Below are positions 1-64,000 of a stretch of DNA of 64,000 bases, in pieces. The translations under genes were made by a program, and so were the position numbers. Positions within the stretch are counted from its first letter, which is position 1, and every line of letters starts with the position of its first letter. The stretch comes from a virus (taxonomy: Duplodnaviria > Caudoviricetes). The DNA is taken from positions 48,226 to 112,225 of IMG/VR virus record IMGVR_UViG_2974513674_000001; one strand, given 5' to 3'. Below the pieces are notes generated by a model. It was not told the origin of the DNA. It saw nothing but the letters and a program-made list of their open reading frames with translations, and did not search any database.

Positions 1-84
1 AGCCGATCTGACATCCACCCGCCCGCTGCCAGGTGAGTCCACTGCGGACTTCATCAAGCGCCGGGCAGCACTGAAGGTAGCAAA

Positions 85-1476
85 ATGAACTCGCACAACA
101 TCATGCACGCGATCAACGAGATTGCCGGCGCGTCCGGTAAGAACGACAAGATCGAACTGCTCCAGCGTCACATGGTCAACCCGGAGTTCCTCGAAGTCCT
201 GAACCTGGCCCTGAACCCGTTCATCACGTTCGGTCAGCGCCCTGGTCGTTACACCGGCTTCGCTGGCACGTTCATGTGGGACGAGAACACCGTCGCCATG
301 CTGATGTCGATGGCATCCCGTGACCTCACCGGCAACGCTGCGCAAGCTGCAATGCAAGCAGAGTTCAGCCGGCTTGAAGAGCAGTCGGCCGAGCTGTTGT
401 GGCGCGTGATCAACAAAGACCTGAAAGCAGGCTTCGGTGAGAACAGCGTGAACAAGGTCAAGAAGGACTTCATCCCGTCCTTCTCCTACATGCGCTGCTC
501 GCTGCCGAAAGACGCGAAGCTCGACACCTGGCCCTGGAACACCGGTGCAATCAGCCAGATCAAGGCCGACGGCATGTTCTTCAACGCCGACATCGACGCC
601 TCGTTCGTCAACTTCACCAGCCGCCAGGGTCAACCGTTCCCAGGTGAAGGCTTCGAGGCCCTGGCCCAGAACTTCAAGGACGCATTTGCGCACCTGCTGG
701 TCGATGATCATCGCGAAGGCATCCAGACTCACGGTGAGCTGCTGGTCGAAGACGAACATGGCCAGGTGCTACCGCGTGAAGTCGGCAACGGCATGATCAA
801 CAAGCTGATCCAGGGTAGCGCGCTGCCACCCGGTCACAACCTCACGGCGCTGCTGTGGGACGTCGTGCCGAAAGAGAACACCGGCAAGAAGGGCAAGTAC
901 GAAGTTCCCTATCTGCAACGTCTGCGCTTGCTCAATAGCGCTGTGGGTATGCTGCAAGCGAAGCGGGAACATCGTCTGATCAGCGTCATCGAAACTCGCG
1001 TGGTTCGCAGCTACGAAGAAGCGATGGCCCACTACATGGATGCCCGCCGCCGCAAGCTCGAAGGCACCATCGTCAAGAAGCCCACCATGATCTGGAAGGA
1101 CGGCACGTCCAAAGACCAGGTGAAGCTGAAGCAGGAAGTTCCTGTTGAGCTTGAGGTCTACGGCTTTGAAGAAGGCAAGCCAGGCGCGAAGACCTGTCTG
1201 ACGTTTGGCGCTCTGAAGACCCGGACCAAGTGCGGTCTGCTGAAGGTTGACGTGGGCACCGGGTTCAGCGACGAGCTGCGCCGCGAAATCAACGAGGCTC
1301 GCGAAGAGTGGATCGGGGCCATCATCACTGTGAAGGGCAACGAAATCATGGTGAGCAAGGACGGCAAGAAAGAGCACAGCATCTTCCTACCAGTCTACGT
1401 CGAGCGCCGCCTGGACAAGAACGAAGCCGACACCTATGAGCAGGTCGTCGCCCAATTCGAGGCAGCGGTGAAATGA
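85..1476 (+). CDS. lig: ATP-dependent DNA ligase
   Basis: KxDG adenylation motif (QIKADG), motif IV EGTIVK, motif V KLK, C-terminal OB fold (VGTGFSD...FLPVYVERRLDK). Confidence 0.93.
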   Translation: MNSHNIMHAINEIAGASGKNDKIELLQRHMVNPEFLEVLNLALNPFITFGQRPGRYTGFAGTFMWDENTVAMLMSMASRDLTGNAAQAAMQAEFSRLEEQSAELLWRVINKDLKAGFGENSVNKVKKDFIPSFSYMRCSLPKDAKLDTWPWNTGAISQIKADGMFFNADIDASFVNFTSRQGQPFPGEGFEALAQNFKDAFAHLLVDDHREGIQTHGELLVEDEHGQVLPREVGNGMINKLIQGSALPPGHNLTALLWDVVPKENTGKKGKYEVPYLQRLRLLNSAVGMLQAKREHRLISVIETRVVRSYEEAMAHYMDARRRKLEGTIVKKPTMIWKDGTSKDQVKLKQEVPVELEVYGFEEGKPGAKTCLTFGALKTRTKCGLLKVDVGTGFSDELRREINEAREEWIGAIITVKGNEIMVSKDGKKEHSIFLPVYVERRLDKNEADTYEQVVAQFEAAVK

Positions 1477-1658
1477 GCCGATCTAACTTCATGATCGAAA
1501 TCGCCAACAGCGAGCGCACCGAACCACGATTCATCACGGTGTTCGCCGAAGACGAAGACCACGCCCGCAGCATGGGTGAAGTCGCCGCCGACTCGATGCG
1601 CGAGGACTTCCACAACGGCCGGGAGTTCTATGTGGAGCTGGTGACAGCGCTCGAATAA
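1473..1658 (+). CDS. hypothetical protein
   Basis: ATGA overlap with ligase stop; codon usage like neighbours. Confidence 0.65.
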   Translation: MSRSNFMIEIANSERTEPRFITVFAEDEDHARSMGEVAADSMREDFHNGREFYVELVTALE

Positions 1659-1673
1659 CTACCTCACTGGGAG

Positions 1674-1704
1674 CCGCGTGCTCCCAGTTCTATTCGCGCA
1701 TAAT
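1674..1704 (+). promoter_or_regulatory. CC-N8-CC-N13-CATAAT promoter (first of a family of more than 20 copies, see findings)
   Basis: CC 1674-75, CC 1684-85, CATAAT 1699-1704, CC/GG-free to 1745. Confidence 0.7.
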
Positions 1705-1755
1705 TCAACTCGTATTCAGACGCAATTAAACGCTAATTCAAACAGGTCGAAATCA

Positions 1756-3840
1756 ATGGATCGCACCCAACGCATCGTCATCATGCGAGAGGCAATCACG
1801 AAGATTGCCCAAATCTTGACGGACAGCAAAGTCCTCGTCACCCAAGCGGGTGTGAAGGCATTCGTCAAGTACGACGACCGCACGCACAAGGCAACTCGGG
1901 TGAACATCCCGATGATCCCGGACGACGCCAGCGACGAGCTGATCGAAGGGATTCAGGGCTTCCTTGACAGCGAAATCTCCAAAGTCCTGTACGCAGACGG
2001 CAAGTCGAACCTGCGCGCAGCTCATGAGAACATGAGCGGCCTGTACAACCCGCTTGAGTCCTTCTTCTGCGAGAAGGAAATGGTCAAGAACTTCGCGGGT
2101 TCGCGCCACAACCTGGCGAACATGCACCAGACCTTCGTGGACAAGTTCATCGAGCCGAAGCTGAAAGAAGCCCTCGCGAACGGTGCCGAAGAGCAAGAGC
2201 TGTTCCAAGTCCTCGCGATCCCAGCACTGCGTGCCTGGGGCGGCCAGAAGTTCTTCATCGACTACATGAGCGACAAGTGGTCGCTGATCGCCGGCATTCA
2301 GAAGCAGCTCGACCCAGTCGCCAAGAAGATGCAGGGTATGACCAAAGCGTCTGACTGCTACGACATGGCGAAAGAGATTCGCAACGTCGTGATGGGCGAA
2401 CCCCCTGAAGGCGACGGCGATAACCCGTTCGGTGACGAAGACCCGAGCAAGTCCGGTAAGGGCGGCGGAGGTGGAGGCGCAGGTGGTCGCGGTGGCAAGT
2501 CAGGCGCGAAGGGCAAGCAGCCTCCGAAAGCAAACAAGGGTGCCGGCGCAGGCGAACTCGGTGACGAAGAAGACGAAGACCCAAGCGCTGCCGGCGGTGG
2601 TGGCAAGCCCGAACTCGAAGACGACGAGAAAGAAGAGGGTGAGGACGGCGAAGAGGATGATGATGACCTCGACGACGATGAAGAGGACGAAGGCGATGAC
2701 GAAGGTGATAAGCCTGAGCGTCGTGAAGAAGAGTCCGGTGAGGGTGGTGACGGCATCAGCTCTCAGCAAGAGAACCAGGGTCCGAAAGAGGACACTGAGT
2801 CCGCTCAGTCTGAATACGGTGGCGCCAACTACCTGAAAGACTTCGACTGGAACAAGACCCAGGACATCGGCACTGAGTTTGGCCAGTACGTCAGCGACCT
2901 GTGCTCCACTGAAATGGCTGAAGAGGACTACACCGTCTTCACCCGTGAGTGGGACCAACTCGAAGCTCCAAAAATCCCATCGTCGTACAGCCCAAAATGG
3001 CTCGAAGACATGGAGAGCGCAATCGCGGGCATGGTCGGCCCAGTGTCTCGCAACCTTGAGCGTGCGTTTGCAGCCCGGAACAAGTCGCTCACCCAGCAGG
3101 GTCTGCGCAAAGGCAAGATGTCGTCGAACAACCTGTATCGACTCGTCGCCGGCGACGACCATATCTACAAGAGCAAGATCGAGCACAAGACCCGGGAGAT
3201 TGCCGTGTCGCTGGTGATCGACTGTTCGGGCTCGATGGGTGGCTCCAAGATCCACACTGCCATGTGCAGCGCCTGGGTACTTGCTGACGTCCTGGGTCGC
3301 CTGGGTGTCGAGTGCGAAATCATGGGCTTCACCACCGGTGACCTGTACGCACAGCGGTCGAAAGACCTCTACAAAGAAATGTGCGACGAGCACGCCGCCG
3401 GCAGGGAATGGGACCGCTGCGAGCCACTGCGACTGCCGATGTTCAAGACCTTCAAAGAGAAGTTCTCCATCGAAGTCAAGAAGCGGATGGCCAGCTATGC
3501 GCACGTCCAGTCTTCGATGGCATCGAACATCGACGGCGAGTCGATCCAGTATGCCTACGAGTCTCTGAACCGACACGCCAATCGGGGTAAGAAGAAAGGC
3601 AAGATGATGATCGTCTTCAGCGATGGTCAGCCAGCAGGTGGTGTATCCAGTGCCAAGCTGAACGCCCACTTGAAAGCAGTGGTCAAGCGGATCGAGAAAG
3701 ACGGTACGAATATCGTCGGCGTCGGCATCATGTCCAACGCTGTGCAGCACTTCTACCGTAAGAACGTGAAACTGGACAACGTCGCCGACTTGCCGGGCAT
3801 CGTCCTGAATCAGTTGCGGGACGCGCTGCTTGCCAGCTAA
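1756..3840 (+). CDS. CobT-like von Willebrand A domain protein
   Basis: MIDAS DCSGSM and FSDGQP motifs, long acidic/Gly linker; start moved to ATG 1756, downstream of the promoter. Confidence 0.85.
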   Translation: MDRTQRIVIMREAITKIAQILTDSKVLVTQAGVKAFVKYDDRTHKATRVNIPMIPDDASDELIEGIQGFLDSEISKVLYADGKSNLRAAHENMSGLYNPLESFFCEKEMVKNFAGSRHNLANMHQTFVDKFIEPKLKEALANGAEEQELFQVLAIPALRAWGGQKFFIDYMSDKWSLIAGIQKQLDPVAKKMQGMTKASDCYDMAKEIRNVVMGEPPEGDGDNPFGDEDPSKSGKGGGGGGAGGRGGKSGAKGKQPPKANKGAGAGELGDEEDEDPSAAGGGGKPELEDDEKEEGEDGEEDDDDLDDDEEDEGDDEGDKPERREEESGEGGDGISSQQENQGPKEDTESAQSEYGGANYLKDFDWNKTQDIGTEFGQYVSDLCSTEMAEEDYTVFTREWDQLEAPKIPSSYSPKWLEDMESAIAGMVGPVSRNLERAFAARNKSLTQQGLRKGKMSSNNLYRLVAGDDHIYKSKIEHKTREIAVSLVIDCSGSMGGSKIHTAMCSAWVLADVLGRLGVECEIMGFTTGDLYAQRSKDLYKEMCDEHAAGREWDRCEPLRLPMFKTFKEKFSIEVKKRMASYAHVQSSMASNIDGESIQYAYESLNRHANRGKKKGKMMIVFSDGQPAGGVSSAKLNAHLKAVVKRIEKDGTNIVGVGIMSNAVQHFYRKNVKLDNVADLPGIVLNQLRDALLAS

Positions 3841-3930
3841 ACCCCATAGCTTCCCCAAACGTGCGCTCTTACAATGAGCGCACTCAAACGAAACAAGCAA
3901 TTTCAATTTTAAACAAACGAGGATTCACCA

Positions 3931-5157
3931 GTGAGCGATAAAATCAAGTGCGAAATCTGCGGCGAAGAAGTTCACAGCATCGCCAACCACCTGAAGACTG
4001 CGCACAACGAGGACTCGGCCAAGCCGATGGACCTCGAAACTTATCGCGCTACCTATCCGGGCGCTGAAATCTTGTCCGAGCTGGGCAAGAAGAAAATGGC
4101 CGAAATGAAAGCCAAGCGTGAAGCTGAAGAAGCCAAGACCGCTGCTGCGAACCCTGAAGCTGGCGCCAAGCCTGCTGCATCGACCAACCCGGACATCGCG
4201 AAGGTCTTCTTCCACGAAGTCTTCAAGTTCCCGAAGAGCCCCAAGTCGGCCTTCACCAAAGCCGGCACCGGCATCCCTTGCACTGCTGACGCCCGTGATA
4301 GCAGCGTCGATGGTCACATGATCCCGGCCTGGTCCGACAACTACATCCTGAACCCAGACCTGACGAAGACCGTCATGATGGCGTTCGAGATTCGCACCCC
4401 GATCTTCCTGTATGGTCACTCGGGTGTGGGCAAGTCGTCGATCTTCAAGCAAATGTGTGCCGGCCTGAACCGCCGTCTGTTCCGCTTCCAGCACACCGTT
4501 GACACCGAAGAGTCGCACATCGTTGGTCAGTGGGTCGTCAAGCCTCACATCAACCCGGATGGCTCTGCTGTATCGGTCACTGAGTTCGAGCTGGGTCCAT
4601 TGCCAATGGCCATGCTCAACGGCTGGACCTACCTGGCTGACGAAATCGACCGTTCGTCTCCGACTGTTCTGTCCGCGTATCAAGCGATTCTCGAAGGCGA
4701 GCCGCTGATCATCAAGAACGCCCCTGCTCACCTTCGTGTGATCAAGCCGCACCCGCTGTTCGCGTTCGCTGCAACTGGTAACACCAACGGCACCGGTGAC
4801 CAATCCGGTCTGTACCAAGCAACTCTGACCCAAGACGCCGCGACCATCGAGCGTTTCGGTGTTGTAGCGATGGTGGACTACCCACCAGAGAAGCAAGAAA
4901 TCGCCATGATCGCAGCAGCGACTGGTCTGTCCGAAGCTGACGCGAAGCGTATTCGCCAGTTCGCTGACGAGATTCGCACCAAGTCGTTCCCGAACATCGT
5001 GTCGCTCACCATCGGCCCGCGTGTTGCGATCAACATCGCTCGCATCGGCATGATGAAGGCTGACTTCGTAGAAGGCGCGCTGTATGCCTACTGCAACCGT
5101 CTGCCTGAAGCTGAGAAAGAAGCAGCACTGGGTGTCGCGAAGCGTATCCTGGCGTAA
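3931..5157 (+). CDS. CobS/MoxR-like AAA+ ATPase with N-terminal C2H2 zinc finger
   Basis: Walker A GHSGVGKS, Walker B LADEID, sensor ATGN, Arg finger ERF; CEIC...H...H; adjacent to vWA gene. Confidence 0.88.
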   Translation: MSDKIKCEICGEEVHSIANHLKTAHNEDSAKPMDLETYRATYPGAEILSELGKKKMAEMKAKREAEEAKTAAANPEAGAKPAASTNPDIAKVFFHEVFKFPKSPKSAFTKAGTGIPCTADARDSSVDGHMIPAWSDNYILNPDLTKTVMMAFEIRTPIFLYGHSGVGKSSIFKQMCAGLNRRLFRFQHTVDTEESHIVGQWVVKPHINPDGSAVSVTEFELGPLPMAMLNGWTYLADEIDRSSPTVLSAYQAILEGEPLIIKNAPAHLRVIKPHPLFAFAATGNTNGTGDQSGLYQATLTQDAATIERFGVVAMVDYPPEKQEIAMIAAATGLSEADAKRIRQFADEIRTKSFPNIVSLTIGPRVAINIARIGMMKADFVEGALYAYCNRLPEAEKEAALGVAKRILA

Positions 5158-5173
5158 CATCGGCAGTAACTGA

Positions 5174-5202
5174 GAAAGCAGGTCTTCGTGACCTGCTTTT
5201 TT
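5174..5202 (+). terminator. intrinsic terminator
   Basis: AAAGCAGGTC-ttcgt-GACCTGCTTT followed by T-run. Confidence 0.75.
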
Positions 5203-5226
5203 GTCTTCATCGTAGGAGTTCGGCGG

Positions 5227-5769
5227 ATGCAATTCGATAAACCCGGATGTTTCGGGAACGCAATCACCTACAGCGTCAAGTCCAAGTCATGCCAGGAGTG
5301 CGAAGAGAGCCACTCATGCGCTCTGGCAGCCCGTCAGCGGATCGAAGAGCTTCGATCCCTCATCAGCGTAGAGGCGATCCTCAAAATGTCCCACAAGAGC
5401 CCGGAGAAGCCTGTAGAGAAGACCAGGTTCGACGCTGACTTGCCTGAGACAGCCCAGAAACTAATCGCTATGCTTCCTGACAACGCGCAGCGCACAGCAG
5501 CGCAGTTACTCAGGCTGAAGGTGAACTTCAGAAAGCACCTGATCGAAGGCATCAACCCGATCAAGAACCAGAAGCCGCTCGCGGTAGCCGTTCTGTTCGA
5601 CCTGCTTCTGAAAGGGCCAGTAGAACGCATCACCTATCTGTTGGAGCTGAAGAATGTTCTCGGACACAGCCCGGCAGTAGCAGCAAGTCAAGCCGCAATT
5701 GGGGTCGCTGTCGTCGTGGGGCTGGGTATTGCCAAACGCGAAGGCGAGAATCTGATTATCAGGAGATAG
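5227..5769 (+). CDS. hypothetical protein (N-terminal Cys cluster)
   Basis: AGGAG RBS; C...CxxC...C; directly upstream of dnaE. Confidence 0.7.
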   Translation: MQFDKPGCFGNAITYSVKSKSCQECEESHSCALAARQRIEELRSLISVEAILKMSHKSPEKPVEKTRFDADLPETAQKLIAMLPDNAQRTAAQLLRLKVNFRKHLIEGINPIKNQKPLAVAVLFDLLLKGPVERITYLLELKNVLGHSPAVAASQAAIGVAVVVGLGIAKREGENLIIRR

Positions 5770-5770
5770 A

Positions 5771-8700
5771 ATGAACAACCTCTTAGGGGCCAAGACCCAC
5801 TTTAGTCTCGGCGAATCCATCTACGACCCGGAAGCCCTCGTCAAAAAGGCAGAGCTTGCCGGGTACGATGGCATTGTCGTGACCGATGTCGAATCAATCG
5901 ACTCGATGCCAATCCTGGCGGGCAAGGCGAAGGGCCTGCAAGTAGGACTGGGCGTGCAAATCTCAGTCGTCCAAGACCTGACCTGGGTCGCAGCCAAACG
6001 GGGCGAGCCCAAGCGCGCGCCAAACCCGTTCTTCATGCCCACTCTGTTTGTTCGGAACGATGCCGGCTTCGCGGACTTGTGCGAGCTGTTGACCCTCGCC
6101 CAGAGCGAAGATCACTTCTGCACGAAGCCAAGCCGTATGCAGATCGACCTGAGCGAGCTGCTGGCGTTCGTGCAGCGGGGCAACCTAACGATGACGCTGG
6201 GAAGCGCTTATAGCGCGCTACAGCACAAGCAACGCGAAGCGCTGCTAGATGCGTGCTGCGATGTCTTGGACGTCTCACAGATGCTCTGTGAGCTGATCCC
6301 AGTTAGCAGCGCATTCTATGATCGACACAACTTCAACACGCTGAAGCTGATGCAGGAACGGGGCATCGAAGGCATCGTTACCAGGCCGACCCTCAATCAG
6401 AAAGACGAGGTCAGCTTCCGCAACACGATGAACTCGATCCTGTCGCACGACAAGGTCGACAGCACCTGGCGCCGCGAGCCGCCCGAAGACCTGCACATCA
6501 TCGAAGCAACCGAAGTGGTCACACACGTCGGCACCCTGATCGAACGCATGGTCAAAATGGGGTTCGATGATGACGCGGCAACGGACATGATCAATCAGGC
6601 TTGGTGCAAGAACCAGGCGTACTTCACTGACCACCCGTACAAGTGGTCGAAGATGACCCCGAGCCTGCCCGTCATGTCTGCCAACCCAATGGCTGACATC
6701 GTCGCGATCTGCAAGCAAGGCTGGAAAGAGCGCCTGGGCAAAGAGGTGTTCGGGTACAAGCCTGACGCAAGCCTGCTGCCCAAGTACCAGGAGCGCCTGA
6801 AGTATGAGCTGTCGATTCTCCAGAAGATGGAGTTCGAGCCGTACTTCCAGCTCGTTCACTACATCGTCAACTGGTCGAAGAACGACGGCATCATGGTTGG
6901 CCCGGGTCGGGGTTCGGTAGGTGGTTCGCTCGTTGCGTACCTGATGGGGATCACCGACGTGGACCCGATCCGCTTCGACCTGATCTTCGAGCGCTTCATC
7001 AACCCGGAACGTATCGACTTGCCCGACGTCGACCTCGACTTCATGTCCAGTCGCCGTCAAGACATCGTCGACCACCTGGTGAGCAAGTTCGGCGACGAGC
7101 GTGTCGTCCAGATCGCCAACTACAACACCATCGCCGGTGCTGGTGCGATCCAAGCGGTGGGCAAGGCTCACGGCCTGCATGAGAGCCAGTACGAGTGCTC
7201 GAAGCTGGTTCCGAAAGAGTCGGGCGTGCCAATCCCTCTTGAGAAAGCGGTCGCGTTCGTGCCCGAACTTGAGAAGCTGGCTCTGAACCACCCTGAAGTC
7301 TGGGCAGCGTCCGTCGGCCTGCAAGGCACCTTCAAGAACTTCGCCAAGCACGCAGCCGGTGTCGTCGTAGCCGGTACTGACATCGTGGGTCGCGGCGTAG
7401 TGAACCGGCGCCAGGGTGTGGGTATCGTGAACTGGGACAAGCGGGTCGTCGAAGACTTCGGCTTGATCAAGCTCGACGTGCTGGGTCTGTCCAACTTGGA
7501 TATTCTCCGTCTCGCACGGGACTACATCCGCGAAGCGCACGCAATCGAGGTCGACTTCACCACGCTTCCGCTCGACGACAAGAAAGTCCTGGACAGCTTC
7601 GCAGCGGGCAAGACCTATGGCGTGTTCCAGTTCGAGTCTGGGGGTATGCGCAAGCTGCTCAAGGAACTCGGCAGCGGGGGCAATCTGACCTTTGAAGACT
7701 GTGTCGCCGCAACAGCACTGTTCCGACCCGGCCCAATCCAAGCTGGCCTGATGGACCTGTACGTGTCGATCAAGAAGGAATTCACCGAGCCGGAGTATCT
7801 GCACCCGAACATGAAAGCCGCACTGGAGCCCACGATGTCTGTGATGGTCTACCAGGAGCAGGTCATGCAAATCTCCCGTGACCTCGCCGGCTACACGTTC
7901 CCAGAGGCAGACGGCCTGCGGAAGATCATGGGTAAGAAAGACCCGGTCAAGATGGCCGAGCAGCGCGACAAGTTCGTCGATGGCTGTATCGCTACGTCTG
8001 GATTGGATCACGCAACCGCAACCTTCATCTTTGAGCAGATCGAGAAGTTCGCTGGCTACGGCTTCAACAAATCCCACTCCGTCGCGTACACCCTCATTTC
8101 CTACATGACCATGTGGGTGAAGGTCTACTACCCAGAGGCGTTCTACGCCGCGTGCTTGTCGATCTTGGACGAGCAGAAGCTCTCAGGGCTAGCCAAAGAC
8201 GCGCAAGCGAACGACATCTACATTGTCCCGCCTGACATCAACCACAGCTCAGGGCGGTACGAGGTGGGCTTTGATGCGGCACGGGGTCAGAAGATTCTGT
8301 ACGCACCGTTCCAGTCGATCAAAGGCATGAGCGACAAGTCGGCCGCTGCGATTGTGGCAGCACGTCAGAAGCTGGGTCGCGGCTTCAAGAATAAAGCGGA
8401 GCTGATCCTCGAAGTGGACCGGCGCGCTTGCAACAAGCGTCACCAGGAAATGCTGGACAAGATCGGGGCATTCGCCAAGATCGAACCTGGCCAACTGGAC
8501 GCCCGACACCCGGATCGGTTGCGTGACCAGAAGGAGCTGCTGCCGGGCATCGTCGTCAGCAACGTGAAGGCGGAGAGGGTGATCGAAATCACTGGCGATG
8601 TCAGCGCAGAGCTGATCCAGATCGTCGACGACTTCCAAGCACACAAAGGCTGCGACGGCTGTCCGTTCATTGGTCGACCGCACCCTATGCCAGTCCTGGG

Positions 8701-9163
8701 CAAGAAGCCGAAGATCATGATCGTCCTCGATGGCCCATCGTACAAAGAGGAAGAGAAGGGTCAGATGATGGTCGGTGACACCGGCGCATTCATCAAGGCT
8801 GCGATGACGAAGGCTGGGCTCAAGATGTCTGAGGTCTACGTGACCAGCTACATCAAAGCCCGCAAGCTGAAGGACGAGGAAATCGAGAACACGACCGCGA
8901 ACGGCTGCGGCCGCTATCTCAACCGTGAAATCGACCTTCTGAAGCCGCCGGTGATCGTCGCCCTGGGCAGCAAGTCCGTGCGGCAACTGGTGCCGGACAT
9001 CAAGGGCGGGTGGGAAGAGAACTGCGGCAAGTCGTTCTTCGATCCAAAGGCCGACTGCACAGTGGTCAGCGGTTTCAACCCGGCGATGATCTGCTTCGAC
9101 GGCGCGAAACAGGCTCTGCTCGACCAGGTGTTCCAACAGGTAGCTGACATCTTCAGCGTATAA
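5771..9163 (+). CDS. dnaE: DNA polymerase III alpha-like (family C) fused to a degenerate UDG-like domain
   Basis: GPGRGS, PDVDLDF, KLDVLGL, FRPGP, YGFNKSHS motifs; C-terminal ~200 aa resembles family-4 UDG (CDGC...PKIMIVLDGPS...LKPPVIVALG...FNPA). Confidence 0.93.
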   Translation: MNNLLGAKTHFSLGESIYDPEALVKKAELAGYDGIVVTDVESIDSMPILAGKAKGLQVGLGVQISVVQDLTWVAAKRGEPKRAPNPFFMPTLFVRNDAGFADLCELLTLAQSEDHFCTKPSRMQIDLSELLAFVQRGNLTMTLGSAYSALQHKQREALLDACCDVLDVSQMLCELIPVSSAFYDRHNFNTLKLMQERGIEGIVTRPTLNQKDEVSFRNTMNSILSHDKVDSTWRREPPEDLHIIEATEVVTHVGTLIERMVKMGFDDDAATDMINQAWCKNQAYFTDHPYKWSKMTPSLPVMSANPMADIVAICKQGWKERLGKEVFGYKPDASLLPKYQERLKYELSILQKMEFEPYFQLVHYIVNWSKNDGIMVGPGRGSVGGSLVAYLMGITDVDPIRFDLIFERFINPERIDLPDVDLDFMSSRRQDIVDHLVSKFGDERVVQIANYNTIAGAGAIQAVGKAHGLHESQYECSKLVPKESGVPIPLEKAVAFVPELEKLALNHPEVWAASVGLQGTFKNFAKHAAGVVVAGTDIVGRGVVNRRQGVGIVNWDKRVVEDFGLIKLDVLGLSNLDILRLARDYIREAHAIEVDFTTLPLDDKKVLDSFAAGKTYGVFQFESGGMRKLLKELGSGGNLTFEDCVAATALFRPGPIQAGLMDLYVSIKKEFTEPEYLHPNMKAALEPTMSVMVYQEQVMQISRDLAGYTFPEADGLRKIMGKKDPVKMAEQRDKFVDGCIATSGLDHATATFIFEQIEKFAGYGFNKSHSVAYTLISYMTMWVKVYYPEAFYAACLSILDEQKLSGLAKDAQANDIYIVPPDINHSSGRYEVGFDAARGQKILYAPFQSIKGMSDKSAAAIVAARQKLGRGFKNKAELILEVDRRACNKRHQEMLDKIGAFAKIEPGQLDARHPDRLRDQKELLPGIVVSNVKAERVIEITGDVSAELIQIVDDFQAHKGCDGCPFIGRPHPMPVLGKKPKIMIVLDGPSYKEEEKGQMMVGDTGAFIKAAMTKAGLKMSEVYVTSYIKARKLKDEEIENTTANGCGRYLNREIDLLKPPVIVALGSKSVRQLVPDIKGGWEENCGKSFFDPKADCTVVSGFNPAMICFDGAKQALLDQVFQQVADIFSV

Positions 9164-9235
9164 CCCATAGAAACCCCAGCGTCAGCGCGCTTTAATAGCG
9201 TCTGACGCATTCACACAAACAGCGAGACTCAACCG

Positions 9236-10516
9236 ATGAAAGAAGCAAACGACATCGACGAGCTGGAAGCCCTGCTTTCTGGTCTTAACGAAGACGAACT
9301 GAACCAGCTCGAAGAGTTGGATACGCCTGTGGCCAAGCCAGCGCCTGTCACCGACGACGATGTCACCGACGCAGAACTGATCGGCGAAATCGAAGACGAG
9401 CCAGCCGCAGCACCTGCAAAGCCTGTGAAGCGTGTGAAACGTCTCAAGCCTCTGCCGGAAGAAACCCCGAAGCCGACTGCTGAAGCGTCTGACGAAGACG
9501 CAGAGCTGGCCGCCCTGGCAGAACTCGACACTCAACCTGTGATCGAGAAGGCCCCAGAGCCTGAACCTGAGCCCGAACCCGAGCCTGAAGTAGAAGCCGG
9601 CAACCCAGGCACCGGCGCAAGCGCTGCTGAAATCGTAGCCGAGCAAGTGATCGACCTGCTGACCACCCTGCCGCCGCAGTACGGCCTGGCTGAAGACGAA
9701 GACCTGTCTGAAATCTTCGACCCGATCCTGAACCGCATCACCGAGAACTCGAAGATCCACTTGATCGAGAAGGCGTTGCGCAAGGCTCTGATCAAGAAGA
9801 CTGGCCTGGACCCGACCGGCATTGTCACCCCACTCGAAGAACAGCCTGCGAAGACTGTAACCACCGAAGAAGTGACCGTGCATGTAGAGCCTGTCGTCGA
9901 GAAGACGCCTGAACCCGAACCCGAGCAAGCCGGCGACAGCGATGCTGAACTCGAAGCCTTGCTGGCAGCAGTCCCTGAAGTAGCCCCAGCTCCGAAGGCA
10001 ACTGTCACCTCCCCGTCGAAGCCGGTAGCAGTAACCCCGACTCGCAAGGCCGGTGGTCTGAACACCTTCATCGACGCTGACCAGTTGCAGAAAGACCTGC
10101 ACTTCACCGAGTTGACCATCAACGATGGCATGACCCGGCAAGCAGCGCTGTTCGCTCACTACGCCCGGTTGTCTGCTGACGCCACGTATCAGTCTGACCG
10201 TGCGAAGCAGCAAGTGGACCTCCTGGAAGCGCAGCTCAACCAGAAGTTCCGTGATTCGCTGGTCACAGCCGGCACCAAGTTCACTGAAAAATCCATCGAC
10301 TCGATGGTCATCCAGGACAGCAGCTACCAGGCCGCCCAGGAACGCGCTCACGAAGCGAAGGCTATCGCGTCGATGGTTGCATCTGCGGCGGACAGCTTCC
10401 GTCACCGCAAAGACATGCTGATCCAAGTTGGTGCAGACCTGCGCCTGGAGAAGCAGGGTGAACTTCGCATGAAGGCGCACCCGGGTCAGAGCGCCCTTGA
10501 TCAACTGGAGAAATAA
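9236..10516 (+). CDS. acidic Pro/Glu-rich protein with C-terminal helical domain (possible UvsY-like recombination mediator)
   Basis: low-complexity N-terminus with PE repeats; helical C-terminal ~130 aa; lies near SSB and RecA. Confidence 0.5.
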   Translation: MKEANDIDELEALLSGLNEDELNQLEELDTPVAKPAPVTDDDVTDAELIGEIEDEPAAAPAKPVKRVKRLKPLPEETPKPTAEASDEDAELAALAELDTQPVIEKAPEPEPEPEPEPEVEAGNPGTGASAAEIVAEQVIDLLTTLPPQYGLAEDEDLSEIFDPILNRITENSKIHLIEKALRKALIKKTGLDPTGIVTPLEEQPAKTVTTEEVTVHVEPVVEKTPEPEPEQAGDSDAELEALLAAVPEVAPAPKATVTSPSKPVAVTPTRKAGGLNTFIDADQLQKDLHFTELTINDGMTRQAALFAHYARLSADATYQSDRAKQQVDLLEAQLNQKFRDSLVTAGTKFTEKSIDSMVIQDSSYQAAQERAHEAKAIASMVASAADSFRHRKDMLIQVGADLRLEKQGELRMKAHPGQSALDQLEK

Positions 10517-10519
10517 CGA

Positions 10520-11044
10520 ATGGATCTACTGACTGTTGGCTGCATTGCGACCGTTGTCGCAGTAGCAGCCGGCGTCACGGTTTATGTGAACCGTAAACGC
10601 CGCCGTGCAATCGCTGCAATGGAACGTCGTCGTGCTGAGCGCCGCGATCCACCCATAACCGAGCCGAATCGCTACTCCGGTCCTCCAAGTAGCCTGGTTC
10701 AAAAGGTCAATGGCAACAAAATTCACGACGCCGGTCCGAAAGACATCGCCCTGATGCCGGATCGTCGCCGAGCACCAACGCCGGATCGTCGTGTGACCCC
10801 GCGCCCAGCAGCAACCGGTGCAGGTCGTCGTGCAGATGACGAGGCAGAGCGCCGCCGTCGTGACAATGACCGCCGTGATGACAGCGACTACATCGCTCCG
10901 CAATGTTCCCCGTCTTATCACGACACCAGCTCCAGCCATCGTAGCAGCAGCTCCTGCGGTGGTTCTTCCTGGGGTGGTTCGTCGAGCAGTTCCGACAGCT
11001 CGTCGTCCTCCAGTTCTGATTCCGGTTCGTCTTCGTGCGACTGA
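10520..11044 (+). CDS. membrane-anchored protein with Arg-rich middle and Ser/Gly tail
   Basis: N-terminal hydrophobic helix followed by RKRRR; ends SSSSDSGSSSCD. Confidence 0.7.
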   Translation: MDLLTVGCIATVVAVAAGVTVYVNRKRRRAIAAMERRRAERRDPPITEPNRYSGPPSSLVQKVNGNKIHDAGPKDIALMPDRRRAPTPDRRVTPRPAATGAGRRADDEAERRRRDNDRRDDSDYIAPQCSPSYHDTSSSHRSSSSCGGSSWGGSSSSSDSSSSSSSDSGSSSCD

Positions 11045-11226
11045 AATCAGCCTCAGATGTACCTGTAGCACAGTGTCAAAAACAGCAGTAGAATGATCGA
11101 CATCAGAAGGGCAGCAGCTAAGGTGAAAGCCCAAGTGGTCCGCCCTTCTGATGAAAATCTCGACAGATAAACCTTCTCGACATATCGACAATTCGACAGA
11201 TCGACATAAAAACGGAGTAACACAAG

Positions 11227-12066
11227 ATGGGCATGTCCATTCAAGACCTGATCGCTGGCAAACAGAAAGACATGGCCGCGAAGAAATCGCGCCAAAACAC
11301 TCTGAAGCCGCTCCCAGGCACTCACACCTACCGTGTTCTGCCGTCCTGGCGTGGTGGTGACGAGAAGCAGTTCTGGCACGACTTTGCCATGCACTTCATC
11401 AAAACCCCTGACAGCGCTGGCAAACCTGCTGCGGTGTATGTCTGCACCGAGAAGACCTTCGGCAAGCCTTGCGAAGTCTGCGATGCAGCGAAGAAGCTGA
11501 TGGCTGTATCGACTTCGGACGATCAGACCAAGATGCTGAAAGAAGCTCTGTCCGCTCAGCGCTACCTGCTGAACGTGCTGCACCTGACTGGCACCGAGCC
11601 AGAAAAAGTGCAGATCATGGAAGTCGGCCAGGGTGTGTTTGAAGCAGTGTGCGGTCTGATCGGCGAGTACGGTGACATCACCGACCTCAACGAAGGCACC
11701 GACCTGAAGATCACTCGTACCGGTACTGGTCTCGACACCAAGTACACCGTCATGCCGGCGGCGAAGTCGAAGCCTGTTCCTGCGAAGATCGTTGCAAACC
11801 TGCCTAACCTCGACGAGTTCGTAGCTCAAGAGAACCCGGCCGGTGAAACGAAGGCTCTGACTTCGGTTGGTGCAATCGTCGGCATCCTGCCAAGCAACAG
11901 CGCTGCTCCTGCACGACGTGGTAGCCATCCAGCTTTGGCTGACCTGTCCGCGGACGCAGATGACGCAGAGTTTGAAACGGTCAGTCCGACTGCCAAAGCC
12001 TCTGCAACCCCCGCTGGCGATGACCTCGACGGCCTGGATGAACTCGACGATCTTCTCGAAGACTGA
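11227..12066 (+). CDS. single-stranded DNA-binding protein (T4 gp32-like)
   Basis: YRVLPSW, H...C...CxxC zinc site, GTGLDTKY, acidic C-terminal tail; replication context. Confidence 0.8.
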   Translation: MGMSIQDLIAGKQKDMAAKKSRQNTLKPLPGTHTYRVLPSWRGGDEKQFWHDFAMHFIKTPDSAGKPAAVYVCTEKTFGKPCEVCDAAKKLMAVSTSDDQTKMLKEALSAQRYLLNVLHLTGTEPEKVQIMEVGQGVFEAVCGLIGEYGDITDLNEGTDLKITRTGTGLDTKYTVMPAAKSKPVPAKIVANLPNLDEFVAQENPAGETKALTSVGAIVGILPSNSAAPARRGSHPALADLSADADDAEFETVSPTAKASATPAGDDLDGLDELDDLLED

Positions 12067-12085
12067 TCGAATCCATCCGGTTTAG

Positions 12086-12112
12086 AAAAGGGGCTGAAAA
12101 GCCCCTTCTCTC
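12086..12112 (+). terminator. intrinsic terminator
   Basis: AAGGGGCT-gaaa-AGCCCCTT hairpin after SSB gene. Confidence 0.65.
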
Positions 12113-12129
12113 CCTCTGAGGTATCCGCT

Positions 12130-13086
12130 ATGTCCAAAGAATACGATCTGATCCTCATCGACGGTAACAGCCTGGGTCACGCCGCGCACAACGCCCGCGT
12201 ACTCAAGCACCGCACCGGTGAGGTTCAAGCCATCTTCTTCGGTTTGAAGATGATGAAGAAGGCAGTTGAAACCTTCAGCAGCGCCAGCACCCGAGTGATC
12301 TGCCTCTGGGACGACAAAGCCCAATGGCGCTACGACATTCACCCGGAGTACAAAGGCAAGCGCGACAACACTCCCGAAAAAGCAGTCTCGCGCCGTGAGT
12401 ACAAGCGCCAGGTTCCAATCTTCCGCCAAGCGCTCTCGCTGATCGGTATGGAACAGCGCTTCGCAAAGGGCGACGAAGCTGACGACCTCGCTTCCGCACT
12501 CGTTCACAATCGCACCCCGAACCAGAAGATTATGCTGGTGTCCGGCGATCACGACTGGCTTCAGCTCGTCAGTGACGACGTTGACTGGTTCGATCCTCGC
12601 ACTGAGGGGCTGTTCGTGGACATGAGCAACTTCGAGGAAGTCACCGGCTACCCGAACGTGATCCAGTTCAGCCAGTCCAAAGCCCTGATCGGTGATGGCA
12701 GCGACAACATCAAAGGCGTCGAGGGTATCGGGGACAAAGCCGTCCCGCTGATCTTCAAAGAGTGGGGCAGCATCGCCAAGATGTTCGCTTGGGCAGATGC
12801 ACTGCCGAAGCAGGAAGTTCTGAAGTCGGACATCCCGGCTGAGCTGAGCTTCTGGCGCAAGAAGATCGAGACCTTCATGTTCGGTGGCGGTCGTGACATC
12901 TTCAAGCGCAACATGCGGCTGATGAACCTGCTCAGCAAGCGTCACCGCAGCACCGAAATCCTGGCCAACCAGGTCGTTCTGAAGTCCAAGTTTGACGAGA
13001 ACGGGTTCATTGATCTGTGCCACGAATACGCTTTCATGAGCATCGTGACCAACATGAACCAATGGCGTAAAACTTTCGCATCGTAA
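12130..13086 (+). CDS. 5'-3' exonuclease / flap nuclease (Pol I 5' nuclease, T4 RNase H family)
   Basis: LIDGNS, YKGKR, EADD, SGDHDWLQL, GDGSDNIKGVEGIG. Confidence 0.92.
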   Translation: MSKEYDLILIDGNSLGHAAHNARVLKHRTGEVQAIFFGLKMMKKAVETFSSASTRVICLWDDKAQWRYDIHPEYKGKRDNTPEKAVSRREYKRQVPIFRQALSLIGMEQRFAKGDEADDLASALVHNRTPNQKIMLVSGDHDWLQLVSDDVDWFDPRTEGLFVDMSNFEEVTGYPNVIQFSQSKALIGDGSDNIKGVEGIGDKAVPLIFKEWGSIAKMFAWADALPKQEVLKSDIPAELSFWRKKIETFMFGGGRDIFKRNMRLMNLLSKRHRSTEILANQVVLKSKFDENGFIDLCHEYAFMSIVTNMNQWRKTFAS

Positions 13087-13097
13087 GGATCAAACAA

Positions 13098-14216
13098 ATG
13101 GCAGCTTCCGCACTCGCAAAAGCGCTTCAAGGCGCAATCGGTAAGAACGCAACCCGTACTGGCATCAAGAACTGGATGACCACTGGTATCCCTGAGCTTG
13201 ACGCTGCACTGTCCGGTCTGTTCGAGAAGGGCGGTGTTCCGGGCGGCCGCATGATCGAGATTTTCGGCCCAGCGTCCTCTGGTAAAACCTTCCTGGCCAC
13301 TATGATCATGGTCGCAGCGCAGCAGATGGGCGGCATCGCCGGCTTCTCTGACCACGAACGCTCGTTCGAGCCTGGTCTTGCTGAGAGCCTGGGTCTGTGC
13401 ATCGACGAAGACACCGGCACCTGGGTCTACAAGAAGCCTGAGACCTTTGAAGAGTCGATCCAGACCGCAATGGCGTTCTGTGAATTCGTCCGCAAGAACA
13501 AGCTGATCCCTGAAGAAGCGCCGCTGGTTTGGGTGTTCGACTCCGTAGCGTCGATGGTGCCTTACGACAAGCTGTACGACGACAAGGGCAAGCGTCGGGT
13601 CGACCGCATCAACATGAAGGACAAGCTGGCTCTGGCAACTGCGACCTCGCAGAACTACCCGCAGCTCGCTCAGTTCGCCGAAGACTACAACATGACCGTG
13701 ATCCTGCTGAACCAGGTTCGCATGAAGCCGGGTGTCATGTACGGCGACCCGACCACTACCCCAGGTGGCCAGGCAGCCGAGTTCTACGCTTCGATCCGCA
13801 TCAGCCTGGGTCGCAAGATGATCACCAACGGCAAGGCCGGCGACGACAAAGAGACGCTGGGTCAGGAAATCACTGCCAACGTGATCAAGAACAAGGTCAC
13901 TCGACCGTTCCAGAAAGCGAAGTGGCGCGTCATGTACAACATGACCGGCAAAGGCGCAACTGTTGACGTCGTCGGCTCGACCATTGATTATCTGGTTCGC
14001 AAGTCGCTGCTCCCACGCGACGGCAACTACCTTGTCTGGGAAGGCAAGAAGTTGTACCAGTCGGCGCTTGAGAAGAAGCTGGCCGATGATCCAGATGCAA
14101 TGAAGAAACTCCGTGCCTTCCTGCCTGACAGCGTGGAATCACTGAGCAAAGAGGACGCCCCGTCCGAAACCCTGCCGACCGAAGGCGGCGAAACTGAAGT
14201 AGGTGAAGCAGAATGA
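13098..14216 (+). CDS. recA: RecA/UvsX recombinase
   Basis: Walker A GPASSGKT, FDSVA, NQVR, TPGG, KNK motifs. Confidence 0.92.
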   Translation: MAASALAKALQGAIGKNATRTGIKNWMTTGIPELDAALSGLFEKGGVPGGRMIEIFGPASSGKTFLATMIMVAAQQMGGIAGFSDHERSFEPGLAESLGLCIDEDTGTWVYKKPETFEESIQTAMAFCEFVRKNKLIPEEAPLVWVFDSVASMVPYDKLYDDKGKRRVDRINMKDKLALATATSQNYPQLAQFAEDYNMTVILLNQVRMKPGVMYGDPTTTPGGQAAEFYASIRISLGRKMITNGKAGDDKETLGQEITANVIKNKVTRPFQKAKWRVMYNMTGKGATVDVVGSTIDYLVRKSLLPRDGNYLVWEGKKLYQSALEKKLADDPDAMKKLRAFLPDSVESLSKEDAPSETLPTEGGETEVGEAE

Positions 14217-14596
14217 AAGAGTTCCTGAAAAGCAAGTGGCAGATCATCGAGGCGCTGTTCAAGAAGCACGTCGCCCCGCGCATCGAGAAGGCAGGCCCAG
14301 TCGTATCGTTCCTGCTGGTCGCCCTGACCGTCGTTGTTGGTCTCGCCATCGCAGTAGCGTTCGTCGCCGGTGTGATCACTGTGACCATCCTGGCGCCGGG
14401 CATGATCGTCGGGTTCTTCGCATGGACCTACCTGGAACTTGGTGCGACCTACTTCCCGACGCTGTCGCCGGTCTACTTGACCATCCCGTACTGGCACTTC
14501 GCGTGGGGCTTCGCAGCACTGATCCTGATCTGGCGCTGCTTTCGCAAGGGTGTCTACGGTAAGAGCGCGACGGCCGGCGTGAAGACGACCAAGTAA
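14213..14596 (+). CDS. membrane protein
   Basis: ATGA coupling; several hydrophobic segments. Confidence 0.7.
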   Translation: MKEFLKSKWQIIEALFKKHVAPRIEKAGPVVSFLLVALTVVVGLAIAVAFVAGVITVTILAPGMIVGFFAWTYLELGATYFPTLSPVYLTIPYWHFAWGFAALILIWRCFRKGVYGKSATAGVKTTK

Positions 14597-14613
14597 GTCG
14601 AGCAGCAAACAAG

Positions 14614-14640
14614 AGGACAGCTTAGGCTGTCCTTTTTTAT
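14614..14640 (+). terminator. intrinsic terminator
   Basis: AGGACAGC-ttag-GCTGTCCT followed by T-run. Confidence 0.75.
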
Positions 14641-14651
14641 TGGAGGCGAAA

Positions 14652-15128
14652 ATGATCGACGCAAACCTGCGAACGCTAAAGGTTCACGAAGAGCACGGCT
14701 ACACGATGAAGAACGGCATGTGCAGCCGGTGTGGCTACAACGAGCTGTGCCGCTCTCAGAGCGACGAAGTCAGCGCGTGCAAGGCGTATGAGCCCGTACT
14801 GGCGTTTCAATCTCTGGCGGGCTGTGAGCTGTCTTTCAACACGGTTCGGCTGGGCAGCGCATGGAGCAAACGTGTGAAACCCGGATCGACCGTTGCACTG
14901 GTCAACAAAGCAGGTGAGAAACTGGCATCAGCCATTGTCGAAGCAGTGCGAGTGGGTCCGCGGATCGAAATGATCGCAGAGCACGCCGCAGCCAATCACC
15001 TGATGGTCGCTCGCAAGGCTCAGCAGCCGAACGCAGAGTTGACCAGGGTATTGCGCAATCTCTACGGCCCCAACTATCTAGCGCGGGCAGAAACGATGAC
15101 TGTGATCTACCTGCGAATAAACGAGTAA
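14652..15128 (+). CDS. hypothetical protein (Cys-rich N-terminus; possible PUA/ASCH-like fold)
   Basis: GGAGG RBS; CxxC...C...C; FNTVRLG motif. Confidence 0.6.
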   Translation: MIDANLRTLKVHEEHGYTMKNGMCSRCGYNELCRSQSDEVSACKAYEPVLAFQSLAGCELSFNTVRLGSAWSKRVKPGSTVALVNKAGEKLASAIVEAVRVGPRIEMIAEHAAANHLMVARKAQQPNAELTRVLRNLYGPNYLARAETMTVIYLRINE

Positions 15129-15203
15129 TGCCACTGGGGATAACATTTCAACCCCAGTCTTTAGCGCTCATAATCAACGCTCAATCAAACAGCGAGTAGC
15201 CCA

Positions 15204-16292
15204 ATGAAACCATATGGAGTTATCTCTGATGTCCACTGTCATTCGTGGTCTCAGTTCAGCCGCCCTCTGCCAAGCGGTGTCAACAGCCGACTGCAAGACA
15301 TCCTCGACGCCTTTGAAATGGCAGCGAAGCACGTCCTGAACTCTGACGGCGACACCCTGTTCATCACCGGCGATCTGTTCCATGTTCGCGGTTCTGTCAG
15401 CCCGAAGGTTCTGAACCCGGTCAAAGACGCCTTCGCCAAGCAGACGAAGAAGGGCCTGAAGATCGTTGTCCTCACCGGCAACCACGACCTCGAAAGCCGT
15501 GACAGCGAAGCCCTGAGCAACGCCTGTGAAGCTCTGAGCCCAATCGAAGGCGTGACCATCGTCAGCAAGCCTCGCATCTTCCACGATGACTTCGTGGTGA
15601 TGATCCCCTGGTACGACAGCCTGGACACCGTGCGCAAGCACATCGCCGACTGCATCGAAGAAATCGAAGACCTGGGTGACGAAGCAGCCAACTACACGCT
15701 GATGCTGCACGTACCTGTGAACGGCGTTCTGTTCGGCATCCCTGATCACGGCTTCTACGCCAAAGAGCTTGAGAAGTTCGGCTTCCAGCGCGTGTTCTCG
15801 GGTCACTTCCACAACCACAAGAAGTTCGAGGGTGAGGTCTACAGCGTAGGCGCCCTGACGCATCAGACCTGGGGCGACGTGAAGAGCCTGGCTGGCCACA
15901 TCATCGTGGACGACACCGGCGTGCGTCACTTCAAGAACAACAGCCCGGAGTTCAAGGACTTCGATCTGGCCTGGGACGATGACACCGCTGCCGACGAGTG
16001 CAAAGGCTCGTTCGTTCGTGTTCGCCTGGGTGAAGCTGACAGCGACGAAATTGAAATGATCCGGGACCACATCCTGGGCCTGGGCGCACTCGGCTGCAAC
16101 GTCGATGCGATCCCTGTTCCGAAGGGCACTGCAACTGCCCGCCCAGCGCCGGGTACTGCTGCGCCGGCCGCTCCAACTGTTCGCCAGTCCATCGTTGATT
16201 GGATTCGTGCGAACTCTGCCGCCAGCACTTCGACCGACGTCGAGAAGCTGTGCATGGACATCATGACCGAAGTGGAGAGCATCACCGTATGA
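15204..16292 (+). CDS. sbcD: SbcD/Mre11-like metallophosphoesterase nuclease
   Basis: SDVH, GDLFH, GNHD, GHFH motifs. Confidence 0.9.
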   Translation: MKPYGVISDVHCHSWSQFSRPLPSGVNSRLQDILDAFEMAAKHVLNSDGDTLFITGDLFHVRGSVSPKVLNPVKDAFAKQTKKGLKIVVLTGNHDLESRDSEALSNACEALSPIEGVTIVSKPRIFHDDFVVMIPWYDSLDTVRKHIADCIEEIEDLGDEAANYTLMLHVPVNGVLFGIPDHGFYAKELEKFGFQRVFSGHFHNHKKFEGEVYSVGALTHQTWGDVKSLAGHIIVDDTGVRHFKNNSPEFKDFDLAWDDDTAADECKGSFVRVRLGEADSDEIEMIRDHILGLGALGCNVDAIPVPKGTATARPAPGTAAPAAPTVRQSIVDWIRANSAASTSTDVEKLCMDIMTEVESITV

Positions 16293-18226
16293 AAATCCTG
16301 AAGGCGATCATCGACAACTTCGCCGCCATTGGGCACATCGAGGTCGAGCTGAATGACAAGGGCTTGGTGCTGATCCAGGGCGACAACAAGGACGACACTT
16401 CCCAGGACTCGAACGGTTCGGGCAAGTCGACCCTGCCGGATGCGCTGTGCTGGGCCTTCTACGGCGAGACTGCCAAAGGTCAGTCCGGTGACAAGCTGGT
16501 CAACCGCACCGCCAAGAAAGACTGCGCCGTTGAAGTGCATGTGGTCGACGAAGACACCGACGACGTGTTCCGCATCAGTCGTCACCGCAAGCACAAGACC
16601 TACAAGAACATGCTGCGCCTGGAAGTGCTTCAGGGCTCGAACTGGAAAGACCTCACCGGCGGCACCGACAAGCTGACCCAGGCGCTGGTCGAGAAGGTGA
16701 TCGGCTGCAACTACGAAGTCTTCAAGTCCGCGATCTACGCTGGCCAAGAAGCCATGCCCGATCTGCCAGGCATGACCGACAAGCAACTGAAGGTGCTGAT
16801 CGAAGAGAGCGCCGGCATTGCACAGCTTCAAGCAGCCTCTGACATCGCGAACCGCCACGTCAAAGACCGCAAGCTGATCGTTCAGGATCACCAGGGCAAG
16901 ATCGACAAGCTCCAGTCCAACATCGAATTGCTGGACAGCAACATCGTGACCCTCAAAAGCCGTTCGGAAGCCTGGGAAATCACTCAAGAAGCCAATATTG
17001 GCATCGCTGAAGACAACGTGACCACGCTCGAAGCCTCGTTCGACGACGCCCTGGGCGACCGCATCACGAAGAAGAAGACCCAGCTCGCTGACAAGTCCTC
17101 TGAAATTCGCACGCAGATCGCCGGCAGTGATGCTGAGCGTCTGCAAGAGCGTGTGCTGGCTGATGCGAAGGCGAAGGCTGACGCAGGCGAGTCGAACGCT
17201 GCCCACGCTTATGACACGGCCAAGAACCGCGTCAGCCACGCAGAGCACGCCTTGTCGCACGCCGGTGAGTCCGGTCACTGTGACACCTGCGGTCACGAAC
17301 TCGACGCCAGCAACGTCGAGACGGCTAAAGCCAACGCTCAAGCAACGCTCGACAGCGAGAAATCAGCGCTTGCAGCAGCGAAGAAGGCACTGTCTGTAGC
17401 GCACGACAGCGCTGATACAGCGACGAAAGCGCTAGCAGAGCATCGCGACAACATGACAGACGTTAGCGCGCTCACAAGCGAGCTACAGACGATCAGCGAG
17501 AACAGCGCGAAGCTGGACGCTGCGCTGACCGCCTGGAATCGTCAGAAGACTGGTCTTGAAGCGGCGAAGGCCAACGTCCAGGCTGAGCGCGACAAGAAGA
17601 ACCCCTACGGTCAACAGATCACCGACGCCGAAGCGCAGATCGACACGATCAACGCCAAGATCGAGGAAGTCGAAGAGCGCCGGGTCGAAGCAGCCAAAGA
17701 GCTGTTCATCGCCGAAGAAGCGGCGCGAGTGTACAACCAGGCCGGCGTGCGAGCGCACATCCTGGACACCGTGACGCCGCACCTGAACGCCCGCACGTCG
17801 CACTACCTGTCCACGCTGACTGACGGCAACGTCTCCGCTATCTGGTCGACCGTCAGCAAGACTGCCAAAGGCGAGCTGCGCGAGAAGTTCGTGATCGACG
17901 TGGAGTCCAAGACGGGCGGCGAGTCCTTCAAAGACCTGTCGGGCGGTGAGAAGCGCAAGGTTCGCCTGGCGTGTGCAATGGCTCTGCAAGACCTGGTTGC
18001 AAGCCGGGCCAACAAGCCGATCAAGCTGTTCATCGCGGACGAAATCGACACCGCACTCGACGCAGCCGGCCTGGAACGCCTGATGGCAATCCTCGATGCG
18101 AAGTCGCGAGACAAGGGCACCGTTCTGGTAGTCTCCCACTCCGACCTCCGCGACTTCATCCGTAACAGCGTGACGGTCGTCAAGCAGGGCGGCAAAGCTA
18201 CCCTGGAAGCCAACACTATCCTGTGA
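16289..18226 (+). CDS. sbcC: SbcC/Rad50-like ATPase
   Basis: Walker A NGSGKS, coiled coil with CDTC zinc hook, LSGGE signature, IADE Walker B; start at ATG overlapping the sbcD stop. Confidence 0.92.
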   Translation: MKILKAIIDNFAAIGHIEVELNDKGLVLIQGDNKDDTSQDSNGSGKSTLPDALCWAFYGETAKGQSGDKLVNRTAKKDCAVEVHVVDEDTDDVFRISRHRKHKTYKNMLRLEVLQGSNWKDLTGGTDKLTQALVEKVIGCNYEVFKSAIYAGQEAMPDLPGMTDKQLKVLIEESAGIAQLQAASDIANRHVKDRKLIVQDHQGKIDKLQSNIELLDSNIVTLKSRSEAWEITQEANIGIAEDNVTTLEASFDDALGDRITKKKTQLADKSSEIRTQIAGSDAERLQERVLADAKAKADAGESNAAHAYDTAKNRVSHAEHALSHAGESGHCDTCGHELDASNVETAKANAQATLDSEKSALAAAKKALSVAHDSADTATKALAEHRDNMTDVSALTSELQTISENSAKLDAALTAWNRQKTGLEAAKANVQAERDKKNPYGQQITDAEAQIDTINAKIEEVEERRVEAAKELFIAEEAARVYNQAGVRAHILDTVTPHLNARTSHYLSTLTDGNVSAIWSTVSKTAKGELREKFVIDVESKTGGESFKDLSGGEKRKVRLACAMALQDLVASRANKPIKLFIADEIDTALDAAGLERLMAILDAKSRDKGTVLVVSHSDLRDFIRNSVTVVKQGGKATLEANTIL

Positions 18227-18233
18227 GGGAAAC

Positions 18234-18929
18234 ATGCCTCTAGTTAAGAACCTGGAGGTGGACCCGGACCTCTGCGGCGAGACTTTTCGTCGCAGAGAGT
18301 GGGCACTTCAGAAAGATTACATCCGCAGAATGGAGCTTGGAAAAGAAGTCTCCATTCGCGCAGTGACAATCAAGGGCGCGATGATCATCAAGGCTCTTCG
18401 TGAGGTCAGCGAAGACGAGGTGAACATCAACGATTCAGTCCTCGAAGTCTACGCAGACGCAGAAGACTGGCTCTGCCGCAAGATGAACACCCTGTTTCAA
18501 ACTGTGCGCCACCTGGGTATGAACCCGGTGAGCATGAAGAAGCAGATCGCAGCCATGTATGAGAACGGCAGCAACGTCGATCCACTGATTGCAAACGGCT
18601 GTGATCTTGTCTGGGTGCCGATGTGCGCCCACGTTGTTGGTGACGAGCGTGTGTATCTGTTCCGAGTAGCGGGCAAGAACGTCAAGAAGATCGACAAGAC
18701 CAACTCCGGCGTAATTGGCTACACCCGCGAGTACCTCAACACTGTGACCCCTGAAGTCGCAGCGTACATCGCCAAGTTGGAAAGCAAGGCAATGGACGAC
18801 GAAGAGGTTCGCAACGCCTTCACCCGGCTCGGGTCTGTTCTGCGACCCAAAGCCTACAAAGATGAAATGCTGGCTGAGCGAGCCAAGCAATACGAAAACA
18901 GCAAGACCGACTTTGGAGGTTGGGCATGA
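18234..18929 (+). CDS. hypothetical protein, C-terminal tag DFGGWA
   Basis: GAGG RBS; operon position. Confidence 0.75.
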   Translation: MPLVKNLEVDPDLCGETFRRREWALQKDYIRRMELGKEVSIRAVTIKGAMIIKALREVSEDEVNINDSVLEVYADAEDWLCRKMNTLFQTVRHLGMNPVSMKKQIAAMYENGSNVDPLIANGCDLVWVPMCAHVVGDERVYLFRVAGKNVKKIDKTNSGVIGYTREYLNTVTPEVAAYIAKLESKAMDDEEVRNAFTRLGSVLRPKAYKDEMLAERAKQYENSKTDFGGWA

Positions 18930-19804
18930 TGCGTCAGTTTCTCAACCAGTGGCGAGGCGAGTCCTCGTCGGTCAACACCTTCGTCGCATCCATGCAGAGC
19001 GAACGCTACGCTGATGGCGACGACCATACCCTACTGCCGGCACTCGAACTGTTTCACACCAGCCCGCGTGCCGTCGCTGAGTACCTGTTCACCTACATTG
19101 CAACCGCCCCGCGTGAGCTGACAGACCTGGCCAGCCAGGTTCTCGACGCCAGCAAAGGCGTCGTGCTGACTGAGGAAGAGCAGATCGACCTGAAGGCCCT
19201 GGCTATCTCCTGCAAGGAGCTGGGCGAGCAGATGGATCGCTTCACCAAGAACATGGCATCGGACAAAGCGTGGAGCGCAATCTACAACGCACCGATCAGT
19301 GTGACCCGGGTGTGGCGCACGAAGCGCGGCGAAGAGGTGGTGGGCACCCCTGAAGTGCGCAACGTGCCAATCGACCAGGTTCCCAATCGCTTGTCGAGCC
19401 TGGTACTGGTCGAGGAAGAGTCGAGCAAGGGTGTCACACGTCGCCCAATGCTCAGTGTGTCCGACGGTCGCTATCAGTTGGACGGGTCAATCGGTGAGGT
19501 GCGTGCCGATTTCCTGATCGACATCCCGGCGATGTTTGCACACGGAGCTGATGTCTCCCCACGCGGCCGCATGGGTCGCGGGTGTGGTCAAAAAGGCACC
19601 GAGAGGCTGTTCACCCGCACGATGACAGCAGCGCTCCCACTGTTAGAGGCAACTCTCGCAGTGGCTGAGCCGCTCGTTCGTCGGGGCGTGCTTGAGAGTG
19701 ACCTGTACCAGTTCGACGAAGTGATCGACTACACGCCGGGAGCGAACCCTCTGAAAGCAGAGGACAATCCCAACGCCAAATATGACATTGGAGGATGGGC
19801 ATGA
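18926..19804 (+). CDS. hypothetical protein, C-terminal tag DIGGWA
   Basis: ATGA coupling with GGAGG RBS. Confidence 0.75.
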   Translation: MMRQFLNQWRGESSSVNTFVASMQSERYADGDDHTLLPALELFHTSPRAVAEYLFTYIATAPRELTDLASQVLDASKGVVLTEEEQIDLKALAISCKELGEQMDRFTKNMASDKAWSAIYNAPISVTRVWRTKRGEEVVGTPEVRNVPIDQVPNRLSSLVLVEEESSKGVTRRPMLSVSDGRYQLDGSIGEVRADFLIDIPAMFAHGADVSPRGRMGRGCGQKGTERLFTRTMTAALPLLEATLAVAEPLVRRGVLESDLYQFDEVIDYTPGANPLKAEDNPNAKYDIGGWA

Positions 19805-20331
19805 AAGAAGAATGGCGATTCATCCCTGGCCACTCAAGCTACGAGGTCTCGAACATGGGCCGAGTCCGTTCTCATAAACGGCTCGACAGCCGCGGACAGC
19901 CAAAGCTACTCTCCCTGTCGATGACGGTTGAGAAGCCTACCAAGCCTCGATACTGGAAGGTGGGCCTGAAGCCTGACGTGGGGCAGCGCAGGACGATGGA
20001 AGTACATCGCCTTGTTCTGATCACCTTCGTCGGCCCGCCACCCACGATCAAGCACCAGGGCGCGCACAACGACGGCAACGGCCTCAACAACTGGCTGCCG
20101 AACCTGAAGTGGGCAACGCAAGCAGAGAACGAAGCCGACAAAATCCTGCATGGCACGGTCGCCCAGGGCGCGTCACACGGCAAAGCGGTGCTGACGGAAG
20201 CCCAAGTGCGCCGGATCAAGAAGGTGAAGAAATGGAAGCACGGCATGGTCCGGGCTTTCGCAATCGAGTTCGGGGTCCAAGACTCCGCAATCTCCAAGAT
20301 CAAACTTGGCCAAAGGTGGAATTCACTATGA
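19801..20331 (+). CDS. NUMOD4-HNH homing endonuclease
   Basis: EEWRFIPG..YEVSNMGRVRS (NUMOD4), VHRLV, HNDGNGLNN..NLKW, C-terminal HTH. Confidence 0.88.
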   Translation: MKEEWRFIPGHSSYEVSNMGRVRSHKRLDSRGQPKLLSLSMTVEKPTKPRYWKVGLKPDVGQRRTMEVHRLVLITFVGPPPTIKHQGAHNDGNGLNNWLPNLKWATQAENEADKILHGTVAQGASHGKAVLTEAQVRRIKKVKKWKHGMVRAFAIEFGVQDSAISKIKLGQRWNSL

Positions 20332-20894
20332 GCAAAATCAGAATCATCGGGGTTGACCCGAGCATGAGCAACCTGGGTATCGCGAAGGGTTGGCTTGATC
20401 TTCAGACGCTCAAGTGGGTAGTGGAAGAAGTCGAGCTGACCAAGACCGAGAAGGGCAAGTCCAAGACTGTCCGCAAGTCGAGCGACGACTACGACCGCGC
20501 CCGGTTGCTGTACGAGGCTCTGAGCGAGTCTGAGAAGGGCGCCGAGATTGCGTTCGTCGAAATGCCAATCGGCTCTCAGAGCGCGGCGGCAATGAAGTCC
20601 TACGGCATGTGCATCCAACTGATCGCATCGCTCGACATCCCGGTGATCCAGGTCAGCCCGAACCAGGTCAAGATTCACGCGACCGGCGACCGCATGGCCA
20701 CGAAGGAAGAAATGATCGCGTGGGCATTCAAGAAGTTCCCAGACATCAACTGGTTGCAGCGCGGCGGCAAGCTGACCCTGAACAACGAGCACTTGGCTGA
20801 CGCCATCGGTGCGATCAACGCGGGTGTGGAAGAAGACGACTTCAAGGCTCTGATCGCCATGCTTCGCAAAATGACAGCTAGCTTTACCAAGTAG
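20328..20894 (+). CDS. RuvC-like Holliday junction resolvase
   Basis: IIGVDPS, FVE, ATKEEM, EHLADA acidic motifs. Confidence 0.82.
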   Translation: MSKIRIIGVDPSMSNLGIAKGWLDLQTLKWVVEEVELTKTEKGKSKTVRKSSDDYDRARLLYEALSESEKGAEIAFVEMPIGSQSAAAMKSYGMCIQLIASLDIPVIQVSPNQVKIHATGDRMATKEEMIAWAFKKFPDINWLQRGGKLTLNNEHLADAIGAINAGVEEDDFKALIAMLRKMTASFTK

Positions 20895-20954
20895 CTGCCG
20901 GGTACACTTTCGACCCCTCGATATACAATGGGTTGCGTAGAGCAGCCCATCTAA

Positions 20955-20970
20955 CCACTACATCATGTGT
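20955..20970. promoter_or_regulatory. candidate NrdR box
   Basis: CCACTACATCATGTGT resembles the acaCwAtATaTwGtgt consensus; just upstream of the nrdA RBS. Confidence 0.5.
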
Positions 20971-20982
20971 AAGGACTTAAAC

Positions 20983-23244
20983 ATGCAGGTCACGAAATCC
21001 AACGGCTCCAAGCAAGACTTCGACATCGCCAAGATCATGGCGCATAGCGAATGGGCTTGCCGGGGGCTGAACGTATGCCAGAGCGAACTCGACGCCTCTC
21101 TTCAGATTCAGTTCTACGAAGGCATGTCCACTAGCGAAATTGCCCAAGCCCAGATTCAAACCGCCAGCTCGCTGATCAGCCTGGCCCAGCCGGAGTTCGA
21201 CAAAGTCACCGCACGCTTTGTCCTTCAGCGCATCTACAAGCAAGTCACCGGCGGCGACATCAAGTACCCTTCCATCCGTGCAATGCTGAGCCAGGGCACC
21301 CTGTTCCAACAGCTCGACAATCGCCTGCTCGACGGCCGCTTCGACCTGGAAGCCCTCGACGCTGCGATCCAGCCCGAGCGTGACGACCTGTTCGCCTACC
21401 TGGGCATTCAGACCATCGCCGACCGCTACCTGCTGACTCGTCCGCTGACGGCGAACGGCAGCAAAGCGATCTACGAAATGCCTCAGCACTTCTGGATGCG
21501 CGTAGCAATGGGCCTGAGCCTGCTCGAAGCTGACCCAACTGCCAGCGCCATCGAGTTCTACAACGTGTTCAGCCAGATGGACTACGTGCCATCGACCCCG
21601 ACGCTGTTCAACTCCGGCACCCGCCACGCTCAGATGTCCTCCTGCTACCTGTCCTACGTGCCGGATGACCTGGAACTGATCTTCGACCTGGGCATCACCC
21701 AGTCCGCACTGCTGAGCAAGTTCGCCGGCGGCGTCGGTACTGACTGGACCGAAGTTCGTGCGAACAAGTCCGTGATCAAGTCGACCAACGGCAAGTCGAA
21801 CGGCATCGTTCCGTTCCTGAAGATTTACAACCAGACCGCAGTCGCTGTGAACCAGGGCGGCAAGCGCAAGGGCGCGTTCTCCCCGTACCTCGAAATCTGG
21901 CACGACGACTTCACCGACTACTGTGACCTGCGCCTGCAAACCGGTGACGACAACCTGCGTACCCACGACATTCACCCCGCCGCATGGGTGCCTGATCTGT
22001 TCATGGAACGCAAAGAAGCCGGCGGCATGTGGTCGTTCTTCTGCCCATCGGACGTCCCGGGCCTGCACGATCTGTACGGCGACGACTTCAAGAAGGCATA
22101 CGAAGCAGCAGAGGCAGCCGGCCTGGCTCGTCGTCAGCTCCCAGCAATGGACGTGTGGAAGAACCACCTCGACAAGCTCGTTCGTACCGGCTACCCCTGG
22201 ATCACCTTCAAGGACGCCTGCAACCGTCGCAACCCGCAAGCCCACGCCGGTGTGGTTCACAACTCGAACCTCTGCACCGAAATCACCTTGATCAACAGCA
22301 AGGACGAGACCGCTGTCTGCAACCTGGGCTCTATCGTCCTGGGCAACCACGTCCGCAACGGTCAGATCGACACTGACAAGCTGCAACGTACCGTCAAGAC
22401 CGCCGTGCGCGCTCTGGACAACGTGATCGACCTGAACTTCTACCCAACGCCGGAAACCGAGCGCAGCAACCTGCGTCACCGTCCAATCGGCCTGGGTGTG
22501 ATGGGCTACGCCGAAGCCATGCTGCAATGCGGTATCGACTGGGAATCCCAGGATCACCTGCAATGGGCGGACGAGACCTTCGAGCAGATCAACTTCTACT
22601 CGATCAAGGCTTCGATGGAGCTGGCCAAAGAGCGCGGCGCGTACCCAACCTTCCCGGGTTCCACCTGGAGCCAGGGCAAGCTGACCATCGACACCGCCAA
22701 AGATCAGAAGGTCAACTTCTTCAGCCCGGTAGAGTGGCAACTGCTGCGTGAGGACGTCGTGAAGTACGGCATCCGTAACAGCAACATCATGGCCATCGCA
22801 CCGACCGCGACCATCGCCAACATCGTGGGCACCACCGAGTGCATCCAGTTGATCAACGAGCGCGAGCTGACCAAAGACAACTTGTCCGGCCGCTTCTTGC
22901 AGATCAACCCGCTGCACAAGTACAACCGCCCTGAGCTGGTGAAGACCGTATGGGAAGTTGACCAACTGTGGACCATCAAGGCGGCAGCCCGTCGTCAGAA
23001 GTGGATCTGCCAGTCGCAGTCGCTGAACCTGTACAAGACCAAAGACGTCAAGGGCCGTACTCTCGACCTCTGGTACACCACTGCGTGGAAGCTGGACGTG
23101 AAGACCACCTACTACCTCCGCAACCAGGGTGCAACTGACGGCGCCGGCCGCATCGAAGACAAGGCTGAAGTGACCGCCGCCCCGGAAGTTGTAGTGGCCC
23201 CAGAGGTGATCACTGAATACTTCCAGTGCGAGGCGTGCCAATGA
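20983..23244 (+). CDS. nrdA: class Ia ribonucleotide reductase alpha subunit with ATP cone
   Basis: MQVTKSNG ATP cone, PSTPT..N, SSC, SNLCTEI, VCNLGS, APTA, TYY, C-terminal CEACQ. Confidence 0.95.
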   Translation: MQVTKSNGSKQDFDIAKIMAHSEWACRGLNVCQSELDASLQIQFYEGMSTSEIAQAQIQTASSLISLAQPEFDKVTARFVLQRIYKQVTGGDIKYPSIRAMLSQGTLFQQLDNRLLDGRFDLEALDAAIQPERDDLFAYLGIQTIADRYLLTRPLTANGSKAIYEMPQHFWMRVAMGLSLLEADPTASAIEFYNVFSQMDYVPSTPTLFNSGTRHAQMSSCYLSYVPDDLELIFDLGITQSALLSKFAGGVGTDWTEVRANKSVIKSTNGKSNGIVPFLKIYNQTAVAVNQGGKRKGAFSPYLEIWHDDFTDYCDLRLQTGDDNLRTHDIHPAAWVPDLFMERKEAGGMWSFFCPSDVPGLHDLYGDDFKKAYEAAEAAGLARRQLPAMDVWKNHLDKLVRTGYPWITFKDACNRRNPQAHAGVVHNSNLCTEITLINSKDETAVCNLGSIVLGNHVRNGQIDTDKLQRTVKTAVRALDNVIDLNFYPTPETERSNLRHRPIGLGVMGYAEAMLQCGIDWESQDHLQWADETFEQINFYSIKASMELAKERGAYPTFPGSTWSQGKLTIDTAKDQKVNFFSPVEWQLLREDVVKYGIRNSNIMAIAPTATIANIVGTTECIQLINERELTKDNLSGRFLQINPLHKYNRPELVKTVWEVDQLWTIKAAARRQKWICQSQSLNLYKTKDVKGRTLDLWYTTAWKLDVKTTYYLRNQGATDGAGRIEDKAEVTAAPEVVVAPEVITEYFQCEACQ

Positions 23245-23366
23245 TCGACGTGCGACCTGACATCTGAACAGGTAGCAGCTCAGGGACGAGCTGATCCCCA
23301 CGTAACCCCAACAATCGAGCGCTATCATTAGCGCTCGAATCGTTTAAACAGCATGAGACTCAAAGA

Positions 23367-24275
23367 ATGATCAGCATGTCCGAGAAACTTGTAGAAATCG
23401 AACCGATGTCCGAAGAGCAGTGCTGGGCATCCATCGACCGTGTTGCTGAAGTCATGACCGTACCCGGCATGATGCAGTCCGAGCTGAAAGCTGATTCAGA
23501 CCTGGGCAAGCCGTTCACTGATAACGCCAAGCAAATCCTGCACATCATCGTGGATCACTTCGACGCCGGTGAATCGCCGGATGACGACAAGCTGATCGAC
23601 GGCTTGAACGACCTGTTCATCCAGAACCAGGCGCTGCAAACCAAGTACACCATCAAGCTGCTGACCCAGGCGTCGATTGCGATGCAGCAATTGCCGCTCG
23701 CTGCGATGATCACCAGCATTCAAGACGTCGAATCGAAGGACGGCCTGACCCAAGAAGGTCTGGAAGAACTGAAGGCGATGGAAACCGAAGACAAGAAGTC
23801 CGGCATGGCCAGGATCGAACCTCGTCTGATGAAGATCATGGGCCTGGGTATCGACGCAGCCGGCGGTCAGCTTGAGTTCGCACGCCTTCAGAAGATCGTC
23901 AGCGACAAGATGCCGGAGCACTTCAAGGCCAGCCCTGAAATCGCCTTCACCTCGCAGATGATCGGCGCAATCATGACCGCTGTCACCGCCCGCGCCGAGT
24001 CTCGCGAGTTCACCTTGTCGCAGATTCGTGCGACCATCGAAATGGTGATCGGCGCCAAGCAGGCTCTGACACTGGCCAACATGACTGCGTACCACATGGG
24101 GTCGAAGGAAGTGGTCGGCATCCTGGTTCGCAGCGCAGAGCACCACATCAATATCTCTGTGGATGAAACTGTCGTTGAAGTGCCTGAGAAGCAGAAGGTT
24201 GAGATTGAAGCGACCCACGTTGCCGATCACAAGCCTACTTCGACCCACGTTGCCGGCAACCGGACTGTCAACTGA
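23367..24275 (+). CDS. hypothetical protein
   Basis: 302-aa ORF behind a CC-N8-CC-N13-TATCAT promoter. Confidence 0.8.
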   Translation: MISMSEKLVEIEPMSEEQCWASIDRVAEVMTVPGMMQSELKADSDLGKPFTDNAKQILHIIVDHFDAGESPDDDKLIDGLNDLFIQNQALQTKYTIKLLTQASIAMQQLPLAAMITSIQDVESKDGLTQEGLEELKAMETEDKKSGMARIEPRLMKIMGLGIDAAGGQLEFARLQKIVSDKMPEHFKASPEIAFTSQMIGAIMTAVTARAESREFTLSQIRATIEMVIGAKQALTLANMTAYHMGSKEVVGILVRSAEHHINISVDETVVEVPEKQKVEIEATHVADHKPTSTHVAGNRTVN

Positions 24276-24640
24276 TGAACGCCAAGCAGCGACGTATCGC
24301 TGATAAGGTTCGTCAGCGCGCCTCACTTGACGCTGACGCGAAAGTCCGCGAGCTGGAAGAGAAGCGCCGGCTGTTCGTAGAGGAATGCAGGGCTCAGACT
24401 GCTCAGATCGAAGCGAGCCGTCAGCGCCTTGTTCGTGATCAAGAAGAGAACAAGGAAAGCGCGGTACGCTTCCAGGCTGAAATGGAAGAGGCTCGACTGA
24501 ACTTCGTTCGCCAGTCCATAAGCCTCAAAGATGCGAACGTGGTACGGGAAGTGCTCCTGCTGCTTGAGCTGGATGAAGACCCGGCTGCAATCGCCCTGAA
24601 AATCCGCCAGCAGTTTGGCTTACTGATCCCGGAGTGGTGA
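24275..24640 (+). CDS. coiled-coil protein (C-terminus similar to next gene)
   Basis: EVLLLLELDEDP motif. Confidence 0.7.
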   Translation: MNAKQRRIADKVRQRASLDADAKVRELEEKRRLFVEECRAQTAQIEASRQRLVRDQEENKESAVRFQAEMEEARLNFVRQSISLKDANVVREVLLLLELDEDPAAIALKIRQQFGLLIPEW

Positions 24641-24643
24641 CAG

Positions 24644-25039
24644 ATGGCCTCAATCGACTTTACGACGGTTGAGCAGTACGAAGAGGCTCGCGAGCAAATC
24701 GAGGCTCTTCTGCTGGAGAACCACAGAACCATGAAGCGTGCCGAGCATCTGACGAGCGAGCTGGAGCAGAAAGCAGGCGACCTCAAGGAGTGGCAAGATG
24801 CTCTGGACAAGGAGCAAGATCACTTCTCCATCGAGAAGGAGCGGTTCGAGGCCGATCAACACAAGGTTCTTGAGCTTCAGATGGTGATTCAAAGAGCCGT
24901 TGAGCGTGTGAACGCTGCGAACCAAGACCCGATTGAGGTCATCAACGAGGCACTTCTGCTGCTGGAGCTTGACGAGAGCCCGGAAGAGATTGCCAAACTG
25001 CTTCGCGAGAAGCGTGAAGCCCTAGACGTCAAATGGTGA
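24644..25039 (+). CDS. coiled-coil protein
   Basis: EALLLLELDESP motif. Confidence 0.7.
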   Translation: MASIDFTTVEQYEEAREQIEALLLENHRTMKRAEHLTSELEQKAGDLKEWQDALDKEQDHFSIEKERFEADQHKVLELQMVIQRAVERVNAANQDPIEVINEALLLLELDESPEEIAKLLREKREALDVKW

Positions 25040-25042
25040 ATC

Positions 25043-25609
25043 ATGAGAATTGAAGCCCCGCATCAAAAACTGACCCTGCAAAGCAGCGACCCGTCCAGCG
25101 ACGGGCGCCTTGAGGTCTACTACGACAATCGCGGTGAACCCTATCGCCAGGGCATCAGCCTGAGCCTCGAACGCCGCGACCTCGATGTCTCGGCCAACGT
25201 GTTCCTGGAAACCTGGGAATCGCGTGCGCTGCGTGACCTGCTGCTGAAACTGTATCCACTTCAGATGCCACCTGTAGCGCCGGACGGTCTGCTGACCACC
25301 GTAGCCGACAAGATCGCCGCTGGTGAGGTCGTAGACGCCACTGAGAGCGCCGGAGAGACTGCGCAGTACATTCGTGACCTCGTCAGCGCATCGTCGCTCC
25401 AGGACGCTTACACGGGCTCCCAGGAAGAGAAGCAGGAATGGAAGAAGCGTGCGCTCGAAGCTGAAGCCGAACTGCGCGATCTGCCGACGATTGAAATGGT
25501 ACTTTTGCAGGCGCAACGCTATGCTAAGGCCACAACCGACGAAGAGCGCACCCATGAGCTGGGTGACCTTCGCAACATGATCATCCATCTTCCAAGCGAC
25601 TCGAAATAA
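25043..25609 (+). CDS. hypothetical protein
   Basis: tightly packed ORF in operon. Confidence 0.7.
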   Translation: MRIEAPHQKLTLQSSDPSSDGRLEVYYDNRGEPYRQGISLSLERRDLDVSANVFLETWESRALRDLLLKLYPLQMPPVAPDGLLTTVADKIAAGEVVDATESAGETAQYIRDLVSASSLQDAYTGSQEEKQEWKKRALEAEAELRDLPTIEMVLLQAQRYAKATTDEERTHELGDLRNMIIHLPSDSK

Positions 25610-25620
25610 AGGTTCATTCC

Positions 25621-26637
25621 ATGTCCGTTATCATTACCCCGCAAGAGCGGGCGCTGAAAGTCATCAACAACCGCCGCGTCATCCTGGGCGAAATGGACGA
25701 GCTGATGGCTCCGTCCCCGAAGAAATACTCCCTCCCTCTCGAAATCATGGAGAAGGGCCTGCGCGACGACTGGAAACACTGGCACGTCAACCTCGTCGAC
25801 GACCTGGCTCACTTCCGTGAGTTCGACAAGAAGACCCAGCGCTCTGTTCAGATGAACCTGGGCTTCCTGTCCAACCTCGACGGCATCCAGCTCGGCACCC
25901 TCGCTAACAACATCCAGGCGCACATCACCTGCCCGGAATACCGGATGGCGATCACTCGTCAGGCGATGGAAGAGCTGACCCACGTTCTGACCTACGACCG
26001 CATGATCACCAGCCTCGATATGGACCCTATCGAGACCTACAACCTGTTCATGACGGACGAAGTCCTCGAAATCAAGAACAAGCACATCATCAAGATGGCC
26101 AACCTGTTGGGCAACGACTTCACCGGCGAGAACTTCGTCCGTGCAATCGTCGCCAACCAGGCGCTCGAAGGCGTCTACTTCCAGATCGGCTTCAAGCGGT
26201 TCTACATCCTTCACAAGCGCGGGAAGATGGGTGGCTGCGCCCAGAACATCCGCTACATCCAACGGGACGAAGCGAGCCACCTTCGCCTGTTCAACGCAAT
26301 GTGGCATGACGTCCGTCGTGAGAACCCGGAGTTGTTCACCCCTGAAGTCCTGAAGGACTGCGGTGAGATTCTCCGCGTGGCTGGTGAAATGGAAATGACC
26401 TGGAACCGCCATGTGAACCAGGGCGGTCAGTTGGGCATCACCGACGAAATCAGTGACGGCAGCATCATGTTTGGCACCAACGGCGTTGCCCGAGCAGTGG
26501 GCCTCCCAACGCCATTCCCTCATGTGACCAAAGACCCTCTCGCCTGGACCGACGCCTACCTCAATGAGCACGGCATCGAAACCAACTTCTTCGAGCAACG
26601 TGTGGTTGAATACGAAGACAAGGGCCTTGAGTGGTAA
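25621..26637 (+). CDS. nrdB: ribonucleotide reductase beta subunit
   Basis: di-iron ligands LDG, EELTH...Y, EG, DEASH; C-terminal NFFE..V.EY. Confidence 0.92.
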   Translation: MSVIITPQERALKVINNRRVILGEMDELMAPSPKKYSLPLEIMEKGLRDDWKHWHVNLVDDLAHFREFDKKTQRSVQMNLGFLSNLDGIQLGTLANNIQAHITCPEYRMAITRQAMEELTHVLTYDRMITSLDMDPIETYNLFMTDEVLEIKNKHIIKMANLLGNDFTGENFVRAIVANQALEGVYFQIGFKRFYILHKRGKMGGCAQNIRYIQRDEASHLRLFNAMWHDVRRENPELFTPEVLKDCGEILRVAGEMEMTWNRHVNQGGQLGITDEISDGSIMFGTNGVARAVGLPTPFPHVTKDPLAWTDAYLNEHGIETNFFEQRVVEYEDKGLEW

Positions 26638-26714
26638 CGTAAAGCGATGAAGGAGCCCGGGTCAGCAATGATTCCGGGCTTTGTTGTGTACGACCTACTT
26701 AAATCCAAGAGGAT

Positions 26715-26864
26715 ATGCAAATGTTCAACTGGCACAGCCACACCCTGGATGCAATCAACATGGCAGTGATTTTGGTGACCGCCCTGTTGGTCATCAAAGA
26801 TGTCCGCTTGTTGAGTCGCCGTTGTCACCGCAAGACCTTCGCCGGCTGTGTGAGAGGTTCGTAA
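26715..26864 (+). CDS. 49-aa membrane peptide (not in ORF track)
   Basis: AAGAGGA RBS; MQMFNWHSHTLDAINMAVILVTALLVIKDVRLLSRR... Confidence 0.5.
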   Translation: MQMFNWHSHTLDAINMAVILVTALLVIKDVRLLSRRCHRKTFAGCVRGS

Positions 26865-26981
26865 AATCGCGGCGAAAAATTAGACGATTTTTGCCACGTA
26901 CCTTACACAAAGCCCCATCAAGTCCCTCGTTCTGTGTGACATAGTGATCATGACTATTGAACGCAGAACGAGGGATTTTTC

Positions 26982-27287
26982 ATGCGAGCGAATATGAGAG
27001 CGATACAGACGTCCTCCGCGTTAGTTGTGCTCATTGCTGCAAGTGTTCTAGTTGTCGTCGCTGCACACGCTACAGAGCGTCACAGCGACACGCACAGCGA
27101 GCACAGACATAGCAGACACGAAACGCGACACATACACGCAGAACGCGAGCGCTACGAGCACCCGCCGCTGCACAGCGAAGGCACTCGGGAAGATGCCGAC
27201 GCCTATCCCTCGTTCGATGATCCGGCTGACTACCGTGAAACCAATCGCTACAACCCATACTCCGATGAAACCTACGACGAAGAGTGA
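26982..27287 (+). CDS. signal-peptide-bearing His-rich hypothetical protein
   Basis: hydrophobic N-terminus; contains a CC/GG-free patch at 27017-27161. Confidence 0.5.
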   Translation: MRANMRAIQTSSALVVLIAASVLVVVAAHATERHSDTHSEHRHSRHETRHIHAERERYEHPPLHSEGTREDADAYPSFDDPADYRETNRYNPYSDETYDEE

Positions 27288-27290
27288 CCA

Positions 27291-28268
27291 ATGAACCAAC
27301 ACGACAGCTTGTACCTTCAAACTTGCCAGGGCCTTCTGGAATACGGGCGCCCGAGCAGTGACCGCACTGGCACCGGCACGACGAAAGCGCCGGGTCTGAA
27401 CATGCGGTTCTTCATGCAGGACGGCTTCCCTCTGCTGACCAGCAAATTCACCGGGATGCGTCTGATCGAGCTGGAACTGCGCGCATTCCTGAACGGCATC
27501 ACCGACAACAACTTCCTGAGCAGCCAGAACGTCCACATCTGGGATGCGTTCGCCAACGAGAAGGGCGAGCTGGGTCCGATCTATGGCGCAATGTGGCGCA
27601 ACTGGCCTGTCATGTGTCAGAGCGGCGAAAGCTATGAGGTCGATCAGATCGCCGAGCTGATGAAAGGCTTGCGTGAGAAGCCAATGAGCCGTCGTCACAT
27701 CGTCACTGGCTGGAACCCGGCTCTTCTGCCTGTCGAGGGGCGCAGTCACGCTGAAAACGTCAACGCCGGCCTCCAGGCGCTGCCACCGTGTCACACCATG
27801 TGGCAGGTCCACTGCCATGAACTGACAGTGGAAGAGCGGGAAGAGCAGCACAAGCTCCGCAACGGCAGCGTTTTGCTGGGCAGCAAGACCGAGAGCTTCC
27901 GGCACCAGGTTCTGGATCGCCTCGAAGTGCCTAAGTACGGTGTCAGCCTGCAACTGTTCCAGCGCAGCGCCGATATGTTCCTGGGCGTGCCGTTCAACAT
28001 CGCGTCGTACAGCCTGCTGTTGCACTACATCGCCCACAGCCTGAACATGGTGCCGCACAGCTTCATCTGGAACGGCGGCGACTGCCACATCTACAACAAC
28101 CACGTCGAGCAGATGAACCTTCAGATCAGCCGTGAGAAGGATGCGCCGCCGAGCCCGCAAATCCGCTTCAAGTGCGCACCCAAAGACATCTGGGACTACA
28201 CGGCAGACGACTTTGAAATCGTCGGCTACGAACACATGGGCAAAATCCAGGGGGATGTGGCTGTATGA
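27291..28268 (+). CDS. thyA: thymidylate synthase
   Basis: DRTGTGT, LPPCH, QRSADMFLGVPFN, GDCHIY. Confidence 0.95.
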   Translation: MNQHDSLYLQTCQGLLEYGRPSSDRTGTGTTKAPGLNMRFFMQDGFPLLTSKFTGMRLIELELRAFLNGITDNNFLSSQNVHIWDAFANEKGELGPIYGAMWRNWPVMCQSGESYEVDQIAELMKGLREKPMSRRHIVTGWNPALLPVEGRSHAENVNAGLQALPPCHTMWQVHCHELTVEEREEQHKLRNGSVLLGSKTESFRHQVLDRLEVPKYGVSLQLFQRSADMFLGVPFNIASYSLLLHYIAHSLNMVPHSFIWNGGDCHIYNNHVEQMNLQISREKDAPPSPQIRFKCAPKDIWDYTADDFEIVGYEHMGKIQGDVAV

Positions 28269-29107
28269 GCATTCGCAAGCGGCAAATCGCAATCTCGTTG
28301 AACCACAACGGCGTCATTGGCGTAGACGACAAGCTCCTGTTCTCCGCGCCCGCTGACCTGTCCAAGTTCGCCAAGTTCACCGACGGCACGTCGATCATCG
28401 CCGGCCGCGTCACCGCCCAGCAGATGGTCAACTGCGGTATGCGGATCAAGAACCGGCGCCCTCTGATCGTCATCACCGAGACGGGTATCATCGAAGGCAC
28501 CTGTGATCAGGACGACAAGTGGATCTACTACGTCAAAAACCTGCAAGATGCGCTGATCCAAGCAGAAGTGCTGTGCCTGGACCTGAGACTGAACGGCTAC
28601 ACCGTCGCCGGCGGCAAGCGGGTATACGACGACTACCTGAATCTGGTCGACTCGGGGAAAGTGCGCCCCAACGCTGCGTACCTGTTCTCGCACAAAATGG
28701 ACCCGATGGTCCCGGCAGTGGCCCTGAGCCGTGACTTTGCGCAGGTGAGAAAGCTGCTCGAAGTCCGCATGGCGCAGCCAAGATACGTGTGGCACGAAGC
28801 AGACGTGGTCGGCACAGACTTCAACGGCAAGCGGGTGCGCGCAATCGAGGGCAATTTCGGCTACCTCTACGACAACCGTGAGGTCGATCCGTATGAAGTG
28901 AAGATGGTCGAAAGCCATGCCCGAGTAGAAACCGACGGTGGCGAGGTCAGCATCGACCTCTTCAGAATCACTGGCTGGGCTCGCAAAACGGAAATCAAGT
29001 CTGTCGAGATTCACACTCTCGGCGGGAAGACAATTACCGTGCGTCCACGCAGTGCTGCCGGGTTGAATTCCCTACTTTTCGCGCTCAACATGACAGCGTT
29101 CGCTTAA
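28265..29107 (+). CDS. divergent dihydrofolate reductase-like protein with C-terminal extension
   Basis: NGVIG..DKL, DLSKF, GRVT, NRR, VAGG...Y; coupled to thyA. Confidence 0.65.
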   Translation: MSIRKRQIAISLNHNGVIGVDDKLLFSAPADLSKFAKFTDGTSIIAGRVTAQQMVNCGMRIKNRRPLIVITETGIIEGTCDQDDKWIYYVKNLQDALIQAEVLCLDLRLNGYTVAGGKRVYDDYLNLVDSGKVRPNAAYLFSHKMDPMVPAVALSRDFAQVRKLLEVRMAQPRYVWHEADVVGTDFNGKRVRAIEGNFGYLYDNREVDPYEVKMVESHARVETDGGEVSIDLFRITGWARKTEIKSVEIHTLGGKTITVRPRSAAGLNSLLFALNMTAFA

Positions 29108-29153
29108 TCAATAGCCCGGTGTAACAGCCGGGCATCACCCTGAAGGAAAAACC

Positions 29154-29810
29154 ATGAAGCCTCAATTCATCATCGGCGTTAAGACCAAGACCATTCGCGA
29201 AGACATTGGTCTGAAAAACGGCTTGAGCCCGGTAGACATCCAGCAGATCGTCCACCTGGTACAGCCTGGCGTCGTGATTGGCCAGCGTGACGCTCTCGAA
29301 AGCGACGAAAGCGTATTGCAGATCATCCCGGGCCTGGTTCTGTCGCAGTTCGATTCGTCCGCGGGCGTCATGAAGTACGTTCCCTTTCGGCGCACCAAGC
29401 TGGTAGGTGAAAGCCGTCTTGCAGGTGCTGTCAGCGTCATGTTCGGGGGTCACATTGACCTGGCCGACGTGATCCATCACGAAAGCGTGATCAACCTGGT
29501 TCCAACTATCGGCCAAGCCATCGGCCGTGAAGTTCAGGAAGAGGTCGTCTTCTCTGGCATGGCCGGCGCAGACCTGAGCATGTTCTCTGTGGGCGTGCTG
29601 CTCGACGACAGCGACAGCGTTGGTCGCGTCCACATGGGCGTCATCATGAATGCCCAGCTCCCAGAAGGCGCGACCGCAATGTGTGCTGAAGCAGAACTGG
29701 AGTCGATGGCTCCGATGTCCGCCCGCGAGCTGCTTGATTCCGGCCTGCCGCTGGAAAACTGGACCCGCATCATTCTGGAATTCATGCACGAAGTGGAGAA
29801 CATGGCATGA
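29154..29810 (+). CDS. NUDIX-like phosphoesterase
   Basis: QIIP, ESRL, FGGHID, REVQEEV, VGRVHMG, LENW. Confidence 0.7.
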   Translation: MKPQFIIGVKTKTIREDIGLKNGLSPVDIQQIVHLVQPGVVIGQRDALESDESVLQIIPGLVLSQFDSSAGVMKYVPFRRTKLVGESRLAGAVSVMFGGHIDLADVIHHESVINLVPTIGQAIGREVQEEVVFSGMAGADLSMFSVGVLLDDSDSVGRVHMGVIMNAQLPEGATAMCAEAELESMAPMSARELLDSGLPLENWTRIILEFMHEVENMA

Positions 29811-30415
29811 AGTTCTTGGGACTGGCCGGTACTCACGGCAGCGGCAAGACCTCCCTGTGCGAAGCCTACGTGGCCAAGAACCCAGGCAGCTCGTTCATCA
29901 AGACCGGCATCAGCGACATCTACAAGGCGCTGAACCTGGACCCGAAAGTGCGCATGACCCTGGAGCAGCGCATGGAAGTCCAGGAGAAGGTGCTGAACGT
30001 CCTGTGCGATCAGTGGGAGCAGGGCCTGCTTGCTCACAAGGGTGACGGCAACTGCATCAGCGACCGGACTCCTTACGACCTGATCGCCTACACCCTGGCT
30101 GAAGTCAGTGGTTACGACGACATCAGCGACGAACTGAGTACCCGGATCGTCAGCTACATCACCTTGTGCCGCCTGGCTGCCCAGGCTTTCGACGGATTCG
30201 TTCATGTTCCAATCGCTCTACCGATGGTTGCTGATCCCACTGGCAAAGTTCGTGCTGCAAGTAGTCTTGCTTATCGGGTTCACCTCGACATGCTTATGAC
30301 CAAAGCAATCGAGGACGGGGGTCACACCCCATATCGCATTCACGGTATCGACATGGCTGAGCGCGTGAAGTCGGTCGAGCGGATTTTCGAGGGTGTCGAG
30401 TCGATCCCCATCTGA
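29807..30415 (+). CDS. P-loop nucleotide kinase / AAA_28-like ATPase
   Basis: GTHGSGKTS, ISDRT. Confidence 0.75.
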   Translation: MKFLGLAGTHGSGKTSLCEAYVAKNPGSSFIKTGISDIYKALNLDPKVRMTLEQRMEVQEKVLNVLCDQWEQGLLAHKGDGNCISDRTPYDLIAYTLAEVSGYDDISDELSTRIVSYITLCRLAAQAFDGFVHVPIALPMVADPTGKVRAASSLAYRVHLDMLMTKAIEDGGHTPYRIHGIDMAERVKSVERIFEGVESIPI

Positions 30416-30498
30416 TAGCCGTCTAAGCCCAGAGTAAAACTGACAGACTGTCTCTTAACAGAGCAGTCTGTTTTTTATTGTCAAGAGAAAAGTGGGAA

Positions 30499-31014
30499 AT
30501 GAGCCGAGAAGACAAGAAGTACAGCCGTGAAGCGTGGATCAAAGCGGTGCAGGGCGGCTCAGTCCTGGCCAGTTACGAAGTCTGGGTGCGCAAATCCAAA
30601 GCAGCCGACGAACAGAAAGCCCTTGAACTCAAACAAAGCGAGAAGAACACCATGACCGACAAGACCAACACCGCCGCTGAAGCCCGTCAACGCGCTCGCC
30701 AGGTGAGCCCTGAAACCAAAGCCCGGATCGAGCGCATGGTCGCTGCCGAATTCTCGAAAGAAGAAATCGCCGACATCCTCAAGATCAACGTGGAATCCAT
30801 CGACCGCGCTCTCCGCACCGTTCTGGAGCCGTTCACCAGGGCCGATGTCGAGTTGATCACCCTGGCGATGGGTATGCTGCGCGGTCGCAAGGATCGTGAC
30901 TTCCACGAAGACCGTGAGTTCGATCAGCTCCTGCTGCAAGCCAATAATGCCGACGCGGGAAAGGTTGAAGCCCTGCACAAGCGCCTGCAAGCCAACGGCC
31001 TGCTTGTTGACTGA
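30499..31014 (+). CDS. hypothetical protein (possible HTH)
   Basis: SKEEIADILKIN..SI. Confidence 0.6.
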   Translation: MSREDKKYSREAWIKAVQGGSVLASYEVWVRKSKAADEQKALELKQSEKNTMTDKTNTAAEARQRARQVSPETKARIERMVAAEFSKEEIADILKINVESIDRALRTVLEPFTRADVELITLAMGMLRGRKDRDFHEDREFDQLLLQANNADAGKVEALHKRLQANGLLVD

Positions 31015-31025
31015 GGACTGACTCA

Positions 31026-31433
31026 ATGAGCGCCAAGAAATCTCTGGTCGAATACTGCGGCCGCAAAGGCATCAACCCGGATGGTCAATTCATCCAGGAA
31101 GATGGATACCTCTTCACCGATGGCTATCTGATCGGTGAGCGTGCGGCCAACCGCCGGGCGAGCAAGTTCATGCGCCTGTCGAAAGAAGCAACCCGCCAGC
31201 AGAACGAGCGCATCAAGGAACTGGAGATTGACCTCCAGTTCAAGGTCTCTGAGGCGCACGTCGCAACGATGGGTCGTCTGATGGGTCTCCAGGAGGCCGT
31301 ACAAGCCCTTCTGGACGACGAACTCGCCGGTGTTCAGTGTCACCCTTGCGACCAGCACAACAACGACGTAAAGGCTCGCAACCTGCCGCCGCTGTTGCGT
31401 CAACTGTATGAGGTGTTTCATGGCCAAAAGTAA
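31026..31433 (+). CDS. hypothetical protein
   Basis: GAGGA RBS. Confidence 0.65.
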   Translation: MSAKKSLVEYCGRKGINPDGQFIQEDGYLFTDGYLIGERAANRRASKFMRLSKEATRQQNERIKELEIDLQFKVSEAHVATMGRLMGLQEAVQALLDDELAGVQCHPCDQHNNDVKARNLPPLLRQLYEVFHGQK

Positions 31434-31602
31434 GAACCCAGGCTATCTCAAGAAGGGCACAATCCTGTGCCCTAATGACAAAGAGCCACTGCACTGGGAG
31501 CAAATGGGCGGTATGCGGGTCATCAAGGTGCAAGACGGCATCGAACTGCTGCAAGCCAAGTGCGTCAAGTGCGGGTGGTATTTCGGAGTACACGCCAAAT
31601 GA
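31420..31602 (+). CDS. small zinc-ribbon protein
   Basis: CPND...CVKC; GAGG RBS. Confidence 0.55.
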   Translation: MAKSKNPGYLKKGTILCPNDKEPLHWEQMGGMRVIKVQDGIELLQAKCVKCGWYFGVHAK

Positions 31603-31802
31603 AGAAGAAACAAGCTCGCATCCTGAAGAAGAAGGTCGGTCCAAAGGCTCAGCTTGCCGAGAGCATGTATATCGGCACCCGGCGTCACTTCTGGGTGATC
31701 ATGAGCGGCTTCTCAATCAGCATCGAGCACAGCCCAAAGAAAGCGAAGGCAACCTGGCGAGCGTGGAATGCAAGCGCTTGGCAGAAGAAGGTGACTCAAT
31801 GA
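31599..31802 (+). CDS. basic hypothetical protein
   Basis: ATGA coupling. Confidence 0.55.
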   Translation: MKKKQARILKKKVGPKAQLAESMYIGTRRHFWVIMSGFSISIEHSPKKAKATWRAWNASAWQKKVTQ

Positions 31803-31999
31803 TCACGTTCCTCACAGCAATCGTCGCCTTCATGATCGGTCACGGTATCGGCTGGAGCCGGGCTCACTTGACGGTAGCGACAGAGTGCCAGCGCCTGGGC
31901 AAGTTCTTCGTCAAGAAGGACGTTTATCACTGCACGAAGGTGGAGTGGGCTCACCCGGAACCTGAGAAAGAAAAGGAAGAGCGCACCTATGGCAATTGA
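31799..31999 (+). CDS. small membrane-anchored protein
   Basis: ATGA coupling; hydrophobic N-terminus. Confidence 0.6.
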   Translation: MITFLTAIVAFMIGHGIGWSRAHLTVATECQRLGKFFVKKDVYHCTKVEWAHPEPEKEKEERTYGN

Positions 32000-32405
32000 A
32001 ATCAAGATCGACGATGCGGTCATCCAGAAGCTGGCCGACGACGCTGTTCAGCGCGCAGTGAAGTCCACCGTCGAGAACTCGTCCGTGATCAAGCAGGCTG
32101 TCGAGAAGGCAATCGCCGGCGTCAAGATCGACACCAAGCAGATCGAGGACGCAGTGGTTCAGTCCATCAAGAACGTCACCAGCAGCCCGGCGTTCCTCGA
32201 CGATCTGATCCGTCAAGCGATCATGAAAGGCGCACCCAAGCTCACCGGGTCGTTCGATGCGTCCCTCAGAGCGGCTGGGAAGCGCATGGCGCTCGATCCC
32301 GAAACCCTGGAGCAACTGATCGAGGGTGTGAAGCACAAACTGACCGCCGAAGCTGAAGAGCGTCGTGCGGAAATGGAAATCAAAGGTATGGGGGCATTCG
32401 CATGA
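31989..32405 (+). CDS. hypothetical protein, C-terminal tag GMGAFA
   Basis: helical repeats; typical codon usage. Confidence 0.7.
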   Translation: MAIEIKIDDAVIQKLADDAVQRAVKSTVENSSVIKQAVEKAIAGVKIDTKQIEDAVVQSIKNVTSSPAFLDDLIRQAIMKGAPKLTGSFDASLRAAGKRMALDPETLEQLIEGVKHKLTAEAEERRAEMEIKGMGAFA

Positions 32406-32671
32406 ATCTGCCCAACGCCAAATGGCTTGACCCGAAGGACGCGCCCAAAGACGGCACGATCCTCGTTCTGCTGGTTCGCTTCAAAGAGAACAGCACCGCC
32501 GACGCAACGACCGCTGTAACGATTGGCTCGAATCACTTCAACGACAACGAGCAAGACGAGTGGCTGTTCGCTGGCTGGGACTGGAACTACGACGAGTGGA
32601 CTGCGGGCCTGGGTGAAGTGATCGGCTGGTGGCCTCTTGTGACGCCGGAGGTTCCCGTTGAGCCAGAGTAA
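32402..32671 (+). CDS. DUF551-like small phage protein
   Basis: APKDGT.IL...V.GW.PL pattern. Confidence 0.55.
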   Translation: MNLPNAKWLDPKDAPKDGTILVLLVRFKENSTADATTAVTIGSNHFNDNEQDEWLFAGWDWNYDEWTAGLGEVIGWWPLVTPEVPVEPE

Positions 32672-32870
32672 ACGCCAGTCGCTGATCGAAATCTGTACCG
32701 GGACAGCAATCGGGTATGTGGGTAGCTGGATGATCGCGCTCGCGTGTGTTCACTACTTCACCGGCCCGGTCGCTATCACAACTGCAATCACAACCATCTG
32801 CACCGTCTGGAGCCTCGTTCGCGGGTACTTCTTGCGGCGCTACTTCAACAACAGGAAGGCACGACCATGA
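32658..32870 (+). CDS. small two-TM membrane protein
   Basis: MSQSKRQSLIE...RGYFLRRYFN; GGAGG RBS, TTG start. Confidence 0.65.
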   Translation: MSQSKRQSLIEICTGTAIGYVGSWMIALACVHYFTGPVAITTAITTICTVWSLVRGYFLRRYFNNRKARP

Positions 32871-33262
32871 AAAAGCTCACCGACAAGGTCAAGATCCACG
32901 AATCGAAGGCGCTGCGCACCCTGTCACGTCGCCAGGCCAGGAAGCTCGCTGCCCAGGCCGCCAAGCATCGCTGTGACGCCATGAAGCACGGTGCAAATGC
33001 GACCGTCGCCGGTGGCAAGATTTACACCAAGCATCACCCGATCTACGAAGAGTTGATCCTGCCCCTGCTGGAAGAGGCTACCCGAATCGCCTCCAACGCC
33101 GGGTTCGACATTCTGCTTCAGGTTCGCACGCCGCTGATCAGCGAGCCGAACTTCACGCACGCCATTGGCGGCTTCCAGGATGAGAAGAACCTGACGCCAA
33201 CCATGAAGGGTTGCATTGACCTGATCCGCAAGCGCCCATCGCTGGGTGGGCGCTTCATTTAA
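32867..33262 (+). CDS. hypothetical protein
   Basis: ATGA coupling. Confidence 0.6.
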   Translation: MKKLTDKVKIHESKALRTLSRRQARKLAAQAAKHRCDAMKHGANATVAGGKIYTKHHPIYEELILPLLEEATRIASNAGFDILLQVRTPLISEPNFTHAIGGFQDEKNLTPTMKGCIDLIRKRPSLGGRFI

Positions 33263-33334
33263 CGAAATGCAGAGCCCTCCAGAAACCACTGAAAAGCTGT
33301 GATAATTGCAGCTCATTCAGAAGCGAGGTAGCCA

Positions 33335-33778
33335 ATGACCGACGAATACTCCCTCGACGACGAGCTGACCCGGAAATCCGGGGAGGCTGCGTTGTGGCTC
33401 GACAATGAGCTGAGACGTGGGGGCGTCACCCGACTTGAGGCGTACACTGCGCTGATGGTGTTCGACATGATCACCCTGGGATTGATCGACCCCAAGTTCA
33501 ACGACTGGTCACGCGAAGAGCGAGACAAGGCGATGTACCAACGTCCTGACAAGGTCGTGATGCACCGCTTTGAGCCTGATGGTCGTGAGACTGTGATCAG
33601 CGTGAGCCTCAACCGTCGGGCGGGCACGGTAGACGTGACCCAACTGACAAGAAACCCGACCCATGAATCGAAGACCCACACCTTCGACGAAGAGACGGAC
33701 CCTGTAACCGCCGCTTGTGCTGGGTATCTCAAGATCATTGAGCGACTACAGAGCAAGGGCCTGGTAGTGGTGGCATAA
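33335..33778 (+). CDS. hypothetical protein
   Basis: GAGG RBS behind a CC-N8-CC-N13-GATAAT promoter. Confidence 0.7.
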   Translation: MTDEYSLDDELTRKSGEAALWLDNELRRGGVTRLEAYTALMVFDMITLGLIDPKFNDWSREERDKAMYQRPDKVVMHRFEPDGRETVISVSLNRRAGTVDVTQLTRNPTHESKTHTFDEETDPVTAACAGYLKIIERLQSKGLVVVA

Positions 33779-34345
33779 ATGGTATGGAAAGTGGCAACAA
33801 TCGGCGACATCGAGACCACCGGCCTGAAGCAAGAAGACGGGCACCGGATCATCGAAGTCGCCTTGTCCGTTTGGGCTTTCAACACCGTCACTGGTGACAA
33901 GCGCAAGCTGGGCAAGCCGTACATTCAGCGCATCAACCCGGAACGACCTATCGACCCAGGAGCTGAAGCAGTCCACAAGATCAGCCTGGCTGACTTGCGT
34001 GGCAAGCCGAAGTGGGACAAGGTCGCCCCAACTGTTTCGGGAATCCTCTCTCGCACCGACGTGTTCATCGCTCACAACGCAGCCTTCGACGCCCCGTTCC
34101 TCGCGCTCGAACTGATCCGTGTGAAGATGCCGATGCCGACCTTCGACGTGTACTGCACGATGGAGCAAGGGCGCAAAGCTACTGGCTTCGGCAAAGTCCC
34201 CAACCTGGGCGAACTCGCCTACGCTTGCGGCTATGACTACGACACCGACGCAGCCCACTCGGCTCTCTACGACACCCAGTTGTTGGAGAACTGCTATTGG
34301 TACGGTGTTGAAAACGGCCTCTTCAAGAGCCCGGCTGACATCTAA
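33779..34345 (+). CDS. DEDDh 3'-5' exonuclease (Pol III epsilon-like)
   Basis: DIETTG, AHNAAFD, HSALYD. Confidence 0.9.
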   Translation: MVWKVATIGDIETTGLKQEDGHRIIEVALSVWAFNTVTGDKRKLGKPYIQRINPERPIDPGAEAVHKISLADLRGKPKWDKVAPTVSGILSRTDVFIAHNAAFDAPFLALELIRVKMPMPTFDVYCTMEQGRKATGFGKVPNLGELAYACGYDYDTDAAHSALYDTQLLENCYWYGVENGLFKSPADI

Positions 34346-34419
34346 ACGCCACGCTATGCCTGAGAAATCAGCGCATAGTGTGCATCTATCGAAACAGCAC
34401 ATAGCAAGAGAACAATCAC

Positions 34420-34911
34420 ATGGCTGATATTTATCAGAACATCGACGGGACCAGCATCGGGTCGAAGACCTGGGCCGAGAAGAAGGACTCGCCGGAGTGG
34501 ACTCTGAAGGAGTACCGCAACGACAAAATCTGGGTGCGCCTGCACTGGATCGGCCGCTATCGCAAAGACCTGCCGGCTGAGTACCGTCATTCGCACGGCA
34601 TCCAGGTCTACAACCGCTTGATCGTCAAGAAGACCGAGTGGGAAGAAGAGACCCTGGAAGATAAAGGCTGGGTGCTCGATCCGGCTGCGACCCAGACCTT
34701 CCGCACCAAGTCTGCTGCTGAAGCTGCATACGAAGACATGCTCCTGCGCTACACCGCATCGAGCCTGGAAATGGATGAAGACGGTGAAATGACCTTCGTC
34801 GAAGTGGACAACCAGCTCGCACCGGTGGTGCCAGGTTCGTCGCTGATCCTCGATGAAGAACAGGTCGCACGCGCTGCTGAGAAAGGCATCGACGCCGGGG
34901 GCTGGTCTTGA
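34420..34911 (+). CDS. hypothetical protein, C-terminal tag DAGGWS
   Basis: own CC-type promoter at 34349-34379. Confidence 0.72.
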   Translation: MADIYQNIDGTSIGSKTWAEKKDSPEWTLKEYRNDKIWVRLHWIGRYRKDLPAEYRHSHGIQVYNRLIVKKTEWEEETLEDKGWVLDPAATQTFRTKSAAEAAYEDMLLRYTASSLEMDEDGEMTFVEVDNQLAPVVPGSSLILDEEQVARAAEKGIDAGGWS

Positions 34912-35510
34912 GCCACAACTTTGAACTAGAGGACGTGCCAGATTACCTGGCACAGTTCCCTGTATTGAAAGGGAAAACTCAACTCGGTCGAGGCGAGTTT
35001 TCCGTAGTCTTCGAGGGCAGTTGCCCTAATACCGTGCTGAAGCTGACCGCTGACTACACCACCGTCAACTTGCTGTTGCTGGGGCGTGTCAAAGGCTGCG
35101 AAGGCATCGTGGAGTTCATCGAGTATCACGGCTTCATGGATTCACCAGAGCACCCGGATGGCGTGCATCTTATCGAGCTGAAGCGCTTGCGGGACATTTG
35201 TCCGTGTGATGACCGCTCGCTGTATTACGAGCGCGAATCGCTCATAGCGACCGTCAGACACCGCATCATGGAAAGCGACCGCTACGAGGGGATTCTGCCA
35301 GCGCAAGAGCGTCACGCGGGCGCATTGCAGGAGCTTGCAATGTCGAACCTCTTCAGTGCGCATATCTCCAGAGCGCTTGAGTGGATCGCCAACTTCATGC
35401 GCGCCAGCACGCTCGATCTGCTGCATGACTTGTGCAACCCGGCGAACTACATGACAGACGGCAAGCGCCTGATCATCACCGACCCGCTGGTGACTGTTCC
35501 GGCAGGTTGA
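34908..35510 (+). CDS. Ser/Thr protein kinase-like protein (T7 gp0.7-like)
   Basis: LGRGEFSVV Gly loop, VLK, HDLCNPAN catalytic loop, IITDP. Confidence 0.65.
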   Translation: MSHNFELEDVPDYLAQFPVLKGKTQLGRGEFSVVFEGSCPNTVLKLTADYTTVNLLLLGRVKGCEGIVEFIEYHGFMDSPEHPDGVHLIELKRLRDICPCDDRSLYYERESLIATVRHRIMESDRYEGILPAQERHAGALQELAMSNLFSAHISRALEWIANFMRASTLDLLHDLCNPANYMTDGKRLIITDPLVTVPAG

Positions 35511-35615
35511 CAGAGCCCAGGATTTCGCCACGCACTGCCTATTCCTGCTCTGTATAGTTCACTTACTGAAACGCGACACACATTAAACAACTCAGCTTAA
35601 ACAGGTACTTACAGC

Positions 35616-36452
35616 ATGGCCAAGAACGCACTGCAACAGATCGAAGACGCGCCTCAAGAGAACGCTGGCGTTGAAGAAGTAGTCATCGGTGGGGCTTCCA
35701 GCTCTGTCGAAGAACTCGACGCCATGTTCGACGACCTCGAACTGAACCTCGATGGTCCGTCGACCTCTTCCATCGTCGTCAATGGTCTGCCTGAGCAGCC
35801 AGAAGTCCACGACGAGGCTCAACTGATCGCAGCCGGCCGTGCTGCAACCAATGAAGAGCTGCAAAAGCTCGCCATTGAAGAAATGAACGAGAACTCCGAG
35901 CACCACCCGGAAGATGCTCAGACCCCAGCCGCCCAGACCAAGAAGAAGGCTCCGGTCACCAAGCGCATCAGCACCGCCGGCATGGCGAAGTCTGAAGCTC
36001 TGGCGACTGCACTGGGTGACAAGCTCGACACGCTCCTGATGGTCGACAGCGACGACCTGGCTCTGCCCGCTGACGAGCAGTTCGACAAGCGCATCGCCTT
36101 GCTCGAACGCATCGACGGTCTGCCGAAGAAGATCGGTGAGAAAGCCACCAACCTCTTCGCACACGTCAGCAAGGGTGCCCAGCTCTCGAACTACACCAAG
36201 ATCGCCATCAACCTGCTCGCTGCGAATGGTGAAATGACCAGCAAGCAGCTCAAAGACACGTACCTCGCCCGCCCGTACAGCGAAGGCACCGCGTCGAGTC
36301 AGACGACCCAGCTCATGAATCTGCTGCCAGCGCTGGGCATCGCGAAGAAGGAAGCTGGCAAGCTGGTCGTCAACCCGACCTCGACCCTGTTCCCGGTGCT
36401 CACTGCCGCAGCAGAAGCAGCGCCTGAGAGCCTGGAAGACGACGCGGAGTAA
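35616..36452 (+). CDS. hypothetical protein (acidic N-terminus, possible C-terminal winged helix)
   Basis: own promoter (35528-35558) and terminator (36472-36495). Confidence 0.78.
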   Translation: MAKNALQQIEDAPQENAGVEEVVIGGASSSVEELDAMFDDLELNLDGPSTSSIVVNGLPEQPEVHDEAQLIAAGRAATNEELQKLAIEEMNENSEHHPEDAQTPAAQTKKKAPVTKRISTAGMAKSEALATALGDKLDTLLMVDSDDLALPADEQFDKRIALLERIDGLPKKIGEKATNLFAHVSKGAQLSNYTKIAINLLAANGEMTSKQLKDTYLARPYSEGTASSQTTQLMNLLPALGIAKKEAGKLVVNPTSTLFPVLTAAAEAAPESLEDDAE

Positions 36453-36471
36453 TCCACCACCACCTGGTTAA

Positions 36472-36495
36472 CGCCCTCTTCGGAGGGCTTTTTTA
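36472..36495 (+). terminator. intrinsic terminator
   Basis: GCCCTC-ttcg-GAGGGC followed by T-run. Confidence 0.8.
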
Positions 36496-36508
36496 TGGGA
36501 GATAGGAA

Positions 36509-36721
36509 ATGGGCAAGCTGGATGCGTGCAATCTGGATGTGTACAAGCACGGCGAGAGCATGGGCCTGTACGACATGCCAAAAGACGAAGCCGAAAAGCT
36601 CTGTGAGCGGCTGACCAAAGAAACTGGCCGTCTTCACGACTGGCACTACATCGGCGGCCGGGTGCATGTGAAAGCTCTGCCAAAAGACTTCAAGCCTGAA
36701 ACAGTGAGTGACTGGGCATGA
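36509..36721 (+). CDS. hypothetical protein (ends SDWA)
   Basis: GGAG RBS. Confidence 0.6.
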   Translation: MGKLDACNLDVYKHGESMGLYDMPKDEAEKLCERLTKETGRLHDWHYIGGRVHVKALPKDFKPETVSDWA

Positions 36722-36906
36722 ACTGCACCATTTGCAACCTGCCTATCGTTCTGGTCCCCAGCGCCGCTGAGCGGGCCAAGCGCTACGGCGGGAAACCGTC
36801 TGACTACACCAAGCTGTTCACCACTCATGCCAAATGCGCTGTCGATAAGCGTGAGGCTGAAACCATCGCTCTGATTCGGAGGAAAAATGCCCAAGCTAAC
36901 CTGTGA
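36718..36906 (+). CDS. small zinc-binding protein
   Basis: CTIC...H..C; ATGA coupling. Confidence 0.6.
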   Translation: MNCTICNLPIVLVPSAAERAKRYGGKPSDYTKLFTTHAKCAVDKREAETIALIRRKNAQANL

Positions 36907-37423
36907 ACTGGTTCCATCCAACCAGTGGGGCACGAACCTGCGCAGCGTCCTGGCTCCGAAAGTCTGGGACTCGCTCCGCAAAGCCTGCTACGAACGTGCC
37001 GGCCACCGCTGCGAGATTTGCAATGGCGTCGGTCGCACCCACCCGGTCGAGTGCCATGAAACCTGGGAGTACACCGATGGCCCCGTGTGGATTCAGAAGC
37101 TCACCGGGTTGATCGCGCTGTGCCCAAGCTGCCACAAGGTGAAGCACATTGGCTTCGCGCTGACGCAGGGTGATCGCGCTTTCATGGCTGCGCTGAACCA
37201 CCTGGCCAAAGTCAACGGCTGGTCGCCCACGCGGACGTATGACTACGTGAACAACCAGTTCGAGATTCACCGGGTTCGCAGTCAGATGCACTGGGTCATG
37301 GACCTCGACTGGCTCGACAACATGCAAAGCTACATCGACGAGACAGCAACCGCAGCACGGCAAGCTCGCTCTGAGCGCGCTGCTGCGACGATAGCGAATA
37401 TGACTCGCAAGCGTGACGCTTAG
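36887..37423 (+). CDS. HNH-type nuclease
   Basis: CEIC...ECHE...LCPSCHKVKH; GGAGG RBS. Confidence 0.75.
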   Translation: MPKLTCELVPSNQWGTNLRSVLAPKVWDSLRKACYERAGHRCEICNGVGRTHPVECHETWEYTDGPVWIQKLTGLIALCPSCHKVKHIGFALTQGDRAFMAALNHLAKVNGWSPTRTYDYVNNQFEIHRVRSQMHWVMDLDWLDNMQSYIDETATAARQARSERAAATIANMTRKRDA

Positions 37424-37529
37424 AGCGAATCGCTCTTAAACGAGCGCACAGAGCGTCCAACAGAGCTGAGTGGGCGCCAAGTAGTGCCACTCAGCAGTCT
37501 GTAGAATTGCAGACTTGAAGGAGAGTTTT

Positions 37530-37811
37530 ATGCGGAAGAGCAGACAACCCGGCTTCGACAAGATGCTCGAAGCCAAGCGTGAAAACGCCAAGAACATCAT
37601 GAGCCAGTTCACCCAGAACTGCGACGGGTGCAGCGTCGTCAGCAGCAAGGCGAAGCTGTTCGACCTGGAAGAAGGCCGCTTCTGCCTGAAGTGCCTCCCG
37701 GATGGCATGACTGGCATCGAAGCGCTCGAAGCCCACACTGAGCGTCAGGCTCGCTTGCAAGAGCAGCGCGACAACCCGGTGCGGCCGGAAGACTTCGGTG
37801 GCTGGTCATGA
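37530..37811 (+). CDS. zinc-finger protein, C-terminal tag RPEDFGGWS
   Basis: CDGC...CLKC; AAGGAG RBS. Confidence 0.7.
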   Translation: MRKSRQPGFDKMLEAKRENAKNIMSQFTQNCDGCSVVSSKAKLFDLEEGRFCLKCLPDGMTGIEALEAHTERQARLQEQRDNPVRPEDFGGWS

Positions 37812-38092
37812 ACCAGAACATGAAGGACTTCTTCTACGGGATTCCCGTCTACAAGCAGCACCGAATGGACGACGAGGATGACCTCGAAGCCGAGACCATC
37901 AAGGCCGAGAACAGCGCCATCAAGCGCGCCCTGGCTATGGCTATCGAGCAGCGAACTCGTCACCGTGACGGGAAAGTTGAATCTGTTCGCCGTCAGATCG
38001 AGCAGGCTGAACTTGACGCCATCGCTGCCGACTTCGAGGCCGAAGAGCGCAAGAAGAGGCTTGAGAAGATGGGCGCCGGGAGCTGGGCATGA
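37808..38092 (+). CDS. hypothetical protein, C-terminal tag GAGSWA
   Basis: ATGA coupling. Confidence 0.68.
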   Translation: MNQNMKDFFYGIPVYKQHRMDDEDDLEAETIKAENSAIKRALAMAIEQRTRHRDGKVESVRRQIEQAELDAIAADFEAEERKKRLEKMGAGSWA

Positions 38093-38487
38093 AGTACACC
38101 GCAGAATCTGAAAACCTAGCTATCGAACTGGCCAGGCTCGACATGGAGCAGCGAGCCATCGAGAAGAAGAAGGCTGCTGAAATCAAGGCTGCGGCCGACA
38201 TGGTGAAGCTGGAGAAAATCCGCATCGAGCGTGAGGCGGCAGCGATCAAGGAGGCTCAGGAGGCAGCAGCGGCCGAAGCCTACACCTGGATGAAGGTGTT
38301 CAGCGCGCTCGATGATAGAGGCTTAGAGGCTGACAAGATCATGACGGCCATCAAGCAGATGCAGGAACAAGGGCACACCGCTGAAATGTGCCTGGAAATG
38401 ATCGAGAAGACGGCTATCAAGCCCAAAGCTCCACCCGCACCAAAGAAAGAACCACCCCGCCCGGCTGCATTCGGCACATGGGCATAA
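38089..38487 (+). CDS. coiled-coil protein, C-terminal tag RPAAFGTWA
   Basis: ATGA coupling. Confidence 0.7.
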   Translation: MKYTAESENLAIELARLDMEQRAIEKKKAAEIKAAADMVKLEKIRIEREAAAIKEAQEAAAAEAYTWMKVFSALDDRGLEADKIMTAIKQMQEQGHTAEMCLEMIEKTAIKPKAPPAPKKEPPRPAAFGTWA

Positions 38488-38503
38488 CTGAAGAGGCAAC
38501 ACA

Positions 38504-39190
38504 ATGAAGACGTTTGCAAAGGAAATGTGGCACCTGCTGGTGTTTACCGGCGCGCTGGTATGTTTCAACATCGGCCTGAAGGCTGCGATTATGTCGTTCG
38601 TCGATGCGCTGGACGGCGACATCAAGTGGGTGACGTTCCTGTACATGGTGCTGGTCGCCATTGCCCTGGGTATGCTGACGCTCAAGACCTTTGAGTGGCT
38701 GCACAAGCAAATCGCCGAGACGCGCGGCATGAAATACTTCAAGGCCGCTATCGAAAAGCATACCGCCGAGCTGAATAAGCACCAGAAGGAAATCGAGGAC
38801 AAGATCCTTGAATACTCCAAGAACAACAAGGAGCTGCACAACGCCAATCTGATGCTGGCTGACGAACTCAGAAAGGTGAAAGCCGAGTTGTACGCAGAGC
38901 GGAAGCCAGTCATGGTCGAGCAGCACTTCGACGATTGGGCTCTGAACCAGTTCGTGACTCAACTGCGCGCCAAACTCAAGCGCAAGCGTGGAATGGGTCG
39001 CGCCGGCTGGAATGACTGTCAGATCACCATCCTGCACGACCTGCTCGTCGAAGAGGTCGAGAGCCTCAACGTGGAGAAGATGGACATGGTCGACATCGGC
39101 AACTACGCCATGATGTGCTGGATGCGGGATGCGTTCCCGGTCGAGTGCGAGAGCGCAGCCCTGAAGTCGGTGCGCCAGATCGAGGCGTAA
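38504..39190 (+). CDS. membrane protein with coiled coil and dATP/dGTP diphosphohydrolase-like C-terminus
   Basis: two TM segments; KR..GR.GW...VDIGNYAMM. Confidence 0.55.
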   Translation: MKTFAKEMWHLLVFTGALVCFNIGLKAAIMSFVDALDGDIKWVTFLYMVLVAIALGMLTLKTFEWLHKQIAETRGMKYFKAAIEKHTAELNKHQKEIEDKILEYSKNNKELHNANLMLADELRKVKAELYAERKPVMVEQHFDDWALNQFVTQLRAKLKRKRGMGRAGWNDCQITILHDLLVEEVESLNVEKMDMVDIGNYAMMCWMRDAFPVECESAALKSVRQIEA

Positions 39191-39263
39191 AGCTGGCACC
39201 CACACAAGCCCAACGTGCGCTCTATAAACTGAGCGCACTCACAGCGAAACGATGAGGCAACCC

Positions 39264-39875
39264 ATGAAGATTGTAGGCAAAGCAAAGGGCAAGGCTCCGA
39301 AAGCCTGGTCACTGATGAAAGACACCGTCACCGGTCACTACTACGTCGGCTGGGACGGGCACTGGCCTCTCAACGGCCCCGCTGATTCGGTCAACGCTTC
39401 AGCAGCAGCCGCTCGCGCTGCCCTGGGTCCAGAACCTGATCTTGGCGTAGACGTAGCATGGCCCGGGTTCCACATTCATGGCCGCCCAGCTCACGCCACC
39501 CCTCTGACCCAGCAGCAGCTCGACGACTGGGCCGCGTATGAAGCGTCCAACAAGCGCAAGTACGCCCACAACGAATGGCGCAAGCAGAAGAACATCAGCC
39601 AGGTTGAAGCGCTGGACTACGTGCCGATCTTTGAAGACGTGCTGGAGTTCCAGAACTACTCACGCGGCCGCAGCTCTGTGACGCTTGTGTTCAAGGCCAG
39701 CAACGGTCAATTCATCGAATTCGGCCCAAGCGGCATCGACGGGCTGATTCGGGGCATCATCGACGGCGTAGCTGCACCGCAGTTCATTGCCGGCTCGCTG
39801 GAAAAGGGCATCAAGGCTCGCTTCAAGTTCGTGAAGAAAGGCGCGAACACCTACGCAGAACTGACTGAGGAATAA
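39264..39875 (+). CDS. hypothetical protein
   Basis: GAGG RBS; CC-type promoter at 39200-39230. Confidence 0.7.
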   Translation: MKIVGKAKGKAPKAWSLMKDTVTGHYYVGWDGHWPLNGPADSVNASAAAARAALGPEPDLGVDVAWPGFHIHGRPAHATPLTQQQLDDWAAYEASNKRKYAHNEWRKQKNISQVEALDYVPIFEDVLEFQNYSRGRSSVTLVFKASNGQFIEFGPSGIDGLIRGIIDGVAAPQFIAGSLEKGIKARFKFVKKGANTYAELTEE

Positions 39876-39878
39876 GCA

Positions 39879-40088
39879 ATGTCCGGACTCGCCGTTATCG
39901 GATGGATCGTCATCGCAGCCATCGCAGTCTATTGCGTGGTCGTAGCAATCCAGATTTTCCGCTTCAGCCTGGGATTCGCCGGAAAGGTCGCCGGCGAGTT
40001 CTACTTCCTGGCCGTAGTAGCCGTTATCTTCATCTGGCTCAGCTACTACACCTTCCCGTTCCATATCTCGATGGTGGTCGCGCAATGA
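39879..40088 (+). CDS. small membrane protein
   Basis: two hydrophobic helices. Confidence 0.6.
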   Translation: MSGLAVIGWIVIAAIAVYCVVVAIQIFRFSLGFAGKVAGEFYFLAVVAVIFIWLSYYTFPFHISMVVAQ

Positions 40089-40312
40089 TCTGGCTCCATC
40101 GACTGCGCAATCTGCCGATGCTCCTGGTCCTGCACCTGAAGCACAGCAACCAGTTCATGAAAGTGGAGGACGCCCAGCTCGATCTGTATGCAGCCTGCAC
40201 GTCGATGCCGGGTGAAATCGAGATTCATGCTCAACTGACCCGGACTCTCGAAGCGGAACTTGAAACGATGGCTGACATCGACGAGCGGATCGAGAAGCTA
40301 TGGCACCGTTGA
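40085..40312 (+). CDS. hypothetical protein
   Basis: ATGA coupling. Confidence 0.55.
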   Translation: MIWLHRLRNLPMLLVLHLKHSNQFMKVEDAQLDLYAACTSMPGEIEIHAQLTRTLEAELETMADIDERIEKLWHR

Positions 40313-40491
40313 AGTTTGAAGAAAGGCTCAAGCAGGTCTGCATCGCCGAAATGATGCAGCTCCTGGTTGTGCGAGCAGACCAGCTTCGTCGCGCTGACGA
40401 GATTCGCCAGCGTGAGGAAGATGAACTTGAAGAAGCCATACAAACTGAATGGCAAATCGAAACTCAAAAACTGATGGGAGGTTGGGCATGA
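40300..40491 (+). CDS. hypothetical protein, C-terminal tag LMGGWA
   Basis: fills gap between coupled genes. Confidence 0.6.
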   Translation: MAPLKFEERLKQVCIAEMMQLLVVRADQLRRADEIRQREEDELEEAIQTEWQIETQKLMGGWA

Positions 40492-41111
40492 TCTGGCCGT
40501 TTACCGAATTGAAGAAGCTGCGTGACGCACTGGCTATGGCCAACGAGACCAACAAGCAAGCGGTCGAGAACTTCACGTCGTTGCACCAGACCAGCGTCAA
40601 GCAGGGCAAGCTGATCGACAAGTTGAGCCAAGAACTCGAAAGAAAGCGTATGCGCCTGGTCGCTTGTGGTGTGGGTGCAATGGCGAACACCCGGGAGTCG
40701 GCAGCACAGCAGCGTGTGAAGCCGGATAGCCCGTACTACTGCGCCAGCGTCGGTGACGTCTACAGCGCGGTCGACCGGGAAATGAAGCATCGCGAAGACC
40801 TTGAGTCAGCGCTGGATCGCATCGCTGACATGGTGAAAGGTGACGACGGGCAAGCCTGGAAAGAGGCTGAGAAGTTCCTCAGCCTACATCGCAGCACCAA
40901 GATTTGCGTCAAGTGCGGCAGCGACATGATCCCGATGCACAGCGAAGACAAGAAGCTGTGCAGCAACGGCGCCTGTGGTCATGAGGTGCTATGGACCTTA
41001 GCTGAAGGCCAGCACTATCAGTACAAGCGGAACGTCGAGCCCTTTGTCGAAGACCGGTCGAATCAGCAAGCAGAGCTTGAGCCTCCACGCGCCACCCTTG
41101 AGCGCTTATAA
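40488..41111 (+). CDS. hypothetical protein with zinc ribbon
   Basis: CVKC...C...C; ATGA coupling. Confidence 0.68.
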   Translation: MIWPFTELKKLRDALAMANETNKQAVENFTSLHQTSVKQGKLIDKLSQELERKRMRLVACGVGAMANTRESAAQQRVKPDSPYYCASVGDVYSAVDREMKHREDLESALDRIADMVKGDDGQAWKEAEKFLSLHRSTKICVKCGSDMIPMHSEDKKLCSNGACGHEVLWTLAEGQHYQYKRNVEPFVEDRSNQQAELEPPRATLERL

Positions 41112-41139
41112 TCAAATCTGTTAGCAAGAGGAAATCGTT

Positions 41140-41358
41140 ATGCCTTCAATCGCAATTTGCCCGAACGCTGACATCCCGGTGGACATCGTCAAGAACCTCA
41201 AGGGGTTCGAGACACCACTCGAAGGTGCCAAGTTCCTGATCGAAATGCACCTGAACGCTGCAAAGGGCCGGCTTGAAGCGTCCCGTCTGTTGGCTGAAGT
41301 CGACGACATGGTTCGCAAAGCCAAATCTGACTGTATCGACGAACACTTCGGTGACTGA
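41140..41358 (+). CDS. hypothetical protein
   Basis: GAGG RBS; promoter CC-N8-CC-N13-TATAAT at 41082-41112. Confidence 0.65.
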   Translation: MPSIAICPNADIPVDIVKNLKGFETPLEGAKFLIEMHLNAAKGRLEASRLLAEVDDMVRKAKSDCIDEHFGD

Positions 41359-41465
41359 ATGAGCCGCATCAAGGCTTTTGTTGAAGAAGATCCAGAGCTG
41401 ATCGTGATCATGGGCATTTTGTCCGTGATCACCGGCATCACCATTCTCGTATTGAGGTAGACATC

Positions 41466-41807
41466 ATGGCACTGCACGTCAAAACCAACCTGCAAACCTC
41501 GCTGGTCAACAAGGCCACCAACCCGGACTACTTCTACAGCGAAGACGCTGAAGATGGCGATGCTGGCATGACTCTGCCGGCAATGCAGAAGCTGGTCGGT
41601 GGCTTCATCCAAGTCGTCAATCTGCGCAAGCCCCTGGTCGTCGAGGGTATCTCCTACGTCCACCTGGTCTGCAACGAAGAAGGCAAGCTGAGCGGCCTGG
41701 CGTTCAACGCAATCGCCACCCGGCTGGCCAAGCTCGACAACTCGATCAGCGTCGGTGATGTGATCGTTGGCGACGTGCTGCTGCTTGAGCGCGGGGAAAT
41801 CAACTGA
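41466..41807 (+). CDS. DUF3846-like protein
   Basis: MQKLVGGFIQ...CNEEGK...N..AT...I.GDV. Confidence 0.7.
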   Translation: MALHVKTNLQTSLVNKATNPDYFYSEDAEDGDAGMTLPAMQKLVGGFIQVVNLRKPLVVEGISYVHLVCNEEGKLSGLAFNAIATRLAKLDNSISVGDVIVGDVLLLERGEIN

Positions 41808-42061
41808 TGGCCGTGCGCAACTTCGTCTCGATCCAGGTTCAGCCCACAATCCTCACCGGGCGCGGCGCTGAACTGGTCTCGATCAAGAACGGTGACTCTA
41901 CTCACTGGTCGATCTACCTCCGCAAGCCGGAAGGGACCGTAGAGTGGCTCGAAGACATCGCCATCAACAAGGGCAACCCGGGCACTGCCTTCAGCAAGGC
42001 TCACATTCGTGCCGCCGAGCTGTCGATGCAGTATCAGCTCCCAATCGAGAAGGTGTTCTGA
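41807..42061 (+). CDS. hypothetical protein
   Basis: TGATG coupling. Confidence 0.6.
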   Translation: MAVRNFVSIQVQPTILTGRGAELVSIKNGDSTHWSIYLRKPEGTVEWLEDIAINKGNPGTAFSKAHIRAAELSMQYQLPIEKVF

Positions 42062-42224
42062 TGGCCCGCCTGATAACCGAAGAGCAACTGGCTGAAATCA
42101 TCAACGACCTGCGTCAGCAGCCAGGGTGCATTCAGAGCGATAGATACCGGTTCGCCAACGATCACGCCTCCGAAATGATCATCAGCAAGCTCAAAACTCT
42201 GCCGAAGACCGAAGAGACTGAATA

Positions 42225-42659
42225 ATGGTCAAGTCCGTCGCTCACAAGATCGACGAGCGGGCTCTGCTGCCAGAGCCCAAGACTTGCCCGTACTGCAAGT
42301 CACCCGTCAAATACACCAGTCACGCCGAAATCTACGGTGGTCGCACCTTCAGTGATTGGCCATTCATCTACCTCTGCACCAACAAGCCATGCAGCGCGAG
42401 CGTCGGTGTACACGCCGGCACCAACCACCCGCTGGGCACCCTGGCTGATACAGCCACCAAGAACGCACGCAAAGCAGCTCATGCTGCCTTCGACCCCATC
42501 TGGAAGTCTCAGAAGAACAAGGGCAAGGCCCGGGTTGAAGCCTATCAGTGGCTCGCTGACCAGCTCGACATCGAGCGCTGGCGCTGTCACATCAGTTGGT
42601 TCGACATCAGCTACTGCCAGGCCGTCATCAAGGCTGTAGCAGCCCGCGACACCAAGTAA
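42225..42659 (+). CDS. DUF3268-like zinc-finger protein
   Basis: CPYC...C...C..SVGVH...PLGTLA...AH.AFDPIW...CHI. Confidence 0.75.
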   Translation: MVKSVAHKIDERALLPEPKTCPYCKSPVKYTSHAEIYGGRTFSDWPFIYLCTNKPCSASVGVHAGTNHPLGTLADTATKNARKAAHAAFDPIWKSQKNKGKARVEAYQWLADQLDIERWRCHISWFDISYCQAVIKAVAARDTK

Positions 42660-42769
42660 GTCTCCTGGGCTTCACTCGAAGCCCAGCCTCCCCCTCTCTC
42701 ACAGCTCGTATAATCGACGTCACAGACAAAGCGCAGTCGTTGCGCAGTCACAGTGAGGGAACGTCGCAT

Positions 42770-42988
42770 ATGAGCTTACAAGAGCTTTTCCGCAATGCTC
42801 GACAGCTTGAGCAATTCGAGCAATCAGCACGCGATCAGGGTTTCACGAACTTCGGCAAGCGTGGCGGGTTCTACAACCTGTCCGACCTGAACATCTTCGC
42901 ATCCGGCTACCTGGCCTGCCTGAAGTCGCTGCCAAAACCTGAGAAGGCGCACGTCATCGACGTTGAGCGAGTGGCATCGTGCATCTGA
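42770..42988 (+). CDS. hypothetical protein
   Basis: behind promoter at 42683-42714. Confidence 0.55.
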   Translation: MSLQELFRNARQLEQFEQSARDQGFTNFGKRGGFYNLSDLNIFASGYLACLKSLPKPEKAHVIDVERVASCI

Positions 42989-43524
42989 GTCCTGAGTACA
43001 ACCTGGTCAAGTCCTACTACGGTGATCAGCGCGCCAAGCGTTCCGGTGTCCTCAAGATGAACCACATCGACGAAGGCATCGAAATGCTGCGTGTGATGGG
43101 TGCAAGTGAGCTGGCCATCAAAGCCTACTGCCTGCACCCTCTGGCCCAGGGTGGTGACTTCGGCTGGGAAATGGTTCTGACCACGCCCGGCCTGAACCCG
43201 AAAGCCGTGATCCTCTCGACCCAGTATCGTGACAAGGCAAACGCCTACCTGTGCCGGCCCAACACCGATCACTACACGGTCGAGAGCCTGAACGACGTCA
43301 TTGGCCCTCTGAGCCAAGACCTGATCCACATGCTGGTGGCTGACAAGATCCAGAACGAGAAAGACTTCGATCTGTATCACAAGGGCACCCACGCTCGCAG
43401 CGCCGAACTCTCCCGGTACTTCTGCATCTGGCTCGACTACCTTGAGGTGGCTGAAGCCAACCTGAAGAAAGAATCCGGCCGTCTGAAGTACCGCCATAAA
43501 TACCGCGACCACAAGAAGAAGTGA
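42979..43524 (+). CDS. hypothetical protein
   Basis: RSGV..MNHIDEG...YCLHP; family not confidently recognised. Confidence 0.65.
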   Translation: MHLSPEYNLVKSYYGDQRAKRSGVLKMNHIDEGIEMLRVMGASELAIKAYCLHPLAQGGDFGWEMVLTTPGLNPKAVILSTQYRDKANAYLCRPNTDHYTVESLNDVIGPLSQDLIHMLVADKIQNEKDFDLYHKGTHARSAELSRYFCIWLDYLEVAEANLKKESGRLKYRHKYRDHKKK

Positions 43525-44891
43525 CCATGACAACTATCCACCGCGTTTTCCTCTACAGCAGCGACGTCGGCCGTCTGACACACGAAGACGACTTCAACAC
43601 CCCCGAAGAAGCGAAAGCCTGCGTCGAGCAGTGGATCGATGACCGTGATTGGGATGAAGAGCTGGAACGTGGCATGTTCCGCATCGACGTGCGCAAGAAC
43701 GGCCACCTGAAGGGCAACTACGGCGCCTACGCTCACGCCTATCCGATCCTGAAGAAGCCTGTGAGCGTCGAAGGCGAGAGCATCGAAGCCTTCAACGAGA
43801 AGAACCGCAAGTACCAGACCGACATCCAGGTCAAGTCGCGCCAGATCCTGGGTCATGTGCCGTATCCGACCCGTGAATGTGCTGAGCTGGCCATCGACCG
43901 AGCTGTTGACGAGCTGGCTCAAGAGCTGGACATCAGGCTGTACGGCCGCATTCAGCGTGAGCAGCGCGCTGCCGGCATTCATGAGCGCTTCATCACCGAC
44001 CTCACGCCATTCGGCTTCAAGGTCTATCGCGGTGATGGTCCGAAGTTCCAGTACGACGAATCGGTGACCATCGAAGACCTGAAAAACCTGAAGTTCCCAG
44101 AGCCGAGCACCATCCTCTCGAAAAGACAGGGTTTCGACGTCAAGTCCGGCGCTCTGCGAGTCACCGACCCTTGCTACAGCCTGGACACCTGGTGTGCCGG
44201 CACCACCAGCAACGTCATGAATGGCCGCTGGCTCGCACAAGTTGGCCAGCACCGTGAAGCGATGGACAAGTGGACGAAAGAACGCTTCGAGAAAGAAATC
44301 GCCGAGCTTGAGAACCCGGAAGAGCAGATTCGGGTCAAGCAACTGCAAGAAGCCATCAAGAACCTGGATGGCCTTGAGCTTGAAGAGGCTCAGAAGAACC
44401 TCAAGGGCCTGATTGGCTTCTACGAGAGCCACGCACTGCGCGAGTTCGGCCGCTGCTGGGGCAACCCTGACGACTGGAGCGGTCGAGTAGCCTTCCTGCA
44501 CATCCGGCATGAGTCTGTAGCGAACGAGCCGATTGACCCGCTCTCCTTCGTGCCGAACGATGACTTCCAGGTTGGTGTGGACAGTGGACAGGCCGGGTTC
44601 TTTGACCTCGCACCGTTCGAGCTGGTCGCAGCCCAGAAGGAACATAAGGGCGACACGCCAGAACATGAAGCCTTCTACGAGGCGTGCGGCGAGAACACCC
44701 TGGGATCGGAAATGTGGGGCATCGTCCAGGGTATGGGTTGCGTCAGCAGCAGCGGTTATGGCGACGGCGGCTACAAGCTGTGCGAACGTCGCAACGAAGC
44801 CGGCGAGCTGATCGAGGCTCGCATCGTCTACATGCTCGAAGGCAGCGAAATGTTCCCGGGCATTGGCGGTGACGAAGAAGACGAGGAATAA
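43521..44891 (+). CDS. DUF4241-like domain protein
   Basis: VTDPCY, GVDSGQAGF, SSGYGDGGY. Confidence 0.65.
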   Translation: MTMTTIHRVFLYSSDVGRLTHEDDFNTPEEAKACVEQWIDDRDWDEELERGMFRIDVRKNGHLKGNYGAYAHAYPILKKPVSVEGESIEAFNEKNRKYQTDIQVKSRQILGHVPYPTRECAELAIDRAVDELAQELDIRLYGRIQREQRAAGIHERFITDLTPFGFKVYRGDGPKFQYDESVTIEDLKNLKFPEPSTILSKRQGFDVKSGALRVTDPCYSLDTWCAGTTSNVMNGRWLAQVGQHREAMDKWTKERFEKEIAELENPEEQIRVKQLQEAIKNLDGLELEEAQKNLKGLIGFYESHALREFGRCWGNPDDWSGRVAFLHIRHESVANEPIDPLSFVPNDDFQVGVDSGQAGFFDLAPFELVAAQKEHKGDTPEHEAFYEACGENTLGSEMWGIVQGMGCVSSSGYGDGGYKLCERRNEAGELIEARIVYMLEGSEMFPGIGGDEEDEE

Positions 44892-44895
44892 GTAG

Positions 44896-45288
44896 ATGGC
44901 CACATTGACCGGCAAGCTGATCGCAAAAGCCCAACGTGCAATCGTGGCCTACTACCACCTCTGCACCGATCATGACGACTGGGGCACCCTGGATGAGCAC
45001 TGGCTTCAGGTTCTCGCTGAGAGCCCGGCACCAGGCTACTTGAACAGGTACTTCGTCCGAGTCAAGAACACCAGACGCTTCGAGCACCAGAAGAACGCTC
45101 TGAGCGACATCGACCGCAGCAGAGGCATCATGTGCGTCACCTTTCTGCATGGGTCGATCACACCTGACACCGGGTGGTACATCAAGCCGAGTGGTCGCCA
45201 TGCAAACCCACTCGAAAACTATCAACATAGAGACGCGCAAGAAGAGATTGCGACCAACAGACCAGAGAATTTCGGGAGCTGGGCATGA
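44896..45288 (+). CDS. hypothetical protein, C-terminal tag RPENFGSWA
   Basis: GAGG RBS. Confidence 0.68.
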   Translation: MATLTGKLIAKAQRAIVAYYHLCTDHDDWGTLDEHWLQVLAESPAPGYLNRYFVRVKNTRRFEHQKNALSDIDRSRGIMCVTFLHGSITPDTGWYIKPSGRHANPLENYQHRDAQEEIATNRPENFGSWA

Positions 45289-45701
45289 GTGGTATGAACA
45301 CCGAGCAGTGCAAAGAGCTGATCATGAAGGTGATGAACGAGCTGATCACCAAAGTTGGTCTGAACGCAATGGCCGTCTACCGCCAGGAGACTGGCAGCTC
45401 GCTTCAAGATGTGCTCGACACCAAGAAGTGGAAACGCACGCGCAAGTGGGGATCGGCCGGCAACGTCAGCCGTGAGTTCTCGCACATGGGCTTCAGGGCC
45501 ACCGTCGTGCTGCGTGAGGTGATAAACACAGACGGCACGCTCAGTGTCGAGATTGAAATGGGTGAGCTGCCGAAACCTCTGCAAGAGGCAACGAAAGACC
45601 TGAAAGACCTTGACCTGCCGGGCGATCAGACCGCGCGGCGCGTAGACAAACCATCAATGACAGAGGGGCCGAAGCCAGAAGGTTTCGGGGCATTCGCATG
45701 A
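45285..45701 (+). CDS. hypothetical protein, C-terminal tag KPEGFGAFA
   Basis: ATGA coupling. Confidence 0.68.
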   Translation: MSGMNTEQCKELIMKVMNELITKVGLNAMAVYRQETGSSLQDVLDTKKWKRTRKWGSAGNVSREFSHMGFRATVVLREVINTDGTLSVEIEMGELPKPLQEATKDLKDLDLPGDQTARRVDKPSMTEGPKPEGFGAFA

Positions 45702-46006
45702 GCATCTTGACCCGCAAGGTTACTATCAAAGAGGACGAGCTGGGCCTGTTCGTGCTGTACAAGCCCAGGTTTCCTCAGAAGAACATGGGTGACAAGTTCG
45801 TCATCCGGCTGCCGGCCAAGCGAAATATGTTCGACAGCGACAAGATCGACCCGCCGTTCGAGGCAGGTCAGAAGGTGCTGGTGCAGGAATTCAACCCGAA
45901 CATGGGCTGGTTCAAGGTACGGCGTCAGGGTGATGGGCAGTATGGGCTGTGGGATGGCCCACGCTGGGTAACTAACGGATTCACGGCATGTTGGGTGGAG
46001 CAATGA
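45698..46006 (+). CDS. hypothetical protein
   Basis: ATGA coupling. Confidence 0.6.
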   Translation: MSILTRKVTIKEDELGLFVLYKPRFPQKNMGDKFVIRLPAKRNMFDSDKIDPPFEAGQKVLVQEFNPNMGWFKVRRQGDGQYGLWDGPRWVTNGFTACWVEQ

Positions 46007-46188
46007 ACCACGAAATCTTCCGCAAAGAGTACGGCGGCGAAGACATCAACGACATCGAACGGGATATGTCTGAAGCCTTCGATCCAGATTACAACCCGAA
46101 AGCGGCCATCGTGACCACTGACGAGCATGGCTTCGTCAACGGCAAGGTTGTCGTCACCATGACCTGGGTGCCCGACGATGAATCTTGA
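46003..46188 (+). CDS. hypothetical protein
   Basis: GGAG RBS; ATGA coupling. Confidence 0.55.
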   Translation: MNHEIFRKEYGGEDINDIERDMSEAFDPDYNPKAAIVTTDEHGFVNGKVVVTMTWVPDDES

Positions 46189-46350
46189 AACCCCCTGCAC
46201 TGACGAGCCAACAAATTCTGCCGTATTCAACATCGACAAAGATGAAGGCTTTCTCAGCATTGAGCTTGAGCTGAATGATGGCGACACCCACATGACTCTC
46301 ATGAGCCTGAAAGACGCCGAAGTTTTGCGTCAGTGGCTGTGTGACAACCT

Positions 46351-46722
46351 GTGAGTAAGTTCAACCCATACGCGCTGAACAAGCCGTGCGAGAACTGCCC
46401 GTTCCTGAAAGACGAGAGCAAGGCCATCAGGCTGCAACGAGGCCGGCGTGACGGGATCATCGAAGACCTGCTCGACGGCTCAGTAACCGGCTTCTCATGT
46501 CACAAGACAGTCCACAGCAAGACGGGCGGCGAGTGGGATGAAGATGGGGACGGCAGCTACATCCCGTCAGGCCGTGAGCTTGAGTGCGCCGGTGCTATCG
46601 CCGTACTTGAGAAGCTGAATCGTCCCACTCAGCTCATGCGCATCATGGAACGCATGGGTGCATATGACCGCAACAAGTACATCCCTCTCTTCGATCTGGT
46701 CATCGACTACGATCCCACCTGA
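46351..46722 (+). CDS. Cys-rich hypothetical protein
   Basis: PCENCPF...FSCHKT...CAGA. Confidence 0.65.
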   Translation: MSKFNPYALNKPCENCPFLKDESKAIRLQRGRRDGIIEDLLDGSVTGFSCHKTVHSKTGGEWDEDGDGSYIPSGRELECAGAIAVLEKLNRPTQLMRIMERMGAYDRNKYIPLFDLVIDYDPT

Positions 46723-46760
46723 TCTGCTAAGGTAAAGCCCTCACTTCAGAGGGCTTTATC

Positions 46761-47105
46761 ATGAGCAAGACCGAATTCACCTTCAAAGTTTCCGGCGACA
46801 CCACCATCGGTAAGCTGGTCACCTCCCAGAAACACCCGGCCGCCACACTTGAGCTGAAAGATGGCACTGTCACGCTGAACAGCCGTGAGTACCTCAGTTC
46901 TGAACCTGTCAGCCAGGTCATCGTGCAGGGTGTGAAGCGCGGCGCCATCCTCAATATCACCGTCGAGCGCACTGAACGTCAGGTGCTGACCGTTACAGTC
47001 GATGAACACAAGGTGGTCAGCCATTTGAACTGGCCGTCGTACCGCGGCGAGCCAATGAGCTTCACCTTCAAGCGCGGCCAGAAGCCGTCAGAGCTGGCTG
47101 AGTAA
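46761..47105 (+). CDS. hypothetical protein
   Basis: ORF following a hairpin. Confidence 0.6.
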   Translation: MSKTEFTFKVSGDTTIGKLVTSQKHPAATLELKDGTVTLNSREYLSSEPVSQVIVQGVKRGAILNITVERTERQVLTVTVDEHKVVSHLNWPSYRGEPMSFTFKRGQKPSELAE

Positions 47106-47200
47106 CCAAAGTGCGCTGCTGGTCGCCGACTGGCAGCCACGCACTGCCTTGATCTGTCTCGTAAAATGCTTGCACACGTCACAAACGAGAGTGCAAGAAA

Positions 47201-47752
47201 ATGACAGATAAGAAGAACGGCCATGACCACGACCCAGCTCATGAGTGCGCACACTGCGCAGCACTCGCTTCAGGCATGTCTGAAGAAGAGGCTCTTGTCG
47301 CCGGCCTGCTGACCACTCAGCAGATGATCCAGGCTCACGGCATCGCAGTCATGGGTGTCGGTCCTGACCCTGAGACTGGCATCCCCTCGTTCTGCTACAC
47401 CACTGGGTTCACCAGCATTGGCTTCCCAGAAGTCATCTGCTTCGGCGTAGACCCTCGCGTTCTCACCCACGTCTTCAACATCTACCACGCTGAGCTGCTT
47501 GCGGGCAGCAAACAGCCGGGTGCCGGGTTGATCGACTACTTCGAGCTGCCGATTCATGCCATCGAGTGCGACTTCGACAACGCCAAAGAGTTCGCGACCC
47601 AGGCTGTCGCCTACTACGAGATTGTCGAAGACGACAAGGTCACACCGAATTTCGTTCAATGGGTGCTGGCTGACATGAACGGCAAGATGCCCTGGGAACC
47701 CGGCTTCAACCCGGCGTTCACTCAACCGCTGCTGGGAGCAACACCGGAATGA
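47201..47752 (+). CDS. DUF4262-like protein
   Basis: FCYTTG...PEVICFG...Q.V..D..G..PWE. Confidence 0.7.
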   Translation: MTDKKNGHDHDPAHECAHCAALASGMSEEEALVAGLLTTQQMIQAHGIAVMGVGPDPETGIPSFCYTTGFTSIGFPEVICFGVDPRVLTHVFNIYHAELLAGSKQPGAGLIDYFELPIHAIECDFDNAKEFATQAVAYYEIVEDDKVTPNFVQWVLADMNGKMPWEPGFNPAFTQPLLGATPE

Positions 47753-48174
47753 ACATCGAAAACCTGAGCGTGGCTGACGGTCTGACCGTAGCTGACATCG
47801 ACAAGCTGACCCGGGTGCCGAGTCACCTGACTCACCTGTTCGACGATGTAGCCGTATTCAAGGCTGAGCTGAAGATGGCCTGCGAGAACCTGAGCCGCAG
47901 TGAGGCCCTGATGGCCATGATGCTGACGGACCAGACTGAAGCCTCGATGAAGGCCATTCGCCTTGAGACGGCTGAAATCAGCAAGAAGATGAACGCCGTC
48001 ATGCGCAATCGCTTCACGCTGCCAAGCGGTCAAGGTGACTTCAAGGCCATGATGATCTGGGGCACAGTGATGGCTCTGTTCTCGGACAAGTCGGCACTGA
48101 CGAACCAACAGCGTGATATGTTGGTTGAAACCGGCGCCCTTCGTGACCTCCTGCACAGTCGGGTAGCACAGTAA
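47749..48174 (+). CDS. hypothetical protein
   Basis: ATGA coupling. Confidence 0.65.
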   Translation: MNIENLSVADGLTVADIDKLTRVPSHLTHLFDDVAVFKAELKMACENLSRSEALMAMMLTDQTEASMKAIRLETAEISKKMNAVMRNRFTLPSGQGDFKAMMIWGTVMALFSDKSALTNQQRDMLVETGALRDLLHSRVAQ

Positions 48175-48265
48175 AACGCTTGCAAACGCCAACACTCCCC
48201 AGTTGCTCTCTCGTAAAATGATCACAACAGCAGCAAACAAGCTGCGATAACGAGAGAGCAACATC

Positions 48266-48829
48266 ATGACCAAGAAAACTTACGAAGATGGCCTGCCCCT
48301 GGGCGTGATTGGTATCTTCAACTTCCGCGAAATCACCGATCTTCAGATCATGGTCCCGATGGGCCTGCGCACCAAGTACGAAGCTGTGATGCGTGCAAAA
48401 GACCGCACCATCGTTGCTCGCGTCGAATTCGCCGAGTACCTGAAGCTGCGCAGCCACCTCGCCGAAGAAATGCACATCGGCCTGAAGTACACCGACTGCG
48501 TGCTCGACGCCACTCTCGACTTCAACAAACGCTTTGAAGCCGCCCGGGCCGAGAACAAGCCGAGTTCTATGCTCAGTCAGTATGAGTCACGCGGCGTGAC
48601 CTACAGCGTCATACATCACCCGGCTCAGCACCATGTTCATTACAACCCGGCTCAAGACCGCATTGAGCCCGAGTTCTACCGCGCTGTGGCTCAGCACACA
48701 GCCGTCGAAGACCCTGACGAGTGCCTTATCTTCGACGAAGTCGTCGATACCCTGTTCGATGCCGTTGTTGTGATTCGTACCCACATCGAGAAAGACCTGA
48801 TCAACACCTTCATGAAGGGGACCATGTGA
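48266..48829 (+). CDS. hypothetical protein
   Basis: promoter CC-N8-CC-N13-TAAAAT at 48189-48219. Confidence 0.68.
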   Translation: MTKKTYEDGLPLGVIGIFNFREITDLQIMVPMGLRTKYEAVMRAKDRTIVARVEFAEYLKLRSHLAEEMHIGLKYTDCVLDATLDFNKRFEAARAENKPSSMLSQYESRGVTYSVIHHPAQHHVHYNPAQDRIEPEFYRAVAQHTAVEDPDECLIFDEVVDTLFDAVVVIRTHIEKDLINTFMKGTM

Positions 48830-49299
48830 TGACCGTCTTCACTGCCACCAAGCCAAAATGCGTACAGACCAACAACGGTGTCGCCTGGGCCACCTCGATC
48901 AAAGTGAACGGCATCGTCGTCGCCAAGATCAGCAACGATGGTCGCGGCGCCTGTGACGATCATCATTGGCTCGACAAGTCCCACGTTGACGAGTTTGTGG
49001 CTCAGACCGAAGCGTACAACGCCGGGTTGAAAGAGAACCTGCACGCCATGTTCGACAAGAAGGATCATCGCGGGCAACCCGGCGCTGACTTCTGCTCAGG
49101 CTTTGTTGAGCACCTCATGCAAGAAGCCGAGAAGCTGGCTCTGTTCGAGCGTGACTGCAAGAAGCACGTTGTGGTGCAACTGCCGGGCAAAGACACCCTG
49201 AGCCTGGTCAAGAACACTCGGCCGACACCCGAGCTTGTCGCCAAGCTCAAGAAGCAGTACCCAGGCATCAAAATTCTCAACCCAGGATTCGACAAATGA
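48829..49299 (+). CDS. hypothetical protein
   Basis: NDGRGA motif; coupled to upstream gene. Confidence 0.65.
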   Translation: MTVFTATKPKCVQTNNGVAWATSIKVNGIVVAKISNDGRGACDDHHWLDKSHVDEFVAQTEAYNAGLKENLHAMFDKKDHRGQPGADFCSGFVEHLMQEAEKLALFERDCKKHVVVQLPGKDTLSLVKNTRPTPELVAKLKKQYPGIKILNPGFDK

Positions 49300-49496
49300 C
49301 CGCTGTGAAATCTGTGACCGCAAAGCCACTCACCGGCTTCGAGAAGAAAAAGACCCTCGAACACTTCGGCTGCGAGTTCAAGAAAGAGGGTGACCCAGTA
49401 GAGTGGCGCTGCTACTTCGAGGGTCAAGTGATCGGTAAAGGCCGGCTTCAGATCGACGCAGTGAACGCGGCAGTCGAAGCGCTCGGTGGTGAATAG
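49296..49496 (+). CDS. hypothetical protein
   Basis: ATGA coupling; followed by a terminator at 49517-49548. Confidence 0.6.
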   Translation: MTAVKSVTAKPLTGFEKKKTLEHFGCEFKKEGDPVEWRCYFEGQVIGKGRLQIDAVNAAVEALGGE

Positions 49497-49969
49497 ATAA
49501 AATAATCGCTTGCAAGAAGGCCGCTGAGAACCAGTGGCCTTTCTTTTCATGAACATGCTGCCTTGGCCCCCTGAACATAGCCGAACTTTGAACATACGGT
49601 TGTGCAACCGTTTATGCGACAAAAGCCAACATCTACGGGGGTTAGACAGGCGTTTACCTGTGTTTGCATGTTACTGGGTTGTTCATAGCCCACTGAGACG
49701 TTTCTACAGTCACTCGCACACGAAAACAGATCGTCGGGAAGACGTCTGAGACGTTCTGAGAGCGACGAACCAGATCGAAACAAATCAGCGTAGCGCTCAG
49801 ACAAGAACGCAGCTTAAAAGCGCTCTGAGAGCGTCGTGATTTTTGAGTAGGCAGCCGGATTGTGAGCCGATGCTCTCCCTCATAAAACAAGAGATAATTA
49901 GATAGCTAGAAGTATAAATAAGGGAAGAGTTGGATGAGGCTCTTCAGGTACAACCAACGAGGGATTCAC

Positions 49970-50347
49970 ATGAGCACGAACCCGGATCAACTGCGGAGCT
50001 TGGCCACGATCAGCAGCTTGGCGATCAGCCTGCAAAAGCAGAATCTCAGCGACATCCAGATGGACCTGCTTGAAGTGGCTGTCCACCTGATGACCAACAT
50101 CGCGGTTCAATCGACACTGCACGGCCGAGAAGGCTTGAGCCCCGCAGAGCCGGTAGCCCCACTTGACTTCGTACACGGCGAGCCCGTTGATGTCGAAATC
50201 AAAGAGACCCGCGTTTCACACGCCTACTGGCAGCGCACCACGATTGTGGGCAAGATCACTGACGAGAAAGGCGTCTCTGTGTACCGCACAGCGCGCACCA
50301 AAGACGCCTGGATGGAAGACAGCCAGCTCAGAAAGGTGAAGCAGTGA
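49970..50347 (+). CDS. hypothetical protein
   Basis: GAGGG RBS; promoter at 49867-49898. Confidence 0.6.
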   Translation: MSTNPDQLRSLATISSLAISLQKQNLSDIQMDLLEVAVHLMTNIAVQSTLHGREGLSPAEPVAPLDFVHGEPVDVEIKETRVSHAYWQRTTIVGKITDEKGVSVYRTARTKDAWMEDSQLRKVKQ

Positions 50348-50856
50348 ACCGCTACAAAGGCGTCTTCAAGATCACCTTCAGCTCAGTCCTGGCCAAGCAC
50401 GGCTGGGACTTGGCATACGATCTTGACGGGTACATGAAGACCATCGACAGGCCCAACGTACCGCGTCTGCTGCCGCATATCAGGCTCAACAAGGAAGGTC
50501 ACCCGGCTACCGCTCAAGACGACACCGGGCGCAAGAAGGAGAAGACCCTCGCAAGCCTCTACGTGCCTGAAATGAACCGAGTGGTCAAAGCCGTCTACGA
50601 CCCCAGCTATGAAGACCCGGACTACAGGTACAGGCTCATGGTCTACGAGTTCGGGGTGAACGCCACATCAGACACCAACATCCTTGAAAGCGACACCTAC
50701 GGCGGCCTGTACTACCTGCTCCTGGCATTCTGCGAATACTGGGTGAACAACGATCACCTGGACTGCACAGAGTACCTGGAGGTTCACGTAGCAGCCCGGC
50801 CGGTGAAGGAGGTCTCGGAAGCCTACAGGGACAAGGGTTACGGTCTCTTTGGCTGA
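50344..50856 (+). CDS. hypothetical protein, C-terminal tag GYGLFG
   Basis: GTGA coupling. Confidence 0.65.
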   Translation: MNRYKGVFKITFSSVLAKHGWDLAYDLDGYMKTIDRPNVPRLLPHIRLNKEGHPATAQDDTGRKKEKTLASLYVPEMNRVVKAVYDPSYEDPDYRYRLMVYEFGVNATSDTNILESDTYGGLYYLLLAFCEYWVNNDHLDCTEYLEVHVAARPVKEVSEAYRDKGYGLFG

Positions 50857-51026
50857 TCACTAAGGCTTGTCCAAACGTGCAGCGGGAGCCAACACACGCC
50901 ATACGCTCTCGCTGCATAATGAACGCGCAACACACAAGAACAGAGCTGCGCAAGAAGCGCCCTCAATAACCATTAGGAACCCGCTATACGTCTTGAACCT
51001 AACCCAATCGCAACTGAGGTAACACC

Positions 51027-51317
51027 ATGAACGCAACCGCTCGTAAGACCAATAATAATGCCAACAACGTCGTACCGATGGGGCAAACCAATCGAGCAAT
51101 CCTGACCTTCGCCGACCTCGTCGTAGGTGATCGTTTCCAACCAATCTACGCAGTGGGCAAGCAGTACCCGATCTACACCAAGACCCGGCATGACCAGGCT
51201 CGGTGTCACTCTGTCGAGGGCATTCAGCTCAAGAAGAAAGGTCACGGGTATCTGGACGACCCAATCGTATCTGTGAGTGCCAATGAAAAGATCCGCTTCA
51301 TCCCAGTCGGTGAATAA
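51027..51317 (+). CDS. hypothetical protein
   Basis: GAGG RBS. Confidence 0.62.
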   Translation: MNATARKTNNNANNVVPMGQTNRAILTFADLVVGDRFQPIYAVGKQYPIYTKTRHDQARCHSVEGIQLKKKGHGYLDDPIVSVSANEKIRFIPVGE

Positions 51318-51404
51318 GCAGAGCTAGAACCTGAACCAGCCCTTGCAGTCAAGCTGGTTCAGGTATTACCTCTGAACGCCGCGGCACAACCAAAAGAGAC
51401 GCTC

Positions 51405-51755
51405 ATGCGCAAGAAGAAGCCAGCTCCAACCCCAACTGATCCAGGTATCTGGGCAGACCCGGAACCCAGGTTCAAGCCCGATCCCAGTCCCAAAACCGTG
51501 AACGTGACGGTCAATTTCACCGACATCCCACCAAACCCGGAATTCGACAAAGCGTTTGCAGGGATACTCAGAAGCCAGGTAATCGGCCAACTTGCAAGAG
51601 ACCCCGGCAAGAGCAAACTGGTAAACACACCAGGTGGCATCGCCCTGAAATCAAAGTCCCTAAGCCCAGAAGAACACATGGAGTTCATCAGAGGCATGAT
51701 GAAGACAGCCCAGCAAGAGATTCACCGTACAGGAGGTAGCACCAGTGACGAGTAA
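51405..51755 (+). CDS. hypothetical protein
   Basis: ORF in an A-rich region. Confidence 0.5.
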   Translation: MRKKKPAPTPTDPGIWADPEPRFKPDPSPKTVNVTVNFTDIPPNPEFDKAFAGILRSQVIGQLARDPGKSKLVNTPGGIALKSKSLSPEEHMEFIRGMMKTAQQEIHRTGGSTSDE

Positions 51756-52011
51756 CCAGATTCTCCAGGGCAACACCCCTGAATACGAAGCCTACATAGA
51801 GACGGCTTACGCAAGACACCTAGAGAACCAGGCAATGCACCTAGCAGGAATCAAAGGCCGATACCACCACCTGAATCTCGACTGGACACCCGAAATCGAA
51901 AAGGAAGCCATGAGAAGGGACGGAGGTGGAATCACCGCTTACCTGAGAAAAATCTCAGAGGACCAAGCACAAGCCAGAAGAGAAAGACTGGAAGCATGGG
52001 GAACCTGGTAG
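51745..52011 (+). CDS. hypothetical protein (ends AWGTW)
   Basis: AGGAGG RBS. Confidence 0.55.
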   Translation: MTSNQILQGNTPEYEAYIETAYARHLENQAMHLAGIKGRYHHLNLDWTPEIEKEAMRRDGGGITAYLRKISEDQAQARRERLEAWGTW

Positions 52012-52387
52012 ATGGTCAAGTCCAGATTCAGCAAGAACCGAAACCTCGAAACCCGTACAGGTCTGTGGCGCAAGAAAATCAGGTATCTCAAGCAATGGCG
52101 AGAAGCTCAGAAGAATTTCAGGATCAAGCAGAACCAGAAGACAAACCCTCAGTACGGAATCTGGTAGAGAAACCCGGAGAGACGTACCAGAGCATAGGCA
52201 CACACCCATAGAGATACACAGAGGGGAGAGCACCATAGAGACATAACCCCATAAGAGAAACCCGGAGAGAGGTGTAGAGAGTCAGAGACACCTAACCGTA
52301 AGGACACAGTGTAAGAAGAACCGTGTTGTGTGTAATCGGCTCATCGTCTCTATAGCCAGCCCAGAATTATTCTTACACCGCAGGAAC

Positions 52388-52468
52388 GACGGTCCATAGG
52401 TTCCAGGCACACGCACATGAGGAAAGGACGGTCCACCAAATCCAGGCACACAGGTCATACGTGAGAAC
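52388..52468 (+). repeat. ACGGTCCA-N5/6-CAGGCACAC...TGAG repeat, copies 1-2
   Basis: two tandem copies here and two at 54576-54652. Confidence 0.75.
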
Positions 52469-52743
52469 CGCTCTGGGAGAGCAGGCAGTGGAAGCCACCC
52501 GGAAGCCGAAAGACCTACAAGATCAGCCTGCTCATTCGCTGTAGAATCGCACTCACAGCAAGAGACAAACGAAGTACAGCACAGACGCAGCGGGAAGCGC
52601 TCTGAGAGCTTCACAGAGCGACGAACGAGCTACAGAGCAGCAGAGACGCGCAGAACATCAAACAAGCGTCACAGCAGCTACAGAATTCAGCCAGGTCAGG
52701 GCGCAAATACTGACCCTCTCGTCAGCCCGCTTGAGGGCTGTTG

Positions 52744-52784
52744 GAACCTCTAGAAGTCTCTCCTTCTTCTAGAGGTTCATTTTT
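52744..52784 (+). terminator. hairpin / possible terminator
   Basis: GAACCTCTAGAAG...CTTCTAGAGGTTC followed by ATTTTT. Confidence 0.55.
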
Positions 52785-52810
52785 ATCAGAAAGGCTGGCG
52801 CCCCAAGGGA

Positions 52811-53160
52811 GCCGCGGTCAGAACCAAGCCGCGGGCACCACTAGAGCCGCGGTGTCTCTTCTCTCCTATCAGCCGCGGTAAGCCGTCTCTCCCCTCTCTA
52901 TGGTCAACCAAGGCTCGGACCCCAACAGTGCCGCGGCAAACCTTGAACTGGAGAACCACGGCTTAATCCGGTGTCCCAGAAATTCCCTATAGGCGCCGAT
53001 ATAGAGACAGGCTGGCTTTGTACCTAGGCTGTGAGACCACGGCGCACCTCACCAGGGTACGGGGAGCCGTGGCGTCCCTTCACAGCCTGATGGTGTACCG
53101 CGGCGGGCTTGGGGCCTGGCCCTCCCAGAAGGCAACCACGGCACTGCTGTGGCCGCGGCT
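52811..53160. repeat. CCRYGG (mostly CCGCGG) cluster around a 34-bp core element
   Basis: about 11 CCRYGG hexamers; core 52979-53012 is 30/34 identical to 55164-55197. Confidence 0.75.
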
Positions 53161-53259
53161 TCAGTGTGGCTTGCAAGCGTTTACCTGCACATGCCATTTG
53201 CAAGCGTTTATTATGTATGCAGATCGAAGCACACGACTTCGGCAATACGAGAGCAAGAC

Positions 53260-53556
53260 ATGAACAAGATTGATCAAGCCGCAGTTGAGCTGCGCGACTT
53301 CACCTATTCACAGCACAGCAGCAAGGTGCTGTTGCAAGCGGCAAGCGGTGATGACCTCTATGTGGTCGTAGAGACTGAAGCCGGGTTTGAGTACGCCAAG
53401 TTTCTCTTCGGTGGTTCTCAGACTGGGAAAGTCGAGCTGATCACCGACACTCACTCCGCCAGTGAACGCAAGACGTTCAGCTCCCGGGGTGTAGCGTGCG
53501 TCTACATGGCTGAGAAGCTGCTTGAAGAAGAAACCGGCTACGCACAGGGAGAGTGA
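53260..53556 (+). CDS. hypothetical protein
   Basis: promoter at 53184-53214. Confidence 0.62.
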   Translation: MNKIDQAAVELRDFTYSQHSSKVLLQAASGDDLYVVVETEAGFEYAKFLFGGSQTGKVELITDTHSASERKTFSSRGVACVYMAEKLLEEETGYAQGE

Positions 53557-53819
53557 CCGTGAACAAGCAAGAACTGACCGCGTACCTCGATCAGCAGAAA
53601 TCCCGATTCATCGAAGTCTACGGGGGAGAGATAGTCACCCATGCTCCCAAAGCTCCCGTAGAGCACCAGCGCAAGAGTTTTGCAAGACAGCTTGAGACCC
53701 GGAAGAAGCCTGCCCACCTCAAGCAAGAAGAGTGGGAGAAGTACCTCTCTGAAGTCGCAAGCGGGACATACAAGCCGCAAGAGTACGAAGTCGACCTCTA
53801 CGACTACACCGGTTTGTAA
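53553..53819 (+). CDS. hypothetical protein
   Basis: GGGAG RBS; coupled; terminator follows. Confidence 0.6.
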   Translation: MTVNKQELTAYLDQQKSRFIEVYGGEIVTHAPKAPVEHQRKSFARQLETRKKPAHLKQEEWEKYLSEVASGTYKPQEYEVDLYDYTGL

Positions 53820-53964
53820 GCAGCAAGAAGCCACCTTTGCCCGGAGGGTGGCTTCGCCACAGAAGCGCCGCGGCGGATTCCTGGCTGCCGACACATACCT
53901 ATAGCAAGCGTTTACTATGATCTCACTGAAGCGAACGACTTCAGACCACTGAGAGATAGTCACC

Positions 53965-54312
53965 ATGAAAAACCTCGCAATACTGCTCCGTGAAATGCAC
54001 GCACACGAAGATGGGATGACCCTTGAGCAGTACCTGGGTCACTTCACCAGAGTCTTCAAAGAGCAGGGACTGTTCAAGCTCGAAAGCTGTGAGGGAGATA
54101 CCGGGTTCCTTCTGCGCAGCGATGACGGGACTTATCACGTCTGGTTTATGGGAACCACCACCTCTCCCCGCTATGAGGGTGAGCGTTATCACGTCACAGA
54201 GACCACTACCTGGGCTCCCGAGAAGCTCAGTGAAGCCATGAACGCCCTCATGATGCAGATGCAGATCGACTGTGAGGGATTGATCGAACGCAACGGGGAG
54301 AAATACCAATGA
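53965..54312 (+). CDS. hypothetical protein
   Basis: promoter at 53888-53918. Confidence 0.62.
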   Translation: MKNLAILLREMHAHEDGMTLEQYLGHFTRVFKEQGLFKLESCEGDTGFLLRSDDGTYHVWFMGTTTSPRYEGERYHVTETTTWAPEKLSEAMNALMMQMQIDCEGLIERNGEKYQ

Positions 54313-54527
54313 TCACCACAGCAGCCCTGAGCAAGACCGTGTTCCTCGTTGTGCTCGCTTGTAGCGGTGATCCCCGTGAGGGTAAGTGCGGGGACAGCTT
54401 CGATGCAGAAAGCTGGACAGGTCCACAAGCGAAGCAAGAGTGTGAGACCTTCTTGCGGGAAGAGTTCGACCCCAGCAACTACCTCACCCTGGTAGACGAC
54501 GAGTACGCCGCAGTCAGATGTGAGTAA
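54309..54527 (+). CDS. small exported Cys-rich protein (possible lipoprotein)
   Basis: hydrophobic stretch ending VLAC. Confidence 0.5.
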   Translation: MITTAALSKTVFLVVLACSGDPREGKCGDSFDAESWTGPQAKQECETFLREEFDPSNYLTLVDDEYAAVRCE

Positions 54528-54575
54528 GAGGGAACCCGGTGATCCGGGTGCTCCCACACAGAACCTCGCCGCGGC

Positions 54576-54652
54576 ACGGTCCATGTAAATCAGGCACACA
54601 GGCACGCATACGTGAGAACGACGGTCCACCAACTTCCGGCCACACGCATGAG
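54576..54652 (+). repeat. ACGGTCCA...CAGGCACAC repeat, copies 3-4
   Basis: homologous to 52388-52468. Confidence 0.72.
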
Positions 54653-54803
54653 AGGCCCTACAAGGCTCTCTAAGGGCTTCCAAGGGCTTTAGGAGCGTCG
54701 TTGTAGCCGTGGGAGTAGCAAACGCCGTGTAGAGCCTTCTAGAGAGCTGTAGAATGCACTTACAGACAGCGCATCGACTGTCTGACTATCGAGAGCACAT
54801 GAA

Positions 54804-55106
54804 ATGTCCCAGACTCCCAAACAAGAAGCCCTTTTCAAACGCGCACTATCGTTCACCGAGAGTGAGCAGTTTGACGGCTACCCTCATCTGTCTGATACCG
54901 ACAACACGCTGATCATCGAAGCCGCTCAAGAAGCGAACAGCCCGGATACTGCTCAGTTTCTCGCCTTTGCTTTGAGCGAAGCAACATCGACCAAAGAAGA
55001 AGCGGCGAACGCCAAGCGCTACTTCGATGCCTATATTGACAATGTCTGGGTCGCTAACGTTTCTGAGAGTGGCAACCCGCTGTTTGATGTTGAAGACGAA
55101 GCGTAA
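54804..55106 (+). CDS. acidic hypothetical protein
   Basis: promoter CC(54725)-N8-CC(54735)-N13-TAGAAT(54750); terminator at 55112-55137. Confidence 0.65.
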   Translation: MSQTPKQEALFKRALSFTESEQFDGYPHLSDTDNTLIIEAAQEANSPDTAQFLAFALSEATSTKEEAANAKRYFDAYIDNVWVANVSESGNPLFDVEDEA

Positions 55107-55149
55107 CCAGAACCCGGGCTAACTACCCGGGCTTCTTGAGAGCTATAGA

Positions 55150-55328
55150 GCCGCGGTGCTCTGGAAATTCCCTATATGGCCCGATATAGGGACAGGCGGC
55201 CCTTGGTAGAGCGGAAATGAGTCACCGCGGCGCTAATACGGGAGCGGGCCGGCGAGCCACGGCAAAAGCCGCGGCGCTGTTCCCAGGCTGCGGGTTCGGT
55301 GGTGTGGTTTCTGAGGTGGGCCGCGGCG
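55150..55328. repeat. second CCRYGG cluster with core element
   Basis: 5 CCRYGG hexamers; core at 55164-55197. Confidence 0.72.
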
Positions 55329-55427
55329 AGTGCCGGGCTGGGGCTCTGGGAGCTGGTTTTCAGCTCTGGGGCTTTTCTGCTTTCTTGTGATCAGTATAAA
55401 CGCTTGCACAGGCTTTGCAAGCGTTTT

Positions 55428-55619
55428 TTAGACTTTCCCGAAAAACTTTTTGAAAGCCAGTTTCCGAGCTTCCCACTTTTCTGCCTTGAGTCGATCCTGC
55501 TCCACAAGCTCGTCCCAGCGATAGTACGTTTTGACTCCCAGAACGTCCCGTTTGAATTCGCTCCAAGCCCAGCCCAAGAAGACGAAAACACATACTACTG
55601 CGAAAATCATGCTCATCAT
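55428..55619 (-). CDS. small membrane-anchored protein
   Basis: AAGGA RBS; hydrophobic N-terminus; sigma70 promoter TTGCAA-17-GATAAT on the minus strand (about 55653-55681). Confidence 0.6.
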   Translation of the reverse strand: MMSMIFAVVCVFVFLGWAWSEFKRDVLGVKTYYRWDELVEQDRLKAEKWEARKLAFKKFFGKV

Positions 55620-55738
55620 GTCCTTGCTTCCTTATTGTGTGTGCGTGCGATGATTATCGAATATTCGCTTGCTCATTGCAAGCATTATTTCGATATAAGC
55701 ATTATTCTTTTCCGATCTAAGAAAAATCGAAAATTCGC

Positions 55739-55766
55739 TTGCACACGTCTCGAATTCGCGTAGAAT
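55739..55766 (+). promoter_or_regulatory. canonical sigma70 promoter with A-rich UP element
   Basis: TTGCAC-16-TAGAAT, preceded by GAAAAATCGAAAATT. Confidence 0.75.
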
Positions 55767-55842
55767 TCAAATTGTCGAAACGCACAGCGCTAGACGAACT
55801 TAAACGAAGCGCAAAACGCGCTCATTAAACGAGAGAACTAAA

Positions 55843-56397
55843 ATGACTACTATCAACGCTAAAGCAGAATCTTTCAAAAACGTTTTTGCTACTGCTGCTG
55901 TTAACTACGCTCAAACTAAAGAGCAAGCGCAGCAAAACGCAGAACAAGCGCAGTCTGAAGAAGAGCGCGAAACTTTCGCTGCTGCTGCTAAGAAAGCTGA
56001 CACACACGCTCGCTACACTGAAGCGCTGTCGAACATGAGCGAAAAAGCGCTTGCAAGTCTGAGCAAGTACAAAGTTAACGCTGAAGCGCTTGCAGAACAA
56101 TCGCGTGAACTGAAAAAACGCTCTATCGCGATTCTTGAAGCGCTCGCAACAAAACAGCGTGTGAATGATCGCGCACTTGACGCAGTATTGCAGTACATCG
56201 TTAAAAACGATGCTGCTGCAATGAATCTTGAGCAAGTGCGTCATCAAATGCAGCATGATACTTTGACTCAAGCGCAATACTTCAAAACTTGCGCAATCTT
56301 CTTCAACTTCGCGCAATACTCGAAGTCTGAAAAGACTATCAGCTTCAATAAAGACGCAATCGTTCTTAAAGAGCTGATCGCAATCTACAGCGCTTAA
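55843..56397 (+). CDS. 184-aa helical protein with no Gly, Pro or Trp (candidate immediate-early regulator)
   Basis: own sigma70 promoter, GAGAG RBS and terminator; whole unit has no CC/GG. Confidence 0.85.
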   Translation: MTTINAKAESFKNVFATAAVNYAQTKEQAQQNAEQAQSEEERETFAAAAKKADTHARYTEALSNMSEKALASLSKYKVNAEALAEQSRELKKRSIAILEALATKQRVNDRALDAVLQYIVKNDAAAMNLEQVRHQMQHDTLTQAQYFKTCAIFFNFAQYSKSEKTISFNKDAIVLKELIAIYSA

Positions 56398-56406
56398 TCA
56401 ACACAC

Positions 56407-56440
56407 AAGCGCTACAGCACACGCTGTAGCGCTTTTCTCT
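56407..56440 (+). terminator. intrinsic terminator built without CC/GG
   Basis: AAGCGCTACAGC-acac-GCTGTAGCGCTT followed by TTCTCT. Confidence 0.8.
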
Positions 56441-56464
56441 CAGTCTAGCAGTCGAGCTATCAAT

Positions 56465-56788
56465 ATGAGTCATTCGCACGCTGTACGCGCTCACAGACAC
56501 GCTCTCACAGTAGATACACGCATGTACGCTACATGCGCACGCAATGCGCTGTATGAGCTGCGCTATGTGAAGCGCTCACAGCGCTACTATCTGCATGTAG
56601 CTAACAGCGTGAGCGTGATTGTAGACGCTGCTACAGCAAGCGCTGTATACGCTGCTATGATGCGTCATGTAGTGCGCACTACAGCTAAAGACAAGCGCGC
56701 TACTAGTGCGCGCACTAGTGTATATACAATGCGCAGTGATATACGTGCGCTGTTACTTGCTGAAAATATGAGCAAGTATGCGCACTAA
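56465..56788 (+). CDS. possible basic protein (also no Gly, Pro or Trp)
   Basis: 107-aa ORF with weak RBS; may be non-coding. Confidence 0.35.
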   Translation: MSHSHAVRAHRHALTVDTRMYATCARNALYELRYVKRSQRYYLHVANSVSVIVDAATASAVYAAMMRHVVRTTAKDKRATSARTSVYTMRSDIRALLLAENMSKYAH

Positions 56789-56798
56789 GTCACATTGA

Positions 56799-56827
56799 AC
56801 TAGTGCAACTTAGTTAGTTGCACTAGT
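56799..56827. repeat. perfect 12-bp inverted repeat
   Basis: ACTAGTGCAACT-tagtt-AGTTGCACTAGT; related palindrome ACTAGTGCGCGCACTAGT at 56702-56719. Confidence 0.8.
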
Positions 56828-56902
56828 CTAGTTGTCAAAGTCTTAGAAGGGATTTTTAAAGTCGCGCCCTATTGGCGCCAATGTGCCGGACCCCACAGAA
56901 GT

Positions 56903-56995
56903 CCCCTTACACAACCAGGGGCCGGAGTTAAACCACTAACCCCTTACACAACCACCCCGGAGACACCAAAAATGACAGAACCCCTTACACAACCA
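56903..56995 (+). repeat. three perfect 15-bp direct repeats CCCCTTACACAACCA
   Basis: copies at 56903, 56940 and 56981. Confidence 0.85.
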
Positions 56996-57436
56996 GCCCC
57001 TGAGCAAGAAGTCCCCAGGCTCCAAGTCCCCGAGCCACGTAACTGGCTTGACCGCTTATGGAACAGGTGCGGTTTCCTCACTGCCGAGCAACGCCTGGCA
57101 GTACACCGAGACGCAGACGCCAGGTTACACGCTGCCCGGCTCCGCCGGCTCGAAGAGAATGGCGGGCTCGACCCCCATGACTCTGACGACTACATGCAAA
57201 TCCAGATCAACCGTCACTACGCCCAGGAGGAAGCCAAGCGTCGTAGCCGCACGATCAGAGACCTCTCACGCCTTATCCTGATCGCCCAGCTACCGACCCA
57301 CGATAAGCACCAGTTGCATCACCCCGACGACGTGAAGCTCGCCGTTGAGCAAGCCACGCGAATCTACGACATGACCAAGAACGCTCGCATTGAGCCGTTA
57401 CCTGGCGCACGTCAAGTCCCTAACGACCCGGAGTGA
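56972..57436 (+). CDS. hypothetical protein
   Basis: GGAG RBS. Confidence 0.6.
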   Translation: MTEPLTQPAPEQEVPRLQVPEPRNWLDRLWNRCGFLTAEQRLAVHRDADARLHAARLRRLEENGGLDPHDSDDYMQIQINRHYAQEEAKRRSRTIRDLSRLILIAQLPTHDKHQLHHPDDVKLAVEQATRIYDMTKNARIEPLPGARQVPNDPE

Positions 57437-57440
57437 CCTC

Positions 57441-57596
57441 ATGAAAGTCCCACTGTGGTTTGAAATGCTCTGCACCGAGCGGTACAAGAAGCGCCAGAAG
57501 AAGGTGCTCGACGAGACGGCTGAGCTGATTGCCAATCGGAAGGGTGAGCTGCCCCAGGCCAAGCACATCAGCCGGGTGAAGAAGCGGAAGCGGTGA
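57441..57596 (+). CDS. small basic protein
   Basis: GGAG RBS; terminator at 57614-57642. Confidence 0.5.
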   Translation: MKVPLWFEMLCTERYKKRQKKVLDETAELIANRKGELPQAKHISRVKKRKR

Positions 57597-57718
57597 AGTC
57601 CATGAAGCACCACAAGCCCAGGGCAACCACCTGGGCTTTTTCATGGGTGCCGACACATGCCTTTTGCAAGCGTTTACACTTACAACATCAAAAAGCAGTC
57701 AAGACAGAGCGAGAGACG

Positions 57719-58078
57719 ATGAACGTGGGAGACATCTGGGGCGCTACGAACCGCCCCAAACAGCAACAGGTGGTAGAGCTGGAGCCCATGTCGGTAAAAG
57801 AATGTGCCCTGCTGATACACCACAAACTGGTGAGTATGCAGGACCAGTTCAACACCGACGAGGTGGAGCTTGACCACGTCAGGCTGCGCGAGACCACCGG
57901 GATGACAATCGGTTCTTGGAAGGCCATCGTGAATCTGGACATCGAATACTTCGAGAACCGTCCCTTGAACCAGAAGCGACTCAAGCTGGTAGCGTCGGCG
58001 ATTCTCGAACTGACCAACCAGGATTGGCTGAATCTGGTGATCAGCAACCAACGCATGAAAGGCGTAGACGCTCTATGA
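57719..58078 (+). CDS. hypothetical protein (N-terminal DIWGAT)
   Basis: promoter at 57650-57680. Confidence 0.62.
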   Translation: MNVGDIWGATNRPKQQQVVELEPMSVKECALLIHHKLVSMQDQFNTDEVELDHVRLRETTGMTIGSWKAIVNLDIEYFENRPLNQKRLKLVASAILELTNQDWLNLVISNQRMKGVDAL

Positions 58079-58416
58079 AACCGTCTGACATCTGGGGTGC
58101 GACAGATCACACCTGGGCTTTGCCAGAGCCGGAAGTTACTCTGGACGGGATTGATTGCAGCCATATGACCGCAGAAGAGGCTTTCAAGGCGGGCATGGAC
58201 GCTGGCAAGAGGTCAATCGTCAAAGAGTTCGACGATTATTTCACCGACCCCAAGCGGGGCGCGAAGCTCAGCACGGCGCAGATACGCGAGTGTCTGGGTT
58301 GCACAGCCAAAGAGCTTGACGCTCTGGTTGTAGACGACCTGGACTTCTTTGGGATGGACCGTCTGCCGCAGATGTATCAGACGTTTCGCCGACACACAGC
58401 AATAGTGGACAGATGA
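58075..58416 (+). CDS. hypothetical protein (N-terminal DIWGAT)
   Basis: ATGA coupling. Confidence 0.62.
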   Translation: MKPSDIWGATDHTWALPEPEVTLDGIDCSHMTAEEAFKAGMDAGKRSIVKEFDDYFTDPKRGAKLSTAQIRECLGCTAKELDALVVDDLDFFGMDRLPQMYQTFRRHTAIVDR

Positions 58417-58661
58417 TGAAAGGCAACGAGGAAATAGGCAACACGATAGCGGCGACCCTGAGTAACCAGGCGCTGCTGGACAAGATGGTCGACTTTGAGC
58501 TGGACGCGATCAAGACAGGGGCGGCGCTGATGACCGACTGCTATCGCGATCCAGACGACGAGACCAAGTGGCGTAACAAGAAGATGCACGCGCTGTTCAG
58601 ACTTTGGCAGGCCGGTGCCCGGTATGGCCAAGACAAACTGCAAACCACAAAAGGGAAGTGA
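58413..58661 (+). CDS. hypothetical protein
   Basis: coupled to upstream gene. Confidence 0.58.
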   Translation: MMKGNEEIGNTIAATLSNQALLDKMVDFELDAIKTGAALMTDCYRDPDDETKWRNKKMHALFRLWQAGARYGQDKLQTTKGK

Positions 58662-58664
58662 CCC

Positions 58665-58880
58665 ATGAACCAACAAGAGAACGCACGCCGGCTGCAAGCG
58701 CTGTTTGAGCACTGCGCCAGGAACGTGATCAAGAGCACGCCGCTGCCGGCGAACTTCGACCGCAACGAAGACGGCACCTTCAAGTCGCCCATCACTGAAG
58801 ACCTCTACGCCTTGTGGCTGTCGGGTCATGGCCAGGGCGTTGCAGACCACGCAGTAGCACGCGGAGACGTTGAGCTATGA
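58665..58880 (+). CDS. hypothetical protein
   Basis: packed operon. Confidence 0.58.
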   Translation: MNQQENARRLQALFEHCARNVIKSTPLPANFDRNEDGTFKSPITEDLYALWLSGHGQGVADHAVARGDVEL

Positions 58881-59152
58881 GACTGTCGGAACTGAAAGCT
58901 CTGGTCGACAAGGCCAGCGAGCGAATGGCCAAGCACCGCGAAGACCCGGAAGTCGCAATGTACTTCCTGGAGAACGGCCCAGGCGAGCAGCGTCACCACA
59001 TTCTCCACGTCGAGCTGGCTGACCTGAACAGCGTGAGCAACATCGAAGCCAATTCGATGGACCTGATGTGCAGTCATGAGCTGACGATGGACATCCCCAT
59101 GCGCACCATGTTCGTTCTGACCGACGACGCTGACGCGGAGATTTTCAACTGA
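58877..59152 (+). CDS. hypothetical protein
   Basis: GGAG RBS; ATGA coupling. Confidence 0.6.
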   Translation: MRLSELKALVDKASERMAKHREDPEVAMYFLENGPGEQRHHILHVELADLNSVSNIEANSMDLMCSHELTMDIPMRTMFVLTDDADAEIFN

Positions 59153-59640
59153 TGGTACAAATCATGATTCCGCCCCTGGGCACCGTTATCAAACTGACCG
59201 AAGACTGGCATTTCAGCCTGTACGACGAGAGCCGCAACGAGAAGCTCCAGAAACAGTGCGGTCTTCTGCCGCCATTCCGTGACGGCGAGGGTCTGTATGA
59301 ATGGCGTCGTTTGAGCCTGGCTGAGCGCCGGAAGCGAATCGACGAATCTGTCTGGACGCATGTGCCCTACGGTCATTCAACCGACCTCTGGGGCGGTGAG
59401 TGGCATACCCCGTTCGTGTTGCGCGCCGAAACCAGGCTGAAGATCGACCGCATCTACATTCGCCAGGGTCAGGGTGACTTCGACAGCGTGACCTTCCGAA
59501 GCGACTGCTGGATGTCGAATCTGGGCGATCCCCTGTTCACCAAGAAGTACGTCAACGGCCGCAAGGTGCCTAGCATTCGTTTTTGGGCTAAGCTGGCCGA
59601 CGTCAACAGAATCGAAGGGGTATTTGTGAATGACCGATGA
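59152..59640 (+). CDS. hypothetical protein
   Basis: IDRIYIRQG..DFDSVTF...RFWAKL. Confidence 0.65.
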   Translation: MVQIMIPPLGTVIKLTEDWHFSLYDESRNEKLQKQCGLLPPFRDGEGLYEWRRLSLAERRKRIDESVWTHVPYGHSTDLWGGEWHTPFVLRAETRLKIDRIYIRQGQGDFDSVTFRSDCWMSNLGDPLFTKKYVNGRKVPSIRFWAKLADVNRIEGVFVNDR

Positions 59641-59962
59641 AGATGGCAACCCAGTAGACCCGGAAGAAGGGATCAAGCAGTTGGCCGACGTGGTGATCGA
59701 GTGGCACGCCAGCAGGCATCGCCAGATCGACGAGATTCTCGCCAGCGAGAGCAAGAAGGGGATCAAGGTCACGAACACCGACGACGATTCCGAAATCATC
59801 ATCGAAGGCGACAAGCTCGCAGGCTTCAGAGCCGGGTTGCACGTCGCTAAGATGATTCTGGGCAAGCTACCGTTCTCTCTGGAAGACCCCTGCGACGACG
59901 CGGATGAAGACGAGCCAGAACCTGAGCCGATTCGGCCCGCAGACTTCGGCCACTTCTCGTAA
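59630..59962 (+). CDS. hypothetical protein, C-terminal tag RPADFGHFS
   Basis: last gene before terminator at 59972-60012. Confidence 0.65.
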   Translation: MTDEDGNPVDPEEGIKQLADVVIEWHASRHRQIDEILASESKKGIKVTNTDDDSEIIIEGDKLAGFRAGLHVAKMILGKLPFSLEDPCDDADEDEPEPEPIRPADFGHFS

Positions 59963-60078
59963 CCTGCAAGCGAAAACCACGACCGCTATCACCAGGGTCG
60001 TGGTTTTTCTTTGCCCAATGTTGACTTATCTAGTAAACGCTTGCAAAATAGCAGTACACACAAAGAGATTTTTAGATC

Positions 60079-60678
60079 ATGAAACATAACCTGCAATTTG
60101 GCGAAGTTACACTGCCCTGTCGCGAGGTAGTCGTCGAAGAGCAGACGTACCTCGTACCGCGCGGCATCGCCCGCAATCATCGGAACAAGTCCTGGCAGGT
60201 CAAGATCGCAAGGGCCGGAGTTCTGGTGCTCTCGGGCAATCACGCTGACAGCCTCTATGGCGGTACAGAGGGCGCCCTGAAGACGGCAATCGACCAGGTT
60301 GTCGCTGCCACTGAAGTGAAGCCGTCGCGCACGCTGAAGATCAGCAACCGTGTCAGCCTGGTGTGGGCGTACAGCGGCCGCAACGTGCTGAGCATGAACG
60401 CGCTCGTCTACAGCCCGCACCGCAAGCGCAGCGCGACCATCTACCTGATCAGCTACACCAAGCTGACGGCAGAGAAAGTGGGCGATCTGAAGAAGAAGCT
60501 GGTGAAGGCTCTGCTGCGCGAGTGGCAAGAAGAGAACCTTGATCAAGCGGTTCCAGTGTCGGTCATGGTCCGAATGGATCGTGAAGCCGTCAAGATCATG
60601 GCTGGAAAGTCGTGGGAAGACTTCGTGAAGATGGGTGCCGGCATGGCTGACACCCAGGAGGTTGACTCAGAGGTCTGA
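60079..60678 (+). CDS. hypothetical protein (possible AP2-like DNA-binding domain)
   Basis: sigma70-like TTGACT-17-CAAAAT at 60021-60049; SWQVKI...YGG.E.AL..A. Confidence 0.6.
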   Translation: MKHNLQFGEVTLPCREVVVEEQTYLVPRGIARNHRNKSWQVKIARAGVLVLSGNHADSLYGGTEGALKTAIDQVVAATEVKPSRTLKISNRVSLVWAYSGRNVLSMNALVYSPHRKRSATIYLISYTKLTAEKVGDLKKKLVKALLREWQEENLDQAVPVSVMVRMDREAVKIMAGKSWEDFVKMGAGMADTQEVDSEV

Positions 60679-60891
60679 CAGCTCGACCAGGTAGCCGTCT
60701 GCTTCTTGGGCTACGATTCCGAACTCGTCATGCAAATACGCCGCTTTGAGCGCCGGATCACTGAAGATCACAGGCGTTCCAGCGGCGTTGTCGTTCTGGA
60801 GAGTTTCGATTTGGGACATCAAGTCCGCGGAGGTGAGACTGAAATCCACCAGGCGGTGTCCGCGGTCAGACTGAGTGACGAGATAGAACAT
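60667..60891 (-). CDS. hypothetical protein
   Basis: GAGGG RBS; downstream of glutaredoxin. Confidence 0.5.
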   Translation of the reverse strand: MFYLVTQSDRGHRLVDFSLTSADLMSQIETLQNDNAAGTPVIFSDPALKAAYLHDEFGIVAQEADGYLVELSDL

Positions 60892-60930
60892 GATGGTGCC
60901 CTCAAGTGGTACACCATCATGCTACGCCGA

Positions 60931-61191
60931 TTAGGCGATCTTGCGAAGGGTGTCCAGCTTGCCGGCGCGGAAGGCTTGCAGGTCGGTGAAGCCGCCAATG
61001 TGGTGAACACCTTCGCCGTTCTCGATCAGGATCTGCGGAAGGGTGCGCACCGGACCGACGCGACCGATCAGTTCTTCCTTGGTGAACTCCGTGATTTCAG
61101 TGAACTGCAAGCCGTCGCGCTTGAACAGTTCCTTCGCGGCTACGCAGTGTGGGCAGTTCGGCATGGTGTAGATGGTGTAGTGGTTCATCAT
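60931..61191 (-). CDS. glutaredoxin / NrdH-like redoxin
   Basis: CPHC, TLPQI, IGGF. Confidence 0.9.
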   Translation of the reverse strand: MMNHYTIYTMPNCPHCVAAKELFKRDGLQFTEITEFTKEELIGRVGPVRTLPQILIENGEGVHHIGGFTDLQAFRAGKLDTLRKIA

Positions 61192-61281
61192 TGTCGCGGT
61201 CCTATGGTCTGAGGGGTCAATAAGCGCTTATGATAATGCGTACATCACGGGCAGTCAGCCCAAATCAGCGGGGAATGTAGA

Positions 61282-61809
61282 ATGACCACACTTGCATTTG
61301 ACGGGCGTTACCTGGCGGCAGATGGCCGCATGACTCGATCCGAGATTGTTGTGTCCGCGACCACCAAGAAGCTGCACCTGATCGAAGCCGTGATCCGCGG
61401 TGAGGTTCAAGAGGTGATGGTCTTCGGCGCTGGGAGCTGGAACGGCATCTTCGCCATCATGGAATGGATGAAGGTGAACGACGTGTTCGACATCGACCCG
61501 GACCTCGGCCGACCCCACTTCCCTGAAGACGGCGAATGCGGCCAAAGTCGTCAAGACGTGTCGTTCATCACGAAAGCCGGCGAGCTGTTCGCCCTGGACC
61601 CACAATCGCGGCCGGCGCCGTATGAAGCCCCGTATGCAGACGGCAGCGGATTCCCCTTTGCTCAGATGGGGCTCGAACTGGGTATGTCCGCGGTCGACGC
61701 CGTCAAAGCTGCCATCAAGATGGACGTGCATAGCGGCGGGGAGATTACTTGCTTCGACGTGAAGTCCTGGCGCTGGGTCGACCCTGAGACTCTCAAGCCC
61801 CTCAAGTGA
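61282..61809 (+). CDS. Ntn-hydrolase (HslV / proteasome-beta-like)
   Basis: N-terminal MTTLA..., AADG, K, GSG, D.HSGG. Confidence 0.72.
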   Translation: MTTLAFDGRYLAADGRMTRSEIVVSATTKKLHLIEAVIRGEVQEVMVFGAGSWNGIFAIMEWMKVNDVFDIDPDLGRPHFPEDGECGQSRQDVSFITKAGELFALDPQSRPAPYEAPYADGSGFPFAQMGLELGMSAVDAVKAAIKMDVHSGGEITCFDVKSWRWVDPETLKPLK

Positions 61810-61960
61810 TCTGGGAAGCTGCATTAGAGCGCGCTAGTAGCGCGCTTTTTTGTGAGTGCGACACTGACGCACAGAGCACGCGAAAACGTCTCAGAACGCA
61901 CGGGAGAGCGTCTGCCAGCGACAGATTGTCGAGCTGATCAGACGCAGAACGCACAGACGC

Positions 61961-61999
61961 AAAAAAGCCCCCGAGATAGCTAATCAAGGGGGCTTTTCA
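61961..61999. terminator. bidirectional terminator
   Basis: AAAAAAGCCCC...GGGGCTTTT between convergent units. Confidence 0.7.
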
Positions 62000-62211
62000 T
62001 TGTCTGCTTGAGGTCGTTTCTCTCAGACGGCGAGATTTAGGAGATCACAGATTTGCGTGTCGGGCCAAGGAACGGGAAACCCAACACCCTGGAAGGCTCT
62101 GCGAATTTTCGTAGTGACCCTCACGACCCGCCGAGGATAGTCACCGCTACTTCATCTACCTTTCCAGGCCATGCTTACAGTACAACACCAGCACATCGCC
62201 TCAGCGAATTT

Positions 62212-62290
62212 TGGTCGGGCCAGGAGGACTCGAACCTCCACCATCACCGGCATCGAGCGCCGGCCGCTTTCCCACTTTGCGTACAGCCCG
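62212..62290 (-). tRNA. atypical tRNA (nominal anticodon TCG, Arg)
   Basis: 7-bp acceptor stem plus ACCA, T-arm GGAGG-TTCGAGT-CCTCC, anticodon stem CCGGC/GCCGG with non-canonical loop GCTCGAT. Confidence 0.7.
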
Positions 62291-62293
62291 AAA

Positions 62294-62403
62294 TCTTCAT
62301 TGATGAACCTGCTGACCTGCGGAGTACCTTACCGCCTGGTGTCTTTCGCTAACTATCCGGAGTCGCGCAGAGGCATGACGGACAGCAGGTTCACCAATGA
62401 AGA
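62294..62403 (-). ncRNA. candidate structured RNA
   Basis: 21-bp terminal stem whose single mismatch is a G-U pair on the minus strand; abuts the tRNA 5' end. Confidence 0.45.
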
Positions 62404-62439
62404 CTTTGAAGGCCCCTCAACAGAAGGGCCTTCGGCACA

Positions 62440-62616
62440 TCACTTGCTGGACTTCAGCGAGCTTACACCGGCGCGGTACGACTCCGCCAGTTCACGGTTC
62501 AACTTCTCCTGGGCGTAGTTGCCCTCGTCGTTGTTGATCGCCGCGTTGTGTTCACAGATGCCGGCGTGGCGCTCCAGCAGTTCGATTGCGTTGGCCAGGG
62601 CCTTTTTCTTGGTCAT
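62440..62616 (-). CDS. hypothetical protein
   Basis: MTKKKALANAIELL...; followed by hairpin at 62405-62432. Confidence 0.55.
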   Translation of the reverse strand: MTKKKALANAIELLERHAGICEHNAAINNDEGNYAQEKLNRELAESYRAGVSSLKSSK

Positions 62617-62870
62617 GGTGCTGTCTCTTGTTGCGGTTGATGAAGGCTTAGGTCTGAACCATCGCACCGGCCGACGTTTCGTCGTCAGCATACGGGGATC
62701 AACTGTGGCCACAGTCCGCGTCTTTACGTTTAGACGACGGCGCCTATGGTTCAGACCTAAATCTTCAAAAGTGGGAGTTCTGCCACCACAGAACTCCCTT
62801 TCTGCATTCTCTATGCCCTTCTGGGCCAGCGCTCCCGTTTAACGGACGGTTGCTGTGTTGTCAGAAGGGC

Positions 62871-63044
62871 CTACTGCTTTGCGGTGGCTTTTTTCAGCAT
62901 TGGCCAAACCAATGCGACGAGGACCAGAGCCAGGAAGCCATCGACACACATGCTGATGATCCGGGATACGGAGTCAAGCAGCACGATGCCGAACACTACC
63001 AGGATGATCATGACCGCCCGGAGACGGTCGATGATCCAGGCCAT
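62871..63044 (-). CDS. 57-aa membrane protein coupled to TerB (not in ORF track)
   Basis: TGATG overlap; MAWIIDRLRAVMIILVVFGIVLLDSVSRII... Confidence 0.6.
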   Translation of the reverse strand: MAWIIDRLRAVMIILVVFGIVLLDSVSRIISMCVDGFLALVLVALVWPMLKKATAKQ

Positions 63045-63487
63045 CAGTCTTCAAAGTCCTTCAGGTTGACACCCATCCACTTGGCGCAACGCTCAAGAGC
63101 AGCGCGCTCGGCTTCGTCGATGCCGCCTTCGTCGGCGATGGTCAGCAGGATGTTCATGACGGTCTTCGCCGCTTCCGGGTCGTGTTGCAGATCGGACAGC
63201 TCTTTCTCGGCGCGCTGACGCAGCAGACGAGGCGAGTCGTTGTACAGAGCTTCGGCAGTGTCCATCGAGTTGGACAGTTCAGCGCCGAAGCCTTTCAGCA
63301 GCGACTGGTTGGCGATGATCTTTTCCAGCTTCTTGATTTCGCTGTCGCCCAGCGAACCGTCAGAGCCTGCAACGTAGAACGCGCCGTAGACGGTGCCTTC
63401 CATCAAGTCGCGGTTCATGTTCTTCGCCATCGCGGCGGTGGTTTCGGCGGAGGCTTTGCGGAAGCGTTTGGTGAGCAAGCTGAGCAT
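63044..63487 (-). CDS. terB: TerB-family (tellurite-resistance-like) protein
   Basis: VAGSDG.L...E, IADEGGIDEAE...L. Confidence 0.75.
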   Translation of the reverse strand: MLSLLTKRFRKASAETTAAMAKNMNRDLMEGTVYGAFYVAGSDGSLGDSEIKKLEKIIANQSLLKGFGAELSNSMDTAEALYNDSPRLLRQRAEKELSDLQHDPEAAKTVMNILLTIADEGGIDEAERAALERCAKWMGVNLKDFED

Positions 63488-63514
63488 CTGGTGAATCCTT
63501 TTTCAGAGTTGGGT

Positions 63515-64000
63515 TTAAGAGCGGTCGATCCAGGATTGAATCGTACTGCGGTCTTTCTCCAGGGCCAGGTTGTAGACCCGGACACCTGCTTGTGCTGCCT
63601 TTCGCAAGTACCGTTCAACATGATCGCCGGGTTGTGACCAGCAGATCAGCATCTTGGCAACGCTGGTACGGTCGGAACCGTAGATCAGCGAGTTTGCTAC
63701 CACTTCCCACTGCTTCTCAGACTTGGACAGCATGAGAAACTTCGGGTCGAGCGTTCTGGCGAATGTAGCGTCACCACTTCCCGGGTCGATGTCTGAAGGG
63801 ATTCCCCAGACACTTGCCGAATAAGGGGTGGCACTTGGATCATCGAGAGATTCGTCGATCAGCCCGTGTGGGATGAAAGTGAAGAACCGACCCTTTGAGC
63901 CTCTGACGAAGGTTTCGTCAGCATCACCTCTTTCGCTACAACGAAGCGTAATACCCTTGTCGGCCATCACACCTGCAATCTTGAACATGACTTCGAGCAC
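63515..64000 (-). CDS. DprA/SLOG-like Rossmann-fold protein (5' partial)
   Basis: GITLR.....DADETF, MLICWS, A...GV.VYNL. Confidence 0.5.
   Translation of the reverse strand: MLEVMFKIAGVMADKGITLRCSERGDADETFVRGSKGRFFTFIPHGLIDESLDDPSATPYSASVWGIPSDIDPGSGDATFARTLDPKFLMLSKSEKQWEVVANSLIYGSDRTSVAKMLICWSQPGDHVERYLRKAAQAGVRVYNLALEKDRSTIQSWIDRS

Follow-up and report, generated by a model that had tools for sequence, protein, structure and literature searches.

Phased CC pairs upstream of a -10 hexamer define a predicted promoter family in the replication region of a Pseudomonas syringae Nickievirus

The window, a 64-kb stretch of DNA that is the right-hand part of the 112-kb genome of a Nickievirus, a siphophage that infects P. 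syringae, carries a motif of phased CC pairs that is genuine and occurs well beyond chance. The element is a direct repeat, SCCW-N6-SCCW, followed after 13 (sometimes 14) nt by a sigma70-type -10 hexamer (YAtAAT). The family is predicted to comprise about 25-30 promoters and is restricted to the region of replication, nucleotide-metabolism and small genes (genome ~41-106 kb). On balance, the sites are probably middle-class (or delayed-early) promoters, at which host sigma70 RNA polymerase would act together with an activator on the phased repeats.

A pattern scan with CC-N8-CC-N13-[TCG]ANNNT gives 33 matches on the plus strand and 16 on the minus strand, where second-order Markov simulations predict about 17.7. 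With TANNNT as the hexamer there are 15 plus-strand and 0 minus-strand matches, with 2.0 expected. Intergenic DNA makes up 11.7% of the genome and holds 19 of the 33 plus-strand matches (binomial p = 3e-10) and 0 of the 16 minus-strand ones, bearing out the intergenic bias expected in an earlier note on this DNA. A PWM built from the sites finds 33 matches on the plus strand and 0 on the minus strand at a threshold of at least 12 bits, and the sites lie mostly 28-77 nt 5' of a start codon. A test independent of the PWM and the hexamer was anchored on CC/GG-free runs of at least 42 nt. There are 56 such runs, 49 beginning with CC and 7 with GG; NAnnnT follows exactly 13 nt on in 25 of the 49, and 16 of these 25 have a further CC exactly 10 nt upstream, the expectation being fewer than 2. 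The earlier claim that nearly every intergenic -10 belongs to the family was overstated: a site is present in 23 of 41 gaps of at least 40 nt upstream of plus-strand genes (genome 41-106.5 kb), and the gap and PWM scans found none in the structural module.

A logo of 104 non-identical sites from eight genomes or contigs has C at frequencies of 0.89 and 0.82 at positions -25/-24 (distal pair) and 0.99 and 0.95 at -15/-14 (proximal pair), with S before each CC pair and A or T after it. In the hexamer, A2 reaches 0.98 and T6 1.00, and a weak preference for C, then A or T, appears 6 nt past it. The sites lack a TTGACA-like -35 box, as had been noted earlier, and the logo has no canonical TGn extended -10. 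In a phylogenetic footprint of orthologous sites, the four C columns are 87-96% identical, compared with 60-80% for their neighbours, and their conservation equals that of the -10, which supports purifying selection on both CCs. Part of this conservation may be structural, since at 1699, 15169 and 37502 a conserved hairpin upstream includes the proximal CC in its 3' arm. Three relatives that are 75-88% identical carry the same strand-specific family, and metagenomic relatives do likewise; the plus-to-minus ratio is 20:3 in hairong, 24:1 in Nican01, 25:1 in phiK7B1 and 9:0 in a metagenomic relative of 48% GC.

The sites below are on the plus strand, are named by the window position of the hexamer, and are given with their PWM score in bits. 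The predicted promoter at 1674..1704 (CATAAT at 1699; 25.0) lies upstream of a CobT-like gene, and its CCs are inside an upstream hairpin that is conserved and has changed compensatorily in Nican01 and phiK7B1. Two N9 variants, at 3845..3875 (TACAAT at 3870; 17.3), kept in three relatives, and at 9166..9196 (TTTAAT at 9191; 15.0), have the putative -10 in a hairpin loop, that of an 8-bp hairpin with z = -5.0 at the former and z = -5.1 at the latter. The hexamer also occupies a hairpin loop at 23298..23328 (TATCAT at 23323; 17.3; z = -6.0), conserved in hairong, at 33276..33306 (GATAAT at 33301; 17.9; z = -5.0), with compensatory changes in relatives, and at 39200..39230 (TAAACT at 39225; 15.3; z = -4.7). 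The predicted promoter at 15144..15174 (CATAAT at 15169; 22.1) has the proximal CC only and is conserved. At 26915..26945 (CATAGT at 26940; 19.5) the proximal-CC region and the Shine-Dalgarno sequence are the two arms of a long inverted repeat, with a compensatory change in phiK7B1. At 48189..48219 (TAAAAT at 48214; 25.1) the spacer and the Shine-Dalgarno form a 12-bp inverted repeat with a compensatory T>C / A>G change in Nican01.

Further predicted promoters are at 34349..34379 (CATAGT at 34374; 19.4), with a hairong orthologue at 80878; at 35528..35558 (TATAGT at 35553; 24.3), where Nican01 and phiK7B1 retain the CCs despite divergence of the spacer; and at 37477..37507 (TAGAAT at 37502; 19.6), where phiK7B1 has a compensatory T/A swap between the hairpin arms. 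The site at 41082..41112 (TATAAT at 41107; 22.2) overlaps the 3' end of the preceding CDS and is kept in three relatives, and that at 47137..47167 (TAAAAT at 47162; 25.4) has a CC/GG-free run of 72 nt. Two N14 variants are found at 42684..42714 (TATAAT at 42709; 16.4) and at 50890..50920 (CATAAT at 50915; 13.7), the CC pair of the latter being shifted together, and a single-CC site at 52517..52547 (TAGAAT at 52542; 15.7) is kept in three relatives. Four putative array promoters lie at 53184..53214 (TATTAT at 53209; 23.2), where TTGCAAGCGTT adjoins the -10, 53888..53918 (TACTAT at 53913; 21.3), 54725..54755 (TAGAAT at 54750; 21.7) and 57650..57680 (TACACT at 57675; 23.3). A possible internal promoter at 45198..45228 (CAACAT at 45223; 18.3) lies within a CDS and is kept in all three relatives, where coding constraint could account for its conservation.

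All 16 copies that the earlier note called exact are present in the sequence at the coordinates it gave, with one doubtful member at 30419..30449 (CAGACT at 30444; 16.3), whose hexamer is within the stem of an intrinsic terminator with a T-run next to it. Its near copies are retained among the predicted promoters above, apart from three. The site at 49893 is weak (9.0 bits), 11187 is rejected (PWM -4.1), and minus-strand 61230 has one CC but is better explained as an ordinary promoter by CTGACT-17-TATCAT.

The zone around the sites that is free of CC and GG is real and specific. Between the proximal CC and the Shine-Dalgarno, CC and GG are roughly six times rarer than expected (observed/expected 0.18 and 0.16), confirming the earlier description of the spacer and downstream stretch, and GC and CG are enriched (1.77 and 1.37). 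A CC/GG-free stretch of at least 50 nt is present at 13 of 24 sites, compared with 0.14 in shuffles, and the clearing reaches about 45 nt beyond the -10. Together with the CC pairs, this cleared stretch points to a factor that reads CC/GG steps. The CCs hold too little information to work alone and no -35 accompanies them; as proposed earlier, the natural inference is a factor acting in trans that recognises the phased CC pairs near -37/-36 and -27/-26. In such a promoter, sigma region 2 would read the ordinary -10 with its invariant A2 and T6, and transcription would start at these sites, with an activator standing in for the -35 contact. The activator would bind the two SCCW half-sites, centred near -37/-36 and -27/-26, one helical turn apart and thus on the same DNA face. 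Each half-site holds only about 4 bits, and negative design may complete the specificity: other CC/GG in either orientation appears to be purged from the spacer, -10, start site and leader down to the Shine-Dalgarno, so that the reader would bind in one register only and could not occupy the core promoter. The clearing runs further than register control obviously requires.

The most extreme clearing is an island of 1137 bp (55712..56849) without CC or GG on either strand, with 0 CC where 67 are expected and 0 GG where 54 are expected. Islands of 1083-1125 bp are found in three relatives, and islands of 876-1490 bp in five of seven metagenomic relatives. Avoidance of self-binding covers this 1.1-kb operon only loosely. 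The operon is predicted to be driven by an early promoter of canonical type (55739..55766, plus strand), TTGCAC-16-TAGAAT preceded by A-rich sequence, which is kept in seven of ten aligned relatives. This promoter belongs to a separate class, TTGCA(C/A)-16/17-TAnAAT, that is likewise predicted to drive a few genes nearby.

P0001 (55843..56397, plus strand) encodes 184 aa without Gly, Pro or Trp and is the leading candidate for the CC-repeat reader. Its predicted fold (pLDDT 95.9) combines a helical hairpin at the N terminus with a confidently modelled winged-helix DNA-binding domain at the C terminus, and residues 105-184 resemble the winged helices of TubR, ArsR, MarR and SarA (Z 7-8.8, rmsd 2.2-2.5 A). 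The reader is most likely a phage early protein, and the canonical -35/-10 promoter would transcribe this candidate. Alternatively, the target of P0001, a probable dimer, may be a palindromic motif of AAACGCTTGCAAGCGTTT type found in the same region. The island's second gene, P0075 (56465..56788, plus strand), encodes a basic protein of 107 aa, also without Gly, Pro or Trp, and is annotated in Nican01 and phiK7B1. P0001 has 74 homologues. One, in a distantly related contig (L014), is 34% identical and contains Gly and Pro; that contig lacks the island, and the promoters there, with GG/CC in the spacer, resemble canonical ones. No phage sigma factor was found, and no protein of CII, MotA, AsiA or OmpR type was detected with Pfam, PHROGs or NCBIfam.

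The absence of a recognizable activator family would suit another arrangement, in which host sigma70 RNA polymerase alone uses the -10s and the CCs have no dedicated reader, being by-products of the edge of a CC/GG-free leader selected for other reasons, or of the 3' arms of terminator or stabiliser hairpins. The -10 is a good sigma70 hexamer, the proximal CCs at 1699, 15169, 37502 and 42709 lie within conserved upstream hairpins, and the strongest copies adjoin the early operon, the first place at which host polymerase has to act. However, promoters with neither a -35 nor an extended -10 are normally very weak unaided, the sites have neither, and the phage has canonical promoters where it needs them. 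By-products would also not be expected to keep a fixed distance of 13-14 nt to the hexamer, a distal CC exactly 10 nt further up in 16 of 25 run-anchored sites, or conservation matching that of the -10, and the upstream hairpin is missing at most sites. We consider polymerase acting alone unlikely. More doubtful is the suggestion, made in the earlier note, that CC/GG is chemically marked in the phage DNA. A factor or polymerase would then read marked CCs at -37 and -27, and only the unmarked CC/GG-free windows and early operon could be opened by unaided host polymerase. The depletion is indeed CC/GG-specific and strand-symmetric, spans the promoter cores and the entire early operon, and is conserved across the genus. 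Gene content lends this no support: neither a C5 or N4/N6 DNA methyltransferase nor TGT/DpdA turned up when the complete genome was searched in all six frames, and Pfam scans found no modification enzyme among 95 predicted proteins. At 240.8 bits, the score of the ThyA homologue exceeds the equivalog cut-off (108 bits) for a true thymidylate synthase as opposed to a hydroxymethylase; with DHFR alongside, this argues for ordinary dTMP synthesis. Since about 60% of the genes lack a functional assignment, the missing enzyme is absence of evidence. Putative late promoters have CC/GG directly after the -10, and a protein reader accounts for the same data without a mark.

The hairpins raise a further alternative, the most improbable of those weighed here, in which TAnAAT forms the conserved loop of hairpins that serve read-through transcripts as sites of processing, stabilisation or protein binding, and the lack of CC/GG is a feature of an RNA leader rather than of a promoter. 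The hexamer is in the loop of a strong hairpin at 9 of 25 sites (z of -4.7 or lower), some stems have changed compensatorily in relatives, at genome 43770 and at window 33301 and 37502, and long inverted repeats join spacer and Shine-Dalgarno at 26940 and 48214. No such hairpin is present at the other 16 sites, however, and the upstream CCs hold a fixed DNA distance with or without one. The invariant hexamer positions are A2 and T6 of the sigma70 -10, and the clearing begins 5' of any plausible start site and purges both CC and GG. The hairpins make better sense as an additional layer, as 3'-end stabilisers or as masks of the Shine-Dalgarno in read-through RNA.

By analogy, the architecture of these putative activator-dependent promoters is closer to that of lambda CII or PhoB than to that of T4 MotA, the precedent offered in the earlier note. 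Ho, Wulff and Rosenberg in 1983 and Jain et al. in 2005 are said to have placed the CII repeat on both sides of the -35. The target of CII is a TTGC-N6-TTGC repeat (PMC2629481). Like the lambda promoters PRE, PI and PaQ, the sites have two half-sites of 4 bp, directly repeated with a 10-bp period, that straddle a poor or absent -35, and CII is a phage activator that works with host sigma70 polymerase. They differ in the half-site (SCCW here, TTGC for CII), in having a good -10 where that of CII promoters is poor, and in number and role, about 25-30 lytic replication-gene promoters versus three lysogeny promoters; no CII homologue was detected here. We know of no CC/GG-type clearing at CII promoters. 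The pho boxes are direct repeats that replace the -35 on one DNA face, and their winged-helix readers contact sigma region 4. Direct repeats likewise replace the -35 here, and P0001 has a predicted winged helix, but pho boxes are sequence-rich 7-bp repeats with an 11-bp period, and P0001 has neither a receiver domain nor detectable sequence similarity to the OmpR family.

T4 middle promoters are a phage middle class, as proposed here, with a sigma70 -10 and a phage-specific upstream element in place of the -35. In T4 this element is read by a phage protein made early; the MotA box, 9 bp long and centred at -30, is a single element that needs AsiA, and MotA does not read the cytosine modification of T4 DNA. 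As a precedent it is architecturally poor, the elements here being phased dinucleotides and no homologue of MotA or AsiA being detected. Pseudomonas phage 14-1 has a non-sigma70-like promoter motif with a CTGGG core that is inactive without infection (PMC10914365). This is also a Pseudomonas phage dependent on host polymerase, with a second short GC-type motif that apparently needs a phage factor; unlike here, that motif has a different sequence, is some 5 bp away from the start site and has no phased pair, and dinucleotide clearing is unreported (PMC10914365).

The strongest members of the family (53209, 53913, 54750 and 57675) flank the early operon as an array and may themselves be early. 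If they truly are, the reader of the CC pairs must be a host or virion protein.

The CC family, a set of candidate promoters of the form CC-N8-CC-N13-(-10) named here by the window position of the -10 hexamer, has over 104 non-identical sites the consensus S-C-C-W, six variable bases, S-C-C-W, 12 variable bases and Y-A-t-A-A-T. The hexamer is a σ70-like -10 of the TATAAT type (A2 0.98, T6 1.00), and the SCCW tetrads form a direct repeat with a 10-bp period at -26 to -23 and -16 to -13 from the hexamer start. C is almost never found directly 3' of either CC. The spacing from CC to hexamer is 13 nt, occasionally 14, and the N14 sites shift the whole CC pair together. With the hexamer set at -12 to -7, the CCs lie at -27/-26 and -37/-36, on the same face of the helix. 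The claim of an earlier note that a -35 box is lacking holds, since positions -23 to -18 carry at most 0.55 bits and are unlike TTGACA; no TTGACA-like element is found 16-18 nt upstream in the logo of the 104 sites, nor an extended -10 with an in-register TGn (T at -3 0.37, G at -2 0.18). A shifted extended -10 was rejected, as the TG, though frequent, lies one position too near the hexamer and is out of register. The distal half-site often reads CCACNNA, resembling the -10 of the hrp box, which prompted a reading of the sites as HrpL promoters; this was ruled out, as GGAACC is missing 15-16 nt upstream and the information beyond -30 is near zero. A weak preference for C 6 nt past the hexamer, with A or T next to it, would fit, rather than prove, a start site at that position.

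All 16 sites that the earlier note had listed as exact copies are present. The scan that it proposed, comparing intergenic and coding matches to CC-N8-CC-N13-[TCG]ANNNT, returns 33 matches on the + strand and 16 on the - strand, with about 17.7 expected from second-order Markov simulations. The + strand matches are enriched intergenically (19 of 33 vs 11.7% of the genome, p = 3e-10), and none of the 16 on the - strand is intergenic. Restricting the hexamer to TANNNT leaves 15 matches on + and none on -, with 2.0 expected. With a weight matrix refined iteratively on the sites, there are 33 matches on + and none on - scoring at least 12 bits; the majority are 28-77 nt 5' of a start codon, and the convincing ones are all within genome 41-106 kb. 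A test independent of both matrix and hexamer, anchored on the 56 CC/GG-free runs of at least 42 nt, agrees with this picture: 49 runs start at a CC and only seven at a GG, NAnnnT follows exactly 13 nt on in 25 of the 49, and a second CC lies exactly 10 nt upstream, leaving an exact N8, in 16 of those 25. A match within a coding sequence, CC-N8-CC-N13-CAACAT at window 45198-45228, is kept in all three relatives and may be an internal promoter.

The window covers bases 48226-112225 of a 112,225-bp virus record whose nearest public relatives are Nickievirus siphophages infecting Pseudomonas syringae. Identity to it is about 88% across the RNR gene and 78-80% across the small-gene region for Nican01, phiK7B1 and ZY21, and 68-75% for hairong. 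Almost all genes are on the + strand, except for a short leftward cluster at the right end, and they run from structural and lysis genes (genome 3-40 kb) through replication and nucleotide metabolism to many small genes. The strand bias of the CC family recurs in the relatives, with + to - matches at 12 bits or more of 20:3 in hairong, 24:1 in Nican01 and 25:1 in phiK7B1, and metagenomic relatives also carry it, including one with only 48% GC (9:0). Where orthologous sites are aligned, the four C columns agree in 87-96% of comparisons, on a par with the -10 (85-96%) and above the flanks (60-80%). Published descriptions of the genus contain no promoter analysis, and a TSS survey of Pseudomonas phages holds no motif resembling the CC family.

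CC and GG are almost missing between the proximal CC and roughly the Shine-Dalgarno sequence. In 10-nt bins from -10 to +30 their frequencies are 0-0.004 and 0-0.008, against genome means of 0.057 and 0.052, and 13 of 24 sites are free of both for at least 50 nt, where shuffles of the same segments predict 0.14. The clearing is specific to these two dinucleotides, with observed/expected ratios in the cleared window of 0.18 for CC and 0.16 for GG, compared with 1.77 for GC and 1.37 for CG. It extends to the ribosome-binding sites: GG-free Shine-Dalgarno sequences occur in the leaders of most sites (e.g. window 47185-47200, 48250-48265, 53245-53258 and 57705-57718), many reading GAGAG or CGAGAG and not GGAG, and appear to be forced by the sweep. 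Avoidance of a type I-F CRISPR PAM (CC) or of restriction sites was considered as a possible cause and is disfavoured, as it leaves the fixed CC-to-hexamer geometry unexplained. CC/GG-free runs of 68-145 nt are also found in or beside coding regions, unlinked to a CC-type promoter (window 17386-17515, 27016-27161, 37359-37457 and 6200-6268).

Other promoters in the genome have different features. The small-gene region contains a few canonical ones, with a TTGCA(C/A) -35 and a 16-17-nt spacer, and that at window 55739-55766 is preceded by an A-rich region and kept in seven of 10 aligned relatives. Clearing of CC/GG is not seen at putative promoters of the structural module. The structural and lysis intergenic regions have GCTATACT- or GTATACT-like hexamers with neither a CC pair nor clearing (genome 21583, 29046, 34444, 37182 and 41961, all left of the window), and these may constitute a late promoter class. 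The 12-mer AAACGCTTGCAA and its inverse TTGCAAGCGTTT, in places forming a palindrome, occur in about a dozen copies in the small-gene region (window 48177, 49507, 53171-53210, 55401-55425, 55736, 57664 and 60038; genome 107-115). In the canonical promoters this AAACGCTTGCAAGCGTTT-type motif lies across the -35, and in four CC-type array promoters flanking the early operon (53209, 53913, 54750 and 57675) it sits directly beside the -10; it looks like an operator.

The promoter at 55739-55766 drives a two-gene operon within an island (window 55712-56849) that is devoid of CC and GG on both strands over 1137 bp, where 67 CC and 54 GG are expected. The island comprises this promoter, the genes for P0001 (184 aa) and P0075 (107 aa), and a terminator. 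Its length is 1083-1125 bp in the three sequenced relatives; of seven metagenomic relatives, five have it at 876-1490 bp, and in a sixth it is broken by a few CC/GG. Both proteins lack Gly, Pro and Trp because the operon is purged of CC and GG, and these residues are also absent from nearly all P0001 homologues in an alignment of 27 that reaches down to about 45% identity. In the most distant relative (IMGVR_UViG_3300020390_000002, 62% GC) the P0001 homologue is 34% identical and contains Gly and Pro, there is no CC/GG-free island, and the intergenic -35/-10 arrangements are ordinary, with CC/GG in the spacer. As one data point, this genome lies in the direction expected if the island and the promoter class belong together.

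P0001 is modelled (pLDDT 95.9) as a long N-terminal helical hairpin followed by a C-terminal winged helix, with a helix-turn-helix and a beta-hairpin wing. Residues 105-184 superpose on the DNA-binding domains of TubR, ArsR/SmtB, MarR and SarA with rmsd 2.2-2.9 A and Z values of 7-8.8, a range that the tool grades as middling; for TubR, AntR, MepR, SarA and MarR the alignments span 71-76 residues at Z 7.5-8.5. Foldseek against the PDB returns nothing at E <= 1e-3 for P0001, only weak winged-helix rows, and the ESM Atlas gave no usable lead for P0001 or P0075. The 74 homologues of P0001 appear to come from Nickievirus-like phages and share the invariant motifs SRELKKRS and MQHxTxTQAxYFK. Given the middling Z values, P0001 is, on its model, likely a winged-helix DNA binder. 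It is the candidate for the factor that would read the CC repeats, although its target could equally be the AAACGCTTGCAA/TTGCAAGCGTTT motif.

Family scans covered 95 proteins, with Pfam and PHROGs applied to 10 early-region proteins and Pfam to 75 further window and 10 left-arm proteins. The early-region set gave nothing informative, and no transcription factor, sigma factor or modification enzyme was found by Pfam among the other 85. Phage_CII had no match at E <= 1e-3 to 1e-2 in the 95, a set that leaves about 60 mostly structural proteins outside the scan, and MotA and AsiA homologues were not found by Pfam or PHROGs among the scanned proteins. A six-frame search of the whole genome with PF04542 and PF04545 found no phage sigma factor at E <= 1, with positive controls. 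PF00145, PF01555 and PF01702, covering C5 and N4/N6 DNA methyltransferases and TGT/DpdA, also had no match. The ThyA homologue passes the equivalog threshold for thymidylate synthase, which points away from a hydroxymethylase.

The invariant hexamer positions, the strand, the distance to genes and the lack of a phage polymerase or sigma factor argue for σ70-type promoters. The phased half-sites are conserved and located like known activator sites, so that the family is taken to be activator-dependent middle promoters. The repeats of λ CII flank the -35, and the CC family shares with CII-type promoters the direct-repeat tetrads, the 10-bp period and the flanking of the -35 position. The CII target repeat is TTGC-N6-TTGC (PMC2629481), whereas that of the CC family is SCCW. 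PhoB boxes take the place of the -35 at the same position as the CC half-sites. T4 MotA, which the earlier note had offered as a precedent, is the wrong one, as the logo has no consensus resembling the MotA box, (a/t)(a/t)(a/t)TGCTTtA centred at -30, and the scans found no MotA/AsiA homologue. An activator bound to two phased SCCW half-sites would contact the σ70 polymerase at middle promoters, and the cleared window may act as negative design, lending specificity to a 2-bp recognition unit. Of the earlier note, the observation is confirmed and the interpretation partly supported: a promoter family with a reader of phased CC pairs is upheld, the chemical mark that came with it lacks support, and the MotA parallel falls.

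Host polymerase alone might use these promoters, with the CCs as by-products; the σ70-like hexamer suits this account, which is nonetheless unlikely, as the CC promoters have no -35 and no extended -10 and would be expected to be weak in the absence of a further contact to the polymerase. A chemical mark on CC/GG would let a factor recognise so short a unit, and most genes are unannotated, but the empty methyltransferase and TGT/DpdA searches and the assignment of ThyA leave it without support from gene content, and it is judged quite improbable. The sites might also be RNA elements. The hexamer is in the loop of a strong hairpin at nine of 25 sites (z of -4.7 or lower), and hairpins of 8-12 bp with the -10 in the loop and arms covarying between phages are found at window 3855-3885, 9176-9215, 23308-23345, 33285-33320 and 39210-39245 and genome 43755-43800 and 47565-47600. 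At genome 43770, for instance, AAG/CTT in one phage corresponds to AGA/TCT in another, and window 37502 shows a T/A swap. Such hairpins may stabilise or terminate the 3' end of the upstream transcript, or may form a DNA cruciform. At 48214 (window 48201-48265) and 26940 (26925-26990) a long inverted repeat pairs the spacer or proximal-CC region with the Shine-Dalgarno sequence of the gene that follows, and Nican01 and phiK7B1 carry compensatory changes. There the ribosome site would be masked in read-through RNA and free in promoter-initiated RNA, which resembles the regulation of the T4 lysozyme gene. These structures do not displace the promoter reading, since 16 of 25 sites lack them, and an RNA element is the most improbable of these accounts.

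Within the activator reading, a separate canonical operon that is itself CC/GG-free suggests a two-tier cascade. It further suggests that the reader, the factor recognising phased CC pairs, engages CC/GG steps so widely that they have to be kept out of the gene encoding it; both this wide engagement and the choice of P0001 as the reader are our inference. Promoters with no -35 that need a phage activator are already known, and on present evidence the CC family is a new variation on them. No described system was located with the upstream element cut down to two phased dinucleotides, with a strict, conserved CC/GG sweep from promoter to ribosome-binding site, or with a whole early operon purged of CC and GG. 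That a new type of regulatory logic lies behind the clearing is a tentative suggestion, with the balance against it. In such CC/GG 'addressing' in Nickievirus, which we hold to be possible though somewhat doubtful, an early factor (a protein coat or a DNA mark) would engage CC/GG everywhere in host and phage DNA. Only CC/GG-free stretches, namely the immediate-early operon and the core and leader of about 30 promoters, would stay open to host RNA polymerase, and where a phased CC pair borders the cleared stretch, the same factor would serve as a -35 substitute.

If this addressing is true, a 2-bp code combined with negative design would both reprogramme transcription and shut off the host. A factor that reads CC/GG steps, if it exists, would represent very low-information recognition made specific by the removal of decoys, and may also reveal a new route of host shut-off. 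In practical terms, the family yields about 25-30 candidate regulated promoters for the engineering of Pseudomonas syringae phages, and gives a clean temporal-class annotation in a phage genus relevant to biocontrol.

Follow-up and report, generated by a model that had tools for sequence, protein, structure and literature searches.

A CC/GG-free gene island and CC/GG-free promoter cores in an SSU5-like Pseudomonas phage suggest a phage-written DNA mark at CC/GG steps

The first-step-transfer DNA of phage T5 and the leading region of T7 carry terminal pre-early genes without 6-bp host restriction sites. Phage Mu Mom is a tRNA-dependent GNAT that produces 6-NcmdA at SAS (PMC13219725, PMC7261163), and for the Tenacibaculum phage pT24 an ABC ATPase-GNAT system of the COG2401/MK0520 type is predicted to acylate DNA nucleobases (PMC7824862, its ref. 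136); no target base or motif is known to have been described for it. At T4 middle promoters, a phage element near -30 replaces the -35 box and is combined with a normal -10 (PMC6755090). Here we analyzed a 64-kb window, the whole stretch of DNA under study, from the 112-kb genome of a Nickievirus (Nickie), a Pseudomonas syringae phage of the SSU5-like family; positions refer to the window unless marked "genome". Gene order and core genes are those of the SSU5-like phage-plasmid supergroup, no plasmid replicon or parA was recognized in this genome, and the relative Nican01 is predicted to be virulent. The papers that we consulted on the supergroup and on Nickievirus mention neither DNA modification nor the island described below, and our literature search found no paper on this island or on modified SSU5-like DNA; nor did any chemical, nanopore or PacBio evidence of modification emerge.

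The island spans 1,137 bp (55713..56849, no strand assigned; run scan and simulation) and is adjoined directly on its left by an 82-bp CC/GG-free run (55631-55712); the second-longest such run in the genome measures 145 bp. In line with the original observation of a CC/GG-free gene island, it contains 0 CC/GG sites against a composition-corrected expectation of 101.5. In order-3 Markov simulations of the window, no CC/GG-free run exceeded 110 bp, and log10 P for zero CC/GG, given the island protein sequence and genome codon usage, is -32. Relatives keep the island in diverged sequence (ZY21, 1,108 bp; hairong, 1,125 bp; Nican01, 1,083 bp; L007, 1,490 bp; B1VFA, 851 bp; V1VFA-S, 1,279 bp), the ban being retained across 50% protein divergence and in both Pseudomonas and Rhizobium phages. 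The banned context differs by lineage, always over the same gene family: VCCK in SSU5 (0 observed vs. 29 expected), VCC in G008 (0 vs. 39), BCC in L019 (0 vs. 54) and CCR in L009 (0 vs. 52), with the best controls at 11-16 in a composition-corrected scan (uncorrected, the scan scored an AT-rich region of lambda at 42.9). DNA-modifying enzymes typically recognize a dinucleotide whose flanks drift, and the banned context drifts as the specificity of an enzyme would, which counts for the view that a modifying enzyme is involved. That CC/GG steps are avoided in the interest of fast expression for some physical reason (stacking, melting, pausing or oxidation), with no dedicated factor, is by comparison highly improbable: the island is indeed richer in AT (46% vs. 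57% GC), but GC, CG and spaced C-N-C are plentiful within it, the longest CC/GG-free runs in comparison phages are 48 bp in phiKMV and 141 bp in lambda, and the ban is absolute, carries lineage-specific flanks and costs the encoded proteins three amino acids.

Those three are glycine, proline and tryptophan, missing from the island proteins because CC/GG steps are banned. Behind a putative sigma70-type promoter recognized by sequence (TTGCAC-16-TAGAAT, 55739..55766, +) lies the gene for a 184-aa Gly/Pro/Trp-free protein (55843..56397, +) with a family of 24, whose AF2 model (pLDDT 96.8) features an N-terminal helical hairpin and a C-terminal winged helix; residues about 105-184 match TubR/ArsR/MarR winged helices with VIA Z 8.0-8.9, and fold searches returned generic winged helices and no MotA or AsiA match. 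The island genes of B1VFA and SSU5 match this family weakly (E 0.03 and 1.5e-4, respectively), and that of RHEph10 gave no match, the query being the annotated opposite-strand ORF rather than the true-strand one. A terminator-like hairpin without CC/GG follows (56408..56437, +), with similar hairpins in relatives, and then a second Gly/Pro/Trp-free ORF of 107 aa (56465..56788, +), whose homologues in ZY21, hairong, L007, L008 and L011 occupy the corresponding position and measure 99-107 aa. We regard the island genes as the probable first-expressed genes and, on the strength of its model, the winged-helix protein as a candidate first-made regulator.

The dense CCRYGG clusters that had been reported beside the island are likewise present, with 11 sites at 52812..53153 and five at 55151..55321, just upstream of the island (no strand assigned to either), versus 0.16/kb elsewhere in the window. 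The right edge of the island carries the AAGTCTTAGA motif (56838..56847, +), which coincides with the island edge, or is no more than about 50 bp away from it, in Nickie, hairong, L007, L008, L010-L012, B1VFA, V1VFA-S and RHEph10; relative to this motif, equivalents of the second cluster fall between about -1.2 and -1.9 kb in relatives. Counting the published repeat lengths of B1VFA and V1VFA-S back from AAGTCTTAGA leads in each case to where such a CCRYGG cluster starts, and the interval from cluster to island edge is the single one that fits, so that the island probably abuts a virion DNA end within a long terminal repeat. Placing the island at the terminus from the repeat sizes of relatives is new here. 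The ends of Nican01 are annotated "DTR (long)" (PMC11256456). By extension, a terminal repeat of about 4 kb in Nickie would run from the first cluster on the left to AAGTCTTAGA on the right, and we consider the CCRYGG clusters more likely to mark its left end than a modification hot spot. The rest of the putative repeat, outside the island, is CC/GG-rich. In run X5, contig depth is 84-95 at 52.4-54.6 kb versus 41-55 beside it, a pattern that fits a terminal repeat and is absent in other runs, contig depth not being copy number. The arrangement resembles the T5 and T7 regions in that pre-early genes would lie in a terminal long direct repeat and lack a motif, but differs in that a dinucleotide is banned, the proteins are reshaped and internal promoters are subject to the ban as well.

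At those promoters, as had also been noted, phased CC steps accompany CC/GG-poor cores. CC-N8-CC-N13-TAnnnT occurs 15 times on the plus and 0 times on the minus strand of the genome, 11 clear cases falling in the window, where the 70 spacings that were scanned average 3.4 (both strands), and three genomes show 15-22 matches at the 8/13 spacing versus means of 3.2-3.5 over the spacings scanned. The two CC steps occupy -37/-36 and -27/-26, the middle between them being loose, and 60% of these promoters are devoid of CC/GG from the spacer to +20, compared to 6% of 253 decoys. One has a CC/GG-free core (23298..23380, +), another is CC/GG-free through its ribosome-binding site (47137..47219, +) and a third lies within the putative terminal repeat (54725..54808, +); further ones start at 35528, 37477, 39200, 41082, 48189, 53184, 53888 and 57650 (all +). 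The geometry is outstanding only in the Nickie clade, and not in RHEph10, B1VFA, SSU5 or G014. That the ban extends to promoter cores genome-wide suggests that RNA polymerase is what CC/GG would impede on phage DNA. T4 is not known to rid its early genes of C. Its MotA-dependent middle promoters are nonetheless similar in having the -35 box replaced by an element at a fixed distance from a normal -10, and MotA accommodates modified cytosines (Cuypers 2018, as cited in PMC6755090), which provides a precedent for reading modified DNA at promoters; the present promoters differ in featuring two CC steps and in having a winged-helix protein, not one of the MotA double-wing fold, as their candidate factor. 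The promoter CCs may also be plain sequence contacts.

Beyond the island and promoters, the genome carries shorter CC/GG-free pads, and the claim that they are periodic stands for part of its length. CC/GG-free runs of at least 55 bp number 26 versus 10.3 in simulations (maximum 17), and in-coding runs of at least 60 bp number five versus 0.5 after synonymous resampling. Pads lie within dnaE (68 + 56 bp, 6201..6355; the same codons in ZY21, hairong and G002, and partly in G004 and G014) and within sbcC (55 + 129 bp, 17332..17515; the same codons in relatives), the latter pair having log10 P of -4.0 and -7.9 given the protein. Others are found at 27017..27161 (145 bp; 147 bp in ZY21), 37360..37457 (98 bp, as in ZY21 and hairong), 49771..49850 (80 bp) and 61815..61968 (88 + 53 bp; 100-101 bp in relatives), and one at 52594..52691 (98 bp), directly left of the first CCRYGG cluster, falls off the period. 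The spacing of about 10-12 kb (CV 0.093; p 0.002-0.01, allowing for the choice of six among 8-10) is restricted to the early/replication half, a 39.6-kb structural stretch being without pads. The pads share CGCTAS words, at 5.3/kb versus 1.0/kb.

Shielding of the genome by CC/GG modification, another part of the original prediction, is not supported by the restriction sites: many palindromes are purged, and those containing CC/GG as hard as the others (6/13 vs. 19/38 below 0.2 observed/expected, p 0.20), with G014 alone leaning toward shielding (p 0.011). Such purging, together with the probable position of the island at a virion DNA end in a long terminal repeat, would fit a host defense that reads or cuts CC/GG and attacks the first-entering DNA, the product of the spared island neutralizing it before the rest enters, by the logic of T5 first-step transfer. 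We nevertheless consider this explanation unlikely: it leaves the CC/GG-free promoter cores and the in-gene pads 50 kb from the end unexplained, the remainder of the same repeat is CC/GG-rich, one defense common to Rhizobium, Pseudomonas and Salmonella hosts would be needed, and the island product resembles a DNA-binding regulator.

Most likely, and with moderate confidence, a phage enzyme marks CC/GG and the mark hinders host RNA polymerase, the islands and promoter cores being kept free of it. The CC/GG steps of the phage's DNA would be marked by the phage itself, probably late and close to packaging; as the likely writer we propose the GNAT acyltransferase that is encoded beside the terminase together with an ABC ATPase and two ParB-N proteins. 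Since the mark would hinder the unmodified host RNA polymerase, the first-read unit, a sigma70-driven winged-helix regulator at the terminal-repeat end, would be kept CC/GG-free, as would the melting and early-transcribed part of the other promoters. There, two CC steps one turn apart would replace the -35 box and likely serve as the regulator's site in the manner of T4 MotA boxes, and the CCRYGG clusters would mark the other repeat end, for packaging or end processing. What the analysis shows is the sequence ban with its conservation and lineage-specific context, the two folds and the gene order; the terminal position is a strong inference, whereas a modification, a writer for it, a block of the polymerase and an activator function are all proposals. 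Nor can the block be absolute, because CC/GG is at normal levels in most genes, which must yet be transcribed. The single CC/GG-reading cause predicted for all four features is supported for the island, the promoter cores and the pads; the CCRYGG clusters more likely mark a repeat end. In a stronger form, which we find doubtful but conceivable, a packaging-coupled acyl mark at CC/GG would constitute a regulatory code that keeps host RNA polymerase from reading the incoming genome, a mark-free terminal operon excepted; the winged-helix product of this operon would read two marked CC steps one turn apart to switch on the other promoters, with mark-free pads every 10-12 kb acting as loading sites. 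If true, this would be a DNA modification serving mainly transcriptional timing rather than anti-restriction.

A modifying enzyme had been predicted to lie elsewhere in the genome, and a candidate is indeed found outside the window, which is also new here. Genes for a GNAT, an ABC ATPase (PF00005, E 3e-13; genome 5011-5649) and two ParB-N proteins adjoin the terminase genes (genome 3383-6849). The 293-aa GNAT (genome 5968-6849) is modeled as a GNAT fold with a helical insertion, helices 172-253 preceding the last strand. It aligns with Mu Mom (8bv8) at Z 10.6 and rmsd 3.9 over 150 residues, tied with other GNATs, to which it is as close as to Mom; Foldseek matches include TmcA/NAT10, and searches of PDB, Pfam and NCBIfam gave no sequence match to Mom. 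Homologues lie directly after tail-fibre genes in Mu-like phages, the place of mom in Mu. The proposed system would thus share with Mom the GNAT fold with helical insertion and a post-replicative, late, context-specific DNA modification, but differ in its ABC ATPase partner and in its putative target, CC/GG rather than adenine in SAS; moreover, an anti-restriction effect is not evident here, CC/GG-containing sites not being spared from purging. Like the pT24-type system it pairs an ABC ATPase with a GNAT, and it differs in having two separate, neighboring genes for them plus two ParB-N genes. SSU5-like homologues are annotated as MK0520-type, and the relative G012 carries a fused ABC-GNAT in the same genomic slot that matches the pT24 protein at E 3e-55, the Nickie GNAT matching this fused form over a short acyl-CoA-loop-like stretch only (hhalign E 0.035). 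G012 had been considered as a natural knockout, which is ruled out by the fused gene and by a VCC-poor island over a second paralogue.

Co-occurrence of modification genes, islands and phased promoters, which had been proposed as a check, holds in part: every long island-bearing contig carries the GNAT module, whereas the module, core in the family, is also present without a clear island in G003, G004, G013, ANB28 and JGB6 (context expectations 7-22, near control level), five unrelated ABC-GNAT phages show no island, and the 8/13 geometry stands out in the Nickie clade only. Co-occurrence is hence weak evidence, the link between module and island is circumstantial and the module is a candidate writer. 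Alternatively, a phage protein, packaged or early, might coat CC/GG noncovalently, the free tracts giving RNA polymerase and other machines a place to land and the GNAT module having another function. This makes the same sequence predictions as a covalent mark and agrees with the unspared CC/GG restriction sites, the CGCTAS words shared by pads 10-12 kb apart and the modules without islands; we judge it rather unlikely, given that Pfam and, among the families listed (25 of 43), PHROG yield no candidate coating protein among 96 unannotated ORFs, that a predicted DNA-base acylation system adjoins the terminase and that dinucleotide specificity with drifting flanks is typical of a modifying enzyme. 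The weak co-occurrence and the many remaining unannotated ORFs could also accommodate a covalent CC/GG mark written by another, unrecognized phage enzyme or a recruited host enzyme. Among 96 unannotated ORFs, neither Pfam (11 families in full) nor, among the matches listed, 25 of 43 PHROG families revealed DpdA/queuosine, TET/JBP, methyltransferase or glycosyltransferase genes, although remote members may have escaped both. Few unknown genes are common to Nickie, RHEph10, B1VFA and SSU5, and the ABC ATPase (53-72%) and the GNAT (39-63%) rank with the most highly conserved genes of these four, which makes such another writer quite improbable.

A GNAT-written mark remains our preferred reading, and through it the predicted ABC-GNAT DNA acylation system gains its first predicted target, CC/GG with flanks that depend on lineage (VCCK in SSU5, for example). 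The analysis also shows a two-letter DNA word under selection so strong that glycine, proline and tryptophan have been stripped from proteins, and it offers a route to reading the motif of a DNA modification from sequence alone. The prediction reaches beyond phages, the GNAT gene being found in 29 phage and 967 plasmid records, the latter mostly from Klebsiella, Escherichia, Acinetobacter and Enterobacter.

The CC/GG-free gene island of the original prediction proved robust: positions 55713-56849 contain zero CC and zero GG where ~101 sites are expected after composition correction, the second-longest CC/GG-free run genome-wide is 145 bp, and simulated windows yield none above 110 bp. GC, CG and C-N-C are plentiful inside it, so the ban acts on the dinucleotide. 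Within the island lie a sigma70-type promoter, the gene for a 184-aa protein, a hairpin and another conserved ORF (107 aa), with Gly, Pro and Trp missing from both proteins; ACC, which accounts for 60% of Thr codons in the whole genome, is used at 0 of 12 in the island, and synonymous codon choice gives the absence of CC/GG a log10 P of -32 given the protein sequence. The predicted fold of the 184-aa protein (pLDDT 96.8) joins a helical hairpin to a winged helix at the C terminus, the latter similar to domains of the TubR, ArsR and MarR types (Z 8-8.9), which makes the protein a probable DNA-binding regulator and, we infer, a putative activator. Our literature search found no paper describing a CC/GG-free island.

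In ZY21, hairong, Nican01 and six IMG/VR contigs the same gene sits inside a CC/GG-free run (660-1,490 bp), and Rhizobium phages carry a similar island (B1VFA, 851 bp; V1VFA-S, 1,279 bp; RHEph10, 549 and 424 bp) whose gene is reversed in orientation and weakly akin in sequence. More distant relatives show a narrower ban, still over the same gene family: SSU5 has 0 VCCK against 29 expected, and the banned contexts are VCC (G008 and L020), VCCV (G012), BCC (G006 and L019) and CCR (L009) in other genomes or contigs, with 25-54 expected and top control values of 11-16. The context scan revealed no clear island in G003, G004, G013, ANB28 or JGB6 (values 7-22; controls up to 11-16). About one third of 24 winged-helix family members are devoid of Gly, Pro and Trp altogether. 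The CC/GG observations are real and common to a large phage family. G012 encodes two winged-helix paralogues (L094:14008-14529 and 16801-17352), one VCC-banned and the other CC/GG-normal, and RHEph10 gp097 (L022:49105-49785) is apparently annotated on the wrong strand, its minus strand holding a 188-aa ORF with no Pro or Trp and one Gly, and a promoter-like region within the island.

The dense CCRYGG clusters noted beside the island likewise recur, adjoining it at 9-12 per kb in ten other genomes or contigs, some of which contain no CCGCGG at all. Two GAAATTCCCTATA-like copies lie within the clusters (52977-53010 and 55163-55200), and AAATT(T)CC words resembling GAAATTCCCTATA occur close to the island in SSU5, RHEph10 and ANB28. 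The proposed periodicity of shorter CC/GG-free pads holds in part: six lie at intervals of 9.6-12.4 kb (p 0.002-0.01 after selection), and those internal to dnaE and sbcC go beyond what synonymous codon choice would give and fall at the same codons in relatives, with the periodicity confined to the early and replication half. CGCTAS words are common to the pads (6201-61968) and the island 3' part (56410-56700), at 5.3/kb vs 1.0/kb in short CC/GG-free runs, an enrichment that is less marked in hairong and missing from SSU5.

The island probably also abuts one physical DNA end. Terminal repeats of 3,605 bp in B1VFA (PhageTerm) and 3,939 bp in V1VFA-S (read mapping) are published as lengths without coordinates in the text (PMC12509600), and a long terminal repeat is likewise reported for Nican01 (PMC11256456). 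When B1VFA 3,605-bp windows were screened for a V1VFA-S counterpart 334 bp longer (tolerance 1 bp), 148 of 76,266 testable starts fitted, every one of them within a single block (starts 39631-39778, ends 43235-43382) whose end brackets the B1VFA island edge at 43259 and the motif AAGTCTTAGA. The published lengths, counted back from AAGTCTTAGA, lead in both phages to the same base (to within 1 nt), which lies at the start of a CCRYGG cluster. In the window AAGTCTTAGA closes the island at 56838-56847, and by analogy a terminal repeat would span ~52810-56850.

The phased-CC promoters with CC/GG-free cores were also borne out. The pattern CC-N8-CC-N13-TAnnnT has 15 coding-strand matches and none on the opposite strand (mean across scanned spacings 3.4), with CC steps at -37/-36 and -27/-26 and a loose stretch between them; 60% of matches vs 6% of decoys are free of CC/GG from the spacer to +20, and the 8/13 geometry is conspicuous only in the Nickie clade. 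T4 MotA (PMC6755090) offers a precedent both for a box replacing the -35 element and for a factor able to accommodate modified cytosine. The promoter CCs of the present phage may nevertheless be ordinary sequence contacts, and the full "operating system", including positive reading of a mark, is possible and on balance unlikely.

On our best explanation, the phage would write its own CC/GG mark, which would hinder host RNA polymerase. Such a self-made mark, whichever enzyme lays it down, is fairly likely; its writing by the GNAT module described below is somewhat favoured. CC/GG is nonetheless tolerated within the bodies of most genes; perhaps the block is relieved by the island product, or speed counts only at the first step.

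The original prediction placed a modifying enzyme elsewhere in the genome, and a candidate was found. No methyltransferase, TET, DpdA or glycosyltransferase appeared in the 96 unannotated ORFs (Pfam; PHROG among the 25 of 43 families listed). The candidate module sits outside the window, just before the terminase genes (genome 3383-6849), and consists of a pair of ParB-N genes, an ABC ATPase gene and a gene for a 293-aa protein. The last is predicted to have a GNAT fold into which helices are inserted; it matches Mu Mom (Z 10.6 over 150 residues), a score tied with other GNATs, and Foldseek returns the cytidine acetyltransferases TmcA and NAT10. G012 has a fused ABC-GNAT in the same slot, matching the pT24 protein, whose system is named in PMC7824862 as predicted to acylate a DNA base and whose homologues come after tail-fibre genes in Mu-like phages. 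Records that carry the GNAT number 29 for phages and 967 for plasmids. As to the expected co-occurrence, all long contigs with the island carry the module; the link is nonetheless circumstantial because the module also occurs in relatives without an island and in five unrelated ABC-GNAT carriers, none of which has one. Two Mu-like phages (L131:21674-23406, L132:22411-24140) have ABC-GNAT genes followed by a formyltransferase, and phage Jace (L133:43134-45213) has them between ParB and aspartate decarboxylase, neighbours that hint at differing acyl donors. Genome-wide CC/GG odds ratios among such carriers are 0.48 in Arthrobacter phage EastWest (OK999980), a possible case of genome-wide avoidance, 0.71 in phiE255, 0.74 in Jace, 0.86 in Komp and 0.90 in SL25, compared with 0.92-0.94 in phiKMV and lambda, which are not a proper control set.

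Shielding of the genome by the mark is unsupported, because CC/GG palindromes (absent: GGATCC, CCATGG, AGGCCT, GGGCCC, GGTACC) are purged as often as others; a partial or virion-only mark could be compatible with this loss. Restriction-site avoidance is very strong: among 6-bp palindromes, fourteen lacking CC/GG and five containing it are entirely absent genome-wide, and CAGCTG, for instance, occurs 0 times vs 87 expected.

The 112,225-bp genome, of which the window is positions 48226-112225, has as nearest records the Nickieviruses ZY21, phiK7B1, Nican01 and hairong (hosts Pseudomonas syringae), and its core gene set and order match SSU5-like phage-plasmids, e.g. SSU5, RHEph10 and B1VFA. One of the 96 ORFs (alignment A4) weakly matches the Pfam family Hfq (E 4e-5). 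Eleven unrelated proteins (window 18234-59962 and genome 47546) share a C-terminal G-x-[W/F]-[A/S/G], their ORFs ending at 18929, 19804, 32405, 34911, 37811, 38092, 38487, 45701, 50856 and 59962 in the window and at genome 47546, possibly a common docking or degradation tag.

Follow-up and report, generated by a model that had tools for sequence, protein, structure and literature searches.

Why do so many otherwise unrelated proteins of one phage end in nearly the same short peptide? The window analyzed here, the right 64 kb of the 112,225-bp genome of a Nickievirus-like Pseudomonas phage, raised this question in an initial annotation that listed full and partial copies of such a C-terminus, and all of these (12/12 full and 3/3 partial) translate as quoted and end at the reported stops. 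In a gene call that covered the complete genome and yielded about 152 genes, the pattern G-x-[WF]-[ASG]-stop forms the C-terminus of 13 of the ~152 proteins, roughly 1 protein in 12, against 0.09 expected (Poisson P = 5e-24), an expectation derived from the 20 internal copies of the pattern in 32,950 positions of the same proteome. Requiring a hydrophobic residue before the pattern leaves 12 C-termini against 0.02 expected. Twelve of the 13 tagged proteins are those listed initially, and the 13th, ending in GWGAFG, lies just left of the window. The enrichment check that the annotation had proposed for related phages gave the same picture in phage hairong, where 14 of 163 proteins are tagged (P 3e-22). 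These counts confirm that the shared C-terminal tag is real and extends beyond the 64-kb window. We found no paper describing it in the literature.

A terminal tag on unrelated proteins

All of the genes given here with coordinates lie on the plus strand. The first tagged gene, at 18234–18929 (231 aa, ending KTDFGGWA), lies directly 3′ of sbcC, and its neighbor at 18926–19804 (292 aa, KYDIGGWA) has a hairong ortholog that ends in EIGSWS despite 27% identity. Further carriers are encoded at 31989–32405 (138 aa, KGMGAFA) and at 34420–34911 (163 aa, IDAGGWS), the latter with its stop within a TTGA overlap, followed by 37515–37811 (98 aa, RPEDFGGWS), 37808–38092 (94 aa, KMGAGSWA), and 38089–38487 (132 aa, RPAAFGTWA), which has a TAA stop and no overlapping gene. 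Orthologs of this last protein end in ESFGSWA or EAFGTWA, with differing codons for F, G, and x. The tail of the protein at 40300–40491 (63 aa, KLMGGWA) is retained in phages phiK7B1 and ZY21, in which the junction reads TAATG rather than ATGA. Next come 44896–45288 (130 aa, RPENFGSWA), 45285–45701 (138 aa, KPEGFGAFA), and 50344–50856 (170 aa, KGYGLFG), which again lacks an overlapping gene and whose hairong homolog, 33% identical over 91 aligned residues, ends in EGFGKWA. The last, 59630–59962 (110 aa, RPADFGHFS), has a TAA stop without overlap, and its body matches the PHROG for Mu Gam-like end protection (phrog_15896, E 4e-44); because the match is confined to residues 1–99, the profile does not reach the tail.

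Partial or shortened tails occur as well. A 51-aa protein at 52012–52167 (PQYGIW) terminates in the aromatic residue itself, as the outgroup versions described below do, and its hairong homologs end in PEWGTW and PIAGTW. An 88-aa open reading frame at 51745–52011 that the gene finder missed ends in EAWGTW, one of the partial matches first noted; WGTW is also the tail of a protein encoded after sbcC in E. coli phage Cyrano. Another partial tag, without the Gly, ends the 70-aa protein at 36509–36721 (KPETVSDWA), whose hairong ortholog ends in PESPWA.

Outside their tails, the carriers showed no similarity to one another in an all-against-all BLASTP comparison, with one weak exception: 38089–38487 and 59630–59962 match at E 1.5e-4 (30% over 103 residues) with composition correction off, and this match is probably compositional. 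None of the carriers matched a Pfam family, and PHROG matches were found for two, the Gam-like protein and 34420–34911, whose sole family match, phrog_5241, is of unknown function. Many of the carriers are small, have no known function, and are encoded in the window's accessory-gene region; those that may bind DNA ends or breaks are Gam-like and WGR-like. DnaE, ligase, RNR, ThyA, the RecA-like protein, and SbcCD are all untagged, in agreement with the earlier observation that core enzymes lack the tag.

Selection on the peptide

At nine of the 12 window copies, the stop lies in ATGA or TTGA and shares bases with a potential start of the following gene, and in six of these nine, GGAG or GGGA is correctly spaced to serve as the next gene's Shine-Dalgarno site; the stops at 38487, 50856, and 59962 have no overlap, as originally described. 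The tail might then be a nucleotide by-product, either a Shine-Dalgarno sequence with an ATGA overlap or a cassette-recombination junction that happens to be read in frame. We examined codon use in 68 distinct Nickievirus tails, of which ortholog tails are not independent data points. The invariant Gly is encoded by GGG in 18, GGT in 18, GGA in 17, and GGC in 15, and the Ala, Ser, and stop codons also vary. GGA or GGG accounts for 32 of 49 Gly codons at overlapping junctions, as such a by-product would predict, compared with 3 of 19 elsewhere and a genome background of 15% (Fisher P 3e-4, a significance that is overstated because ortholog tails are not independent). Since only the codon choice shifts, and only at overlapping junctions, the Shine-Dalgarno site is overlaid on a peptide motif, which bears out the suggestion that some copies double as ribosome-binding sites.

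A nucleotide origin as the sole explanation is contradicted by the remaining evidence, and we regard it as extremely improbable. About 50 junctions of the same kind in the genome carry no tag, and 19 of the 68 distinct tails keep the peptide without an overlapping gene, using ordinary GGC or GGT codons. Synonymous sites vary freely, the outcome by which the initial annotation would have distinguished a peptide from a pure DNA or RNA motif. Outgroup versions end in W-TAA, W-TGA, or W-TAG, never in ATGA, and a ribosome-binding site has no use for the conserved upstream Pro and aromatic residues or for the Trp codon in its spacer.

The protein alignments point the same way. In the family of 18234–18929 (alignment A2; 17 representatives, 22–51% identity), tail residues belong to a small set of invariant columns, with Y220, G228, and W230 invariant and F227 nearly so, and in a second family (alignment A1; 33–88% identity), they are again among the few invariant columns, here after a hypervariable linker. 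Between orthologs of the window and hairong, identity is 69% in the tail compared with 46–47% in the linker and the rest of the protein. The linkers before the tag are enriched 2.3-fold each in Pro and Glu. In AF2 models, the tails are coil and their pLDDT is below 50–63; the model of 18234–18929 has an overall pLDDT of 89, and its final 8 residues are coil of low confidence. Selection thus acts on the peptide and not only on the junction, as had been proposed: codons are free, the tail outlasts the diverged body of the protein, and it is disordered, strictly terminal, and uniform within a lineage.

Lineage versions and a proposed common reader

The tag predates the genus, and its form is specific to each lineage. 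Xanthomonas and Stenotrophomonas phages carry P-E-x-Y-G-x-W-stop, Rhizobium phages P-N-F-G-R-F-stop, and SSU5-type phage-plasmids W-[A/G]-T-W-stop. In the Stenotrophomonas phage ANB28, about 9–10 proteins have a Y-G-x-W end, and Trp is the C-terminal residue of 12 proteins against 2.2 expected; the Xanthomonas phage JGB6 has 5 Y-G-x-W ends plus 2 G-x-W ends. On IMG/VR contigs L054 and L055, 8 consecutive small genes all end in x-Y-G-x-W. RHEph10 has at least 5 proteins with an F-G-[RM]-F end, and W-[AG]-T-W ends occur in SSU5, pJN2-26, and Cyrano. The Nickievirus tag has one additional small residue after the aromatic one, so the terminus would not be read identically in all lineages. In Nickievirus, SSU5, and RHEph10, tagged genes occupy two matching positions, one following sbcC and the other separating primase from ligase, and the proteins encoded at the latter position in hairong and RHEph10 are homologous (phmmer E 1e-5), each with its own lineage's tail. 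These syntenic carriers are not universal, since ANB28 has no tagged gene either beside sbcC or between primase and ligase.

The explanation that we favor, with moderate confidence, is that the tail is a docking motif that tethers unrelated clients to a single reader, which co-evolves with it and is probably encoded by the phage. Two side chains, aromatic or hydrophobic, flanking an invariant small residue, nearly always Gly, would be presented at the free C-terminus or one residue from it, after a flexible Pro/Glu/Lys-rich linker, often as P-x-x-aromatic-G-x-aromatic. One reader common to many unrelated clients, and co-evolving with the tag, would account for a version that is uniform within a phage and different between lineages. 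Such a reader would most likely be encoded by the phage and conserved across the ~110-kb DnaE-UDG phage group. We infer the single reader, its identity, and the effect of docking from these patterns. The earlier proposal of a signal for one common receptor thus stands in part: selection on the peptide passed each of the tests applied and one common reader is likely, whereas the link then drawn to HbYX motifs and an Ntn protease is not supported.

Lineage versions could also track a diverging host protein. A host hub such as the beta clamp, a replication or repair factor, RNA polymerase, or a chaperone could read the tag, with versions following host orthologs, and we consider this a minor possibility. 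Tag version does track host group (Pseudomonas, Xanthomonadaceae, Rhizobium, enterobacteria), many carriers are small accessory proteins, and bacterial hubs do read terminal aromatic peptides, among them clamp-binding motifs and SSB tails. Clamp-binding tails (T4 gp43, gp55, and gp33 on gp45; bacterial Q-L-[S/D]-L-F) are likewise short, mostly terminal hydrophobic or aromatic peptides; they are flexible, common to unrelated proteins, and read by one hub, and phage-specific versions exist. The tag differs from them in lacking the leading Gln, in its variable fourth position, and in its invariant Gly, and the phage DnaE has its own, separate canonical clamp-type motif, Q-x-E-L-[LM], which is conserved where it would be expected in every lineage and is dissimilar to the tag. 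No phage clamp gene was recognized among the proteins searched. Pattern scans of IMG/VR placed the tag almost exclusively within this phage group, the few singletons on other contigs not being tag-enriched, and the candidate hubs are highly conserved in gamma-proteobacteria, making such distinct versions less expected.

The tail might instead direct its carriers into the capsid, to be injected along with the DNA, a role that we judge very unlikely. Packaging would explain a short terminal peptide on unrelated small proteins, including the Gam-like and WGR-like carriers, and PHROG matches identify a scaffolding protein and an HK97-type major head protein. The T4 capsid-targeting sequence and encapsulin cargo-loading peptides similarly address unrelated proteins to one compartment through a short portable peptide, but the T4 signal is N-terminal and cleaved off, the encapsulin consensus differs from the tag, and there is no sign that tag carriers are virion proteins; we found no virion proteome for this phage group in the literature. 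Carrier genes map to the replication and accessory regions and are absent from the head module, and the major head protein, one of the best-conserved proteins, is 53–61% identical to outgroups, a poor fit to the strong drift of the tag.

Candidate readers

If the reader is a phage protein, a first candidate is the CobT-like VWA protein at 1678–3840 (Pfam CobT_C/VWA), with its partner, a MoxR/CobS-like AAA+ ATPase (AAA_5) at 3931–5157. MIDAS sites bind extended or unstructured peptides, and MoxR-vWA pairs work on client proteins (PMC7159879). The MIDAS motif of the phage protein, D-C-S-G-S, is intact; it would bind the terminal carboxylate of the tag, neighboring pockets would accommodate the aromatic side chains, and the ATPase would remodel docked clients or set them free. 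The pair resembles midasin, RavA-ViaA, and vWA-MoxR systems (PMC7159879) in joining an intact MIDAS to an AAA_5 partner, here within the replication block, and the strictly terminal tag offers the free carboxylate through which a MIDAS can bind an extended peptide. Homologs of both genes occur in 4/4 outgroup genomes compared, as do about 30 other shared genes that co-occur equally well, and the proposed link draws on this co-occurrence in one phage group together with the general property of MIDAS sites. Known examples of MIDAS ligands present an Asp/Glu side chain or one particular C-terminus and, unlike the tag, have no aromatic-Gly-x-aromatic tail.

The phage SbcCD nuclease (sbcD/sbcC-like, Mre11/Rad50-like genes at 15204–18226, assigned from relatives' annotation and synteny) is a second candidate, suggested by the tagged gene directly 3′ of sbcC in Nickievirus and SSU5-type phages. 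In Nbs1, a cofactor of the Mre11/Rad50 nuclease, the near-terminal motif N-F-K-x-F-x-K docks on the Mre11 dimer (PMC7260605), and its two Phe residues three positions apart after Asn recall the N-F-G-R-F of Rhizobium phages. The Nbs1 motif, however, is eukaryotic, internal, and Lys-dependent, and the loops to which it binds are not known from bacterial SbcD. The likeness is a resemblance only, and more than 10 further carriers have no visible link to SbcCD.

The HslV-family Ntn peptidase at 61282–61809 (phrog_1040, E 1e-32), which starts M-T-T, had been connected to the tag through the HbYX motif. The HbYX motif of proteasome activators and the C-terminal tail by which HslU docks on HslV are also terminal peptides with a penultimate aromatic residue that dock in pockets of a peptidase ring, and Nickievirus does encode an HslV-family peptidase. 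The tag carriers, though, are small unrelated proteins rather than ring ATPases, and the aromatic residue of the tag is Trp or Phe, not Tyr, and is the last residue in three lineages. By phmmer, the peptidase occurs in Nickievirus genomes only, plus one weak match in RHEph10 (E 0.003), and no HslV homolog was detectable in ANB28, JGB6, or the SSU5-type phages. Because these relatives keep the tag without the protease, the link is unsupported, and the peptidase does not appear to be a general partner of the tag.

A broader version of this idea would make the tail a degron, with a protease (the host's ClpXP, Lon, or FtsH, or the phage peptidase in the case of Nickievirus) reading the exposed aromatic C-terminus and clearing all tagged proteins on one shared timetable. 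Proteases classically recognize tails that are terminal, disordered, and apolar, as in ssrA and FtsH substrates, and the C-terminal tail of HslU activates HslV. We nevertheless consider a degron unlikely: the tag matches neither LAA-type nor HbYX-type signals, the tagged relatives lack detectable HslV, and carriers conserved in the replication/recombination block across lineages better fit a stable assembly signal.

Under the docking reading, the clients would comprise two conserved members of the replication/recombination block, the Gam-like protein, and many small accessory proteins. At stops that overlap the next gene, the Gly codons also help to form that gene's Shine-Dalgarno site. The tag looks like an old address label on unrelated phage proteins.

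A terminal tag on unrelated proteins

The window covers bases 48226-112225 of a 112,225-bp genome and shares about 77% DNA identity with the Pseudomonas syringae Nickievirus phages phiK7B1, ZY21 and Nican01; its DnaE and that of the Nickievirus phage hairong share 75% identity. Almost every gene is on the plus strand. On its left side, the window carries a replication and recombination block encoding DnaE fused to a UDG domain (5771-9163), an ATP-dependent ligase, a gp32-like SSB, a 5'-3' exonuclease, a RecA-like protein, SbcD and SbcC, RNR and thymidylate synthase, and a CobT-like VWA protein with an AAA_5 MoxR-like ATPase, and the remainder holds mainly small genes without assigned function.

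Using a gene call trained on plus-strand genes known from relatives, we obtained about 152 genes for the whole genome, 13 of whose products (the carriers) end in G-x-[WF]-[ASG] immediately before the stop codon (the tag). The same pattern occurs internally 20 times in 32,950 positions, giving an expectation of 0.09 terminal copies (P = 5e-24); with a hydrophobic residue ahead of the motif there are 12 terminal copies vs 0.02 expected, and the longer form [RK]-P-x-x-[FL]-G-x-[WF]-[ASG] has five terminal copies and zero internal ones. The tag is strictly terminal, with internal copies at background frequency, and the P values far outstrip any correction for the post hoc definition of the motif. 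All 15 C-termini quoted in the initial annotation translate as written and end at the stops assigned to them, and the thirteenth carrier, a 257-aa protein ending GWGAFG, is encoded just left of the window (genome 46773-47546), between primase and ligase. The product of 28265-29107, a dihydrofolate reductase by relatives' annotation, has a tag-like end that lacks the Gly (..NMTAFA); this mimicry is probably chance, since the hairong ortholog ends in ..IILNER, unlike the tag.

All-against-all BLASTP of the carriers found no similarity outside the tails, except for a weak and probably compositional match between 38089-38487 and 59630-59962. No Pfam family was found for any carrier searched, and comparison of ten carriers with Pfam and PHROG gave a single match, to a family of unknown function, for 34420-34911. 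Residues 1-99 of 59630-59962 match a PHROG named Mu Gam-like end protection, the tail lying outside the profile, and a homolog search with this carrier returned close relatives only. Foldseek gave no significant match for the AlphaFold2 models of two carriers, 18234-18929 and the 257-aa protein. In VIA-align, the weak top rows for 18234-18929 were all Rad50/SMC heads (Z 4.1-4.6, too weak to call yet of note because the gene directly follows sbcC), and the 257-aa protein gave weak WGR-domain rows within residues 47-145 (2ra8, Z 4.3; PARP1, Z 3.5; PARP3, Z 3.0), with residues 52-122 aligned to WGR domains and the 2ra8 alignment covering 62 residues at 1.8 Å rmsd and 23% identity. This domain is beta-rich and its family retains a W-G-K motif; because of the WGR resemblance and this motif, the 257-aa protein, encoded near the ligase gene, may bind DNA breaks. 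Joined with the Gam-like carrier, the WGR-like and Rad50/SMC leads hint that the conserved carriers may have to do with DNA ends or breaks; most of the small ones offer no such clue.

Orthologs in phiK7B1, ZY21 and Nican01 are also tagged (12-14 per 50-kb locus), as are proteins on two IMG/VR contigs of the same group (five tags per 10 kb) and 14 of the 163 proteins of hairong (P = 3e-22). Between the window and hairong, the tail persists with body identity down to 25-43%; over nine ortholog pairs taken together, the last five residues are 69% identical, the preceding 20 are 46% identical and the rest 47%. A search with 18234-18929 against 1.84 billion representative proteins returned 18 matches at E up to 0.001, and the alignment of its family (A2; sixteen proteins of similar length, 22-51% identical) has 12 invariant columns, among them Y220, G228 and W230 of the tail, with F227 nearly invariant. 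In the family of the 257-aa protein (A1; 18 members, 33-88% identical), the ending ..D-R-E-E-V-Y-G-x-G-W-G-A-F-G is the best conserved part of the C-terminal half and follows a hypervariable linker. Pro and Glu are each 2.3-fold enriched in the 20 residues ahead of the tags, where Leu, Phe, Trp and Cys are scarce, and the AlphaFold2 models for families A2 and A1 (overall pLDDT 89 and 85) render the tail as coil with pLDDT below 50-63. The tag is thus a short, disordered terminal peptide under purifying selection, more conserved than its flanks and present on unrelated proteins, as in docking short linear motifs. Because tail conservation, the Pro/Glu-rich linker and modeled disorder combine, we read the tag, by its properties, as a putative short linear motif on a flexible tail.

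We also observed a second terminal pattern, at RNR beta, which ends in ..KGLEW, and at two small proteins just upstream, which end in ..LIPEW and ..LDVKW (window 24275-24640, 24644-25039 and 25621-26637); the hairong counterparts end in ..LEPKW, ..LDAKW and ..KALEW. RNR beta tails dock on the alpha subunit, and this docking site might be shared, or competed for, by the two small proteins.

A peptide motif with a ribosome-binding overlay

The initial annotation had cautioned that some copies of the tag double as a ribosome-binding site and gene overlap, a caveat that we found justified: 9 of the 12 window copies have ATGA or TTGA at the stop, and six of these nine contain GGAG or GGGA correctly spaced as a Shine-Dalgarno site for the next gene. 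As a whole explanation, however, a nucleotide signal is ruled out. In a set of 68 tails that differ at the DNA level, drawn from seven Nickievirus genomes or contigs, all four codons occur for the invariant Gly (GGG 18, GGT 18, GGA 17, GGC 15), the last residue is encoded by GCA, GCT, TCA, TCT, TCC, TCG, AGC or GGC, and the stop is TGA or TAA. Junctions are of the ATGA, TTGA, GTGA, TAATG or non-overlapping type, with 19 of the 68 tails having no overlap, and about 50 comparable junctions in the window genome have no tag. The tag therefore displays neither the synonymous-site conservation nor the overlap dependence of pure Shine-Dalgarno/ATGA coupling, and the earlier claim of selection on the peptide holds up, as codons vary freely and tails with no overlapping gene retain the tag.

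The overlap does influence codon choice. GGA or GGG encodes the Gly in 32 of 49 overlapping tails vs 3 of 19 non-overlapping ones (Fisher P = 3e-4, in a test that treats ortholog tails as data points although they are not independent); genome-wide, these two codons make up 15% of Gly codons. The Gly is therefore kept with or without an overlap and only its codon is tuned to the ribosome-binding site, so that a nucleotide overlay sits upon a peptide motif. The locus is a clear case of dual coding, in which the peptide motif is preserved and codon choice builds the ribosome-binding site of the next gene.

Lineage versions of the tag

Selecting distant relatives by the fused DnaE-UDG polymerase (35-43% DnaE identity, genomes of about 105-120 kb), we found Rhizobium phages (RHEph10 and others), Stenotrophomonas phages (ANB28), Xanthomonas phage JGB6 and enterobacterial SSU5-type phage-plasmids, and compared five whole genomes, hairong and the four outgroups ANB28, JGB6, RHEph10 and SSU5. 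The strict Nickievirus pattern was not found in any of the four outgroup genomes. In ANB28, the ending [P/Q]-E-x-Y-G-x-W, in which Trp is the last residue, is found on about 9-10 proteins, six of them encoded by consecutive small genes, and W is last in 12 proteins vs 2.2 expected. On two ANB28-related IMG/VR contigs, eight consecutive overlapping small genes (61-136 aa) all encode proteins ending x-Y-G-x-W-stop (L054:289-2635, minus strand; L055:4007-6353). At least five JGB6 proteins end in Y-G-x-W and at least two more in G-x-W, counts that are lower bounds because many conserved genes look split in its record (OQ436456.1), with DnaE in four pieces, which suggests frameshift errors in the assembly. 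At least five RHEph10 proteins end in P-[NMR]-F-G-[RM]-F. Two SSU5 proteins end in W-A-T-W; the tail of SSU5_076, which is encoded after sbcC, persists in homologs from Klebsiella phage pJN2-26 (W-A-T-W; 62% identical overall) and E. coli phage Cyrano (W-G-T-W; 48%). A loose pattern, hydrophobic-[GA]-x-[WF] followed by one small residue or none, is overrepresented in all genomes tested (P between 9e-15, for the window genome, and 7e-3, for SSU5). Outgroup tails end in W-TAA, W-TGA or W-TAG, and ATGA junctions therefore play no part there.

The positions of tagged genes are shared as well. The gene immediately after sbcC is tagged in Nickievirus and SSU5, and RHEph10 has a tagged gene a few genes downstream of sbcC, just before ruvC. 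The primase-ligase interval holds a tagged gene in Nickievirus, SSU5 and RHEph10, and the hairong and RHEph10 carriers at this position are homologous (phmmer E = 1e-5), each with the tail of its own lineage; HMMs for A1 and A2 turned up no homologs in ANB28, JGB6, RHEph10 or SSU5, whereas the single-sequence phmmer search from hairong did match RHEph10. The tag is uniform within a genome and different between lineages, and these comparisons indicate that it predates the genus. Pattern scans of IMG/VR placed it almost exclusively in this phage group; two tail-spike-like proteins on unrelated contigs end in RPAGFGTWA, which looks like chance.

Known motifs and candidate readers

The initial annotation had likened the tag to the proteasome-docking HbYX motif and connected it with an Ntn protease at 61282. 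The protease is genuine: 61282-61809 encodes an HslV-family peptidase (phrog_1040, E = 1e-32) with the N-terminus M-T-T. The connection itself is not supported. HbYX has hydrophobic-Tyr-any as its last three residues, whereas the penultimate residue of the 68 Nickievirus tails is W in 43, F in 25 and Y in none, and in the ANB28, JGB6, RHEph10 and SSU5 tags the aromatic residue is the very last. Nor does a peptidase ring (20S or HslV-like) co-occur with the tag, as the phmmer matches to the HslV-family protein were in the window genome and in hairong, plus a weak one in RHEph10 (E 0.003), and none was in ANB28, JGB6 or SSU5, all of which bear tags. We therefore do not regard this peptidase as a general docking partner.

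Nor does the tag match the bacterial beta-clamp-binding motif. The clamp-binding consensus is Q-L-[S/D]-L-F or Q-L-x-L-x-L, whereas the tag has no Gln ahead of its first aromatic residue and, in place of the hydrophobic fourth residue, has G, A, S, K, T, H, E or R between the Gly and the last aromatic. DnaE-UDG has a separate stretch that looks canonical for clamp binding and is unlike the tag, R-D-Q-x-E-L-[LM]-P-G (residues about 915-930, containing Q-x-E-L-[LM] and flanked by the HhH and fused UDG domains), which is kept in Nickievirus, RHEph10 and ANB28 and slightly diverged in SSU5. Near residue 920, it lies at the position of the internal clamp-binding motif of E. coli alpha. This clamp-type motif points to use of the host clamp by the phage polymerase. 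Pfam, PHROG and Atlas searches of the conserved replication proteins found no phage sliding clamp that could read a T4-type clamp-binding tail, although a divergent one could escape them, and the 426-aa protein downstream of DnaE, tested as a clamp, gained no support.

Other terminal signals also differ from the tag. An SSB-type tail is a stretch of acidic residues with a hydrophobic or aromatic residue last and belongs to the SSB itself; the tags lack such acidic stretches and occur on many proteins, and the gp32-like SSB of the phage ends in an acidic tail of its own (..LDELDDLLED). If the tag were a degron, its carriers would be marked for proteolysis, which is unlikely: an ssrA/ClpX C-motif-1 degron is Leu-Ala-Ala-like, whereas Nickievirus tails close with x-[WF]-[ASG] and tails elsewhere with G-x-W or G-R-F. 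A capsid-loading signal is less probable still, to the point of being very doubtful. The head module encodes a terminase, portal, scaffolding protein and major head protein, no prohead protease that might read the tag was seen there, and the literature yielded no virion proteome for this phage group. Papers on these phages and the motif literature contain no description of the tag.

A single terminal peptide read by one hub is a well-known general principle, and we infer that the tag would dock all carriers on one reader, a protein that binds the tag and co-evolves with it. This reader is more likely phage-encoded than a host protein, because the IMG/VR scans place the tag almost only in this group and because version drift is easier to account for with phage proteins at 30-40% identity than with conserved host hubs. 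That a host hub protein serves as the reader is accordingly a rather doubtful alternative, as conserved host proteins fit the drift less easily.

On plausibility and co-occurrence, we rank the CobT-like VWA protein, together with its AAA_5 partner, first among candidates for a phage-encoded reader. Both sit within the replication block and have homologs in all four outgroup genomes compared, although about 30 other shared genes co-occur equally well. The VWA protein (1678-3840; Pfam VWA/CobT_C) has an intact MIDAS motif (consensus D-x-S-x-S with Thr and Asp further along), with D-C-S-G-S and a later S-D-G; it also has a mid-protein low-complexity insert of roughly 150 residues, rich in Gly, Asp and Glu, and contains no H-E-x-x-H zinc-protease motif. 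MIDAS sites bind extended or unstructured peptides, and MoxR-vWA pairs such as midasin and RavA-ViaA act on client proteins (PMC7159879). The terminal position of the tag would supply a carboxylate to coordinate the MIDAS metal. We tentatively propose, as a possibility and not the probable case, that the SSU5/Nickievirus/RHEph10 phages of about 110 kb and phage-plasmids run a private addressing system, in which the tag would be caught at the MIDAS of the CobT-like VWA protein and clients would be loaded, remodeled or stripped by the MoxR-type ATPase. Outside the group, homologs of the ATPase are essentially cyanophage CobS, which leaves no independent lineages in which to test this idea.

SbcCD is a second candidate reader, because the gene right after sbcC is tagged in Nickievirus and SSU5-type genomes and because N-F-G-R-F of the Rhizobium phages resembles, as a resemblance only, the N-F-K-x-F-x-K motif by which Nbs1 docks on Mre11 (PMC7260605).

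As far as we can tell, neither the motif nor its age, lineage versions or fixed positions within the replication block have been described before. Among the group that bears it are SSU5-type phage-plasmids from Salmonella, Klebsiella and E. coli as well as biocontrol phages infecting Pseudomonas syringae, and the group's replication and recombination blocks hold conserved genes without an assigned role, the CobS/CobT-like ATPase-VWA pair among them. The tag joins a dozen function-less proteins per genome into one functional class, with the peptide as bait for the reader and the lineage-specific versions as a natural co-evolution experiment for finding it. If the proposed addressing system is true, the long unexplained cobS/cobT-like pair of phages would act in tag-directed handling of client proteins during phage DNA replication and recombination.
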